Shown here in pieces: positions 1 through 64,000 of a stretch of 64,000 nt of DNA. The stretch is taken from NCBI GenBank assembly GCA_035221665.1, contig CM069166.1, forward strand, positions 9,486,001 to 9,550,000. Reading direction: 5' to 3'. A program made the position numbers and the translations under genes. The notes below the pieces were generated by a model. That model did no database searches, had not been told where the DNA came from, and saw only the letters and a list, made by a program, of their open reading frames with translations. Every line of letters starts with the position of its first letter. Positions within the stretch are counted from its first letter, which is position 1. The DNA comes from Okamejei kenojei. Taxonomy: Eukaryota.

Positions 1-314
1 CTAAACTAGTAAACTAATCCCATTTGCTTGCATTTGGCTCATATGCCACTAAACCTTTCCCATCCATGTACACGTCTAAATGTCTTTGAGCATTTATATT
101 CCCTCTTTCTAACCTGTCCATCAACTTCACAAGGTCAGTTAACCCACCAACAGGGTTTAGGGAAGAAGACAGAGAACACTGGAAACCCACGTGGCCACAG
201 GGAATGTGCAAACTCCAGGAGATCAGCGTGCAAGAGCTTTGTGGCAGCAGCATCACATGCTGCTCCACAGGTAGCTTCTTAGCTGCATCTAATCATTCAT
301 AATTTCTATTATAG

Positions 315-445
315 ATGTTGGCTTGGACCACTTCATGAAGAAGATAGAGGCAGCGCATTGTGTGGCATGTGACCTTTTTATACCAATGCAGAATGCTCTC
401 CTTGCACGTCATCTGAAAACTGGTGACCATGGCTGGAACCGCAAG
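315..445 (+). CDS. AKAP8L: AKAP8/AKAP8L-family exon encoding the second AKAP95-type zinc finger (upstream exons lie outside the window)
   Basis: tag|AT...AAG|gtaagt; 131 nt, phase 1->0; translates xVGLDHFMKKIEAAHCVACDLFIPMQNALLARHLKTGDHGWNRK, matching the recalled AKAP8/AKAP8L 'KK(I/V)EAAHCxACD..IP.Q....HL...DH' finger. Not in the ORF track. Confidence 0.9.
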
Positions 446-1507
446 GTAAGTGGTAGAGAGATGGAGGGCGGATTTGAAGATCATTGATGTAGAAAACCAA
501 ATTGAGTTAATGTTTACAAAATAACATGGGGAAAGCACAACAGAAATGTTTTATTGTGATGTTATTTTCATAAGCCTAAATACATAAATTGATTATGAGC
601 AATTAAGCCAATTAGCAAATGATTAGGCCACTTGACCCTTGAATTAATCTCTGCCATTCAATAAGATAATCATTTGATTGCAACCTTGATCTCGACTTGG
701 GGTTACTTGCTGTAACTTCATCCTCTTTGCAAACCTATCTATCCTTCTGCCATAAAATAGATTCAAAAATTGTTTCCACTGTCTTTTGAGCGTTTGCTGC
801 CTAACCCATTGAGTTACTCCACTTTTATGTGGTGTTCTATGGTGCATAGAATTGTTATATCGCTGGTGTAACATTTGAGGTACATAGGAAGTCCATGAAA
901 ACCAATTATCTTCTCATATAGCTTCTAATTGAGTTTATTCTCCTGTTCCTGCTGATTTAATGTGCTCAGGTCTTGAACAACATTGCATTTTCATAGAACC
1001 TGATTTAAAAATAATGCCCTCTATGTACATTGGCATCAGTTAGGCCCCCTCACTTATCTCGGAAATCATTCTTATCTGGTTTACAATTATTTATTACTGA
1101 AATACATTATATTTTTTCCACTTATGTAGTACTTCCTTGAATTTGCTTTCTATGGGTTTCAGAAATTGGGCCCGAGTTTACCTGTAGAGAGGTTACAAAT
1201 TTAATTTTAGAATGGAATGTACATTTTATTCTCCTAAATGGAATAAAGTACCTCATAGCCCTCATCTGGGAGTGGCTTAGGTAAAGATATTGTCCAGCAT
1301 TTGTACACCTAAGATTCCAATATGGCCAATTCTATAATGTGAATTTATATAGTATTGGGGTTGGTCCTTTTCTTGATGTGCAAAGAAAATTAATACTTTT
1401 TATCTACTAATTACAAGATTCAAAACAATATAAACACAGAAATCTAATCATAAAGTAGCTGTCTTTGTTCCTGGCTTCTCATTTACCGTTCTTTGCTTCC
1501 TCGCCAG

Positions 1508-1603
1508 ATAATGTTGGAGAAAGCCAAGAAGGGCAGCCTAGTTGTCGCTCGGAGTGTCCTGAACAATCGCAACATTGCAGCAATGCTAGAAAAGTATAAA
1601 AAG
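1508..1603 (+). CDS. AKAP8L: AKAP8/AKAP8L-family penultimate coding exon
   Basis: pyrimidine tract+cag|ATA...AAG|gtacag; 96 nt, phase 0->0; IMLEKAKKGSLVVARSVLNNRNIAAMLEKYKK resembles the family 'SL.VA(R/K)S(I/V)LNN...LE(R/K)Y.K' segment. Confidence 0.9.
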
Positions 1604-1699
1604 GTACAGAGCTGGTCAAGTGTAATTTGGCTGCGTATTTTTATTGCTTAGATAAAAAGTAACATGTATTGATAGAAGGAACTCTTGGGTTATGTCTTC

Positions 1700-2110
1700 T
1701 ACTTTTGAAGCTTGTGGAGAATATTGTAGGTTTGTATCCGGTTGATCTCATGACCAGGCCTCTGATCTTGATGTTCTATGCCGGCCTCAACTCCTCTTCT
1801 GTGCCTATTCCCCAAAACCTTCAATTCCTCCATTTTACATGTATCTTGATATCAGGCATCCATTAAGACAGAGAATTCCAGAGATTCACAGCTCTCAAAA
1901 TATTTTTTATGCTGAGTCTTAAATGATCTGCCCCATTACCTTATAACTGTGCCTTTTCGCGATTCTCCCACTAGTAAACACATCTCAAATGTCAATCTTA
2001 TCAAACATACAAGGATCTTGTATGTTTGAATAAGGGGATTTGTCATTCTTTCCGAATTCCAAGGAAGACGGACCAAAACTGTCCGCCTTCTCTTGATAAG
2101 GACAGCCCTC
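1700..2110 (-). mobile_element. Old CR1-like 3' fragment in AKAP8L intron
   Basis: AGAGAATTCCAGAGATTCACA and degenerate ORF2 C-terminal remnants. Confidence 0.5.
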
Positions 2111-3204
2111 CTCGGGAATCTCATTCGGACCAAATCTTGGACCCAAAATTTGAGCAGATTTTCCAAACTTTCATGAAACATGTTTCATTATATTCATATT
2201 TCCTAAATAGTTTGTTATTTCATCCTTGATTACTGACTTGTGCATCTTGCCAATAGTGGGTGTCAAATTAACTAGCCTGGAGTTTGCTGATTTTTTTTTT
2301 TCCTCTTAATGAACAAGGGAGACATTACCTGTTTTGTAATATTTCAACCAATGGTCCTTGCCTCTGCAGCTGTTTCCTTTAAATCCTTGGATGCAGGCTG
2401 TTGAGTCCCAGCGATTGATTCTGCATAGCCACCGGTTCTGTTTTCTGTTGTTAATTCACCAGCCTCCTTCTCCTGAGCGATACCTCACCTATTTTAATTG
2501 CTGCCTTCCAATTTATATGTGGCAGAAACTGTGTTTTTGATATTACCTGCAATTTTTTTAATTAAAATCAGTTTCTGTCTTGGAGCTTTTAACTGCTGGA
2601 TCATTAAATTCCCAGTCCTCCGTCCTATAATCAGCCCATGCCACTTTGTCACCACTCTTCAATTCAACATAATCCTTGACCTCCTTTTGTTAACCACAGT
2701 TTGTGTGCCTTTCTCATGAGTTTACCTCAATTAGGGATACATTTTCTATTGATATTCATAAACCAGCTGTCAATATTCATCTACTGACCTGCCTCTTGGC
2801 TCCTGCTACCAGTTCACCTGGAACAATTCCACCCAATTTAAGTTGAAGTCGGTAGTTTTGGTCTTGTGGTATTCACCTTTAAACTACATCTGGAATTCTA
2901 TCGTATTGTGGTCACGACCTACGAAGGAATATTTGACCACAAGATGTCTGGTGCTTCCTCGTTACTCATAAATCCAAAATTGGTTTGTTCTATAATCTGC
3001 TGTTCCAAGAAGCAATTCCTGACACTCACAAATTATTGTTCTGCAAAACCCTTGCCGGTTTGGTTTGTCTAATCAATAAGTAGAAATCTCCCATTGCAAT
3101 TGCATGCCCTAGATATCTCCCCATTTGTGCTCCATCCAGTGGAGATATTGTGGTTTTACAGACTATTCCCATCATCTTTCCCTGACTTTATCTATTACAA
3201 TAGA

Positions 3205-3475
3205 TGACACAGTTGTGCTGTTGGTAGAGCTGCTGTCCCACAGCGACCTGGGCTTGACCCTGACCTTGGGTGCTGTGTGTGTGTGGAGTTTGCACGTTAT
3301 CCCTGTGACCTTGTGGGTTTCCTCCCACATCCCAAAGACGTGCAGGTTTATAAGTTAATTGGGGTCTGTAAATTGCTCGCTAGTGTGTAGGGAGTGGGAT
3401 AACATGGAACTAGTGTGGATGGTCGACATGGATTCAGTGGGCTGAAGGGCTGTTTCTATGCTTTATCTCTGAACT
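3205..3475 (+). mobile_element. HE1/V-SINE-like tRNA-derived SINE
   Basis: A/B-box-like head, TGTGGAGTTTGCACGTT..CCCTGTGACC core, GGGCTGAAGGGC LINE-derived tail. Confidence 0.8.
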
Positions 3476-4235
3476 ATCCACTGCCTCTGTATCATGATTC
3501 AACAGCACTCTGATACTTTGATCAACCATCTTGCCCTTCCTCCTCCCCCTTTTGGTAATTGTATTACTTGGAATATTGAATACCCAATCTTGGTCACCCA
3601 TAATGGCTATCAGATCATACTCTTGTTATCTATGCTGCCATCTATCTTATTGAAAATACTACATGCATTCTAATAGACACTTTGATTTTGTTTTGTATGT
3701 ATCTTGCTCTGTGCCATTTCCATTTTCTGCCCCAGCATGTTGCCCAGCCAACGTGTGCCAGAAATATGGGTTGAAAGGTGTGAATGTTAAAAATATAGAG
3801 ATGGCTTACAGATTGTGGAGGGTATATTTACCTCAATCCAAATGATTATATGTTTTGTTCCCAATGCTTTAGGTTTTATTTTGTTTTTAGCTTTTTAAGA
3901 GCTTTGTTACTTTTCTGGGTGCTGTCTGAAACTCCTTTCCTCAAACCTTCAAGTTTTGATCTTCATACAAGAAGGAATGCAATAGAGTAGTTTGAGTGAA
4001 TTCTACTTTTTTTGTCTAGATGATAGGTTCTGATTTTAGCTTAATCCAGATTTATTTTTTGGGGAAACATCTTAACATTTTCATAAATTCAGAAATGTGT
4101 GCATCTTTTGAGTTTTGTGATTATGGTGTGAAAAAGCATTTTTCTGTTTCTGGTCATAATAGAGCATTTGAACAGCTGACTACTTTGATCCTGTGGAGTC
4201 TAATCTGTTCTAATTAAAACACCCTCCTTTTCCAG

Positions 4236-4739
4236 GGTGAGAACCCATTCACTGATGAGGACAAAGACGAAGAAGATGCTGGCGATGAGACTGCTGAGGG
4301 CGAGGCTTTGAAAGATGCCTCCATGGATGTTGAGGCCAAAGAAGGGGAGAATGAAGATAATGACAGCACAGTTAGAATAAAGGAAGAAGTGGATGACCCG
4401 TTAGAAGAAAACATTGGGGATACGAGGAAAGAGGAGACTGGGGAGGGAGCTGGGGCGGAAGCATTGGATCGGGGTTCAGGGGAGGAGGGTGAGGCAGCAC
4501 TAGGGACTGACAGGGTGGAGACAGAAGAAAAAGGGCCTGAAAGGGAGACAGAAGAGAAAGGGCCTGGAAGTGAGACAGAAGTGGAAGGGAAGAGAGATAC
4601 TGAGGGAGAGACGGTGCACGCAGCAGAAAGGGCTCTTGGGGAAACAGAGGGTGTGGCAGCAGCAGAAGAGAGGGAGTTGGAATTGACAGCTGAAGAGGAA
4701 GATGAGATGCTGAAGGGAGAAGAGGAGCAATTGGAGTAA
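4236..4739 (+). CDS. AKAP8L: AKAP8/AKAP8L-family last coding exon, acidic C-terminal tail
   Basis: ccttttccag|GGT GAG AAC CCA TTC (GENPFTDED...), in frame with ORF 4308..4739, ends TAA; GENPF is the conserved family motif after the zinc fingers. Confidence 0.9.
   Translation, partial: GENPFTDEDKDEEDAGDETAEGEALKDASMDVEAKEGENEDNDSTVRIKEEVDDPLEENIGDTRKEETGEGAGAEALDRGSGEEGEAALGTDRVETEEKGPERETEEKGPGSETEVEGKRDTEGETVHAAERALGETEGVAAAEERELELTAEEEDEMLKGEEEQLE
4518..4595 (+). repeat. 27-nt coding tandem repeat (ETEEKGPxx x2 plus partial third unit)
   Basis: GAGACAGAAGAAAAAGGGCCTGAAAGG / GAGACAGAAGAGAAAGGGCCTGGAAGT / GAGACAGAAGTGGAAGGG. Confidence 0.85.
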
Positions 4740-4938
4740 ATTTTAGGCTGATTTCTGCAAACATGCAGGTATAATTCTATCCCATACCAATTATTGAGGT
4801 TTTTACTAGTTTAAGAATTTCAGTGTTTTTAACTTGCCAGTAGATTTGTGTTCACTTGCTGTATTTCAGTTTCATCCCATGTGGCTGACAAAGTCAAATT
4901 TTCTCTCATCTTCTCACATTTAATGTGAATTTTTTAAA

Positions 4939-4944
4939 AATAAA
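4939..4944 (+). terminator. Candidate proximal polyadenylation signal (AATAAA) of the AKAP8L-like gene
   Basis: AATAAA 200 nt after the stop, followed by GT/T-rich sequence; usage not verifiable. Confidence 0.45.
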
Positions 4945-7900
4945 TTTGGTTTCTGTAATGTGATTAATGTGGTATTCAATTGACCCTACAACGTTGAGGA
5001 CTGGCATGAAGTTTGTTTGCAGTAACCTATGCTTAAGTGATCTGTAACTTGTACGATCTGGTGTCTTGATTCTAAGCCACACAACGAAGAATTATTACCA
5101 TTTGGTCCATTAGAACAGTTGCTTAACTAAGATACTGGTTTTAATTTCTCATTTGGTTTGTGTACAGGTGAATTGTAAATATGCAGCAGGTAACTGGTTT
5201 ATTTTGTTATATTAATTAGCTTCTGCATGAAGGTGGGTGGCACTTTTGAGCATGTTGCTTTGCTTTAGATCTATAAATGCCATCATTGAAATTCATTGGA
5301 TTGGTTTGGGAGCGTAAATACTGCATTCCCACAGGGTTTGGGCTTCTTCATAACAGTAACCTTTCCTGGTGAATCTAAGCCTGACGTTATTGAATTTGCA
5401 CCTGTTTTCAAACCAAATGCAGATCCACTTGCCTATGAACCGTAGTGCTAGGTGATTCAAGTACACTTGAGTATTGAACAATGTTAAATTAAAAGCAGAT
5501 ATGGCTTAGCTCAGTTGGAATGTGTAGTTTAGCATTGTGTAAGCTGCAGAAAGTAGCAGCATTATTTCCCCCCTCCCTGATTTATTCTGCCCTCGCTTTT
5601 CTATGCTATAGCTTTATTTAGGCTACTTATATGTACTTGAACTTTTGTTTTCAATTTTATACACAACTGTAAATCAGTTTGTAGCACTGTCAATTAAAAC
5701 TTCCAATGTATCCTCAGTGTCTTGGCTTTTAAATATAATCTTTTCCTAATAATTGGTCTGCTTTAGTCAGACCATTACATGAGTGAGATTTTGCATTTGT
5801 AGTGTGAAAATAGTATTCTAGGTGCCTATTTAGCTGGTGCCTTGATTTGCACTTGCTATTTTTTGTCTTGAATAGCTTAATGATATATTTACATGGACCA
5901 AAAGCTTGGCTAATAGTTGATGGCTAATTTAAGGACATTAATAACACTGAGATAACTCCCATGTGGAAGTGGAGGCTCTTTCAGAGGATGAATATGGTCT
6001 TTGTACTGGAAAGAAATATTGGATCATAATTGAATCACGGGATGGCAGGGTTCCTGATTTAGCTGAAGTGAAATTGTATGGCAAAAGCAATCTTTCTAGG
6101 GCAGCTAGTCACTTTGGAAGGATATCACCTGTGTACACAATTTGAACATTGAACTGCCACAAATAAGAGTTAAAGATCTTGTCTAGTATTTTTAGTAAAA
6201 GCTTTCCCAACTTCATTTGTAAAAGACTAAACAAAAGTAAAGTTCAGGAGAGAGTTATAGTATAATTGGGAAGCCATTTCCTAATCATTCAGAGGTGAGA
6301 AGGTTAGAAACTGCAACATAACCTTTGTTTTGGATTATGGCGTAATCATCAGTGGAGCAATTTAAAATTGCAAGTACAGGTCACATCCTTACAAATTTTC
6401 ACTTAAGCAGGGTACTGTGTTCAAGGTCTAACATACTAAATTTACCAGTCTGAACATTTTTATTTTGGGTTTTGTTTATTTGGAGTAAATGATACACAAC
6501 CTTCAGTAACATGTACAGCAGTAACAGTTTATACCTCTGAGGCACCAGCTTCCAGTTTGGTTTGTTTAACCTTCAACAGTTTAAGAACAGAAGTTAGTGT
6601 GGAAAGTTGAGTTAACATGTGTTGTACACATCTTCCTTAGAAGCTTTACCATATACTAAATTTATAAATGACTCCATTACAAATCAGTAAATACAGCCCT
6701 ATACAGCTGTGTGCGCAATCAAGTTTACATATTTAAAAAAAATTATAAAATGCAGTGTCTACCTAATTACAAATGTGTTCCACTGACCCCAGCAACAGAA
6801 CAGGAACGGTGCAGGATACGAATAAGCAGCAGTAGAGACTAAAGTTTGAATTTCAAATATTTCACGCATCAAACCTGAGCACAGGAAATTTCACCATAGC
6901 TACTGAATTGTAGCTTACGATAGTATTTTAAAACCATGGACAACAGCATTCATTATACAATGATTAATCTCTACTGGTCCTCATTATGTACCAAGAGAAA
7001 ATGGCAGTTAGGATCATGCCCTGCAGCAATATCTATATACTGAGCTTTTCGGTTTAATCCCTCATCCAGCTAGAGTGTTGTCAAATATCTAAAGAAATCT
7101 TGCACCTTAATATGCAGGGTAATACTGAATGAAAACTCAGCCTTGAACATTAATGCTAGTCCTGTACCTTATTTCACTTTGGTAAAGGGAAGCTTCTAGC
7201 TTGAATGTGGCTATAGTTTGACCTCTTCCCATTAAAAAGAAACAACCTCCCTGGATGTCAAATGAATTTGACCTAGGATAGAGGAAGAAAGGTAATACTA
7301 CCCAATGCAAAGAAAATAATCCAAGCAGTACTCGCTTGTTTAGTTATGACAGTGACCATGATTAAGAGGCAAAAACATTAACACTTATCTAGATACTAAC
7401 CAGGAGCATATTAAAGCCATGCCGCAAGGATTCCATAGGGCATACCTTAGATCTGCTCCACTCTTTGTAGGGTTACATCTATATTATATCACGCCTAACT
7501 ACCCTTTACTATTTTATTCACCACATCTTGGTACAAACTAGGTCAAGAACTGCAGCTGACTACAGGAACTTAAACTATTTTACACCACGCAACAATTTAT
7601 TTTTACAATATCTCAACATGAATATCAGGCTAATGTGTTGACAATTTTTTCAAAAAATGTGTCTGTAGTGATCCTGGCTTCCATATAAAGGAGCTTGTCC
7701 AATACTTTATCATCCTGTGGCTGGCATCAGTGAAACACCTTAAGACCATGAATTAAAATTCCAAGTGTAAAAGTGACTTTTTAAACCTACAAAATACATT
7801 ATACAAAAGCAGAATGACAACCTTAACAGTACTGTGCATGGGGAGAGGAGGGGGACAATCAAAGGAATGGACTGAGTATCATCACACCTTCAGGGAAGCT

Positions 7901-10379
7901 TTCAATCCAGAGTTTCTAATCAGGAAAAATAAATAAATTAACCACAGTGTGCTACATTGATATTTAACAGATTAAAAGATTAGAAAAACAGCATCTGCAA
8001 CTGAACTGTTGCTTTGTGCACTTCAAGGTTGTACTTTTTCACATTTCCAACATCTGTTATTTTCCTTCCAACATATACCTGCCTCAAAGAAAATAAGCAC
8101 AGAAAGATAGCTCAAGTCACAGTTAATGCATCTTCATCCTACATGCCCAACCCCACCGCAGAATTTCAAGAGTTGACCTTGTGATCACTCAGGATTTTTT
8201 TTTTTAATGCTGCAAGTTCACCAAAATACAATTTATTCAAACTGTGATGGTCCATATGACGATTGCATATACTTCTTATTCTAGCTACTCCTGTTGAGAG
8301 TGAAAAATTGTTCTGGAATTTAGGAACCAGATGTTTTGGGCAGCAACAATATTCAGAGCATGTCCATTGGAAATGACACGCAAAGTTTTCTATTATAGTG
8401 TTCTTTTTAATTAAAAAAAACATTGTTCCAATCTGTATAACAGTGATAGCTACAAAATTGGAACTCTTGTACTGCAATTTCAGTCATAAAACAACTGCTC
8501 AACATGTAGATTAATTATCCTGGGTACTTTTACCATAATTTTAGCATTCAGGTATAGTCCCCAGATAAGCAGCATTTTACTGGTAGAAACTGGATGGCAA
8601 TGTAGTTTAACATTACATGTCTAGTCCCAGAACTACTGACCTCACACAGCATGTGGACTTTACTGCACGCACCTGTCTCGGGTAGAGCATGCAGATCAAC
8701 CGAACACAAAAACCCACACTTCCACAAGTTGTAACGGTTTGCAAGGATCTCCAAACTAAACAACCCAAGCCCTCCATTGATTTTCCACAGAATATGAGGC
8801 CTAAAGGAGTCACGTTTCTCTTCAGAATCTTAAAGCAAAATTAGCAGGGGAACTGGGAAAAGTGATACGGCATCACTCCAAGCAACATTTCAGAAACTTA
8901 CACGGGCAATTGTTCAGATTCACACCTGTGCATTTGGATAGCTCAAAAATCATGAATATTTCCTCAATTCATGGAAAGATTCATAGCAGGCAGATGCCCT
9001 AGACAATATATTTACTATTGCCGCAGATGTCCTAGCCCTATTTACAGTGCAGAACATTTCACTTAATCATGTTGAGGTAAAACAGGTCATATGAGGCCAT
9101 GCCCAATAACTCTAAGCAGCTATCCACTCATAATCTAACTGGCTAGCCCAACTGATTAAATGGCAAAGCCAGTGACCTCCATGTGGTTGCAGGAACATCG
9201 TATGGGTTCCTAATATATCTTGTTACTATCTGGTGTCCCGAGACAACCTAAAGTATTTTGTTTTGCTGGAGATGAGTTTCTCATACATTTTCTTGGATCT
9301 GGTCAGAGGATGTCAGCAAGTTAGTGAGCCATAGGAAACAAAGCCAAAGTGAGCATCAGCAAGAAGCCCACGATTTAAGTCTCCCAGGGGTTAACTATTA
9401 AATATGAAACCCTAACAAGCTTACAGACCAACAGTCTAGAGAGATTGGAGAAATCGATAAATCTGAACTTCCAGTCCAGAGTAAGCACTACACAACAAAG
9501 GCAGCTGAAAAGGATGCGGGGTCTGCATACAATTTTACATGATCAAAAATCAGACTGAAAAACAATCAGAACTACAACCAGATTACAAACATTCACTCAG
9601 GACTGCCGTGATGCACCGTGGATTGTTGGGTACATATCAACATTCCTCATGTGGCTATCCTTGTGGCATTCAAAGTGGAGCAGCTATGCAGAACCACAGA
9701 TTCTCCGGAGTACATTTTGAATAAGACAATTCACATTTTGAAAGGGGACAAAACAGTGAAATGATCAAGATAATTCCAAATCCCAACCAACATTGCTTCA
9801 CCAATTGCCTGGTAACCTAATTACTGGAATCTGTAAGCCACTCTACACCTACCTTCAAAAACACTCCTAACATTTACATCTGAGAATGTTTTGGGCCTCA
9901 TTCCATGTGATTTAAACATTACACAATTGGCTGTTGAACTCATTACTGATTGGTTTTATGTTAAAATTCCCATGTGTTCACCTCAAAAAATACTTTTCCA
10001 GCATACAGTATCAAAGTTTAACAAAAACAAAAACAATTAATGGGACTGCCTATTGTAATCTGGGAATTAACAAAAAACGTAAGGCTGCCCATCTCACTGG
10101 CTACAAACCCAGTTACTTAGTATGATTCACAAACTCAAATCACATTTCTGCTACTAGGCAAGAGGAGTAGAAGTATTGTTTGAAACAAACCTTCTGAAAT
10201 ATTACTCTGCTTTGGAAACGTTCATCTGCACAGACCGATCGTGCAGTACGTTTCTGCCAGAAGTTGGTGAACAAAACTGTAAAACCGATGATGGTTTTAC
10301 TCCATATCCTCAACACTCCATGCATTAAAAGGGAAATTAAAGCTGTGAAGCTGCAAGCTGCGCAAAATTCAAATTCACT

Positions 10380-10385
10380 TTTATT
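10380..10385 (-). terminator. Candidate WIZ polyadenylation signal (AATAAA on - strand)
   Basis: tttatt on +, about 3.5 kb past the WIZ stop in U-rich (minus-strand) UTR-like sequence; other candidates exist, e.g. 7596-7601. Confidence 0.4.
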
Positions 10386-13300
10386 GTGGTAGATGTAATA
10401 CTTTTTTTAAAAAAGGAGTGGGTTAAAATACAAAGGGTTGAGAATCAGTAATATTCAACAGCACATGCAAAAACAAGTTGGGGTACAGAATAAAAAGCAT
10501 TTTTATGAAGTTACAACTACATCAACAAAACAAAAAGCAAAATCTCATTATAGTAACCACCACCAGAGAAATCATTGATGTTACAACCCTAAGTAATTAA
10601 ATATTTGCACTACCAAAATATTATTCTCAAATACATTTCAGATTCTTGGAAGGCAATAGCAACCATGTTCAGAGTCAATAGCTGATTCCTTCCTCCACCT
10701 CTTCACTGATTTAGTCACAGAGTTTACCTCCCTGGAACAATCTTCAATTGCAACAACCAGGACAAACAGACACTGCCAACTACCCAAAAGTTTCCTTTAA
10801 AGTTTCAAGTAAAAGATAAACCACTCAATCCTACAAAGATTGACCATCAAAACTAACAGGAATAGATGGAAGAAAATAATTAATTATATTCAGAACGAAC
10901 AGTGAAGTAGGAGTGATTGACTTAACTCTTTCAAAGCCTCAGTACCAGGTCCAAACATTACTCTCTTAACATGCTGCTCTCCTAAAAACCATGTGACTGT
11001 TGAATCAACTCCCATGCCTTTGAATTTGATGGGAAGAGTTATTGTTGAAGCAGATAAAGATTTATTTCACACTGCCACTAAATGTGATCAGACCATCAAC
11101 AAGACTAGACATCTCAAAAGCCAAAAGAACGATCTGGTGGGCTGCTAACAATCAGATTACACAGCAAGCAAACTTCAGAAAAGAGGCAACTCCAAGTAAC
11201 GTCTCCCCAGGCAGCAAGACCCCCTGGTGACAAATTGGTATTAATGCCATAAGAGTTCCCAGTTGAGGAAGACTCATTTGAAATATAATCAAGATCTGCT
11301 CCATTTAAAATACTCCACACAAACCCAGTTTGAAAATACACAAACGACACAAAATGTTTTTATTTACTCCCTGGGTTGTTCTGGGAATGGACTGGGATTA
11401 CGAGGGAAAGACTGAGGTTCCTCCCAGCGAACAGGAGTAACCAAAATCCCAGGATTTATACAGGTGGTTGCGGGTTCAGACAAACTTAATAGCGGGCACG
11501 TAGAAACAATAACCGTGAATCTGTGCGGCTCAGGATCTGAGGAAGTGTGAGAAGTTTGCCAGCGGTGGAGCGCAGTGAAGGGTCTTGCCTCCATCTTGCA
11601 AGTACCAAACCCAAGGTGAAGGAGTGGCAGTGACAGTTTGGCAGTGAAGATGGGAAGTTCAGAACTAAAATTAAGAGGTTCCACACAATACTAAAATGAA
11701 ATATTCAAAATATATATTTTGTTACCAATACACTAAAAAACCCACAACAATAAACTACCCAAATGACCATCGGAAGGGGATTTACGTACAATGAATTTCC
11801 ACTGGTTCAATGAAGGGTTGTGTAAATGTGTTGAGACACAGTCCATTCTGGAAAACAAAATCATTTTCTGTGATACCCAACAACCAATTTCATAGCACCT
11901 TTGGTTATAAAGGTATATTTCAGTACACTCCAAGTTACAATACACAGTCACAGGAACAAACAGGTAACAAGATATTTTTTTTTTGGTCACAGAGTCCAAC
12001 TGCATTAGATGCATAGACCCACATCACAACACTGAAAATAGATAGTGATCACAAACAATAGGTTTTAATTCAAACAGTCAATAAAAACAAATCAACCATT
12101 TGTAGTCAGTCCACTTACAGATCAGAAGTGGTGGTTCTGAGACAGATTTTTTTTGTTTTGGTGGAGAGAGGAAAGAGAGATTTGAATTTGACGAATATCT
12201 TTCTAATGAGCAGCCTTGAGAGAACTCCCTCCCCTTCCTCCCCACAGCATCATTACCTGGCTTGCTAAAGGACCAGTGGATGGTGGATCACCCCAGCAGC
12301 AGGGAGATCTGTTCGATGCACAACCGATGGAGCAGGCAGGTGACCCTGCTGGCAGGCAGGCAGCAGTGGCTGGGCTGGTTCCTGTGGGAGAAGCTTGCAT
12401 CTATCTGCTCGTCAGACACAAGGTGACAAGGGGTCCACGGACGTGAAAGGGACCACAAGAGATTCAAGGACCTGCTTTACACTTCGCTAAAATCAAACAT
12501 CATCCAGCACACGTACAAGACGACAAAAGGAAAAATAAGGCATCTGTACAGTACAACTATCAAGTATACCTACATCTTTCTGCGCAAATGCACTGCCACT
12601 TGGTGACCTAAACACATTAAAAGCAAATAGCCCCTTCGCTAAATATTAAAATTGCAACTAAATTCTGAAACATCTATGACCAAAATGCGAAATTAGTGGC
12701 TTGGACTACGAGGAATAAACGTCCCCCTTTTGGACTCGAGTTGCCCCCCCACCCACACCCCACCAACCCTCACAGCCACATGCTGGTTAGTCGAGAAACA
12801 GAATTGTGTGACTCGATCCACACGTGGCAGGAGTGAGGCAAAATACACAACTGTGGGAGGAGGGATTCTGTTTCAAAGGCTTTCCGGCCTAATGGAAGCA
12901 GAAAGCAGGTTTCCTGCATGCGGACATACCAACATTTCAGGCAGACTGTGAAACTGAAGTACTCCGTATTGCCTTTGAGCAGGGATTGATGTATACATAG
13001 CTGTCTGCACTCTTCCATCTGAAGAGCCCATTGTAGCACGTCACCCTTTCAGATCCGGACGGAATTGCTGTTCACTCTGCTGGAGAACCCACTGCCCACT
13101 TTTGGACTGGAGGCTGGCAGCAATGCAAGTGAACCACCCCCCCTCCGGGCTATGTTCCAGATATGCCAGTGGATGCACCTCAGCCTTTGACATCATGCCA
13201 GGCAGGACCAGGTGACCTGTGCCTTGTATCCAAACCAGCACAGCCCCCTTTCACTCACTACAGCAATGGCCACGTCCACACCTCTGCTTCACAGCTGCCT

Positions 13301-13909
13301 GTATCTGCCTCAACGCAACAAGCAGGAGGAGGGCAGCCTGCAGAGGAGTCCTTTTGTTTATCTTTAACTGCGACACGTCAAATTTAAGCTTCACTCACAA
13401 CAATTTAACAAGTGGTATGTTATTAAAAATGGACTAAGTTACTGTCATCCATCTGCCTCGTGTTGCCTTCCGTCTTTCCCAAGGCACAAATTAATGCAGG
13501 ATTCCTTGCCTGGGGGTTTGACGGCAGGCGGCCAAATGGATCTGGAGCAAGCTGTGGCCCCGGCTACATTAGTGCCACAAACATCAGCGCCCTCTTGGCA
13601 CTGCGGCTCTCCTCGACAGGACTGTGGCACGTGACTGCTTCTAGACTATACAACATTAATCAAGGCTAAGCTGTTCTGCGCGACATTCTAATTGTATGAG
13701 GTGAATGCAGAATTACTCTATAAGGAAACCCACGTAAGGCAGATACTTTCATTACTACACAGGGACTTAAACGTTCAAAGGCAAAGAAGAACCTTTCCAA
13801 ACTTCACTAAACTAGAACATAAAAAATAATGGCATGTGCCTTGGAGAGAGACTGCGCTTGTTGATCTGACCCCATCTACCCAGGTTTCTACACAGGCAGC
13901 AGATTCAAC

Positions 13910-14054
13910 CTATTTCTCAGGCTCAGCAGACGTGGAGATCTCTTCGCGAACAGCCTCCACCTTCGGGAAGTTCACGTCCAGGATGTGTCGCTGAAGGTGT
14001 CTCACCCATTCTTCCTGAATTGAGAGAGGCCCATGGAACTCCACATCACAAAAC
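13910..14054 (-). CDS. WIZ: WIZ last coding exon (exon 10): C-terminal zinc finger
   Basis: aag|G TTT TGT...; (R)FCDVEFHGPLSIQEEWVRHLQRHILDVNFPK...EPEK*, matching the WIZ C-terminal finger known to bind G9a/GLP. Confidence 0.95.
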
Positions 14055-14355
14055 CTTTTGGGAAGGAAAGATGCCAATGTTAATCTAATCAACTCACGAC
14101 TTGCCTGAAATGTTATCACACCATCCCATCCAGCAACCGCATCTCAACCCATTCACACCCAAAAGTGCTGTTCTGCAACACTATTGCCACAGCAGAAAGG
14201 TGTCACCAGTTCAATATCCTGGAATTCTTGCCATAACACCATTAGGTTTAAGGATGTTCTGAGAGTTAGAGATGAGCAAAAAACAAAACTCACCCAAGCC
14301 CAAATTTCATGGACCAATGGTTAAACGCATTTCACTGTGAAGGCAGAGCACTCAC

Positions 14356-14560
14356 CTGCATTTCAGAGTATAGATGTTTCCTATAAACTTCACCAGTGAG
14401 AGCGGCTCAGGTTTCAGGACTGGAAAGATCACAGGCCTGACTCGGAGAGGTTTGGGTTCCTCTGACTTTGACCTGAATGTCTTTGCCTCTTTCCCCTCCT
14501 CTCGTTTCGGTGACAAGTTCTCTGTGTATACCGCTGGCTTTTGTTGCTTACGCTCATTGT
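14356..14560 (-). CDS. WIZ: WIZ exon 9
   Basis: cag|AC...TGC AG|gtgag; 205 nt, phase 1->2; ...LRVRPVIFPVLKPEPLSLVKFIGNIYTLKC(R), the WIZ 'SLVKF.GNIYTLKCR' motif. Confidence 0.93.
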
Positions 14561-15802
14561 CTGAACACGAAAGATAAACCGTTAGCTTATCATCATATTG
14601 AATACATAAACATTATATCCATTAAACCTTATGGGGAAACCTTATGGTTTCAAAAATAATTTCAGATATGGTAAACCTGCCTGTACACTTAAACCCTCCA
14701 AAGATCACTGCTTAACGAGCACTACATTACTCCCATGCCGTGGTTTATAGAGTTAAATATTTTCCAGTATGAAAGGCACTTAGGCACTTTGAAAGAAGTT
14801 CTAATTAAGAACAGTATGTTGACAAATATCTGATTCCATACCAATGGCCAAATGAAAAGACAAAATTATTCGAGCATCTGTGGGGACTTTTGTGCAGGGG
14901 GGAAATCGTTTAACTACAACAGCAATCCAACTACAATTCCAATGCAAGCTATATTCAATCTAATTGTGCAGAAAAATATCAAGTTATTAGATTTCAGCTA
15001 TACTGAATGGTCATATCTATTGCAGAGTTTTGGATGGGGGAAAATAGTAACATTATTAGAATATTTACTTTTTATTTTTAAGACATAAAATTCTGGTTAA
15101 TGCAAGTGGTAATTTAGAGGGTTTAACTGCTTCTACTGGACAGGACCGACAATTACTCCACATGTGCCAGGAATCAAGCAGGTATAACAGTAATGCCATT
15201 TATCAGAAAAGTGTTCCCACAACACACATTCAGATTTAGTGCCAAATGAATTCTTTACAGTTACACTCTTTAAAAGGACAGAGGGAGTCAGTACAATCCA
15301 TTTCTTCTACTCTCCTAACTGTTAACCAACCTTTCTCTGAATTCGTTGGAATCTGAAAATTGCGCTTGTGAGGTGAGTCACCAAACCGCATGCAAACGGG
15401 GCTTGATTTCAATCTTATACCGGATTAACTTACTTACACATTACAATGAATTAAGCACCTTGGCTCCGTTTCTATACAGAAAAAGAGTGCAAGAACAAAA
15501 GGCACAATAAATACAATCCACTCACGTGCAAATTAAAACAAAAACTTACATACATAAGCAAGCAAAAGCTGCATCTAGTCCCTGAACTTCTAGGGTTAGG
15601 CTTTGCATTCTCAAGCACGTCATGGAATAGACGCGTAACTTCATTAGTGGGGACCAACTTCGTGTCTGGATTACAGCATGTATCATCACACACAGTTTCC
15701 TTTCACAGTGCAATTGCAATTTAAAAAGCTTTCTCTTCGGCACTGTCAAAGTTCACATTTAGTTTCTTTTTGGTTAAGTTATACAAAGCCAAAGGATCTC
15801 AC

Positions 15803-15976
15803 ATGTGTCGGTGAGTGCAGGTTCAGCCTTTTCGTGGAGTTCCTCAAACTGAGACAGACTCGGTAACTTCCTTTTCAATCCAGATTTCAGATGGCCACGC
15901 ATATGGTTGGAGAGGCCTACACCCGTGGTTAGTGTCACTCCACAATACTCACAGGTTCCTAACTTGACTGGGTGCT
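15803..15976 (-). CDS. WIZ: WIZ exon 8: additional C2H2 zinc finger
   Basis: cag|AG...ACA T|gtgag; 174 nt, phase 1->1, open frame HPVKLGTCEYCGVTLTTGVGLSNHMRGHLKSGLKRKLP...; C-x2-C-x12-H-x3-H spacing. Confidence 0.85.
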
Positions 15977-16782
15977 CTGTTGTCCAAAATGAAATTAAGA
16001 TTCAGTTACCACCCTGCCTTCCACAGTTTAATTCCTAATTTAATTTGAGGTTCTGGCAGGTCTCAGCCTAGTTCCTAGTGGACAAGAGCCCACAGCACTT
16101 CAAAGGCTCATTAATTTAGCAATGATTGTCTGCAGATTTCTTTTAGCGGATGGTGTGTGAAATGGAAATAGATATTAACACATACCACTTGGGGCTGCTC
16201 TTGGGAGTTAAGATGGTTGACACCTTGGGGAACGCAGGCAAGGAGAGAGAGCTAGTGGGCGCTCTGCATCACGGGCGAGACCCTCTCTGACTAGGGAGCT
16301 CTCAACGACTGCAAAGCAGAAAAATGCTCCACTTTCACTCGCATCTCTCACACACACACACACTCGCACATTCATTCCTCATCCGTGCATCATGCCAGAT
16401 ATTTGGAATGGGAAAAAGATGCAAAGTAAAGGAAGCCCCAGAGCCCATTCAACCATCAGCATTTAGTCCACTCAACGATCAGCATTTTCTATTGAACAAT
16501 TATTTCCTTCCAACTTGTCAATGTTCTTCAATGCACTTTTTTGTTTTAAAATACGGCTAGATTAAATCTGGGCACAAGGTTAACATTCAAATATTTTGAT
16601 CCAGTCTTCGTCTTATTATTTGAGAAATTAATAGATTCAAACCAATAGAAGTGCTGGATTCTGAAAGGTTTGAAAATTGAAAAGACCCCGTAACTAGAGA
16701 AAGGATTAATAATGTCAGCATGCATGGATATTTTACAATCATTTAGCACAGGGGCCTATATCTGTTAATTGGTACTTGTTTT

Positions 16783-16878
16783 AGAAAGAGCTGCAGTTGC
16801 TGGTTTAAATCGAAGATAGACACAAAATGGTGGAGTAACTCAGCGGGACAGGCAGCATCTCTGGAGCGAAGGAATGGT
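16783..16878 (-). mobile_element. Penelope terminal-repeat fragment
   Basis: Same GACACAAAATG.TGGAGTAACTCAGCGGGACAGGCAGCATCTCTGGAG arm as other copies. Confidence 0.75.
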
Positions 16879-17197
16879 ATTGTTTCTCAGCTACAATACA
16901 AACCCATTCACTCTACTGGAATGAGCTTACAGCTCATGCATACAGGTCCCACCCACCCAAGTTTGGCAACACATAGAGTAGTCCCCCTACCCTGCCCACA
17001 GATGGCCCACCTTAGTGCAGCACCTTTTGATCCTGCCCCAACCAGAAAGTCCCATTACATTCTCATTTTACCCCCAGAATTTCCATAATGGGTAGACCTC
17101 AACATACATAGCACCGCTAATGTTACAAAGACATCCGTAAGCATTTTACAGGAGAGTTACCAAATACAAAAATGATACCAAGCCAAGTAAGGAGAAA

Positions 17198-17367
17198 GGA
17201 CACAAAATGCTGGAGTAACTCAGCGGGTCAGGTAGCATCTCTGGAGAGAAGGAGTAGGTGAAGGAGTCTGAAGAAGGGTTCCGACCCGAAACATCACCTA
17301 CTGCTTTTCACCAGAGATGCTGCCTGACCTGTTGAGTTACTCCAGCATCTGCAGTTCCTTCCTACAC
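17198..17367. mobile_element. Partly palindromic Penelope terminal-repeat element with + strand hammerhead core (17268-17295)
   Basis: TGCTGGAGTAACTCA...TGAGTTACTCCAGCA arms; CTGAAGAAGGGTTCCGACCCGAAACATC. Confidence 0.85.
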
Positions 17368-17544
17368 AGGAAGAAAAGGACAGCAGCCAATCCAAGTCAA
17401 TCCAAATGGCAGAACGCAAGGAATGCCTCGGTGCAAAGTTGCAAAGTTCTGAAGCAAAGTTGAATGATTTGGAATTCCAGAAGTTAGGGCCTCAGCGTTG
17501 ACGGTGTAGCTTTAAATTGTGCAGCAATTACATTTGGGAATAAA

Positions 17545-17870
17545 GAGGAACGCAGCAGAAAATGGGCAGCTGGAGGAACTCAGCGGGTCAGGCAGCATTT
17601 GTGGTGGGAAATAGATTGGTGGCATTTCAGGTTGAGACTACTCATCTGGACTGAAAGAGGTGAGATGGTCGTATAAAGACGTGAGACAAATCTGTGATCT
17701 CCTGTCTCCACTTGAATGATCCAAGACTATATGGTGCTAAAGGGCCATCGGAAAGTTAGGATTTGTCAAGAGTCTGAAGCCTGGACCTGACCCAAAACAT
17801 CACCTAGCTATGTTCTACAGGATGCTGCCCGACCCACTGAGTCACTTCAGCATTTTGCATTTTTCCCAGG
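17545..17870. mobile_element. Degenerate inverted Penelope terminal-repeat pair
   Basis: Diverged arms at about 17545-17650 and 17770-17865; hammerhead core decayed. Confidence 0.6.
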
Positions 17871-17889
17871 ATTTGTCAAGCCCTGGAAG

Positions 17890-18435
17890 AGATTTAAAAA
17901 AATGGGAGCCAAGTGGGTAAGCAAGTTCAATGGGATGATGTGAAGAAGGTTACAGACACCTTAAGCTTGGGCCGAGTTGAAAGAGTGGCCAAGCATGCAC
18001 TGGAATTGTTGAGTCTGGAGATAACAGTCATAAGACTTCAGATGCGTAAGACTACAGCAGCACACAGCAACATTACCAGAGTTGAAATACAGGTACTGGA
18101 ATGGCAGCACTTGGCTTGAAACACTACTGTGGGTCATATACTAAACCAAAGTGGCAAATGGCCGTGTTCACTTTCAGATGAATGTCCGGGAGAGGGAAGG
18201 AGTCAACAGCTAAGAAACGGAAGCATGGCTTCCCAATATTTACTTGAAAAAAATTCCAGCCACGGATTCTGACAAACTCTGATAGTTTAGAAACAGTATA
18301 ACGGTGCCGGGGAGAACAACACTTGGGCCATGTGTTTGCAAGTAAAAATTAAAATCGTGATTTTCGATGACATCACCAAAGGGTAATGTACAAATAATAA
18401 GGGAATGGTGGCAAAATACATTGAGGACACCAAAG
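17890..18435 (-). mobile_element. Old L2/CR1-group LINE RT fragment, interrupted by the hAT element
   Basis: Minus-strand FGVLNVF...IICTLPFGDVIENHDFNFY resembles the L2 'GVPQGS..LF.IYMLPLGDII..H...F' segment. Confidence 0.55.
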
Positions 18436-19494
18436 CAGGCACGTGCCGTCAGGGTAGGCAAGGTAGGCACTGCCTACCCTGACTAAAATTATGAAATGGC
18501 AATTATTAAATATAAATAGTAAAGGCATGGGAGAATTATGCCTATCTAAGAGATGGATCTCTTAGATAGGCATAATTATCCGTGCCTTTCATCCGCAGCG
18601 CTTGTAACACGGGAAGGGCTCAGCAGCCCATGTGCCGTCAGCGCTGCCTGAGCCGTCAGTTTCAAGGGAAGCTGAAAGCAGCAGAAATACTGCCTTTGCA
18701 GTACTGCGCAGGCGCAGCAGTATACTGCGCATGCCCAGCGCGAGTTTCTTGGCGGGATTTTTGATTTTTAAAATAATGAATAATGAATTGCCATTATTTT
18801 AATAGTTTCTCAGGAAACAAAGAGTGAAGAATGGACTTAATCTATCAATAACGTGGTAAGTGCATTTCTTGGTGCTTTATGTTTTTAAATACTGTATTTC
18901 CCGGGGTGGGGGGAGAGCTCCGTTCACAGTGTTTGGGGAGTCTGGCGTTGTGAAGGAGGGGATTGGGGTCAGTAACCCACTTGCCACACTCCGGTCTGAA
19001 TGCAGGTAGAAGGGACTAGGTGGGAGTAAGTGTTTGGCACGGAGTAAAAGGGCCGAGATGGCCTGTTTCCATGCTGTAATTGCTATATGGTTTTATTGTG
19101 ACCGGGGAGTGAATTAGCTTGGGCGGCCCCCCTCCTTTTCAACACTCCTGCCCTCCCCGCATCATTAACCCCTGGCACAGACTCTCCACACGCTGTGAAA
19201 TGAATTTTCCCTCCAAATGGACCCTTGAATTAGTATTGTCATTCAATAAGATGACAATTGATTTGACGTCCCAGTGTGCTCCCGTTTTTCCCACCATCTC
19301 TCCACCTGCCTTCATCCTCCGCCCCCCCACCCATTCAGTGATTAGAAAATGAAGGAGATTGAGAAGCCTTGGTAAAATTGAATTGTTACTTATTTTTTAC
19401 GAAGAGAACAATCTGCGCATGCGTGGTTTAAGATTTTTTTAAAAAAAAGCCGGCTGACTGCTTACCCCGAGTAATTACTCACGGCACGTGCCTG
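18436..19494. mobile_element. Non-autonomous hAT-type DNA transposon (1059 bp)
   Basis: Perfect 14-bp TIR CAGGCACGTGCCGT (18436-18449 / 19481-19494) and perfect 8-bp TSD CACCAAAG (18428-18435 / 19495-19502); no transposase ORF. Confidence 0.9.
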
Positions 19495-19552
19495 CACCAA
19501 AGGCAGTATTGCCCAGAATGGGAAGGGAAACTATCACTGGAATCTTGCATTA

Positions 19553-19710
19553 AGCACAAAGTGGTGGAGTAACTCAGTAGTTCAGGCAGCATTTCTGAAT
19601 GAGGCAGATCGGCAACATTGAGTTGGGTCTGAAGAAGACTCCCGACCAGAAACATCATCTATTCATATTCTCCAGAGTAGCTGTCTGAGTTACTCCAGCA
19701 CTTTATGTTC
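19553..19710. mobile_element. Degenerate palindromic Penelope terminal-repeat element
   Basis: TGGAGTAACTCAG / CTGAGTTACTCCA arms; CTGAAGA at 19629 and GAAACATC with broken stem II. Confidence 0.7.
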
Positions 19711-21703
19711 TGCATTAATTGTGGTTCTCTGAATGACATTAGTATGATTAGACACATACCTGAACCACAGTGCTGCTCTTCAACCTTGAATTTTTACTGG
19801 AGTGCAGCTCCTTCCCTATAGTAGCCCACTAAAGTCTAGCACATCCCCTTTGTGCATTCACAACAACAATCTGGAAGCCAGTCAGATTCTCAACTCCAAC
19901 ATAAGAGTATTTGGGCTATGTTCTTGGCCAGTTTAAAATCCCCAACCAGAACATTCTGTGGTTCAATGAAATCTCAGACCTCAACTGAAATCACAACCAG
20001 TGACTACTTTCCATTTGTGGTAAGGAGATCTCAAGATCAGTGCTTGACATGAGATACAAGCCATTTTAAAAGCAACACCCATTGTGATAGATATATGTCA
20101 GAGCAAAACCTTGCAAGCCATGAATAAACACAGCTATGATGCACTGCCTCAACTCACTACTTTGTTTCAATATTTAAAGAGATATCATGTTTCCTTGTAG
20201 CATTGGCTTAAACAGACTAAACTTCTGTGGCAGTACCCAGCTTTTCTAATGTACAGATTAAAAGCAAATATCAGCATGGGCAAATTTCAGCTTCAAATTT
20301 TCGCTCATTTAAAATCGTAGGAGGCAGTAACTAAAATATTGAAAGGTATTTTGGAATACACCAAGTTCCCTCCCCTCACCTCCATTCCATGCAGTTCAAA
20401 TTCAGGCATCTGCTGAGGAAATTTTTCTCAGCGATGGGACTATCAATTCAATGACACAATTAAAAAGTCAAAAGCTAATCCACTGATATACAAGCAAAGC
20501 TGCAGCTCACAACCAGGACCACAGGTTATAAATTGATCGGTTTTGTTGTATTTTGTGGGGAGGGCTTACACAAAGTATTGCTGCTAACTCAAATGTTGTA
20601 GAAAATTTGTTAAAACATTAAAATAATTACTCCTGCCACTCTTATCCAATCAGTTCCAGTAAGAAAGTTTTAGACCAGGTAATATTCATTTTGGTAGCAG
20701 GGTATGAAGATATTTTAAACAAACAAACTTAAGAAAGCAGCATGAGTAATGAACAATTACAAGTAAGTAGCAAAGCGGAGGATGACCGAATGTTTAGTGC
20801 AGAAGGCAACAGCTTATTTTCTGGGTGAGAAATTGCATTTGAAACAGTTCACCTGAAACAAGAATGAATCATTTCCACAATGGCGAATTCCTAAACATAT
20901 AGCACGTAGAGCAGTACCTCACAGGAAGAAGCCATTTAACCAATAATGCCCATGCTGATCATGATACCAAGTTAAACTAATCTCTGCTTGCAAGTGATTC
21001 ATATCCCTCCATATCCATGTCCGTATCTAAAAACCTCTTAAACACCACTTTTGTATCCACCTCCACCTCTGTTTAAGAAAAACTAGCCCCTGCACACTTT
21101 TAAACTTTGCCCTTCTGGACTTAAATCTATGTCCTCAAGGCTGTGACATTTTCGCCTACTCTATCATAATTTTACGTACTTCCATCAGGTCTTAATGGAT
21201 CCACAGGGAAATGCAGCAGACTGAATCGGAAAGTGTGAGCAAGTATCCGGTGCCACTAATAAACGGTAACTTGAGCCACAGTGTCTGGACTTGTGATCAG
21301 AGAGAAGCAATCTCATTTGTATTATGTCAGAAATCATCTTGTTGAAACTACCACCTATGGACTGCTAACAACTGGCTGACAAGCTGCTAAGAAATCACTG
21401 CATTACTGCAAATATTATTCACATACTTTATATTAATAAAGGTCATTGCAGTTTTAATAAATTCCACCCACTTCCAAACTCTGAACTTCATTGCTTGGAA
21501 TTTTCTATTTGAAACCAGAACTTATTTAAATAGCCGGAGGGGGAAACATTAAAAGTCAGTAAGGTGAAGGTTGCCAAACCAGAAGGGAAGCATTAACTCT
21601 TTTTCTCTCCACAGATGCGACATAGTTTTATTATTAAATCAATGAAAGAAAGAGGGCGAGACAAGTACATGGATGATTTTACAACAAGGGCAAGATCTTT
21701 TAA

Positions 21704-22131
21704 AGGGCCTGTCCCACTTGGGCGACCTAATCCGCGAGTTCTGGCGAGTTTTCCCTCGATTCATACTCGCTGCATGGTCGACACGAGGTCGTAAGAGGTC
21801 TTCGTAACTCTCCTTCATGCTCGAGAGTGGTCTCCGTGTACTCGAGGCCTCAGCTAGGTCACGGCGTTTTTTCAATATGTTAAAAAATGCCCGCGAGTAA
21901 AAAAAGGTCTCCATGGAAAAAAATCGATACTTTTTGTTACTCGTAGGTTTAGTCGTAGTAGATCGGCATGTTAGTCGTGGGTAATAGAGGGTAGTCTAAG
22001 GTAGTCGTAGATAGTCTTCATCATAGTCAAATGAGGTCGAAGGAGGTCGTCTTCACTCTCCACTATTCGGTGTCCAATTTTCCCGAAGTTAGTCGCAGCT
22101 GGTCCCCAATTTTCCCGAAGTAGGTCGCCCA
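21704..22131. mobile_element. CpG-rich MITE-like element, possibly Harbinger-type, right terminus truncated
   Basis: Starts (TAA)AGGGCCTGTCCCACTTGGGCGACCTA; inner 11 bp mirrored as TAGGTCGCCCA at 22121-22131; abrupt compositional shift; GTCGTAG subrepeats. Confidence 0.6.
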
Positions 22132-24539
22132 GCACAAAGCAAAATGAAGGCAAACAAAACTCTACATTTCAGCTTCTTTCATTGTTGATATGAGGATACT
22201 CATCTCAAGTATGGGTTTTTAGTTAATTTGCTGGAGATAATTCCAGGTTGCAGAGACGTGGTTAATTACAGCTTCAGTGCAGGAACTAATAGAGTTATTA
22301 AATGCAGTGTTGTTGAAACAGTCATGCAATCAAGAATAATGCCTAACACTAAAGAAATCTCTGGAGCATCTGCGCAGTCCTCCAATCTTCAAGGAAATAA
22401 ATCTTGCACATCATAAATATTTGTGGCCATGCTGCTGACCAAGTTATAGATCTAAACAAGAGCCACATTAAATGGTGAACTTCCATCAAATCAAAATGAA
22501 GAGTCTCTGACTATAAAAGTAGAGGTTAGCTTACCTTCAATTATGGACAAATATTTTTATGAATTTAAATTTTGAATGATGACATTTTTTGATACTTTTA
22601 TGCATTCTTGGGTCAAAACTTTTATCCTTCCAACTTATATCACTATTTATCTTACTTGAGAACGTGCACTAAATTAAATAGCTTTTTAGCGTAGATTTCC
22701 TTGCAATATTAGTTTTTGTACTTTTTTTTAACCTTTTACTTGCATGAATTAAAATGTTTACTGGGTTTTATCCCTCAAGTTTCTTTTAGAATGGAAAGTG
22801 TCAACGAATTAGAAACTCAAAGGTTAGAAATACTGCTGGAATATTTAATATTTAAAAATGCCTTAATTATGATTTCCCATTCCTCACTTCTAGTCTTGCT
22901 ATTACCTTTCATAGCTTTTGACAATTCATAGAATTTAGCAAATTTAGTGAAGTGTTTGGTGTGGGGAAAAAAATGTATACTGATTTTTTGTTTGATCAAT
23001 CATCTCCCAAGCATCAATGGCAGAACTGGAAACCCAAAATGAAAAGTAGGAATTTTCTCCAGGTGCTCTCAAACAAAAGTAATTTAGGCCTGCAAAAATA
23101 CTTGCATAATACCAAGTAAATGAGTATTGTTGTTTTATTCAATTAATCTGACATCAGCACCTGAACCTTCTGAACAGGTATAGATTAAGAGTTTGATAAA
23201 TCATTTTGGCTGCTATTAACGGATGCAGCCGGTTCCTCTTATTATTTTATTGTTGCTTCACTCCTATCCAAATTTAGTCGTTAGTCTGAACAAGTCTACT
23301 GACTCCTGAGTGCAAAGTCCACATTTTCAACACCAGAGGGCTGAAGATTTACCTGAATATTAACCGACCGTGATCTTTTAATGTTTAAAGCTAGCTTTAC
23401 ATAAAATGAGAGAGCCAGAAAAAAATTCAAATTTCACATGGGTACCTCCATGAAGTAAAGATTAAAGCTTGTTCTGGTCACTAATTCTTCTGCTATTTTC
23501 CACTGTTCACTTCAACCATTCATCTCACGTTGACAAACTTTCTAACCTTAATCAGCAAGGTGGATAAAGAGGTGTCTCCTCGCAGTAACTAACTATCTGT
23601 GCTTATGCTAGAAAGAAACACGATGAGGAAATATCTATAATGATACTCCCAACCATTCCATGGGGATTAATAACTAACTTATATCATATGGAAAATAACC
23701 ATAGTCAGAGTCATACCCTTTGGCCCAACTTGCCCATTCTGACCAAGCTGCCCCCAACTAGTGCCACCTGCCCGCGTTTGGCCCATATCTCTCCAAGCAT
23801 TTCCTATCCACGTACCTGTCCAAATGTCTTTTAAATATTGTTATAGTACTTGCCTCAACTACTCTCTTCTGGCTGCTGGTTGCATTTACCCACCACCCTC
23901 TACGTGAAAACAACCACTTGGAACATAGCAGATAAATATCAGCCAGTAATAGCTTAACTACAATCCAAAAATGAAGAAAGACATGGTGGGGGAGTTAGAA
24001 TACGCTTAGATTGACATCTAATTTGGAAAAGTTATTAGAATATGCATATCAGCACTGAAATACAAAGCACTTGCAGAAATTTAGGTAAATTAAAGACATA
24101 AGCCAGGGTCGATCAGTAGGGCATTCCAAATAACAATAATAAAAAGTGAGGAGCCAAATTGTGACATGGAGTTGTTCATTAATTTATTCTTGACTAAGTT
24201 CTAGAAAGGTTAGAATCTACTGAGTTAAAATAATGTTTGTATTTGAAGGTATATAATCAATCAATTTAGGTGGATGGTTAGGCAATATAAGGCAGACTGC
24301 AGGGACAGTGGGTATAGAATCAAAGTGAACGTTTACAGGGAGAATGGGATTGGGGAGGGGGTGGGGGGGAAAAAGATCAGCCATCACCAAATGGTGGAGC
24401 ATGTTCGATGGGCTGAAAGGCCTTTCTCTGCTCCTATGTCTTATGGAAAGTGACTAGTGGAATTTTAAAAGACTACTTGGCAATTCCACTTATTAATGAT
24501 TGGGATAATATATTAGAGAACCAAACATCAAAGTTTGCT

Positions 24540-24760
24540 AGGGTTACGCAAAAAGCTGGAGAAACTCAGCGGGTGCAGCAGCATCTAAGAGGCGAAGGAG
24601 ATAGGCGACGTTTCGGGTCGAGACCCTTCTTCAGACTGAAGAAGGGTCTCGACCCGAAACGTCGCCTATCTCCTTCGCCTCTTAGATGCTGCTGCACCCG
24701 CTGAGTTTCTCCAGCTTTTTGTGTAACCCTCGATTCTCCAGCATCTGCAGTTTCTGCGTT
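24540..24760. mobile_element. Palindromic Penelope terminal-repeat element, hammerhead core on both strands
   Basis: 95-bp arms (24540-24634 / 24636-24730) with one mismatch, ~30-nt unpaired tail, imperfect flanking duplication AACATCA(AA)GTTTGCTA. Confidence 0.9.
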
Positions 24761-25339
24761 AACATCAGTTTGCTAACTAGTTAATGCAATGGTAAGTAGT
24801 GCAAACAGAAATACAAAATTATGTTGACTGATTTAATAAACAGGTAAAACTGTGGCAAAACACATTGATTAAAGGGAAGGCTGTCTACACAAAAAGCAGA
24901 CAGGTACTTGTAAGTGGATTGAAAAGGAAAAAAAATGCTCATCTACACTTTGCTAAAATATCTATCTTTATGCGCAAGCAGCTAAAATTGCTGCCAAACC
25001 ATGGATGTCATATGTATTGTGACTAAACCCTAACATATCATTGCAACTAAACCCAAATAAAAGGACAAATTTCCTGGTCTGTACATATCAAGATAAACTA
25101 ATAACACTACCAACATTGTGGATGTCACAACATGGCCAGTATATTTTGATCATTGATAAATGTTGTCATTTCAAAAGTCTGCTCCACTTAGAAGGGCAAT
25201 GGTGTGCCTTTCACAAGAGCAATGCAACGGCAACACCGCTTGCCAAGCCGGTCAATACATGTAATCAGGGCTACGTAATGAAGTAAGATGTTGTTCCTCA
25301 AGTACCCAACTGCAGTCACACACTCTAGCTAGTATCTGG

Positions 25340-25555
25340 CTTTAGTTTGGTTTAGAGATACAGCATGGAAGCAGGCTGTTCGGCCCACCGAGTGAGGGAG
25401 GAACTTGAAGATCTCGAAGAAAACCCAAGCAGGTCACGGGGAGAATGTACAAACTCGGTACAGACAAATACACGTAGGCAGGATTGAACCTGGGTCTCTG
25501 GCAATGTTTGCGCTCTAAGGCATCACCTCTACCGTTGCACCACTATGCCACCCAG
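25340..25555 (-). mobile_element. HE1/V-SINE-like SINE
   Basis: Reverse complement of the same head, core and tail. Confidence 0.75.
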
Positions 25556-25734
25556 TCCTTACAAATGCATTGGTCCTTATAAAAGTGATAGCTTATACCT
25601 TCCACGTTTTTTCATCACTTGCCTAATACCCAGTGCAGAACATTCACTTGTGAATTATCCCGAGTAACATTAACTTGAAGCAATGACTGTGGGTAATTAC
25701 ATAAGTGTTCATCCCTGTGATGTGCACTGTGTTG

Positions 25735-25980
25735 GGGTGGCACAGCGGGTAGAACTGCTGCCTCACAGCGCCAGATGTCACAGGGAGAAGGCAGGAGAAT
25801 GTGGTTAGGAGGGAGAGATAGATCAGCCATGATTGAATGGCGGAGTAGACATGATGGGCCAAATGGCCTAATTCTATTCCTATCACTTATGATCTTATGA
25901 TGATTCTGACCTAGGGTGCTGTCTTTGTGCGTATATGCACGCTCTCCCTGTTTCCTCCTGGTGCTCTGGCTTTCATTAAC
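25735..25980 (+). mobile_element. V-SINE head interrupted by a CR1 3' tail (about 25780-25900)
   Basis: GGGTGGCACAGCGGGTAGAACTGCTGCCTCACAGCGCCAGA, then GATCAGCCATGATTGAATGGCGG...CTTATGATCTTATGA, then the SINE resumes. Confidence 0.7.
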
Positions 25981-27360
25981 TACAGTTATGACAAAGATTC
26001 AATGTTGAGGATTCAATGTTTTGCAGTTCTCCTGCTGTGTACAGCAGGATTGCCATGTAAAAATAATGCAACGGATGAGTGTCCAACAAATTGCTGAAGA
26101 GGACAATACAAAATCAAATTCCAGATCTTATTTTATATTTTCATTTATTTATTTTTTAAAAAGGGAAAATGATTTGAGAACATGATAGTTGAAAGCCATT
26201 TTGACTGCTAAAACTAAATGGGTAATTTATTCTAAACACTGCTGAGATTTCGAAGTATTTGGTGAAAATTCAGTCTCCTCGGGCAGGGAATGGAGAGATA
26301 CGGATAATGTGCAGCTCAGAGTTGGGACTATGCATCCTGTTGTGGGCCGAAGGGCTTGTTCCTGTGCTGTTCTGTTCTACATTCATTAATCTGTCCCAAG
26401 GCAAAAACAGAGCCATGACAGAAAGCTAAAAAAAAGGGAAGATTGAGTCCTGGTAAAACAACTTCAAAGACTTTTATTTTAATAATCAGAGCTACACTGC
26501 ACTTGCAGTAAACATGCAAGTGCAGTAAACACAGAGCTCATTCAACAGGCCATTTGCAACAGTTCACGAGGATGAATAACTACCAGTTAAGAAAAATCAG
26601 CAATGGGTAATAAATGCTAGCCTTGTCAGTAGTGCTCATATACTGAGAGCAAATTAGGAAACAAGAATTGGAGACTGAAAATGGTAGTTGCATAAATATT
26701 ACCAGATAAAATGTAATGCACTCATGTGGATTTTGGGATATTGGTTTGCAACGGATGTCCCTCAGTTTAAATAGGTATACCGGAAAATATCAAGGTAAAA
26801 TCAAACAGAAAATCTCATTAAATTTGCTGTTAGAAGTGCATGGGTCCACCTTCTGAGGAGTTTTTAAACAATTGCCAGTGTACCAGCTTATCTAGGATTT
26901 TAGTACGGAAATATTTATGTAACTTTGAAGAGACGTTATAAATATTGGGCAAACTTTCAACCTCTCCCCCATCCAACAGCGATACATCATTCAGCGACTA
27001 AGGCAACTGAACTAACAGCTTCTAAATAGTCAGATGCTATCAATATGGTGTTACAAGTTCCAGGACATTGTTAGTGAGGGTTAGGTATCTGCCATAACTA
27101 GTCTTCTGCACCAAAATTACAGAAGAACAAAAACATTATTAAAATGTAAAGAAGTCCTTAGTTTTTTTTTAGCTGAAAGGGCTTCACAGGAACTGGCTCT
27201 TAAAGTGGTAGGTGAAATCTGACAGTTAGCCTGTCTTTATTTGGAGTTCCAACCTACGCCTTTAAGATGAGAACGCTGCACAGAAACAAGTGACCAATTT
27301 TTCTTTTTCTTTTTTATAATTATGTGAACATGTTTGCTTAAACACCAAACACAAACTTAC

Positions 27361-27855
27361 TTCTCTTTTTCTTTGGATGGGGCTCCTCGTCCTCGGATGG
27401 CATGGAGGAGCTTGGGGTGCATTCAGTTATGTTGCTTTGGCTCAGATCAGTGGGAGTGTAGCACTCGTTCGGAGGCATTTTGTCTGTCTCTGGATTCTTC
27501 TGCACCGGTGAGGTTGGGAAGCCCAGCTCTACTGTTTTGGGCTGCACCGGCTCCAACTTCACTGTCTTACCCCCTGGTAATGAACACAGCTCCCCTGGCA
27601 ACTCCTTAACTTTTTCTATTGATTTGATATTGTTTCTGATGGGCTTTGGAAGGGGGCGATCCTGCACACAGTTCACAGAGGTACCGGGACTAATATTGGG
27701 CTTCTGGCGGATCCATTCCCTCAGGGTGTCTATCGGTGAGCCGTTGATGTGCCATTCAGTCACCCCGAACTGTCTGAGATGGGCTCTGGCATGGCTGGCT
27801 AAAGCTTTCCGGTTTTCAAAGTAGTGGCCGCATAATTCGCAGCAAGTGTCTGCAG
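27361..27855 (-). CDS. WIZ: WIZ exon 7 (zinc finger CCELCGHYFENRKALASHARAH; PTDLS motif)
   Basis: cctgcag|CT...AGA A|gtaag; 495 nt, phase 1->1; within ORF 27338..27880. Confidence 0.95.
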
Positions 27856-29605
27856 CTGCAGGGAAGAGACCAGGACACAAATCAACTTCTTAATGTGGCT
27901 CCAGTCGCTTCATTATGCAGCTATCGTTCAAATGAAATTAATGTACAACAGTCCCAATTGTAAAGACTGGAGTTTGTTCTGTACATGCTGAGCTAAGATA
28001 TTTGGTGCATAGACGGTGGTTAGTCCAGCCATTAAGCCAATGTCAAATTATCAACATTTAAACCAGTCCCAATCATCTGCTCATCTACCTTTATAAATGA
28101 CATTTATCAAATATTTATCCATCGTCCTCCCAAAGTGCATTATTATGTGTGTCAGGGAGCATTCTCCTTATCCTAATAAACCTGTGCTTACATAAGCTTA
28201 TAATTCTGCCCTCTTATTAAAACCCTTTTGAATTGAACTACAGGGTACTAAAACCATTTTGAATTCAACTACAGCTCCCACCATCCAATCTTAATGGAAA
28301 AATGCTCCATGAGATGACGTGGATTCCAGTGCATAAATCTGCAGAGAAGCGAATTGTCGGTTCAGTGTGGGCTTTTCCTGTTGGCGGAGTAAGTAAAGAA
28401 AATGACTCTGAGGTACTGGCCAGGGATGGTTTCTGTGTTGAGTTAGCTGGTCTCAGCCAGGAACAAAGTGGGAGAACTACAAGTGAATGGACAACCTGTT
28501 GGGGCAAAGGAGGAGATTAAATTAAATCTTGTTGGGATTTCTTATGATATGCGACAGGACTTAGGGCAAGGTCAAGATCAGACCCAGTTGCATTGCTCTC
28601 CGTGGTTTAAATCTGTAGATATTCTCAGTCTCGGGCTCCAATGTGAAGAATGCATACATAAAGGACTGGTCCCAACCTTAAGACCTGCAAACGAGAAAGC
28701 CAGTGCCTGAAGGAGACAAAGAGAAACTGGAAAAAACACAAGTAAAATAAGAATTGCCTTTCCACACAACGAGTTTGCTTCATCAAGACAAGAGATTGTT
28801 TTCTAATTACTCTACTTTGAGCGCTTAAATGTCCAGTTAATGCTTAATATCAAAGAGTTCATGCAAGATACCTGCAGTTTAAACTCCCACCCTTGGGCAC
28901 TAATACCATAAGAAATATAAATACAGCGATATTTAGTGGAATAAAAATGGCTTTTTTATAGATTTGAATAAGTAATTTTACCTCTTGTTGTTTCCACCTG
29001 CTGTTAATAATTGAGAGATGAGCAGATGAAACCCATAAAGAAGAAACTCAAACGAAACAGTACTGTTATCTCAAAATGTAAAGATAATCAAGTAGATTAT
29101 TAATGCATCATGGTATCCAAAAGATTGAAATTTGTTTAAGGCCAATCCTTTTCAATAAAATAAATGAATACCAGCCTTGAAATACAGCTGTACTCATTAT
29201 GAGGAGTTTTTTTGTTTAACAATGCACAACTTTAACGGTGTGCAGCCATTCATCTGTCTTCATTGCTGAAGAAATAGGTCCAGAAAATGTCACCTTGTCA
29301 TGTAGGTGTCACCTTGACTGTTAAGCTCTTGACAGCCTTTCAACTTTGCAATATTTTCTCCCTCATGAAAAGCTGCACAAATTAGCTTCAGCTTCTCTCC
29401 AGGAAACTCAAGGTGTGCTTCTATGCATGGTCGGGTCAGTGTACACAGGTTGTAAAGAAAATGGGATAACCTGGGAATTTTTCTTGCAAACAGCTGCTGA
29501 GAAGCAATCCCAGATGTACAGAGCAGCCTGCCCACTGATCAATAATATGGTACCATAACATGCAGCACGGTGAAAGAAAATAGTACTCGAAATAGACTGA
29601 CTTAC

Positions 29606-30157
29606 CAATTACCGGTGTCGTTGTCACCTTCTCCTGTGGAGACCAAGTGGCCTTCGGCTTATAGGAACCCGATTCCGTGTAGCTGGGCTTCAATTCATGT
29701 GTCATGGCTCTTTCATCTGGCATGGATTTCTTTAGTGATGCAGTCGATACAAAACCCATGGGTATTTTCTTTCCCAGAGGTGACAAGGTTGGATGTTGGC
29801 TGTTAGGTGTATAGGTCAATACTTTTCTAGTTGGGGCTGTCAGATGCTTTTGATGCATCACCTTAACGGGTGACTTAATAATATGTCCAAATGGCTTAGC
29901 AATGGGTTTCTCCTCGTATTTGTAGTTCTGGGGGTCTTGTTGCAGCCCCTGTTGCTCTGGGTCGTGGCCAAATGGTTCATGCTTCCCCTTTCTTTTCATC
30001 AGCTCCTTTAGTGTGTCAATTGGTGAACCGTTCACTGTCCATTCAGTCACCCCAAACTGCCTCAGATGCGACCTGGCATGGCTCGACAGTCCCTTGCGAT
30101 TCTCAAAGTATTCACCACAGAATTCACAACGGACATCTTTGCTAGGTTGATCAACTG
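29606..30157 (-). CDS. WIZ: WIZ exon 6 (zinc finger CEFCGEYFENRKGLSSHARSH)
   Basis: ggcag|CAG...ATT G|gtaag; 552 nt, phase 1->1; within ORF 29436..30164. Confidence 0.95.
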
Positions 30158-31314
30158 CTGCCAAAACAAAGACATTTGATCTGAGATTTAATTTGAAGGA
30201 AGACTCTTATAAGATGAACTGAAAGTAAAATAAGTGAGGTGGGGGGGTGGGGGGGTGGAAGAGGGGGAAAATATGACGAATATGAAATATTTTAGTTAAT
30301 AACCTACATCGTGTATTAACATTGAAAAGCCAGGCTAAGACCAAAATCTTCCTTTTCTCAGTGAGACATTTACAATTGCCACACCACAACCACCCCCGAT
30401 TCTTGATTATCAAGAACAGTATTATCATTTAAGTGCTTCCAAATTTTAAATATATTTTTCTTAGACAAAGTGAACCTGATAATTCCCTGAATCAAAGATT
30501 CCCGAGCTGTGTTGTTTATCATGGGATGGGGAGAGATACACAAGATAAATTGTGCAATGAAAGATTCACTGAGGCTTGGGTATTTAACACAGGGGGAGGT
30601 CAGGATGTTGAATAGATAGATGTTAATAATAGGCACATAAGGGTTAAAGTATAAAACATTTGCCAGTTGAAGTAAGCAGAATAGCTGGTTAATCTGGAAC
30701 AATGTAATAAATTATCAATGTATGAGATAATGAATTACTCCAGCACTTTGTGATTATCAATGTATCACCTATGTACAGAGGAGGAGAATGGAAAGCCTTG
30801 TTCTATCTATCAAAATTTAAAACCCACTGAAATGTTGGGCCAGTTAGTTGTTGGGCATTTTCTAATGTTTATACTTGCTGCTCTTGTAAATTGAAAACGC
30901 ATGTGTAACAAAAGCTTCTTCACGAGGTGGACCGGATTCAGACCATCAGACTTCTTGCTGTGTGTAATATAAGCTGCTCTGCAGAACATTAAATATCATT
31001 AAATACTCAGTAACTCAGTGGGTCAGACAGCATCTATGGAGAACATGGATAGGTATTCACCAGAGATGCTGCCTGACCCACTGAGTTTGCGCCTTTTTTT
31101 TGGTAAACCTGCGCCTGCAGTTCCTTGTGTGCTCATTTAAACGTCTGGACAAACAGCTAAATCAATATCCACGCAGAAACACACCTGTGAAACTGTCCTA
31201 TACCCCTTTCGTTAGCATGTCTTCCCCAGCCAACAATGGGCCATAATCGACTCTATTCTCCCCGAGGTCATCTGTTGCCAGACACCATTATTCTGGCCTT
31301 TTCTCGCTTCCAGG

Positions 31315-31485
31315 CATACCTAGCCAATTAACCTACAAACCTGTACGTCTTTGGAGAGTGTGAGGAAACCAAAGATCTCAGGGAAAACCTATGTGGTCAA
31401 ACTCCGTACAGACAGCACCCGTAGTCGGAATCGAGCACGGGTCTCTGGCACAGCAAGCGCTGTAAGGTAGCAGCTTTGCCGCCCT
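31315..31485 (-). mobile_element. HE1/V-SINE-like SINE fragment
   Basis: GCCAATTAACCTACAAACCTGTACGTCTTTGGAG...CAGACAGCACCCGTAGTC. Confidence 0.75.
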
Positions 31486-32838
31486 AAGGAATGTTTCTTA
31501 GCTATGTCTAATTCAAGTTGCTTTTGCGTATTAATAGTTACATCGTCCTTCAGCGGGATAATACTCCTGAACACAGCTAATGCTGTTGCCATGTCCTTTG
31601 ATTCATTGCATCAGGGTTGATTTTCTAGCTTGATAATAACAGTAGAACGAAGAACATACCAGGCCATAAAGTTACAGATTGTGGTGTGAGATAATTTTGC
31701 AGATTGCCCACAGCATTCCACTGTGGGGAAATCTTTAGGGAATAAGGTCATTTTAGATGTTAAATCTGTCCTGAATTTATCCCATTTAGCATGCCTGCAG
31801 TAAACACAAGGGCCACATAACAGAGAAGATTCTCAATCTGAAAACTGGACTGCATGGTTATCATTTATATCAATACTATTATGGTCAGATGAATATGCAA
31901 CAGGTAGAAGAACGAGGATAAAGTTAGGATGGCTGATCAACACTGCCACACTTTGGCCGTTATTTCCCTCAGGAGTTGGTCATCTCGGTCAGTGGTGCTT
32001 ACTCCGGGTGATGCACAAAATATATTTGGCGCTCTTGCTATTCTCAATGCTTCTTCCATGTAGTGTTCAATATGATGGAGTATTTCTTCACAGTTTAATG
32101 ACAGTAGCATGTGATTTGCTTGTCCATGAATGTCCCGATATCATGGGATCTGTCATATCCGTCACACCCACTGCTATCAAGCCAGAAAAGCAACAGTGGT
32201 GCAAGGCGTGCAAAGGCACAAGGCTAGAGTGGTATCAGGTATAACTGCAAGGTGCCAACACCAAAGACTAAGAGCCACTGCCTTCTATCCTTTTATTATT
32301 ACTATTCTGCCATATTTGGTAGCTATGCCTTGCCTGTGAGACATGGATCATGATGCAGAACTCTAGGTGCTGGCTGAAAAAAAGTTTCATTCTGCAGGGA
32401 CAACAACATCAGGCCATCGATAACCATTACTGATATAGTATTTTTTTTAATTTCTATTTATCTTTAGAACTGAAAATAAGTTCCCCGGTAACAGTATCAG
32501 CATTGAAACACTCCTCTAGATCTGCAATTTAGACATAGATTTCCAGCCCTGTAATTTAATCTCAACGTTTTAATATTTATGTTCCCAACAGTGCTGTTGC
32601 CTTCAATCAATTATTTAGATAAGAGGAACCAGTAATTGCTGAGTTGTCACTGCTGAACAAGTAGCTTACAAATTAGTCACTTGACAAAAAACCTATTGTC
32701 AAAATTTCTCTTTTCAAGATGTGGGAATTTCAGTGACATCTCAACAATTTCATACCAAAGGTTTACCATATATATCAGCACCGACAATAATTCAAAATAT
32801 ATTTTGGCTCCTTAACAGTCCAACACTTTTACTATTAT

Positions 32839-33043
32839 AGACACAAAATGTTGGAGTAATTCATTTGGTCATGTAGCATCTTTGGAGAAAATAAAAAGTT
32901 AGGGGACTCTCAGTCTGAAGAAGGGTCTCAACCCAAAATATCACCTATTCCTTTTCTCCAGGGATGCTGCCTGTCCTGCTGATTCATTCCAACATTTTGT
33001 GTCTATCTACAGTATAAATCAGCATCTGCAGTTCCTTCCTACA
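32839..33043. mobile_element. Palindromic Penelope terminal-repeat element with imperfect 16-bp flanking duplication
   Basis: AGACACAAAATGTTGGA / TCCAACATTTTGTGTCT arms; flanks ACACTTTTACTATTAT / ACACTCTTGCTATTAT; GAAA mutated. Confidence 0.8.
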
Positions 33044-34039
33044 CTCTTGCTATTATTACTAACTATTATCAGTTGGTATGGCGTATATATTCGGGCCATC
33101 AGGGAATTGCATTGAGTGCCCAAAGTCAATTTAATAAAACCTTATCTCAAGGACACGCATAATTTCTACCCAGTGTAAAATCAAGTAAAGTTTACAAAAA
33201 CTCTTCTCAAGAAGCTCAAATATCTATATTGCTGAAAGGAATTGACTGAGCACTAAAAAGTTTAATGTGCATTTGTTCCAAAGAAAGACAATGTTAAATT
33301 AGACCACTGACCCAAAACCTACCCCAGCCTCCAACAAAAGCATCCTTCTGCAAACCTCCCACTGCCCAGTGGGGTGGGACGGCACTCGCCTGGTTCCATA
33401 CTCTATCCAATCACAGCGAGAAAACAAGTAGCAGTGGCCAAACCATGACCTCCGCTATCTCATAGATTGCCCAATTGGCAAGATCATCACACGTCTATTT
33501 TTCTTACATAATACTAAGAACCCCTAATTTAAACTAATCACTCCCTCTCTTTTTCTGTCAGGTTACTTCTTTGATATTCAGCAACAGACAAGTAAAAAAT
33601 TCCTCTGATTAAGTACTGGGATGACTGGGGTTTCCAGCCACTGAATGCATCTCTATGATATCTGAAACAGACCCGAACTGAATGCAACACGTTGTCATAT
33701 CAGAACTCAAGATAAGCTTTGGACTACACAGCCTCAACCCGTGGCAATATCTGAAACAGAGCTAAACTATTTGCAACTTTGATTTCATATTTGTCCTTTA
33801 GTTGAGTTTCTGACCTCGTATCTGTGCCATCAGCAAAATCTCCTTCCCAATGACTCCCCAACTCCACTTCTGCTTCAGTTTATCATCCATTTCGCTAGGT
33901 TTGACTATGCCAACTGACCCATAGACAGGCTACCTCATTAAAATTTCTATTAACTTGAGATCAAGCACTATTGTCCTTACCTCAAACAACACCAAATTCA
34001 ATTCAACCACTACCTCAATCTTTTGAGGACTGGAATACA

Positions 34040-34580
34040 AAAATAGGGAAATGTTACCCCATTACATATGGCATTAGTGAGACCACATCTGGAGTAATGT
34101 GTACAGGACTAACATCCTTATTAAAAGGATATAAATGTATGAGAAGACATTTGGAGATGGGTTACTAGACAGGACTGGTACCTAGATGGGTTGTCTGAGG
34201 AAAGGTTGTACCAACCAGGCTAGTTTATGCTGTTCAGCAGATGCGATTAAAACAAGTAAGGGATCTTGACACTGTGGATGCGGAGAGGATATTCCTCTTA
34301 TGAGAAAATGTAAAACTATGATCACTTTTAAAAATAAGATTTTGTCCATTCAAGACAAACAAGGGGAAATTTCTTTGGCCAAAGATGGAATGTTTTAAAC
34401 TCTCTTCTCTAAAAGATCTTTGCAAGAGTCTTTGAAATTGTTTTGGAAAGTAGGCAGATTTTTGAGAGGCAAGAGGGAAATGTTACTATTGGAATGAGGA
34501 AATGTGAACCTCAGGATACAATCACATCAGATGTGAACATGTTAAATGGCAGAGGAGACAGTAGATACCAAGGAGCAGTA
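34040..34580 (+). mobile_element. Old CR1-like 3' fragment
   Basis: TAGTGAGACCACATCTGGAGTAATGTGTACAG (LVRPHLEYCVQ-like) and a downstream degenerate tail. Confidence 0.55.
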
Positions 34581-35764
34581 ACTTTCTAATTCATATTTAT
34601 ATTCTCTGATTTTTTTTTGCTTATTTGCCCTCATAACTTGCATGGTTAATTATTCAAGAATCCGATTCAAAATAAGCCCTCAATGCTTTGGCATAAAAGC
34701 TAACCTAAGTGGTGTGCTGATAGAATTAACCTTAAATGCTGGCTATTCTTTCAAAGACCCAGTGGCGCTTTTTGAGGAGCAGGGTGGCCTTTGGTGGAAA
34801 GCAGTGAAGGAAGACACTCTGTTACAAGGTCAAGATGCTGAGGTTGTCCCTACCTCAACCTCCCTCCCCGTTACCACTCCATCCTGCATATATTCACTGA
34901 AAAGCAGTACTGTTTACAAGAGGAGATAAAAGAACAAGAGCCACAAATTTGACTCCGCTATATTTTATTATACGGTCTGATACCGATGAGAATAAGCTTG
35001 TTTTAAAAGTAAAGATGCTCTGACCTTTCCTCCAAGGGCTACACATAGACTTGGCCCTCATTTGCAAGAAAATGAGTGAAAGTATACACTAGAGTTCCAC
35101 AAACAAGTCCTGTAAATCCAAATGCGTTGAAAGATGAATATACTTTATGTTTAAAGCGATAATCACTATTTCAAGGCACATTCAAAAGTACTTAACATGG
35201 ATAGTAATTACCAAGTATTAATGGTAACATTTACTATCCAAATCCTGTGTGCCTCAGTTAAAATGTATTTGGTTTATATTAGAAATGGATATGGACTGGA
35301 CGATTTAAACTATATTAAAAAGAAAATAATTTCAGCTAATTTTTAAAGCACTGCGCTTCATTGGATAAGCTAAAATTTGCAAGTCTACATTTGGAATTCT
35401 CATTCCATAGGATATTTATGTTTTCCACCACTGCTCTAGATCAATAAATTTCTAGTTCATTAGACCACATTAGCCATCACACGGAGCACATATGGTAGCT
35501 GGAAGACCGATTACTGTGACATACCACAGAAAAGGACAGAGAATTCAAGAGAAAAGGAATTAAGAGGGCAGAGCAATCCATATAATTGAATGAGTTATTA
35601 GCTTATCTAAAATCTGCGGGCAACCCACCACGAAGTTTTACCATTTACATGACTTGCGCTACCTTTTATTCCACATATATATATGTAAAACTTCCACTAA
35701 TTTTCAAGAGCACAATAAACACATTTTCTGCTTGTGTCTCGGCAACAGGGAATTAAAAACCTAC

Positions 35765-36310
35765 TTAAATGGAGGGGTGAAGCTTCTCCTCTGGGTGGCC
35801 ACATTTGTTCTGGTAAGTAACTGTCGCTCTTCAGTGAAGTTGCTGGCTCTTCGGGGTTATACTCTATTTTGAAATGTTCCTGTTTCACCCTTTTCAGCGG
35901 GTTCGGTTTCATCTTTTTCAATGGTGACGGGGAGAGAAATTGGCCCTGAACCTTTTTGGGTAGGAGTGATCCCGATGGAACCTGCCGGACGGATGGAATG
36001 GTCAGACTGAACTTAGTTGATTTACCCGTAGCGGGCGAGAAAGTATGCGTGTTCTCAGTTGGTGATTTCATGCCAGTTGCCACTGGCTTTGGGGACACTT
36101 TGAGCCCAGGTGTGACAGATGATTCAAAAGGATGCATTTTCCTTTTCATGAGCTCCTTCAATGTGTCTATTGGCGAACCATTAACTGTCCATTCGGTCAC
36201 CCCAAACTGCCTCAGGTGTGACCTTGCGTGACTTGACAGCCCCTTGCGGTTCTCAAAGTAATCACCGCAAAATTCACAACGCGTCTCTTTGCTAGGCGTT
36301 GAATCAATCG
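35765..36310 (-). CDS. WIZ: WIZ exon 5 (zinc finger CEFCGDYFENRKGLSSHARSH)
   Basis: tacag|CG...TTA A|gtagg; 546 nt, phase 1->1; includes most of ORF 35697..36200; ends ...SPLHL. Confidence 0.95.
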
Positions 36311-37349
36311 CTGTAAATAAAAAAAAGGGGAAATTGCAATGAACATTTTTTCATATATGACTTCCCCTTAAACATAAGTGAAATTGATTGGTCCACTTTA
36401 GGTCTCCTTATGCCATAAGCCTTTCCTTGATTTGATGAGCAAGCAGGCGACAGGACAATGCTGTGTAAATTAAGCACAGGAAGAAAGTGGTCTAGGTTAT
36501 TTTCATGCATTCCCAAGGAGAAACACTTGGTGTTCACATGCCACAACCAGGGTTTGGCATAAGGAATGTACAGCAAATCGTAGGATGGGGCTTAACATCA
36601 GCTATAACATGCAGCATAACTTGGTCACAATCACCCCCACCCTGTAACCCTCCCCTCAATTCACAACTCTAATTTACCCATCTTTCTCTTCCTAAAATAT
36701 GACCACGGCAGTCTTGTGTCCAGTGACTCAAGCAACTAGACACAGCAACTTTGTCAGCTCACATGAACGATCATTTATCTTGTTTGTGAGCCCAGACATC
36801 AAATGCCAGAAGTCTTCTAAAGCATCATATAAAAAGCCACCAGCATCTATTTGATATGGAAGGCAATACTCTGCAACCAAATCATGGGTTTTATTTTATC
36901 TTCTCATCTAAAGTGAAATAACCCAGCAGATTTGGACTTGACTCAAGGTCCTTAGATCCCGTAAGAATCACTACACACGGCAGCATTTTTAATCCATTAC
37001 AAAACTGAGGGAACAGAAACGGTCAATCGGAATTTCTCCACGCATCTCATGACAAAGTGCTCAAGAATACTCTACGCTTAAGAATCAGAAAAGGCTGCAA
37101 GGTCATCAACAAAAGATGGATTTGACTTATTTTACAATTTCAAATGGCTGAAGTACATACCAAATCACCAATTACAATAAAATTGGAAACTTACTTTGCG
37201 CATTGAAACTCTTGGACACAATATATTAAGTACTTCAGTACATCAGATTATTTAAAAGTGCTCCTTTTCTAATCAATTCACAATACTATTTTTCCAGCAT
37301 TATTTTCTGCATTCTTGCTTTCAGACATATGGCTGTGCATTCTATCAAC

Positions 37350-37688
37350 AAGGAACTGCAGATGCAGGCTTACAACAAAAGACAAAGTGCTGAAGTAACT
37401 CAGCATGTCAGGCAATATCTCTGGAGAACATTGATAGGCGACGTTTGAGACTGACTGTCGGAGGGAGGAGAGAAAAGCTGGAAGAAAGAAGGGGAAGGAC
37501 AACACTGGCAAGTAATAGGTTGATAAAAGCCATCTGCCAAGTTTTGATAGGCAGATGGCTGGAAAAAGACCAGAAATGAAAATACATTAGGTATGAGATG
37601 AAAGGAATGGAGAGCTGCAAATTGTGATGCTTGGGGAAGGAATGTAGGTGTAAAGGAATGTGAGAAATAGGTGCAGGTGGGTCTGGGG

Positions 37689-37721
<33 letters not shown>

Positions 37722-38830
37722 TCTGTAGTTACCTAACATTGGATAATTCAATTTTCTTACGGTTGGGTTGAAAGCTACCCAAGCAGAATGTGCGTTACTG
37801 TTCCTCCAGTTTATGTTTGGTTTCATTCTGGCAATGGAAGCAGCCCAGGACAGAAAAGACAATATGGGAACCGGAAGAGTTGAAATAGTTAGCAACCTCG
37901 CCGATGTGCAAGAGGCCTTATCAGGAACACCGAATGCTGTAAACATTAGACTAGGAGCATGTGCACCACCCACTCACCTGGAAGGGCTGTTGGGGTCACT
38001 GGATGGAGATGAGGGAGGAGGTATGGGAACACGTGTTACATCTCCTGTGGTTGCAGAAGGGGGGAGGGGGTTGGGAGGGAAGGGAACTAAGGAGTTGCAT
38101 CTCTACAGATGGTCTCTGCAGAAGGCAGGTAGGGGTGGGGATGGTAAGATGTCACTGGTGGTGGGCTAGCAGTAGAGATGACAGCAATGTCAGAGGTTGA
38201 TGTGTTGGATGTGGAGGCTGGTGAGGTGAAAGGCGAGGACCTGGGGAGCTTTACCCTTGTTGCATCTGGGGGCAAGGGAGCAAGAGCACACCCACGGGAC
38301 AAAGAGGAGTCCCAGATAAGGGATCCCTCTATGACAGCAGAGGGAAAACCAAGTTCACTAAAGAATAAGGGCTTCTCAAATGTCCTAGAATGGAAAGCCT
38401 CATCCTGGGAGCAGACATGGCAGAGACGGAGAAAGGTTAAGGGTGGGGATAGCGTCTTTGCAAGAGCTAGGGTGGGAAGGCAGACATAATTGGGACACAA
38501 GTGCCCATGGCTTCACCTTTAACTTGGAGAAAATGAGAGGAGTCAAAGGAGAAGATGTTGAGGGTGACGGTCGCTGAGAGTGTTAGAGGAAGGAAATTGA
38601 TTGGGTCTCAGTTCAAAGAAGAACCAGAAGGCCTTGAGACCTTGCTGGTGGGGGGTGGAGATGTAAAAGGACTGAACATCCATGGCAAAGGTGAGGCATT
38701 GGGAGCCTGGAAACTTGAAATATATTGAAGAGTTGAAGGGCATGCGAGGTGCCTCAGATGTAGGTCGGAAGGGACTCGCCAAGAGGGGATAGAATGGAAT
38801 CAAGGTACTTGGAGATGAGTTCCATGCATT
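37350..38830 (-). mobile_element. Decayed Penelope-like retroelement (RT fragment, GIY-YIG endonuclease, 3' terminal repeat)
   Basis: Minus-strand remnants FAMDVQSFYISTPHQQGLKA (RT), FLRLCHVCSQDEAFHSRT, and C-T-C-S-x-SNVYSIRCS-xx-GLLHIGE (GIY-YIG) near 37890-37985, followed by the same terminal repeat as the short elements. Confidence 0.85.
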
Positions 38831-39805
38831 GCAATATTGTGGATTTCTGAAAAGGTAAGCTTGGACAGAAGTAGATATGACAAATTACTTGGTACAATTT
38901 CCTTAGAAAGTTGGATGAATACCTAACAAGTATTCAACTCAAACTGGCTTCTTCTAGTGGATAGCACTCCTTTGTGAATGCTTCAAAAAAAATAAGAACA
39001 TCACTTGATAGGTTGCACAGTTACGTCTGATCCCTCCCCATTATGGTAAGCTACATTTGATTGTTAATGTCAGCTGCACTCAGTGGTAACGTTCTTTGCT
39101 GTGAATCTGATGGCTGTAGATTCAAGCCACTTCACGCAACCTAACCAACTCTGCAAGACTGTGAAGTGCTGCCATTTTGAAGACAATACTTCTAAATTAA
39201 GTGCCAACTAAGAACAATCCCAATGCACCTTTGCAGGACGTGCTGGGAAATCATTCAATGTTTTAACTAGCAAGGATTCATTAACCAGCATCAAGAAGAT
39301 TAACTAACCATTCATGTCATCGTTGGGCAAAAAACCTTACTAAGCAACCCACAAAAGTGACAAGACTCAAAACTAAATGTATTGCCCAGAAAGCACTTAA
39401 GGACATTGAGACCATGAACACAACATGGTTTGATCTTAAGCTGACTGATGGATGACATGAACTTGGACAAAAAAGACCACAATTTGACCAGCCACACTTG
39501 AATTTGCACTAATAAAGCTCTGTGAATATTTATAAACAAATCCTTCCAGCTGTTAAGCTACAAATTAATTCTGTCTTCCAAAGTCATGGATGTTTTTGCC
39601 CATTTCTCAGATACTTACTGTAAAGGGTTTACCTTTACATTACACTTAATTTTGCCATGGAAAGAATAACACAAAGGTCTGGCACGCAGACATCTGTAGA
39701 GATGCCATCAACTCTTCCCCCTTGGGTCATTATGACCCCAGGTCCATATATCCTTGAAATACATAATGCATTATCTTGCCCACCTATCACTAATTAAGAC
39801 CTTAC

Positions 39806-40237
39806 ACAGATTTATAGGTGACGTTGACCAATAAGATTCGGAAGTCAGCCCATTATTAGGACTCGAGGCCTGAGAAATCCCAGATGGCATATGCATTCCC
39901 ATGGTAACGTGCTTCAGTTTTTTCTGGGTTGACATTGAATGAGATGTTGATGTTTTCTTGTTGACTGGTGATCCTAATTTGAAATTGCTCTTTTCCGCTT
40001 TGAGAGCAGACACCTTTTGGTAGCTGTGCGCTTTCTTCATCGGTAGCATGGATGATAAAGCGTTCTGAATCCCCTTTTTCTTAATGAATTCATTCAGAGC
40101 TTCAATCGGAGATCCTTTGGAATCCATATCCACCGCTCCAAAGTGCCTCAAATGAGCTCGGGAATGGCTTGACAGCCCCTTCCGGGTTTCAAAGCAGGCA
40201 CCACACAACCGACAGCTTATGTGTTCACTGTTTACTG
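39806..40237 (-). CDS. WIZ: WIZ exon 4 (zinc finger CRLCGACFETRKGLSSHSRAH)
   Basis: cacag|CAG...CTG T|gtaag; 432 nt, phase 1->1; ends ...SPINL. Confidence 0.95.
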
Positions 40238-42284
40238 CTGTGAATGAAAGAGAGAAGTCGTATTTAACACCGTTTGAACGGCATCTGTGTTACATTCATT
40301 AACCTCTCACACACATCAACCTTGCTATTCCCAGTGCAATCTATGAAGAATTCTGCAGCTCCATGAAGTAACTCAATAACCCCATATTACAGAATTTATA
40401 TTTTCTGGTTTTAGAGCTGAAAAAAATGTTGGTCCTAGATCAGACTGACTCGTCTTGCTATTTGACGTTTAATCTCAATTCACCTGGAGTCACAATCAGA
40501 TCTTTAACCGAGTAGTCTCCCCAGTTGTGGATAGAATGCAAATTAAAATTAGCCAAAGATTTCATTCCTGGCCAGTAGACAGGAACTCTCGCTGGAAGAA
40601 GCATGTGTACCACAAACTCTGAGTGAGAATACTAGACACAGCTGATTCATCCATGCAGTTCAATGGGTTGCCAAACTGGGAGAGAGCTGGAAGGCTGCCA
40701 GCAAGCTCAGAACAACTGCCAAGAAATCACAAGTGCTTCCTCTGCTTTCTAGTCAACTCACATGATAAGCATAATTTCTTAACAGTATGGGTTAAGGTAA
40801 AGAGGGAGTGATAAATATCATCTGAGGTGCAACAGCAAAGGCACCAAGAACATCTCCAGGCCAAAAGTATGTCTTGCAAAATTGAATGAAAGGAAAAGTG
40901 AAAGTAAATAAAACTGAAGAATATAAAATACAACTGAAAAGCTGAGTCGAGCAGTTTTGCTAAAGGCAGCCTTTCCATGGTATGTTGTGGTAAGTATTGT
41001 AATCAGCAAATCCATTTAATTATTTGGGAAAAATAGAAATTAGAAAAAAAGAGAAAGATTGATATGAGCCTTGCCTGATTCGCAACTACTATTAAGCAAT
41101 TATGTCAGTTGATTAAGGAGCATAGTCCACATCCCAGATCAATAGATGTATAATGCCAAATGCACAACAGCCTGCCTGCTAATTCCAGCACTCTCATCAA
41201 AATTAAAACGGTAATGGTTGATGACGCAAAAGAACAAACAACAAACTAAGTCTCGAGAGAAACAGACAACCACCACCATTTTAAAATAAAGGTCCCAGAA
41301 GTACATAGAAACAAAGTACCAAAGACAAAAGGTTCCAAACCACACCCATGCATACAGGAGTATAAACAAAATATATAGAGCCAGGCAAGTACAAGAGCAA
41401 ATGTGAACAGCCTTAATTTGTGAAAGCAGTGTCATCTACAAAGTACAGTTTAAAAAGTCGGTGCCGTTGTTACGTTTGTGTATGAATCACGCCACAAAAT
41501 ACTTGGGTATTTTTAAAAATCAGTAGGTGAAGATAGTAAATGCACAAAGTAAGTTTCCATCAACCTTAGTATCTCAGACAGGCTAGCACTGAAATTCACC
41601 CAACCTTAAATGTATTTTTATATTTCCCTAATCCTTCATCTATCCCTGTTCATTCCTGACCAAAAGAAACAAAAGCCAAGAATTGTATTTATTTAAAATA
41701 AAATACCTTGGTATACTTTAAATAAGTGCAATAGAACTTAGAAAGTAAAATGAACGAATGCCACAAAGGCCCATGCCATGTGGCTGCTACAGCTAGTGTT
41801 CAAGAAGGCCAAGATATAAATTGCATTCTGCAATACTCAAGACACAGGTAGATTCATAGAGTCTGAAATGTGCAACTTTTGAAACATCTACATGGTACAG
41901 ATAAAGTCTACAACGTAATAACAGATTCTATGCATATCCTATGCTTATCTAAAAATAACTTTAAATCATAAAATATAGGATTGAATAAATGTAAACTTCC
42001 TGTGGGTGTACGAATCTTTTGGATTAAGATTATGCGTAAGAACATTTTATACTAAAAATGTGACCAAAATTTCATTGGGAATTCACAAAATCCTCAATAC
42101 ATCACACCTCATTCACAAATGAATTCCAGTACCCTTAATCATATTAATGCTACTCTCAAAAGCTCATGTCTCCTGACAGATGAAAAATACACAATATTCG
42201 GTTCTAATGAAAGGTCTGTAGAAGATGGGATCAAGGGTATCGATGGTTTTCACTTAAACCAAATCCTACTGTTGCTAGAAACAG

Positions 42285-42595
42285 CAAAGGGTGGTGCAGC
42301 GGTACAGTTACTGCCTTACAGCACCGGGTTAGATCCCGACTACGGGTGCTGTCTGTACGGAGTTTGTACGTTCTCTTTGAGGGTTTTCTCCGAGATCTTC
42401 GGTTTCCTATCACACTCCAAAGACGTACAGGTTTGTAGGTTAATAGGCTAGGTAAATGCAAAAAAAACCCCAAAAAGCTTTTGTCCTTAGTGCGTGTAGG
42501 ATGGTGTTAATGTGCAGGGATCGCTGGTGGTCGCCGACCCAGTGGGCCAAAGGGCCTGTTTCCGCGCTGTATCTCTAAACACAAACTAAAACAAC
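42285..42595 (+). mobile_element. HE1/V-SINE-like SINE, near full length
   Basis: Head, GGAGTTTGTACGTTCTC core, GGGCCAAAGGGCCTGTTTCCGCGCTGTATCTCTAAAC tail. Confidence 0.85.
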
Positions 42596-43134
42596 GTGAA
42601 TAAAACAAATGGTAAAGCCTAACAGAGCACACAACCATGATGCATGCAGTTTAGCATAATGATTAATTCTTCTCCTTGCACAAATCACCAATGACAAAAA
42701 TTTTGCGCTTGTTTTAACAACAGAAATGTGCTGCATTTTTGTTTAACAGAACAATGGGTTTTCATTTAAAATGCAATCACCCTTAATTATACCCTTCATG
42801 CTATTGGTTACAGCCTTGCACTAAGATCTAATGAAATCTGCCACAATGCTGTCCATGTGTCTATGAGCAGTAATTATTCTACATCGCCACCTCTTTATAC
42901 CAGTAGACTTGGATAAAATAACAACATACTGTAACATATATTTCTTTACTAACAGAATAATCTACAAGTCAGACCGCCCTGGAAAAGCAGATGGGGTTTG
43001 TGTCAGTAGCCCAGAACATATGACTCTGAATTTTATGGTGCTGGAATGTAGCAACTTTTGCTTGCTCTTCCCAGAAAAAGATCTACCATGATCCGATACA
43101 ATTCCCTACTCTTACCTATATACATGGGTTTTAC

Positions 43135-43300
43135 TTAGAAACATAGAAAATAGGTGCAGAAGTAGGGCATTCGGCCCTTCGAGCCAACACCACCATTCAA
43201 TATTATCATGGCTGATCATCCACAATCAGCACCCCGTTCTTGCTTTCTCCCCATATCTCGTGATTCCGTTAGCCTTAAGAGCTAAATCTAACTGTCTCTT
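43135..43300 (-). mobile_element. CR1 3' end fragment (same family as 51655-54227)
   Basis: TAGAAACATAGAAAATAGGTGCAG...GGCCCTTCGAGCC is the reverse complement of the CR1 tail. Confidence 0.8.
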
Positions 43301-43713
43301 GAGCCAAGTGAATTGGCTTGATTACATATATTTATAAATTATCTGTTCTGAATGGATAATGTGCAAAACTAAGCTTTTCACCGTATCTCGGTACACGTGA
43401 CAATAAAAAACCTAAACCTAACTAATCTAAGGTCTAGGATGAAGGTCCAGACAACTAGGCTAAGGACCAAAAAAAGGTGTTAGATAACATTTACAATAAC
43501 GAATATTACTGGCATCTGACTGCAATACAGCACAAAGTGAAATGAAGATCGATGTTGTGAAAGAAAATGTATTTTAATATCAGATTCAGCACAGCACATT
43601 AAATGACTTTCAGATATCAATTAAAATGAAAAGAATGCTCATACTACCGAGTTCAGCCAAGCACACACACACAAACTAATTGGATCAGAAATATGCAGCT
43701 CAGAAGCCACTCT

Positions 43714-43900
43714 AGGGTGGCACAGTGCCGCTGCTGGTAGAGTTGCTGCCAGAGACTTGGGTTCGGTCCTGACCTCAGGTGCTGTCTATGTGGAGTTTGC
43801 ACATTCTCCACATGACCACATGGGTTTCCTCTGGGTGCTCTCGTTTCCTCCCACATCTCAATGACATGTGGGTTTCCAGGTTATTTGGCCCTTGTAAGCT
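43714..43900 (+). mobile_element. HE1/V-SINE-like SINE
   Basis: GGGTGGCACAGTG...GGGTTCGGTCCTGACC...GGAGTTTGCACATTCTCC. Confidence 0.75.
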
Positions 43901-45913
43901 TATATAGGGAGATTGGGCAATATACAAGGGAAAAGGGAGAAGGTTATGGTGATAAATTCAAATGAGAAATGAGGTCTAGTGGAGCACAAATCTCAGCATT
44001 GACTAATTGGAGCCAATTGGCCCAATTCTGTCACATATGGCGTGCATATGTACATTAAAACAAAATCAAGAAATAAAAGCAATAACAGGCCATCCAATCC
44101 CTTAAGTTACTCAACAACTCAATAAGATCATGGTTGAACTGTACCATCCTACTGGTTCCATTGCACCCAACTCCCATGCTGACCAGGATTCTCTCCAAAC
44201 CTTGAACACAACTCATGATGCAGCTTCCATAGACGTGAGATAGAGAAAATCCCTCCCTATTGCCATATTAGACAAACAACCCTGAAATTCTGTAATTATT
44301 CCCTTTAGTTTTATATTCCAATACAAAGACATATGTAATAGGAATAAATCGTCACTTACCTGTCCTAATGGTGATCAAAACACTGTAGGAGGATATTTAG
44401 ACCCTGGAGCCTGTTCTGCCATTCAATAAGTTCCTCAATTTATCTATAGGCTCAATGAAATATCCTCAAAAAACATTACAGAACCTTACAAATGCCAGGA
44501 AATATACCCTTGTTTGCTTTGTTCTCCATAAAGTCCAAGGATATTTCTGGTAAATCTACTGCCCCAAGCTTTGCAGAAAATATAGCACTTAGTTCTCACA
44601 TTAGCATAGGCTAAACAAGACTTCATATATATGTGACATAACCTCCATCCATTGGTTTATCTTCTTAAAGGGAGGCATTTGTTTAGCCTTTTGACTTTCT
44701 TTAGCTATTCAGAACATTATTGAGTTGCAATACGAATCCTCTAGTTTCTTCAGAACTCTAACTTCTGGCTTTTCACATAAAGTAATAGAACTTCAAGGCG
44801 GATAACCTAATTTATTCACAGTGACATGAATATGCAAAAGTTTTGCCCATTTAATTTATTTATATCTAATGCAATGCTTTCAAGAACACTACCTCCTACA
44901 CGCAGCCTCCTTTGAGATGTGATGTTCTATCCAGAAATAAATTATTTATAGAAAATTATCACCAATAGAGATTGTAGAACATACGTAGTCACATGCTTCA
45001 AATTTGAGAGGTGACATCACTTCTACTTCACTTAGATTTTAGCTTTTAGTTTTAGAGATATGGTTATCTGCATTTGAAGTCTTACATTCATTTAGCTCAT
45101 TATCACTCCCATCCATTCCCCTCTTAGGCTTTACTAAGCTGTCGTCCTCAATTCAAGCAGAAATGCATCTGAGGAAATATGGAAGCATTGATACTAGACT
45201 GCCAAAGGAACAGATTGCAAATCAATTTACAAGATCATGCTGAAGGATTATATAAGGAAACAGAATAAAGATTGTATGGAAGTTATTTGTGCAACATGTT
45301 ATATAGGTCAAGGACTATTTCAGCTTCCATGAACATTATAACATCAAAGAAATGTCAGAAATCTGTAAAGTGCTATGGCTTTTATGCAAAGCTCTTTCAT
45401 CTAATTAATTTGGAAGCGGATCCATTAACTATTTTTCATTTACAATGATGCAAGATGTATTCTTGAAATGTATATGCAATGAACCCTGGGTAGGAAAGAG
45501 ACGTAGTATTTTGTTTCAAACTGAAGGAATTAAACATACTGCTCTATGTTATTGAAAAATCCAGATATGTGAACAAAGCCCAGAGTGTAAAATGCCTTCA
45601 TAGTGTAGCAACAAAAATCATCAAGAATGCTAAGGGCTTTTAAATTTCATAAGGGGCTAAAGGAAGACTATTGGCAATAACATCTTGACATTTTGGAAAA
45701 GAACCAGCAATGTGCAATGAATTCTGATTTCCTGTTGGCATTTCTATTCGTCCATATACACTCGTCCATATACACAAAAGTACAATCATTCATGTAAACC
45801 TCTGTGACACGCAACTTCTCCACCCCAATTTGACTAAATAGTAACTGATTTGTCTGATGACTCAATAAGTGAATTCAAGTTAGCTAACTCAATTTTGTAA
45901 CTGATGGGAGCTG

Positions 45914-45917
<4 letters not shown>

Positions 45918-45998
<81 letters not shown>

Positions 45999-46004
45999 TA
46001 TATA
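45918..46004. repeat. Compound (TA)n/(CA)n microsatellite
   Basis: Direct reading; about 55 nt inside intron 3 from the exon 3 donor. Confidence 0.95.
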
Positions 46005-46057
46005 CTGTGATTTTACAAATCAGATCACTTTCATGCCCAATAGTGACCATAACTTAC

Positions 46058-46570
46058 TGAGGTTTAAAGGTGTATTGTCATCTTGAGGAGACCAAAATAG
46101 TTTCTTTGACAGTAGTTCTCCTGACGTCTGAGGAGTGTTCATCAATGATCTACCAGCTTTCCCTTGCTCTGGAGATTTACTGGACACTGGCTTTGGTAAA
46201 ATGGGGTGCACTTTCTTGAGTGTTGAAGTCTGAGACTGACTCTTGGGTGGGCTGTTCATGCCCAACTTTGGCGATTTAGCTGTTGGTGGCGTTTCACCTT
46301 GACACTCCTCCCCGAGTGGTTTGCCAAGAGCCTCTTGTTTTAAACCAGACATGTCCTTTGGTGCATAGCTTTGTGGTTTATCATTAGCCAAAGCTGAGGG
46401 TAAAACATTAGGTATCCCTTTTCTTTTCATCAGTTCATACAATGTACCAATGGGGGCACCACTGCTTTCTGAATCCGGTACTCCAAACTGCCTCAGGTGG
46501 AAGCGTGCGTGACTCGACAATCCTTTACGAGTTTCAAAGCAGGTGCCACATAACTGACAGGAATTCAGCA
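46058..46570 (-). CDS. WIZ: WIZ exon 3 (zinc finger CQLCGTCFETRKGLSSHARFH)
   Basis: tttag|TG...CTC A|gtaag; 513 nt, phase 1->1; ESSGAPI motif; ends ...TPLNL. Confidence 0.95.
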
Positions 46571-47419
46571 CTAAAGCAAAACAAAACAAACACAGTCAAT
46601 CCAGACAAAAAATGAAAATGTTGATAAATTCAAATAGATCTTAACAGTTAAAAAGCTGTACTTGGAGAGCCATGATCCTAAAATGTCCAAGCGTGAATAT
46701 AAACAACTTATATTACCTTTCCTAATACCCTGCAAAGTGGAACAAGTTACTCCATAAGAAGGTGACAAACATATTGGTTATGTACGCTATAGTGACAGAG
46801 GTGGCAAAAGATTACCTCGATAGAATAAAACCAAAAAGATAAAGAACTTCCTTCTTGCTATAACTAATTGCAAGACTTCTCCGGAATGGTGTCTTCTTCT
46901 ATTTCATGCCTAACGGCACCAAAGAGAGGTCAGATAAAAGCTCTTGCAGCATATCCATTCACAAATACAAAGACAGCACGTAAATTTGCCATGAATTAGT
47001 TTTCTTTTCGAAGCCTTCATCTTCTTACTAAAAGGATTTGACAAACATTGTTCCTTTACATTGTCTCCTCGGATAAACCCAAATAATCCCTCTCAATTGC
47101 TGATCCAGATGATTAAACGCTCCCTTTCTCACGCATTCTTTGACTGGCTGTTATTTTCATGTCGTCATCACATCATCTCCCTTGCTCTATTACTCTTTTT
47201 ATCTCTATACTCTGCCTTCCAATTAGGACAATCCAAACTGCTCTTGTTATATTTCTTATTAATAACAAAGATGTAGATTTAAAACTTTCCATCAAAATGT
47301 TATGGAACTAATTTCTCAGAGAGGTAGCAGCTTCAAGTACCCGTGTGTTAATATCTTAGACGACCTGTCCTAGCCTCAGCACATAGATATAATCACAGCA
47401 AAGGCATGCAACCACCTCC

Positions 47420-48012
47420 GCCTATTAGATGTTTAAAGAAATTTGGCACATCACCGAATACTGTAACAAACGTCTAGACACACTATAAAAACGTATTCTG
47501 ACTGCTTGCATCATGCCTAATATGGCATTTCTAATAGGAACACAAAAAGCTGCTGAGACTGATGGTTTCTGCCCGACTTATCGTTATCATGATCATCTAT
47601 GAGGAACTGCCTCAAGTAGGTGCTATCTATCTTCAAAGATCTCCGCCATCCGGGCCATACCCAGTTCCTGTTGCTACCGATGGGCAATGAGGTACAGAAG
47701 TGCAAGTCCCATACCACCAGGTTCAGGAACAGCTACTTTCCTACAAGCATCAGATTCTTGAACGGACTCATATAACCTTAATCCTACCTCGGCACAGAAC
47801 ATTATGAACCATTTCTTTCTCTACCATGGATTTTCATTCTAATTGTGTTTTGCATTAATGAATTGGTTTTTTTTAATGCAGTATTTTTCTTTTCACAGTC
47901 TTGTATAATTTATGTTTTTTGCACATTGTCTGTGTTGGTGGTGATGCAGCTACAAATGAAATGTTCACTTTACCTGTACCTCACTGTACAATGTAACAAT
48001 AAACTTGACTTG
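47420..48012 (+). mobile_element. Rex1/Babar-like LINE 3' fragment
   Basis: Remnants ILTACI..YG and TTRFRNSYFPTSIRFLN; ends AATAAACTTGACTTGA. Confidence 0.65.
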
Positions 48013-48723
48013 AAGTAGACAGTACTGGAAATCATCAGCTGATTGACCTGATGAGCATCTGCAGTAGCTCGGATTTCCAGCAACTACCATTTTTATACAA
48101 GTTTCACCTGCAGATTTTATCCCTACATGTACAACCTTCCTTCCAAGTTTACTTTCAGTAAATACATGCCTAAAACAAGGCAAAGTATGATTGATCAGTG
48201 ATCAAATTTCGAACTCTATTGGCTCTTTCTGCATGTTGAACAAAAAAAAGTTACATTGTTATTACAGCATAGTTTTTAAATCATTCCTTATACGGTAGTC
48301 AGGGTGTTCCCTAAAATCTTAACAGTTCATCTTTGTCATTTCTGGAAAAGATATGCTTTACAATATCACTTCTCAATAAAAAGACCCTTTGTGCTGTGTG
48401 ATATGTGTTGATTGCGAGTTGCCTGAGCAACCTACTTTTATCAGTGTCATTTATCAGTGGATTCAGGAATGTTTTTTGCAACTGCCACTTAATTAAAATA
48501 TTGTTTCATCCTTCCAATGACATCTAAAAATACATCACAGTAGCACATGTTTTTAACATGGGCTGATAATGTGCTGCTTTTCGATTGAAATGTCAAAACC
48601 TGTTCCTGTCTGTTCTCAGTAGGGTGTAAAAGATTCCTTCACACTATTTTGAAAGGGAAGAGGAGAATTATTTCTGGTGGCCTGGTCAGTCCTGGAGTCG
48701 CAATCGACATCACTAAAATAACT

Positions 48724-48899
48724 GGAGGCAGACAAAAATGCTGGAGAAACTCCGGGTGAGGCAGCATCCATGGAGCGAAGGAAATAGGCGACGTTTCGGG
48801 TCGAGACCCTTCTTCAGACCCATTAAAATAACTGTCCTGTCTATCATAAATACCTATCCCGCTGAGTTACTAGTTACTCCAGCATTTTGTGTCTACCTT
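48724..48899. mobile_element. Penelope terminal-repeat insertion flanked by 13-bp duplication CACTAAAATAACT
   Basis: Duplication at 48711-48723 and 48900-48912; a third variant copy lies at 48821-48833. Confidence 0.8.
48783..48824 (-). ncRNA. Minimal type I hammerhead ribozyme motif in WIZ intron 2 (sense to WIZ)
   Basis: Minus strand AAUGGGU-CUGAAGA-A-GGGUC UC GACCC-GAAA-CG-UC-GCCUAUU: intact core, stem II, 7-bp stem I with two G-U pairs; stem III reduced to the palindrome ACGU. Activity untested. Confidence 0.7.
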
Positions 48900-50671
48900 C
48901 ACTAAAATAACTTATCTGGTCATAATCATATTGTTATTTAGCAGAGGAATATTGTGTACAAATTGGTTACCATAAACGCTTTAATACAATAGTGACCAAA
49001 ATATTTTATTGGACCAGAGATGTCTTGAAATGGACACAAAGGGCAATGTGGATATATATAGTATTGTGTTGATGACCATCACAATTCCATTATTATGGGG
49101 AGGCACATGGGCGGTGAAAGAATCCGCGGGTAAAATAAATGCTGGTCATCTGAAGAAGGGTCTCGACACGAAGTGTCACCCATATCTTCTCTTCAGAGAT
49201 GCTGCCTGTCCCACTGAGTTACTCCTGCCTTTTGTCACTATTTTTGGTCATTTAAATACGTGCATCTTCAAGCTTGTTTCGGAAAAAATACCGAATACAA
49301 GCTGACATGATGGGAGATCCAAATCCATCGTAACATCCATCTGCATTTGTCTTCAGATCAAGTATGGCAAAGAACAACAAGCTAAGAAATTTCAATCCTG
49401 GGTAAGAATACAATCATTAACTCACTTACATGACTAACAGTTAGTCTAGTGAAGATGTAAGATTTCTACTATCTTCCCCTGAAGTGGCATTAATAATTAC
49501 ATTGACAAATTCGAGTTGCTGCATATTCAGCTTCACAAGAACCAAAACATTCAATGTCACCCCTGCAACTAGTTAAGCACAGGAGGCTTTCTCCCTATAC
49601 AGTTATTTCTAGAATGCGAACAACATTCTTGTTGTGCTGTACTTATCTACACAATGATTGCATGTGCACAGCATCAAAAGAGATTAGATTTATCTTAATA
49701 AAATAACCTAACAGTAAAGCATACCGTCTAAAAGACAAATGGTATTTTAGACAATTGACACTTTCAACACTAAATGCATTTTCACTTTCATGTGACAAGG
49801 TGCAAGTAATAAAGGTAACGTTCACATTCCAATTTAAACCCTGATGCGATATTAACAATGTTTCTGCTAAATGCTGCCAAATATATCCGATTTATTCCTC
49901 TACACAGTTCAGCTGCAAAGGCCATATTCCTCCCGTTTTAGGATAATGACCTAATTCAAAATGTCCAAAACACACCACTATAGATTGTTAAAAATAAAAG
50001 TAAAAATGTGTAGAAGAAATGGTAGAAAGGCTTTTCAACAGTTCTTACATCTATGGATTAACAAACCGATCCAGATAAGTGATACTGGTGTCTCAAAATC
50101 AAACACTCTTTGTGACAAGTATCATATTCAGCATTCATAGATGACATGCAGCAAGGCAAAATCCACCACATTCCTCCACACTCTCCAACAATAGGCCTCA
50201 TCTTCAAAAAAACACTGCCTCTTCATTTTCCATTTCCTACACAAGCCATTACTGTTCCAAGTGAAAATGTCGTGTACATTTCTGACCACACACTGTAAAC
50301 TGATTTTGAACAAGGTCAATGCAAGCAGTAGACAGATTTCATTCCATAACCCTGGGCTACAATTCAGTAAGAATCTCAAAGAAAACAAATCTTAAATTAC
50401 TGTTTCCGAATTGAAAGGAAAATCTAAACAATATAAGATGGAGGCTATTTGATCTCATCAATGGCATTCCCGATGCACATGGCACTGATGGAACAAGTAA
50501 ATTAAGCACCATACAGTAAGATGGTAACCTCCTCCACAAACTAATATAACATACAAATTAAATGCATTCCAGGCATCTTTCCATTGATTTTCATTATTAT
50601 CAAGTATTTTACTGGGTTCAAGACGATTCTTGTCATCTCTTCACTGATCAAGACAACTGTGGTAAACTTAC

Positions 50672-50869
50672 ATTTGTTTGACTGTAGTGAATCCTCCCCT
50701 TGACTGACCAAGGAAATTTTGGAAAGACACTGCTTGGGATGCGAGTTATCATCCAACGCCCCCAGAAATCCATTTTTCTCTTGCAATTCGGTTTCTCCAG
50801 AACTATGCCCAGATGGCAAGTCCAGCACCAGAGCAGACATTTCATCATCGTCCGGATCTATTATCACCA
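50672..50869 (-). CDS. WIZ: WIZ exon 2
   Basis: ttcag|TG GTG ATA...AAA T|gtaag; 198 nt, phase 1->1, open frame VIIDPDDDEMSALVLDLPS...; phase-compatible with both neighbours. Confidence 0.8.
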
Positions 50870-51654
50870 CTGAAATCAGAAATTATATTGAGTTATTTCA
50901 ATCGTTAAGATCCCCAAAGATCAAATATCTTTTGGTAGGCCCAGTGTACAAAAAGCAAGGATTAGAAAAGACTAAAATGAGGGTACAAGGCCACTTGGAA
51001 TTCCCCGTGCTCAAGAATAGTTTTGCTGGTAGAACATTTCCAGATCACTGTCACTCAAATTGTAATGATTGAGGTATCTGGACTGAGGTGTATTGAGTGA
51101 TTTAGTCAGTGACAACACTGCCTGTATTATGCTTGCAATATATTCACATTTAACACCATGCCCTGGTAACTGGACAGCAATTATGAAGTAAAACTGTTAA
51201 TTCCTCTATTCCTTGCCTCAACCTACATACCTAATGGAAGACTCCCCAAAAAAACGGTTAAAATCAATCAATTCAGCTCAGATCAATAAATTCAAAGAAC
51301 TTCTTATGTGGTTTGTACTACACCAAGTGATAAACTTCAGTCACAAGGTTAAAGGGAAGAGTTATAAATATTAAAGTTTTAAACAAAACAATTAACATTT
51401 ACAATTATTTGAGTTTATCAACTGAAGCAATTTACTGGGGTTACATCCCTATTTTACAATGGTCTGTTAGCTCGGCAACTATGAACATTGAAAATTTAGG
51501 GAGTTACAGACATGGGAAGAAGGACTGAGAGGGTGAGAAACATCTTACTCAAGAGTGATGTACCATCTTTGAGAATCTTTACCGTACAAAACTCTGGATA
51601 CACTGGTTGTTGAATAAGCTCCTCACTGAGATGTTGGATGTTGGATACACTGAG

Positions 51655-54227
51655 ATGTTGGGTGTTGTGTACAGGCCACCTAACAGTAGCAGTGAAGTTG
51701 GGGATGGTATCAAACAGGAAATTAGAAATGCGTGTGACAAAGGCAAAACAGTTATAATGGGTGACTTCAATCTACATATAGATTGGGTGATTCAAATTGG
51801 CAGGGGTGCTGAGGAAGAGGATTTTTTGGAATGTATGCGGGATAGTTATCCAAATCAACATGTAGAGGAACCAACGAGAGAGCAGGCTATTTTAGACTGG
51901 GTTTTGAGTAATGAGGAAGGGGTAGTTAGACGTCTTGTTGTAGGTGCTCCCTTGGGCAAGAGTGACCATAATATGGTTGAGTTCTTCATTAGGATGGAGA
52001 GTGACATTGTTAATTCAGAAACAATGGTTCTGAACTTAAAGAAAGGTAACTTTGAGGGTATGAGACGTGAATTGGCCAAGATTGACTGGCAATTAATTCT
52101 AAAAGGGTTGACGGTGGATATACAATGGAAGACATTTAAAGACTGCATGGATGAACTACAAAAATGGTTCATCCCAGTTTGGCAAAAGAATAAATCGGGG
52201 AAGGTAGTGCATCCGTGGATAACAAGGGAAATCAGGGATAGTATCAAAGCAAAGGGTGATGCGTACAAAGTAGCCAGAAAAAGCAGCATACCAGAGGACT
52301 GGGAGAAATTCAGAGACCAGCAGAGGAGGACAAAGGGCTTAATTAGGAAAGGAAAAATAGATTATGAAAGAAAACTGGCAGGGAACATAAAAACTGACTG
52401 CAAACGTTTTTATAGATACGTGAAGAGAAAGAGATTAGTTAAAACAAATGTAGTCAGAAACAGGTGAGTTGATCATGGGGAACAAGGATATGGCGGACCA
52501 ATTGAATAACTACTTTGGCTCCGTCTTCACTAAGGAAGACATAAATAATCTGCCGGAAATAGCAAGGGACCGCGGGTCAAAGGAGGAATTGAGTGAAATC
52601 CAGGTTAGTCGGGAAGTGGTGTTGGGTAAATTGAATAGATTAAAGGCCGATAAATCCCCAGGGCCAGATAGGCTGCATCCCAGATTACTTAAGGAAGTAG
52701 CTCAGGAAATAGTGGATGCATTAGTGGTACTCTTTCAAAACTCTTTAGATTCTGGAGTAGTTCCTGAGGATTGCCGGGTAGCAAAAGTAACCCCTCTTTT
52801 TAAGAAGGGAGGGAGAGAGAAAACGGGGAATTACAGACCAGTTAGTCTAACATCGGTAGTGGGGAAACTGCTAGAGTAGTTATTAAAGATGAGATAGCAG
52901 CACATTTGGAAAGTGGTGAAATCATTGGACAAAGTCAGCATGGATTTACGAAAGGTAAATCATGTCTGACGAATCTTGTGGATTTTTTCGAGAATGTAAC
53001 TAGTAGCGTGGATAAGGGAGAACCAGTGGATGTGGTATATCTGGACTTCCAGAAGGCTTTCGACAAGGACCCACATAAGAGATTAGTATGCAAACTTAAA
53101 GCATACGGCATTAGGGGTTCAGTATTGATGTGGATAGAGAACTGGCTGGCAAACAGGAAGCAAAGAGTAGGAGTAAACGGGTCCTTTTCACAATGGCAGG
53201 CAATGACTAGTGGCGTACCGCAGGGCTCAGTGCTGGGACCCCAGCTATTTACAATATATGTTAATGATCTGGATGAGAGAATTGAAGGCAATATCTCCAA
53301 GTTTGTGGATGACACTAAGCTGGGGGCAGTGTTAGCTGTGAGGAGAATGCTAGGAGTGCAAGGTGACTTGGATGGGCTGGGTGAGTGGGCAAATGTTTGG
53401 CAGATGCAGTATAATGTGGATAAATGTGAGGTTATCCACTTTTGGTGGCAAAAACAGGAAAGCAGACTATTTTTTAAATGGTGGTCGATTAGGAAAAGGG
53501 GAGATGCAGCAAGACCTGGGTGTCATGGTACACCAGTCATTGAAAGTAGGCATGCAGGTGCAGCAGGCAGTGAAGAAAGCGAATGGTATGTTAGCTTTCA
53601 TAGAAAAAGGATTTGAGTATAGGAGTAGGGAGGTTCTACTTCAGTTGTACAGGGTCTTGGTGAGACCACACCTGGAGTATTGCGTACAGTTTTGGTCTCC
53701 AAATCTGAGGAAGGACATTATTGCCATAGAGGGAGTGCAGAGAAGGTTCACCAGACTGATTCCTGGGATGTCAGGACTGTCTTATGAAGAAAGACTGGAT
53801 AGACTTGGTTTATACTCTCTAGAATTTAGGAGATTGAGAGGGGATCTTATAGAAACATAAAATTCTTAACGGGTTGGACAGGCTAGATGCAGGAAGATTG
53901 TTCCCGATATTGGGGAAGTCCAGGACAAGGGGACACGGCTTAAGGATAAGGGGGAAATCCTTTAAGACCGAGATGAGAAAGACTTTTTTCACACAGAGAG
54001 TGGTGAGTCTCTGGAACTCTCTGCCATAGAGGGTAGTTGAGGCCAGTTCATTGGCTATATTTAAGAGGGAGTTAGATGTGCCCCTTGTGGCTAAGGGGAT
54101 CAGAGGGTATGGGGAGAAGGCAGGTACGGGATACTGAGTTGGATGATCAGCCATGATCATATTGAATGGCGGTGCAGGCTCGAAGGGCCGAATGGCCTAC
54201 TCCTGCACCTAATTTCTATGTTTCTAT
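51655..54227 (+). mobile_element. 5'-truncated CR1-clade LINE (ORF2 endonuclease + reverse transcriptase, disrupted), antisense in WIZ intron 1
   Basis: APE motifs GVVYRPP, IMGDFN, LDWVL, SDHN; RT motifs YRPVSLTS, YLDFQKAFDK, SGVPQGSVLGP, FVDD; split across four ORFs by frameshifts/stop; ends in a TTCTATG repeat tail. Confidence 0.95.
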
Positions 54228-55227
54228 ACTGAAAGTATCAAGAGCTAAAAGTAGTCTGGGCAGATGGATTCTGGGGTTGTGGGCCAAGTACACAATTGTT
54301 AATTGAAAAGAAACATTCAGTTTACCTGTGACAAACTGTTACAGTAATACGGTAAACAGAAATTGAAAAATATCACTACAGAACATGCCAATTTTTCCTC
54401 CAGGTATTTACGAGATTCACCACCTTAACTCCCGCTCCATTGGAGAGGAACTGTACAGCTAACACAAGTTGTGTGACTAACCTTCTGAGGGTTAAGCATG
54501 TCTGTGCTATCTGATTACTCCAGTGTTAGATTCAGCCATATGTTCAAAACTCCCCACTGACGGCTGATATTTTTGTTAAGCACTACAAAATGAATCCAAG
54601 CTGTCCAAATTGGCCAGCATGCAGAAATAAACTAGAATTGGCTGTCATCAACTGGTTTCTGCACCCGTGTTTGTTTAGTCATGCAATTCTGTGTGGTGGT
54701 GAAGCCCCTGCGCCAACATAAAAGACTTGAACTCAATCAGCAAAAGCCAGGAAAACCCTGACAGTAGCATTAATTTCATTGGGATTGACAGGGATTTGCA
54801 CCATCCGCACATTCATTAGAAGAATGTTATTTATATTCCTAGAAGTGAAAATGACTCAACTTGGATTTCTGACATTTTCCATTTTTATTCATAATTCTGA
54901 ACATTAAGACCCTAAAATTATCTTACAATTTCTCATAACTATATTCTGTGACTGTAAATCACATTTCTAATCCTACAGGTTGTCAAACGGTATTCAACAA
55001 TTTCACTCTTGGCCATTGTTTTCGAGCAGGAGAGGGATATTGTGCCTCAAGCATTCACCTTAGAAACAACAACCAATATTCCTGTAAATCATATTCTATG
55101 TTGCTGAATTATCGTGCTTTGCATGTAGCTCATAAGGTCTAAAATTGCCAGAAAGAGCATTAAATCTGCCAAATAAATATGATTTAATTGTGGAGCCTCG
55201 CCGTTTGCAACAATTTGACCTGCAGCT

Positions 55228-55510
55228 TTTAGTTTAGTTTATTAGTTTAGTTCACGAATCCACATCGACCAGCGACCTTCGCACATTAACACTACATGCA
55301 TTCAGGACAATTTAACATTTTTATACCAAGCCAATTAACCTACACACCTGTATGTCTTTGGAGTGTGGGAGGAAATCGAAGATCTCTGAGAAAACCCACG
55401 CAGGTCACGGGGAGAATGTATAAATTCCATACAGACAAGCACCCATAGTCAGGATCGAACCTGGGTCCCTGGCGCTGTACGGCAGTAGCTCTGCTACGCC
55501 ACCGTGCCGC
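55228..55510 (-). mobile_element. HE1/V-SINE-like SINE
   Basis: Reverse-complement head, core and (TTTAG)n tail. Confidence 0.8.
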
Positions 55511-56194
55511 ATGGCACCTCATGCACCTTACGCCACAAATTCTTCAATAAATTGTACAGAGATAACAAAGCTAGAAAGTATGCTAACATGTAACCAGCAG
55601 GGTCAAAAGTAAGACTTTTAGTATCACTGAACAATGTAAAAATCAAACACCCTTATCACTCTTCGTAGCTTCCAACTGTTTCCTTAAATCATAAATGCAA
55701 TGCAAAATATTTTTTCAACTTAAAACCACTGATTAGTACATTTGTTGTACATTGTACACAAGTCCCGAAATTGGTTGTACATTTTACACGTACATTGATG
55801 GAGGTTTCCACGCCCGGGGAGTTTTGCAGCGTAATTCCCAATAATTAAAATTCACTTAAGGATGACAATCATCCTTAACCCGACAAAGATTTTTTTCAAG
55901 CATTCCCTCGCATTCTTTTTAAGGTAGTTCCTGAAGCCATCATATCAGTTCCCTCCACTCTAGATGTGGTGCAACAAGCTGCCTGGTCCATCGCCACTAC
56001 TGAAATTGTGTTATCATTTTACTGTAAGCCCTGCTGTAGTTACATATCATCAATTTTAGTTTTGTGCAACTCTGTGTTTACAGAGGATTATTAGTGCATA
56101 AATACAAAAGTTAAAAGAAACCTGATTAAAAAAATTGATCATAAACGCTCCCCACCTTCCTTTGCATTAAACACTGTGCTCTTATTGAATGATT

Positions 56195-56270
56195 ATCATA
56201 TTGAATGGCGGTGCAGGCTCGAAGGGCTGAATGGCCTACTCCTGCACCTAATTTCTAATTTCTATGTTTC
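56195..56270 (+). mobile_element. Short CR1 3' tail
   Basis: ATCATATTGAATGGCGGTGCAGGCTCGAAGGG...TTCTATGTTTCT, near-identical to 54156-54227. Confidence 0.8.
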
Positions 56271-56654
56271 TCTTACGAATTACAGCAATTGACCATTAAA
56301 CCTCACAAATAATCCCATAAAACTCAATACCAGGTCAAAAGCAATTTTCTCTATGACAGGTGGCACAAATATTTTGCCCTTAAATATTTACTGAATGTTA
56401 TTCAAATAAAACTCAGAAATGTAATTTTACAAATGTGACCATGGTACAAAAAAATGATTGCTTCTTCATATTTCAATGAAAACCATCATGACACTGCCCG
56501 ACCCAAAACAGCTTAAGAACAATTTAGCAGAACAGCTGAATATACTGCTGGTATTCTAGCAAGAAATGTTACTGAATTAATTGCTGAAAAATGTGAATAT
56601 TCACTTCCACTCTAAAAGTATTTTGAAGCAACGTCTAAATATAATTTGAATGTA

Positions 56655-56962
56655 GTATAGTGTAGTTTAAAGATACAGCGTGGAAACAGGCACTTCGGCC
56701 CACCGTGTCCATGCAGATCAGCAATCCCTGCACATTAACACCACCCTACACACTAAGGAAAATTTACAATTATTCCAAGCCAATTAACCTACAAACATGT
56801 ACGTCTTTGTAGTGTGGCAGGAAAACGGAGATACCGGAGAAAATCCACGCAGGCCACAGGGAGAACGTACAAACTCCGTGCAGACAGCACTGATAGTCAG
56901 GATTGATCGCAGGTTTCTGGTGCTGTAAGGCAACAACTCTACCGCTGTGCCACCATACCACC
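56655..56962 (-). mobile_element. HE1/V-SINE-like SINE, near full length
   Basis: Same family motifs on the minus strand. Confidence 0.85.
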
Positions 56963-57253
56963 CCATTTTTGAGTGATAAAAAAACTGAATGGCTCTTTGC
57001 CCTACATTGCACTCTGAGTGACCTCAAAAAAAAAATAACAGCATTTCCTCTCTGACTCAGAGTGCAATTTAAAGGGACATTTCTGTAAACAAGCCACACT
57101 ACAGTTTTGCAAATGAGACAAAAATCTAACACATCTTGAAGAACTGGCTTGAGGATAACTTCCTCAAGCCAGTTCTGAATCCTGACAGTCTGATTAAAAT
57201 AACTTTCTGTATATAAACCTTTAAAGGGAACAGGACAAAACAAATGTTGAAGT

Positions 57254-57735
57254 TAGGTAGACACAAAAAGCTGGAGTAACTCAGCATCTCTGGAGAGAAA
57301 GAACTGAGATGCTGCCTGTCCCGCTGAGTTACTCCAGCATTTTGTGTCTACCTTCGATTTAAACCAGCATCTGCAGTTCTTTCCTAGAAATGTTGAAGTA
57401 AATTGAATTGTGTTGTCAATATTTCCTGTCAGGAAAGCTTCTGTGAAGAAGATTTTAGACAGTTGTGTAGGAAAGAACTGCGGATGCTGGTTAATAAACC
57501 GAAGATAGACAAAGATCTGGAGTAGACACAAAATGCTGGAATAACTCAGCATCTCTGGAGGGAAGGAATGGGTGATGTTTCGGGTCGAGACCCTTCTTCA
57601 GACCGAAAGTCAGGGGGAAAGGAAACAAAATATGGCAGTCTGAAGTAGGTCGACCCGAACGCTACCTATTCCCCTTCTCCAGAGATGAGGCCTGACCCGC
57701 TGAGATACTCCAGCCTTTTCTGTCTATCTTCTGTC
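57254..57735. mobile_element. Two adjacent Penelope terminal-repeat elements (57254-57387 with 12-bp TSD; about 57465-57735 with - strand hammerhead core 57574-57601)
   Basis: AAATGTTGAAGT at 57242-57253 and 57388-57399; inverted arms read directly. Confidence 0.8.
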
Positions 57736-57889
57736 TATGATGTTGGACAGTTAATAGCTTGTAAAACCTATATAGCCCAGCAACCATTGAATGTACATAT
57801 GAAACTGAAACTGTTTATGTGTATTAAATGTTGATGCCAGTTGCCTAGTTTATGAATGTAATAAACTAGGCAACAGAACACTATAACAA

Positions 57890-58200
57890 TGGACCTTTCT
57901 GTCCTGGGCCTCCTCCATGGCCAGAGTGAGTACCACCACAAATTGGAGGAGCAGCACCTCATATTTCCCTTGGGTAGTTTGCACCCCAGCGGTATGAACA
58001 TTGACGTCTCCAATTTCAGGTAGTCCTTGCTTTCTCCCTCCTTCCCCTCCCAGCTCTCCCACAGCCTCTTCCTTTCTTCTTCCTGCCCCCCCCTCCACAT
58101 CGGTCTGTTAGAAGGGTCTCGACCCGAAACGTCACCTATTCCTTCGCTCCATAGATGCTGTCTCACCCGCTGATTTTGCTCCAGCATTTTTGTCTACTAT
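57890..58200 (+). mobile_element. Penelope-like element 3' end: endonuclease C-terminus + terminal repeat with degenerate hammerhead
   Basis: DLSVLGLLHGQSEYHHKLEEQHLIFPLGSLHPSGMNIDVSNFR*, then a pyrimidine tract, then CTGTTAGAAGGGTCTCGACCCGAAACGTC (58105-58133). Confidence 0.85.
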
Positions 58201-60504
58201 AAAAATGGAAACCCTTCACAGGAGTTAACTTTTCAGGAAGTTGTGACAGAAATATTATTCACATTCAAACTAAATAGGTGATTGAAGTGGAAAGTCAGTG
58301 ATAGGAAAATCACGTGGACGATGTGATTAATTGCTGACAAGAACAGATTGGACCAAATTACTATTTCCCCATTTAATTTGGTCACACTGCAGGCGAGTTC
58401 TGCAGTTGCAACTATGCGGGAAATTTTAACTGCTTTGTTCTTTCCATTAAAACTCATTTGACACAGCTCTCTGACCTATCATCGACTGTAATCAGTCTGC
58501 TTCTATCTCACTTTTCCAGAAAATTAAAACTCCAATTCAATAGTCTTTGATACTGGCAATAAACAAAAACCATTTCCAAAATTTTGTGCAGGTATCCTTA
58601 AAAGGAAAGACAACTTAGTCTAGAAGCCACATTTGAAAGTTATGCTCTGAAACCAAAGTAAGTTTTCTTAAAGAATTATATGGCAAAAGCTACACTTAAG
58701 AAAATGGTTCATATTCCTTTTTGTACATAAATAAAACCTAACATCCTACCAATGAAGAGAAGCTCACAGAAAGATAGATTTAAAAGCATGTTTAAGCTAA
58801 AGGAGAAAAATAACCAAATTTACTGCAACCTCATTCGTACAACTTTTGCACCAACTACCTTCCAATAATAAGGCTAATTAAAATAAAAGGGCTCGCAATT
58901 ATTCAAGATTCAGCCTTTCACATACCCTCTTGGTGTACAAAATTAAACTTGCCCAAACTTTCATCTCCGCTATCATGTTCTACTCACCAATTACTCTCTC
59001 TGATTTTTACTGGCTTCCTATCCCTTCTTGATTACATTTACTGGTCTTGCTTTATTGGGTTGCAGGACGACCAAAATGGAGGCGAAGGCAGCAACGAGCC
59101 AGTGTTACCAGCTGCAGATGGGACTGTAAAATGGCGCCAAAATTGCACCAATTGGGGGACTGGGGGGTGGTGAGGATGGGTGATATGGGTGGGTGGGTGA
59201 CTGGCAGATAGGGGGAGTAAGTGACAAAGGCTAGTGAAAAGGAGACAGACAAGCAGAGAAATGGAGCAAACTGTAAAGTCGGAAGGGGGGTGGATATGGG
59301 TAGGAGGACATAAAGACGAAGGGAAAGAGGGGATAAAAGAAATATGGGATTAAGAGACTCAAGGAATTGCAGATGCTGGAATCTTGAATAAAACAAAGTA
59401 CGGGATCCTTCTTCAGACTAGGATTGGAAAGAAGCGTAAAAGAAGCAGGGTACCTGGGATGATGAGAAATAGTGGTAGGAGGAACTATTCAATGTGTTCT
59501 GTGTTCATCCATCCCACTATGCTTGACACTTCATTCAGGAAAGCTGCTATCATCAGTTAGAAGCTGACTGGAAGTGCAGAATCAATAATGTGTACACAAA
59601 ACACATTCCTCTTCCTTGACCTTTCCTGCTGAAGCTTCAAATACATCGAGTATATCTTAAGTGCAAAAAACTCTCAAATTCGTCTCCTCTCCTATTGACA
59701 GCAAATTTCATTAAAAAAAAAATCAGGAATATAATCTGGGGATTTTACAATAGCATATTTTCAATTGAGTAATTTCAGTTTTGTGAATCAATAACAAATT
59801 AGTTTACACCTAACTTCAAGATCATTACATACTGCCTGTAGAAGGCGTGTTTTATTAACCAGTACAGTGCTAACGTGATTTTTTTTAAAAGCTACATTTT
59901 TACCACCTAGTTTTGCAAACAACGATTTCAGTTTCCAGGCTGTACAAACCCTGTTCCTCCAGCACTTTGTGTTTCACTGCACATTATTGATTATGAAAAC
60001 TAATAAACTCAAAATGCAAGACAAGCGACTACGAGAAATTGTTTATTGTGAAATCGAAATTTTTCGTTAAAGAGGAAAAACATTCTGGATATGTAAACAG
60101 AGGCAACTGTAGCTGCTAGTTTACCAACTGAATAAAAACAAAATGCTGGAGTATCTCAGCATCTCTGGAGCGACGTTTTGGATCGGGACACTCCTTCAGG
60201 GATGTTACCATAATAATGCCCTCTCACCCCAACCATACCCAATTAGTCTGAATGGTTTCGGTGTCGTCGTTCTCCCCCCCACCGTAACGTCGGTTATCCA
60301 TTCCCTCCACGTATGCAGCCTGACCAACTGATTTATTCCAATACTTTGTGTCTGTTTTAATTTTTTTCTGTGGGTTGATTGCATTTTTATGATTTTCAAT
60401 GAGTGCATTTGTATTCTGGAAATTAAATAATTAACAGGAGCGAACAAATTGCGATGGCGAAGTCCTGACTTGGGACTTCGGGGTCCCGAGGAATAGGTGA
60501 CCGG

Positions 60505-60900
60505 GGCCAGGATAAAGGGGTGAGGGGCGAGGAAGGGGTGAAGAAGGGGAGGGGGCGAGGGCGAGGAAGGGGTGATCGGGGAAGGGGATCGGGGCGAGAG
60601 GGGTTCGGGGAAGGGGTGAGAGGAGCGAGGAAGGGGGTGAGGGGCGAGGAAGGGGTGAGAGGGGGAAGGGGTGAGAGGGGGAAGGGGTGATCGGGGAATG
60701 GGCGAGGAAGGGGTGAGGGGGCGAAGAAGGGGTGATCGGGGAAGGGGTGTGAGGGGCGAGGAAGGGGTGAGAGGGGGAAGGGGTGATCGGGGAAGGGGGC
60801 GAGGTAGGGGTGATCGGGGTTCGGGGGCGAATAAGGGGTGATCGGGGTTTCGGGAAAGGGTGATCGAGGCCCGAGGAATGGGTGATCGGGGTTCGGGGAA
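60505..60900. repeat. G-rich minisatellite (units such as GAGGGGCGAGGAAGGGGT / GATCGGGGAAGGGGT) at the start of WIZ intron 1
   Basis: About 20 degenerate 15-18 nt units with GGGG runs visible directly. Confidence 0.85.
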
Positions 60901-61221
60901 ATCGGGCGCCCAGGCCTTGGTGCAAAGGGACGCCTGGAATAACGGCAACTGCTCCGGGTTGTTATGCCGAGGCTGAAGGCGGGTTCTGCCTCCTCCGGGG
61001 GAAGACGGAGGGGTCATTACGACTCGGGGGCGCTACAGGCGCCCGGGCCGGACTCTGGCCGTCACCCCGGCAACCGCCCCCCGTCTCTCCGGCCCTCAAC
61101 CGCCACCAGGCCTTGGTCTGTGTGCGTTAGTGTGAGGGGGGGGGGGGGGAAGATCTCTCTCCCTCCCCCACCACCTCCCACGGCTCTCTCCCTCCGCACA
61201 AACCTCCCCCCGCTTGCTTAC

Positions 61222-61312
61222 CGTCGCCTCCGCCGCTCGGCTCCTTCATTTTGGGGCAGTCGCGGGGCTCGGCCTTTGTCAGGTTCTCCGGGCTGGCGGC
61301 GGCGGCGGCCAT
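61222..61312 (-). CDS. WIZ: WIZ exon 1 (short-isoform-type first coding exon)
   Basis: aagATGG Kozak context in a CpG island; MAAAAASPENLTKAEPRDCPKMKEPSGGGD, G|gtaagc donor, phase 1. Joining all 10 exons gives an uninterrupted 3351-nt frame. Confidence 0.8.
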
Positions 61313-61465
61313 CTTAGGAGAGGGAGAACGCGCGGCCGGCCAGGCGGGGGCGAGCGCCGCGCACTCGATGGGGAGGAGCGGGCGGCGGGGAGAGCCATCC
61401 AGCCCCGAGCACCCGATCGCCGACCGCCGATCACCCAAGTGACGTCATCGCCAATTCCCATGAGT

Positions 61466-62045
61466 AGTGTTAAAGAAGGAACTGCAGATGCTGGAAAATC
61501 GAGGGTTTACACAAAATGCTGGAGAAACTCAGCGGGTGCAGCATCATCATCTATGGAGCGAAGGAGATAGGCAACGTTTCGGGCCGAAACCCTTCTTCAG
61601 AGTAGTGTATGGAGGAACTGCAGATGCTGGTTTAAACCGTAGACAGACACAAAATGCTGGAGTAACTCAGCGGCACAGGCAGCATCTGAAAAAGGGTCTT
61701 GACCCGAAACGTCACCCATTCCTTCTCTCCAGAGATGCTGCCTATCCCGCTGAGTTACTCCAGCTTTTTGTGTCCATCTCCCAACAACACGAGTACGTTT
61801 GAAGAGTCTGAAGAAGGGTCTCGTCCCGAAACATCGGCCATTCCTTCTCTCCAGAGATGCTGCTTGACCCACTGAGTTACTCCAGCTTTTTGTGTCCATC
61901 ATGAGTATGTGTAGTTTAGGAAGGAACTGTAGATGCTGGTTTAAACCGAAGATAGACACAAGAAGCTGGAGTTATTCAGTGGGTCGGGCAGCATTTCTGG
62001 AGAAGAAGAATAGGTGACGTATCGGGTCGAGTCCCTTCTTCAGGC
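61466..62045. mobile_element. Cluster of about 5 Penelope terminal-repeat units in mixed orientation immediately upstream of the WIZ promoter
   Basis: Repeated GGAACTGCAGATGCTGG and GAGTTACTCCAGC units; hammerhead-like cores at 61573-61600(-), 61686-61713(+), 61808-61835(+), 62016-62043(-). Confidence 0.85.
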
Positions 62046-62089
62046 AGATACTCTGAAGCTGGCATACTGATAGTCTGATAGCTAGTATG

Positions 62090-62393
62090 TTTAGTTTAAT
62101 TTGGTTTAGAGATACACTGCAGAAACAGGCCCACCAAGTCTGACTGACTAGCGATCCCTGCAAATTAACACAACCCTACCCAAACCTGGGACAATCTTTT
62201 ATATTTACACCAAGCCAATTAACCTACAAACGTGCACATCTTAACCTACAAAACAAATATCTCAGAGAAAAACCCATGCAGGTCATGGGGAGAACGTACA
62301 ATCTCTATACAGACATGTATCTGTAGTCCGGGTCTAACCTGGGTCTCTGGCGCTGTAAGGCAGTAGCTCTACTGCTACGCCACCATACCGCCC
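62090..62393 (-). mobile_element. HE1/V-SINE-like SINE
   Basis: Same family motifs on the minus strand. Confidence 0.8.
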
Positions 62394-62404
62394 ATATGTA
62401 TGTA

Positions 62405-62810
62405 TAGGAAGGTAGACCCAAAATCCTGGAGTAACTCAGCGGAACAGGCAACATCTCCGGAAGGAAGGAATGCGTGACGTTTCAGGTCAAGACCCTTCTT
62501 CATACTGAGAGTCTGAAGACTATCGGAAGGAACTGCAGGTGCTGGTTTAAACCGTGGACAGACACAAAAAGGGGGTGGGAGATTGCAACCTTCACGTGGT
62601 CCGCCCTGTTTTGAAGAATGCAATCAACCTGCCGTGCACAATCAAATAAGATCAAATAGAACAAGTTGTCCTACAACTTTAGGTTGTGCACGCCATACGC
62701 AAGAAGAAGAAGACACAAAAAGCTGGAGTAACTCAGCAGGTCAGGCAGCATCTCTGAAGAAAAGGAGTAGGTGATGTTTCGGGATGAGACCCTTCTTGTG
62801 TCTATCTTTC
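62405..62810 (-). mobile_element. Further Penelope terminal-repeat units, one interrupted by a 139-bp insertion
   Basis: Same arm sequence; see finding at 62560-62722. Confidence 0.75.
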
Positions 62811-63024
62811 CAACACCATGAGGCATCAAACATCAACTGCACGCCAGAAGTCAACCCTAAACCGCTGAATACTTTTACTAATGAACAAAAGAACAACTGT
62901 AATAAAAGAAAATCTGAAAATAAATAGTCTGTAGATGGGTTACAACCCCAACGTCACCCTTCTTTATTTTTCCAGAGATGATACCTGACCAACTGGACAG
63001 GTTGGGCTGTATGAGTATGATTTG

Positions 63025-63270
63025 GGTTAGTTTACAGAAACAGCATGAAAACGGCCTTCAGCCTACTGAGATCACATCGACCATAGATCACCTGGTTACA
63101 CTAGTTCTATTTTATCCCACTTGCTCATCCACTCTTACACACAAGGGGCAAATTACAGAGACCAATTAACCTGCAAACCCGCATGTCTTTGAGATGTGGG
63201 CGAAAATTGGAGTACCCATGGGAAACCCACATGGTCACAGGGAGAACAGGCAAACTCTACACAGAGAATA
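63025..63270 (-). mobile_element. HE1/V-SINE-like SINE fragment
   Basis: CCAATTAACCTGCAAACCCGCATGTCTTTG...GGTCACAGGGAGAAC. Confidence 0.7.
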
Positions 63271-63750
63271 CTTTTCACAAGGAGAACAAACTAAATCACT
63301 TTTCTTGCCATTTTACTGCTTTTCTCTTTGAAAAGTGGTTTTCCAGAATCATTGATTTTCCAATATTGGTACACGAAAACTTTGCTTTCAAATTAAAACA
63401 AACTTTGATGGTTGCTTATCTGTGGTAGCACTTTGATTTTAAAATTATTATTTGATGACCTGAACTGTCTATGCCAATGCAAAACATCCATGTATGGAAG
63501 CACGATAATATGGCTATTATACAATTTATAATACCTTTGTAGATTATTCTATCAGACATTTGGACCGGTATGTGGATAGGAAGGGTTTAGAGGGATATGG
63601 GTCAAAAGGAGGCAGGTGGGCTTAGAGTAGATAGGGCATCTTTATTGCATGGGTAATTTGGACCGAAGGGCCTGTTTCTGCGCTCTATGACTATCTATCA
63701 GGTCGCCCCATAAGTAATGTTCTTGATGCTGATTGAATTATGTCATTATT

Positions 63751-64000
63751 ACATAGAAAACATAGAAAATAGGTGCAGGAGGCCATTCGGCCCTTCGAGC
63801 CAGCACCGCCATTCATTGTGATCATGGCTAATCATCTCCAATCAATAATCCGTGCCTGCCTTCTCCCTATATCCATTGATTCCACTAGCCCCTAGAGCTC
63901 TATCTAACTCTCTCTTAAATCCATCCAGTGATTTGGCCTCTGTGGCAGGGAATTCCACAATTTCACAACTTTCTGGGTGAAAACGTTTTTCCTCACCTCA
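63751..64000 (-). mobile_element. CR1 3' end, continues beyond the window
   Basis: Reverse complement of the CR1 tail and ORF2 C-terminus. Confidence 0.8.

Follow-up and report, generated by a model that had tools for sequence, protein, structure and literature searches.

Short hammerhead-bearing repeats recur along the window analysed here, a stretch of 64,000 nt from the skate Okamejei kenojei, and the question is what they are and how they arose. The more than 15 related elements proposed in the earlier note form a real family: nhmmer (E<=0.05) found 35 arms, 17 on the plus and 18 on the minus strand, and the reversed window, used as control, gave 0 matches. The family makes up 4.6% of the window. 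The proposed unit size of 100-250 bp does not stand, the repeats being single arms or head-to-head pairs (10 in the window) of a module of about 95 or 130 nt. Every copy that reaches far enough stems from a hammerhead-bearing module. In identity they correspond to the pLTR, the terminal repeat that belongs to a Neptune-type Penelope-like element (PLE), where we infer Neptune rather than Nematis from the vertebrate host, and the copies are short, mostly decayed end-pieces of this known mobile-element class with a small ribozyme motif. Coding sequence is joined to two of the 35 arms, and the other 33 are without it. The two coding-linked copies are as follows.

37349-38825, minus strand: decayed 5'-truncated Neptune-type PLE of 1.5 kb with several stops and frameshifts (E 2e-29)
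57894-58198, plus strand: 5'-truncated PLE with endonuclease C-terminus, spacer and a hammerhead with disrupted core, without tail

The copy at 37349-38825(-) was absent from the earlier note. It comprises, in order, the RT core, the thumb, a C-X4-CxxC linker, the GIY-YIG endonuclease, a C/T-rich spacer, the pLTR, from which the hammerhead core is deleted, and a tail. Segment 38825-37747(-) is collinear with proteins carrying RVT_1 and GIY-YIG, and the linker, from 38055(-), fits the CX2-5CxxC criterion of Neptune/Nematis (PMC8557442). Pfam gave no relevant match on the window fragments alone. For the copy at 57890-58200, the link to a Penelope endonuclease C-terminus drawn from the sequence earlier is borne out: 57892-58005 encodes this C-terminus (tblastn E 5e-8 to P0007), the stop lies at 58018-58020, and a spacer of 85 nt leads to the hammerhead core at 58105. 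Among longer proteins, the 42 aa endonuclease end had no homologue at E<=0.001. This copy has its own 14 bp duplication (57880-57893 / 58196-58209). In the long copies, the module lies about 85 nt past the endonuclease stop; counted from the first core base, it has two alternative ends, either about +93 or about +127. The same hammerhead about 100 nt after the ORF is also found in 12 metagenome PLE loci, and the commonest metagenome PLE family ends at +81 to +90. The exact 28 nt motif had 0 matches in metagenome contigs, and the viral contigs searched held no PLE relative.

EN+ PLEs of the Neptune/Nematis type, as described in the available text of three papers (PMC3846280, PMC8557442, PMC11167929), combine an RT, a GIY-YIG endonuclease at the C-terminus, a CX2-5CxxC linker and a pLTR hammerhead. 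The same text describes head-to-head inverted ends, an optional tail of 30-40 nt at one end, solo pLTRs and target duplications of about 8-16 bp, all of which are shared by the window family. The decayed copy shows the arrangement of EN+ PLEs, one ORF for the RT and, C-terminally, the GIY-YIG domain, and their pLTR hammerhead 3' of the ORF, inverted 5'-truncated pLTR with optional tail, and target-site duplication are present. The Penelope origin proposed earlier is thus supported, since a copy with RT and GIY-YIG carries the same module. The head-to-head pairs, the two fixed 3' ends and the optional tail agree with published PLE anatomy. What differs from those descriptions is that solo and inverted pLTRs dominate here and that their 5' ends pile up, while the available text reports truncation without a fixed edge. 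In the literature we found no description of this family in cartilaginous fish, although it may still be in Repbase/Dfam or in a bioRxiv preprint supplement, in which one chondrichthyan was sampled.

The short insertions are listed below, with the strand where there is a single one and with arm starts counted from the first core base.

16777-16877, minus strand: single tailed arm that starts close to the predicted cleavage site, without a significant duplication
17195-17367: head-to-head pair of a tailed plus arm from -3 and a minus arm from about +26, close to where cleavage is predicted
17569-17665, minus strand: old diverged arm, extending upstream beyond the hammerhead start
17771-17862, plus strand: single arm from -3, directly behind a 13 bp exact duplication (17758 / 17868)
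19555-19709: head-to-head pair, diverged and tailless, with a duplication of 8 bp
24541-24764: head-to-head pair with a near-palindrome TCAG-CTGA joint, tail on the right arm only; both hammerheads intact
31009-31128: head-to-head pair; minus arm from +28, the first base past the predicted cleavage site
32837-33044: head-to-head pair; plus arm from -10, tailed; 16 bp duplication
48724-48900: head-to-head pair, the minus arm of which starts at -3 and retains an intact hammerhead (core 48817); 14 bp duplication, a partial third copy of which lies inside
49149-49241, plus strand: single arm that begins with the first core base, flanked by a 7 bp repeat (p=0.09)
57255-57388: head-to-head pair without hammerhead; 12 bp exact duplication
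57465-57737: head-to-head pair; minus arm tailed, with 35 nt of upstream pLTR; plus arm from -4; 14 bp degenerate duplication
60101-60355: probable pair, diverged; no significant duplication
61468-62045: five arms clustered about a single target-like motif, present in four degenerate copies
62408-62572, minus strand: two minus arms, one from -10; between them a 10 nt plus-strand stub from -3
62706-62995: two arms, a minus one (62706-62797, from +3) and an old plus one (62926-62995, from -3)

Target-site duplications of 8-16 bp are significant (p<0.05, against 3000 random flank pairs) in 9 of the 17 insertions tested, which supports the independent insertions claimed earlier. The four duplications named as examples all hold at p<=0.011: 24532-24540/24767-24775 (9 exact), 32823-32838/33041-33056 (16 with 2 mismatches), 48710-48723/48899-48912 (14 exact) and 57242-57253/57388-57399 (12 exact). 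The 3' ends are bimodal, with 19 of 35 at +84 to +101, 13 at +119 to +128, none between and 3 shorter. Exactly one tail is present in 8 of the 10 head-to-head pairs and two tails in none (P=0.04).

The short elements are probably direct insertion products of Neptune-type PLEs, as solo and inverted pLTR copies. By analogy with the biochemistry of the anole PLE, the RT-endonuclease would nick the two strands of the target at positions 8-16 nt from each other. Either nicked end would prime reverse transcription internally on pLTR RNA, usually with one of the two sites used by each. The two cDNAs would then extend inwards and join head-to-head, or a single cDNA would join the target. We hold the position of the module, two-nick internal priming and the decay of the hammerhead, taken together, with high confidence.

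The unusual trait of the family is that most copies start at one spot just before the hammerhead. Of 21 hand-curated arms that reach the ribozyme, 15 end within -5 to +3 of the first core base, a range picked after inspection of the data; the density of 5' ends is 0.109 per nt at this edge and 0.0064 in the body (P 2.5e-14). Six of the 21 extend further upstream, and 14 of all 35 arms stop inside the module. It is highly improbable that the edge is an artefact of plain random 5' truncation next to a hypervariable C/T-rich spacer. The spacer does differ strongly among long copies, and 5' truncation is typical of PLEs (PMC8557442), but the neighbour of the edge is the target duplication or a partner arm, not the spacer: the duplication directly adjoins it in four arms (17771, 48819, 49146 and 61601). 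Loose ends at the same edge occur in contigs of relatives, where the flanks are unrelated and A/T-rich, with an agreement of about 0.33. The earlier phrase "severely truncated insertions" was nearer to the truth than its retrozyme alternative, but random truncation does not fit 5' ends that cluster at the ribozyme start.

The edge may instead be the start of the element RNA; a promoter that overlaps the ribozyme would then yield the short copies as run-off cDNAs. Most cDNAs would be complete, not broken. The RNA would start at the A three bases upstream of the core, and since a transcript initiated in the pLTR has the priming sites, too, in its first 130 nt, the cDNAs would run off at its 5' end. 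For run-off from an RNA starting at this -3 A, we consider the case evenly balanced. The majority sequence has an initiator motif, TCAGTY, at the edge and, counted from its A, MTE/DPE-like motifs in register, namely CGANC at +18 to +22 and GWYV at +29 to +32; the consensus motifs (PMC5580651) are those of Drosophila. The DPE match fails at +28 and follows in large part from the ribozyme GUC, and the +27 to +29 part of the MTE matches at 1 of 3 positions. At other PLE loci, TCAGTY precedes the hammerhead in 0 of 23 motif matches, and 2 of 14 inverted arms end at this edge in metagenome PLE loci, which were selected for long ORFs. An internal pLTR promoter was shown in Drosophila Penelope (PMC2377424), but there transcription starts upstream of an intron and not at the hammerhead. 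We found no account in the literature of a promoter overlapping a PLE hammerhead. An intron between a donor-like AG|GT at the endonuclease stop and an acceptor-like CAG before the core was considered and is unsupported, with no spliced-form junction in the window or among the 15 joints listed, of 1101, in relatives.

The edge could also come from RNA processing or joining, if exonucleases trim the RNA back to a fold protected by protein or if the TCAG-CTGA near-palindrome anneals. The 24.6 kb junction is centred on this palindrome, 14 of the 15 joints listed (of 1101) in relatives are head-to-head from this edge, and from about -2 onwards the core is base-paired to downstream pyrimidines in predicted folds. 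However, arms joined directly to a target duplication end at the same place with no second cDNA involved, and we regard this origin as unlikely.

The hammerhead itself is of a published PLE type. The majority sequence has the core boxes, the extra base after A9, helix II and the palindromic 15.2-16.2 of the PLE minimal hammerhead, with no helix III loop, a helix I of 1-3 bp and a helix II of 4 bp. The available text of Cervera and de la Pena 2014 (PMC4209133) describes the minimal type I hammerhead of metazoan PLEs, with CUGANGA, GAAA and G10.1-C11.1; the extra base, the palindrome, the lack of a helix III loop and the very short helix I are shared, while the window family comes from a cartilaginous fish and has a helix II of 4 bp and a helix I of 2-3 bp. 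The motif is complete in 4 of 18 arms, from 3 events, including the arm with its core at 61600(-) in the 61468-62045 cluster, which has U at position 17. All seven cores described earlier as intact do contain CUGAAGA and GAAA, but three of them (17268, 57601 and 61808) have ACAT instead of the self-complementary ACGT needed for a dimeric helix III, and one stem II pair is also broken at 61808. The stem II variants said to keep pairing are one-sided wobbles, some at a fifth pair that is really loop, because its pairing would close a 2-nt loop. At the four real pairs in 17 arms, 54 are unchanged, 9 broken, 3 wobble and 2 gaps, with 0 two-sided changes and so no compensatory pairs.

Once inserted, hammerhead and flanks decay equally fast, and most copies are dead passengers. 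Substitutions number 8/100 in the core and 104/916 in the flank (p=0.40), or 11/168 in the core with edge positions included (p=0.075). The earlier note had staked its reading on a core conserved above its flanks; the difference found is not significant, the outcome that it had named as refuting. A first version of the test (core 13/180, flank 168/1010, p=0.0007) was discarded, as deletions had been counted per base and subfamily differences taken as decay. Predicted monomer folds mostly pair the core; in 7 arms, a hammerhead-like fold lies 0.2-11.7 kcal/mol higher than the minimum. Single arms did not fold better than shuffled sequences (z -1.2 to +1.9, 6 arms). The arms at 24541-24764 differ by 1 mismatch in 94 nt, and their transcript is predicted to fold as a hairpin of about 95 bp. 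The 7 Rfam matches were all to microRNA families below the gathering score, and the best four, on head-to-head pairs, were dismissed as chance hairpin matches.

These data bear on the retrozyme-type family suggested earlier. Such a family would spread by circular RNAs that arise through self-cleavage, and selection would act on the ribozymes of its copies. Metazoan non-LTR retrozymes consist of tandem 150-450 bp units with complete hammerheads (PMC7229834; bioRxiv 10.64898/2026.07.22.740005), at least two in succession and of the canonical type I with helix III and loop-loop contacts, a form absent from the window. They share with our family the lack of coding sequence, the type I hammerhead and the relation to PLE pLTRs, and monomer derivatives have been described, whereas the window copies are dispersed, single or head-to-head, and of 95-130 nt. 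LTR retrozymes differ further, with a type III hammerhead in the LTRs and a 4 bp duplication against type I topology and 8-16 bp here. The hammerhead-bearing origin of every copy that reaches far enough, the three arms that start at +26 to +28, adjoining the predicted cleavage site (P=0.012), and one head-to-tail joint (14 contigs in X19) among the 15 joints listed of 1101 would fit such a cycle. Yet the 13 TRF rows include no tandem array of the family, Rfam found no hammerhead in the window at E<=1, the sole head-to-tail neighbour pair (61685, 61805) is without a complete motif, and most 5' ends are found 30 nt before the cleavage site. With few intact motifs and no sign of selection on the core after insertion, we consider a retrozyme origin very improbable.

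A non-autonomous SINE-like lineage, in which solo pLTRs, equipped with a Pol II promoter and priming sites of their own, are transcribed and then copied in trans by PLE protein, is doubtful as the main explanation, and it is compatible with direct insertion as a second layer. It would account for the fixed 5' and 3' ends and the scarcity of attached coding sequence; the 24.6 kb and 61601 arms have private variants in common, three arms show the same deletion of 12 nt, and pLTR-driven mobilisation in trans has been reported from rotifers (PMC3846280). However, both subfamilies include members with upstream or coding sequence (58100; 37446 and 57606), and such long members within one window argue against a short-only lineage. 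The deletion can recur, because it lies between short direct repeats and is found in one arm only of the 57.3 kb pair. Rfam found no tRNA-, 5S- or 7SL-derived head, and the arms are pLTR sequence throughout. We find it rather improbable that the first 35 nt of the pLTR serve as both hammerhead and Pol II core promoter, so that each insertion of about 95-130 nt would be complete, self-promoting and recopied by PLE protein; equally tentative is the placement of the initiator at the -3 A, the MTE-like motif on helix II and the DPE-like motif on the cleavage triplet.

The very large ribozyme reservoir envisaged earlier does not survive the few intact arms, the flank-like decay and the lack of compensatory pairs. 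Its value would be small, since thousands of dispersed single PLE hammerheads per genome are already published (about 4,000 in coelacanth and 9,000 in Xenopus in the available text of PMC4209133) and most window copies are decayed. The value of the family is mechanistic. The integration cycle of PLEs and the role of their hammerhead are described as unresolved (PMC11167929, PMC8557442), and this very large set of tiny insertions, with both junctions readable, records nick spacing, priming sites, the template 5' end and how often cleaved RNA serves as template. If the promoter did overlap the hammerhead, the family would represent a SINE-like Pol II class headed by a ribozyme, and its head-to-head form would be the record of two cDNAs primed by one RT-endonuclease dimer. 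If the edge is the RNA start, this would account for solo pLTRs swamping full-length PLEs, and would offer a route from a PLE to non-autonomous elements.

The dispersed repeats of the window, whose G+C content is 40.7%, form a real family. Its unit, the arm, is one copy of the pLTR module of a Penelope-like element (PLE). A profile made from 16 arms (E<=0.05) detected 35 arms covering 2,947 bases, and none in the reversed window used as a control; a further degenerate arm, 59361-59419(-), lies under the threshold and is left out of this count. All seven hammerhead cores named in an earlier note were recovered. Flanking direct repeats were compared with 3,000 random pairs for 17 insertion events, among which are neither the cluster at 61.5-62.0 kb, the copy at 37 kb nor three small arms. 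Nine of the 17 exceeded the 5% level, where about one is expected, and these include the four target-site duplications of that note. The neighbouring features are:

27338-46595, minus strand: exons of a WIZ/ZNF644-like C2H2 zinc-finger gene
51559-54227, plus strand: LINE fragments with domains for AP endonuclease and RT, probably CR1/L2-like
60500-61500: CpG island with a candidate first exon, directly adjoining the densest cluster of PLE arms

In this cluster (61459-62058), four degenerate copies of one target-like motif of 10-12 nt lie between five arms, which suggests repeated insertion at one site beside a CpG-island promoter. The arms of the pair at 24541-24764 differ from each other at 1 of 94 positions, yet by about 7% from the subfamily majority; the pair may have been inserted recently from a source that was itself divergent, or conversion may have acted between its arms. 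One and the same deletion of 12 nt, bounded by short direct repeats, is shared by three arms, at 57290, 57555 and 60165(-). A second family of dispersed repeats, whose lengths of 200-310 bp are SINE-like, occurs at 3205-3479, 25341-25554, 42290-42590, 43718-43897, 55268-55510, 56653-56963, 62092-62394 and 63025-63265. A Glu/Asp-rich open frame of 173 aa with an internal 27 bp repeat, 4218-4739(+), may belong to a neighbouring gene as one of its exons.

The link to Penelope proposed earlier is stronger than was stated. In segment 57892-58005(+) the endonuclease end of a PLE protein from a stingray is recognisable (E 5e-8), and a second, longer copy, 37349-38825(-), has collinear matches to RT, thumb, linker and GIY-YIG and continues into the same pLTR module with a tail, the optional 3' extension. 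The named organisms nearest to these protein fragments are stingray, zebra shark and whale shark, which makes a cartilaginous fish the probable host; full-length relatives contain RVT_1 and GIY-YIG. The element is placed in Neptune/Nematis because of its C-X4-CxxC linker, as characterized in PMC8557442. A motif scan of 80 metagenome PLE loci gave 23 hammerhead matches in 20 loci; in 12 of the 80, the same hammerhead follows the ORF match at a distance of 95-119 nt, and most ends of the commonest family fall at +81..+90, numbered from 0 at the first C of CUGAAGA. It follows that the window module is the ordinary pLTR. Most related PLE hammerheads (loci L004-L066) have 12 nt between the CUGANGAA box and GAAA, as does the window, in a scan that favours short stems. 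In both long copies (58018-58104; 37735-37450(-)) a donor-like AG|GT lies at the endonuclease stop, and a spacer rich in pyrimidines ends, ahead of the hammerhead, in an acceptor-like AG; no spliced form of this spacer was seen in the window.

The 3' ends of the arms, partly adjusted by hand, are bimodal: 19/35 lie at +84..+101, 13/35 at +119..+128, none between, and three are shorter. They match the pair of internal priming sites demonstrated in vitro for the anole PLE (PMC11167929). Eight of ten head-to-head pairs carry a single tail and no pair carries two, in agreement with the inverted pLTR with optional tail described for published PLEs (PMC3846280, PMC8557442).

The majority sequence of the arms is the minimal hammerhead that Cervera and de la Pena described for PLEs; they found it dispersed as single copies by the thousand, with weak cleavage in multimers only (PMC4209133). 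Only 4 of 18 spanning arms hold a complete hammerhead; these represent three insertion events, in every case of the younger subfamily, and two of the four lie inside a 95 bp hairpin. When substitutions alone are counted, with subfamilies taken into account and CpG sites excluded, the core differs at 11/168 positions vs 104/916 in the flanks (p=0.075), or at 8/100 without four alignment-favoured edge positions (p=0.40). Helix II changes comprise nine broken pairs, three wobbles and no compensatory change. These figures do not support the very large ribozyme reservoir once proposed. That the hammerhead is conserved from one subfamily to another and across animals suggests that active masters, rather than inserted copies, are under selection. 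The retrozyme reading is likewise unsupported: non-LTR retrozymes are described as tandem units with complete hammerheads (PMC7229834; bioRxiv 2026.07.22.740005), and the arm family forms no array among the 13 TRF rows for the window.

The 5' ends, curated by hand, cluster at one place. Of 21 arms (among 35) that reach the hammerhead start, 15 stop within -5..+3, an interval picked after inspection of the data, with a stopping rate per base of 0.109 vs 0.0064 in the body (P 2.5e-14). Four of these directly adjoin a target duplication, so that neither fold-back nor variation of the spacer is enough to account for the edge. When contigs from four sequencing runs of related organisms are aligned to 57440-58240, they show large sets of loose ends at 57601-57603 with unrelated A/T-rich flanks (among the 24 of 2,313 rows listed, with 2,131 contigs in set X19 and 2,469 in X20 at 57603); 14 of 15 listed joints are head-to-head from this edge, which is resolved there only to about -5..0 because the reference carries a variant at -3. 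Three arms begin next to the cleavage site, at +26..+28, a weak signal (P=0.012). RNA processing or palindrome-driven joining is an improbable source of the edge.

For run-off from a putative transcription start site, the chances appear about even. TCAGTY, the Drosophila initiator, lies at the edge and is compatible with vertebrate BBCABW as well; counted from the edge A, CGANC is matched at +18..+22 and GWYV at +29..+32 (consensus as given in PMC5580651), with window backgrounds per position of 0.0007, 0.0009 and 0.035, respectively. An internal promoter in the pLTR is reported for Drosophila Penelope (PMC2377424). In an RNA starting at the edge A, the two priming sites would fall within the first 130 nt, and its complete reverse transcription would therefore yield exactly these short units; long copies would require read-through into the 3' pLTR. 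Several points weigh against this reading: it is mostly the ribozyme that fixes the DPE-like letters, other PLE families do not conserve TCAGTY, and of 14 inverted arms in those families only 2 end at this edge. Renewed copying of the short elements in trans, as an added layer, is doubtful, if slightly less so than processing or joining.

The family is a PLE of known type, largely ordinary; what its fixed 5' edge offers is a modest clue, open to testing, to the way PLEs integrate.

Follow-up and report, generated by a model that had tools for sequence, protein, structure and literature searches.

Why should a short palindrome in a skate genome carry the same hammerhead-like motif on both of its strands, with its axis of symmetry exactly at the 5' edge of that motif? 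We addressed this question in Okamejei kenojei (2.76 Gb genome) through one locus in the window, i.e., the whole stretch of 64,000 nucleotides that was analyzed (contig CM069166.1, positions 9,486,001 to 9,550,000), and through its relatives across the genome; positions given below are those of the window. The locus consists of two 95-nt arms (24540-24634 and 24636-24730) that differ by one mismatch and surround a single central A at 24635, and both strands, from the first base past the axis, read CTGAAGA-A-GGGTCTCGACCC-GAAA-CG-TC. Both traits had been described in an earlier note on this DNA, the latter as CUGAAGA-A-GGGTCTCGACCC-GAAA-CG-UC, and were confirmed at these positions. The tail of about 30 nt and the imperfect target duplication reported there were also recovered: the tail measures 34 nt (24731-24764) and is restricted to the + arm, and the two sides of the duplication, which differ by a 2-nt indel, span 17 nt (left, 24524-24540) and 15 nt (right, 24761-24775), of which our script scored the 9-nt exact part. 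The components of the locus and its flanking host exons are the following, with element positions counted from the first base past the axis:

13913-14143, - strand: open frame with a downstream host-gene exon, carrying a zf-WIZ domain (E 8.6e-20)
24524-24540, no strand: left target-site duplication, 17 nt, its last base common to the arm end
24540-24634, - strand: untailed arm, element unit +1 to +95, stopping at the short 3' end; a native T precedes it on its own strand
24607-24634, - strand: minimal hammerhead-like core on the host-transcribed strand, with core, stem II, self-complementary ACGU, a putative cut after +28 and a stem I of no more than 2 bp
24635, no strand: symmetry axis, native position -1, the middle of the CAG-T-CTG micro-palindrome
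24636-24730, + strand: tailed arm, element +1 to +95
24636-24663, + strand: minimal hammerhead-like core, in which the stem I pair is impossible (A opposite G)
24731-24764, + strand: Penelope tail, 34 nt, +96 to +129, lying between both 3' ends; in full-length units it runs on into the element body
24761-24775, no strand: right target-site duplication, 15 nt, its first 4 bases common to the tail end
27341-27889, - strand: open frame with the upstream flanking exon of a WIZ-like host gene, a zinc-finger repeat resembling 29439-30206 and 35700-36350

The palindrome is not a chance arrangement, since its RNA hairpin has a predicted energy of -217.7 kcal/mol and a fold z of -27.6 (0/200 shuffles were equally stable), and since 803 exact axis junctions were found genome-wide against 0 in the reversed control. 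Two 81-nt copies of another repeat, 70% identical, flank the locus (24365-24445 and 25811-25891). A domain scan of 99 frames, 84 of them from the window's 392, revealed repeated C2H2-like fingers and a zf-WIZ domain in - strand open frames on both sides of the palindrome; this places the palindrome within an intron of a WIZ-like gene, in line with the earlier note. The exons of this multi-zinc-finger gene extend on the - strand across 13913-46595 and beyond the window (L150:6039-9503). Another of its introns holds a further copy (48732-48824, - strand, core at 48817) with an intact 28-nt core in host sense and no antisense cover; the 7 bases upstream of this core could form pairs with the 7 that follow the cut site, which would make a stem I superior to that of native copies. 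At 61468-62797 and 57261-58196 several arms of mixed ages and both orientations are nested, suggesting insertion into or beside earlier copies.

What the arms derive from is indicated by their relatives. The 25-nt core has 61,070 exact copies genome-wide. Of 30 exact copies of the 95-nt arm, 0/30 form an on-axis palindrome; 8 of these start no more than about 4 nt from CUGA, and most of the others extend upstream into a common sequence, namely the 3' end of an ORF with reverse transcriptase (RT), CxxxxCxxC linker and GIY-YIG. Because arm and tail continue into the bodies of two full-length units, of 3956 nt (L301) and 3969 nt (L303), the arm corresponds to the first 130 nt of a Neptune-like Penelope unit, and by this continuity we assign it to the 5' end of an element of about 3.96 kb. 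An RVT_1 domain with a YIDD motif was detected above cut-off in L301 (E 6.7e-08), and a shorter piece from L146 gave no Pfam match; the GIY-YIG endonuclease in L020 scored slightly below the cut-off (E 3.2e-4; 21.4 against 22.6 bits), its motif being visible in frames of several copies. The linker, upstream of GIY-YIG, matches the CX2-5CxxC criterion for Neptune, and the same linker occurs in Nematis (PMC8557442), so that the likeness is linker-based and does not tell the two apart. The family displays partial tandem/pLTR organization (L301 is a 5' pLTR plus the 3956-nt unit, L303 a tandem with a 3969-nt period) as well as head-to-head pairs. Further, the optional 30-40-bp tail and target-site duplication of EN+ Penelope-like elements are both present, with a 34-nt tail and with scored duplications of at least 9 nt in 26 of 31 young perfect palindromes (the locus and the first 30 of the 163 loci described below), every site being different. 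The Penelope-like origin and inverted pLTR architecture proposed by the earlier note are thus borne out by the RT/GIY-YIG units and the head-to-head pairs.

The arms of this family end at about +94 or +127, two 3' ends that match the tail signature tied in the anole work to two internal RT start sites (PMC11167929). The 3' part of the arm and the tail (24684-24746) folds into a set of nested stems, the short 3' end lying at the base of the inner hairpin; this fold may be an RT initiation structure. In both full units the first ATG, at +51, opens a frame of 41 codons, which overlaps a second ATG near +166; in L301 (G000:C11) and L303 (C5) this frame is possibly an upstream ORF or an intron.

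The motif itself is a hammerhead-like core rather than a complete ribozyme, as judged from its primary and predicted secondary structure. The catalytic core CUGANGA / GAAA / UH, with an extra base before stem II, is present on both strands of the locus. In a sample of 382 motifs selected for this sequence, CGTC follows GAAA in 291, and stem II, closed by G10.1-C11.1, keeps four pairs in 324; its common variants are one-sided wobbles, double compensation being absent among the top 16. The self-complementary ACGU of the 15.2-16.2 palindrome would allow a dimeric stem III. Stem I comprises 2 bp (U-G or U-A, and G-C) in native copies and on the - strand of the locus, and none on the + strand. An Rfam search with the locus and one native copy gave no hammerhead match, only generic hairpins below gathering scores. 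These traits resemble the minimal type I hammerheads of metazoan Penelope-like elements, which share the CUGANGA core, the extra base between 9 and 10.1, G10.1-C11.1 and the palindromic 15.2-16.2, and of which opposite-strand pairs were noted 100-700 bp apart; the skate helix I of 2 bp is like that of D. virilis and unlike the usual 4-5 bp, and helix II has 4-5 bp instead of 7-8 bp (PMC4209133). Single minimal motifs were reported not to cleave and dimers to cleave at a low level (PMC4209133), and the anole hammerhead did not cleave without protein, cleavage being dispensable for insertion (PMC11167929). Cleaved RNA as the template of insertion was considered and rejected, as starts at the putative cut site (+26..+34) showed no enrichment, with 4/101 young arms there against 15 over +4..+58.

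Does the palindrome, then, exist to silence this motif? The earlier note had proposed that the antisense arm sequesters the ribozyme, rendering intronic insertions harmless and thereby explaining their abundance. The site is indeed intronic, and in the predicted hairpin (-217.7 kcal/mol) the core is buried, with a stem II pairing probability of 0 and a cost of 41 kcal/mol for opening the core. However, the abundance is left unexplained, because the palindrome is not the usual form of the family: exact 69-nt young centers occur at 163 loci, so that 326 of 27,536 exact young 34-nt arms, about 1.2%, lie in perfect palindromes, a figure that is somewhat low because both arms were required to be exact. 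Among 101 young arms picked by their 3' part, an unbiased list, a single locus was a perfect palindrome and 74 were single arms; when inverted fragments were sought beside 50 single arms, none was found in 47 and one was found in 3. Close inverted pairs number 2,588; the samples drawn here and below are the first matches on contig C1 or on the largest contigs. Moreover, in 6/18 adjacent pairs one arm starts at or beyond +30 and leaves its partner's core uncovered, the unmasked sense core at 48817 persists in the very same WIZ-like gene, and for single arms, too, the predictions show no stem II (probability 0.006-0.03). The published inactivity of minimal hammerheads as monomers (PMC4209133) or without protein (PMC11167929) likewise counts against a need for silencing. 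Masking by the hairpin is therefore real on paper, rare and probably unnecessary, and its maintenance by selection appears very improbable. The same insertion together with its flanks recurs at several loci (L175/L348, L347/L351, L367/L369/L373/L381 and L354/L357/L359), so that some copies were multiplied as passengers of a different repeat. The copy at the locus is an ordinary one and likely a dead end.

A further trait is the polarity of the arms. Exactly one arm was tailed in 31/31 of the young perfect palindromes, a result with a probability of 0.5^31, about 5e-10, if the arms were independent and both outcomes even. Adjacent pairs of the unbiased set combined a long and a short arm in 17/18 cases, the remaining one being long+long, and the first 50 listed close pairs had one tail in 43, none detected in 7 and two in 0. 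In addition, the center base belongs to the untailed arm in 21 of the 31 perfect palindromes, the locus included, and to the other arm in 10; the untailed arm also reaches farther 5' in 9/11 clearly asymmetric adjacent pairs and in 5/8 off-axis asymmetric close pairs; the 7 perfect palindromes among the close pairs, for which the polarity label is an artefact, were left out of the polarity counts. The locus is a single insertion of a Neptune-like Penelope retroelement in which copies of the first 95 and the first 129 bases of the element stand head to head. We consider it probable that these arose as two cDNAs, each primed on a different strand of one staggered cut, whose 3' ends were then joined.

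A competing explanation is fold-back self-priming, in which one cDNA would hairpin at CAG-A-CTG and copy itself, an endonuclease trimming the second arm at the short end; self-priming was proposed for Penelope elements in PMC3846280 and endonuclease resolution in PMC8557442. This mechanism would account for identical arms and in-register junctions, and agrees with the finding of the same subfamily in both arms of 27/27 pairs typed as young (mixed pairs were 3, all older) and with the extra native bases found on the tailed arm in 6/6 in-register cases, 4 of which are old and have no duplication. However, a copy cannot gain a tail absent from its template, so that fold-back needs the tailed arm as template, and that arm should reach furthest 5' and own the center base; mostly the reverse is seen in the counts above. 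A later inversion between the arms, flipping the center base in two thirds of young copies, seems unlikely. Furthermore, for cDNAs that end at -3 or -4 the predictions show no hairpin at the axis, and one insertion (L367, L369) has an inverted piece barely longer than the tail. Fold-back of one cDNA, one of the origins suggested by the earlier note, thus conflicts with the polarity of tail and center base, and the edge it was meant to explain is also found in single arms (30/74); we regard fold-back as distinctly unlikely.

Still less probable is a palindromic non-autonomous master element, MITE- or SINE-like, spreading as a unit. The 163 loci sharing the same exact 69-nt center and bearing target duplications would fit such an element; against it, several sequence variants are found among the palindromes and recur in ordinary truncated copies, the center base is not fixed relative to the tail (10 vs 21), and junction spacings form a continuum. 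A MITE-like fixed unit was accordingly discarded, as center base and sequence variant differ among copies. A non-LTR retrozyme was discarded as well, the locus being one inverted pair with a duplication as opposed to tandem head-to-tail hammerhead repeats (10.64898/2026.07.22.740005).

Mapping the axis across genomic copies, the check that the earlier note had called for, showed that positions are not random. Among the first 50 listed of the 2,588 close pairs, a sample and not a genome-wide count, 21 are in register (spacing 17), 7 of those perfect, and 29 are off-axis; leaving aside five duplicated loci, the in-register share is 18/45. If the 5' ends observed were joined bluntly, 7.5% of pairs would have spacing 17, as opposed to the 42% seen (p 2e-11). 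The axis is thus favored at the CUGA edge as its modal position, as that note had perceived, but it is not fixed there, contrary to what was claimed.

We attribute this preference to two causes, a hot spot of 5' ends at CUGA and the micro-palindrome CAG-T-CTG, which is native and centered on -1. Regarding the first, the 5' starts of the 101 young arms fall at -5..+3 in 47 cases, at +4..+58 in 15, at -6..-240 in 14 and farther up in 24, these upstream extents being scattered out to about 1500. Since the starts at -5..+3 include those 30 of the 74 arms without an adjacent partner, the edge reflects a general 5'-end hot spot and needs no fold-back. The 11 native upstream bases are kept in 12,955 of 27,536 exact cores genome-wide, some of the remaining cores being explained by mutation and by other subfamilies. 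The same edge recurs in two other subfamilies whose upstream sequence is unrelated (12/30 and 14/30, by eye), and contig joints in public runs lie at -4..-2, although the 21 runs concerned are contigs or unlabelled and the best matches among them are probably DNA. At position -4, where a cap-derived G might appear (n=100, including duplicated loci), the base is G in 36 (p 0.009 vs 25%) but more often A (42), and T in 22. As to the second cause, several in-register junctions retain extra native bases on one side, which is expected if the ends anneal in register.

All subfamilies keep the word YCAGTCT. In the young one a TATA-like word lies about 29 nt upstream of it; two subfamilies lack such a motif. 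Initiators follow the consensus YYANWYY, and we take YCAGTCT, with its A at -3, to fit it. The simplest reading is that the hot spot likely represents the RNA 5' end, with a candidate transcription start in YCAGTCT just before CUGA. A different reading accepts dual priming and places at the hot spot either an RT stop at the edge of a protein-bound hammerhead fold or an RNA processing site, cag|T being splice acceptor-like. We find it doubtful, yet the edge does coincide with the ribozyme boundary in three subfamilies, the upstream sequence is pyrimidine-rich and ends in CAG, an intron of D. virilis ends at helix I (PMC4209133), and the anole hammerhead needs protein (PMC11167929). Against it, native AGT, CAGT or ACCAGT directly follows the target duplication with exon sequence absent, a stalled RT would be expected on the 3' side of the structure and not past it, and starts at the cut site are not enriched, as stated above. 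Splicing into cag|T was specifically rejected: in none of the 30 arms (of 201) whose duplication could be resolved did exon sequence separate it from the core, although this set had been chosen for duplications close to CUGA.

Under the two-cDNA model, which we prefer, the element protein would cut both strands about 14-17 bp apart, and the two 3'-OH ends would be extended from different internal starts, one at about +94 and one at about +127. Whenever these 5'-proximal starts are used, both cDNAs would run off the RNA 5' end, likely the transcription start in YCAGTCT, and their ends could anneal via CAG-A-CTG with a central A-A mismatch, repair completing the palindrome; the masking hairpin would be a by-product. 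As most copies are single arms (74/101), loss of the second cDNA, or failure to make it at all, must be frequent. In the anole the protein cuts and extends both strands, is a predicted dimer, and uses two internal RT starts that bound the tail (PMC11167929). A stricter version is more tentative, and we can neither favor it clearly nor dismiss it: a dimer would extend both strands in a coupled manner, always with one short and one long start, the hammerhead marking the transcript 5' end, strong-stop-like run-off cDNAs of about 100-130 nt producing half of the copies, and closure taking place on a CAG-W-CTG clasp. Counting against the two-cDNA model, the start site did not differ between strands in the anole study, although strands were scored separately there (PMC11167929).

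Much of this architecture is known, as inverted pLTRs, one-end tails, junction palindromes and minimal hammerheads have been described (PMC8557442, PMC3846280, PMC4209133, PMC11167929, PMC2377424, PMC8969392, 10.64898/2026.07.22.740005). The skate element shares with Neptune/Nematis-type EN+ elements the RT, CX2-5CxxC linker, C-terminal GIY-YIG and partial tandems, and also the inverted 5'-truncated copy at the 5' end, the 30-40-bp tail at one end and the hammerhead in the pLTR; the 5'-end pile-up at the hammerhead edge and the in-register axis are not described in the passages of that report compared here (PMC8557442). PAc/Poseidon_Ac of the green anole likewise has two 3' ends bounding a tail near the unit 5' end, a hammerhead just upstream and no sign of cleaved RNA as template, but belongs to the Poseidon clade and starts its ORF in stem II, in contrast to the skate units, where the first ATG (+51) closes after 41 codons; coupling of the two start sites within an insertion is not reported in the parts compared (PMC11167929). 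The Penelope elements of Adineta vaga resemble ours in their head-to-head pLTRs with a tail on one, inverted-junction palindromes, and TATA and initiator-like motif in the pLTR, with duplications of 8-10 bp instead of the mostly 14-17 bp of the skate; their palindromes were read as self-priming on an antisense template, whereas the skate polarity counts favor two separately primed cDNAs (PMC3846280).

A broader parallel is twin priming of LINE-1, in which both cut strands prime cDNA, the two cDNAs join by microhomology and the arms copy different parts of one RNA. In the skate, unlike in LINE-1, one and the same segment is copied into both arms, beginning at two fixed internal starts.

What is added here are population-level counts that give a testable integration model. 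In the literature searched, whose scope lay outside older subscription literature, repeat databases and Figure S2 of PMC11167929 (the PAc genomic ends), we found no report of the 5'-edge hot spot, of strict long/short coupling or of in-register joining. These counts bear on how Penelope-like elements finish insertion, and on why inverted pLTRs bear a tail at one end (PMC11167929, PMC8557442). Tens of thousands of young skate copies yield rules, namely that a pair carries one tail, that the 5' edge lies at the hammerhead and that arms join in register. These rules are testable in the existing in vitro system, and a story of ribozyme masking is not needed. If true, coupled priming would account by one mechanism for tail, inverted pLTR and junction palindromes alike.
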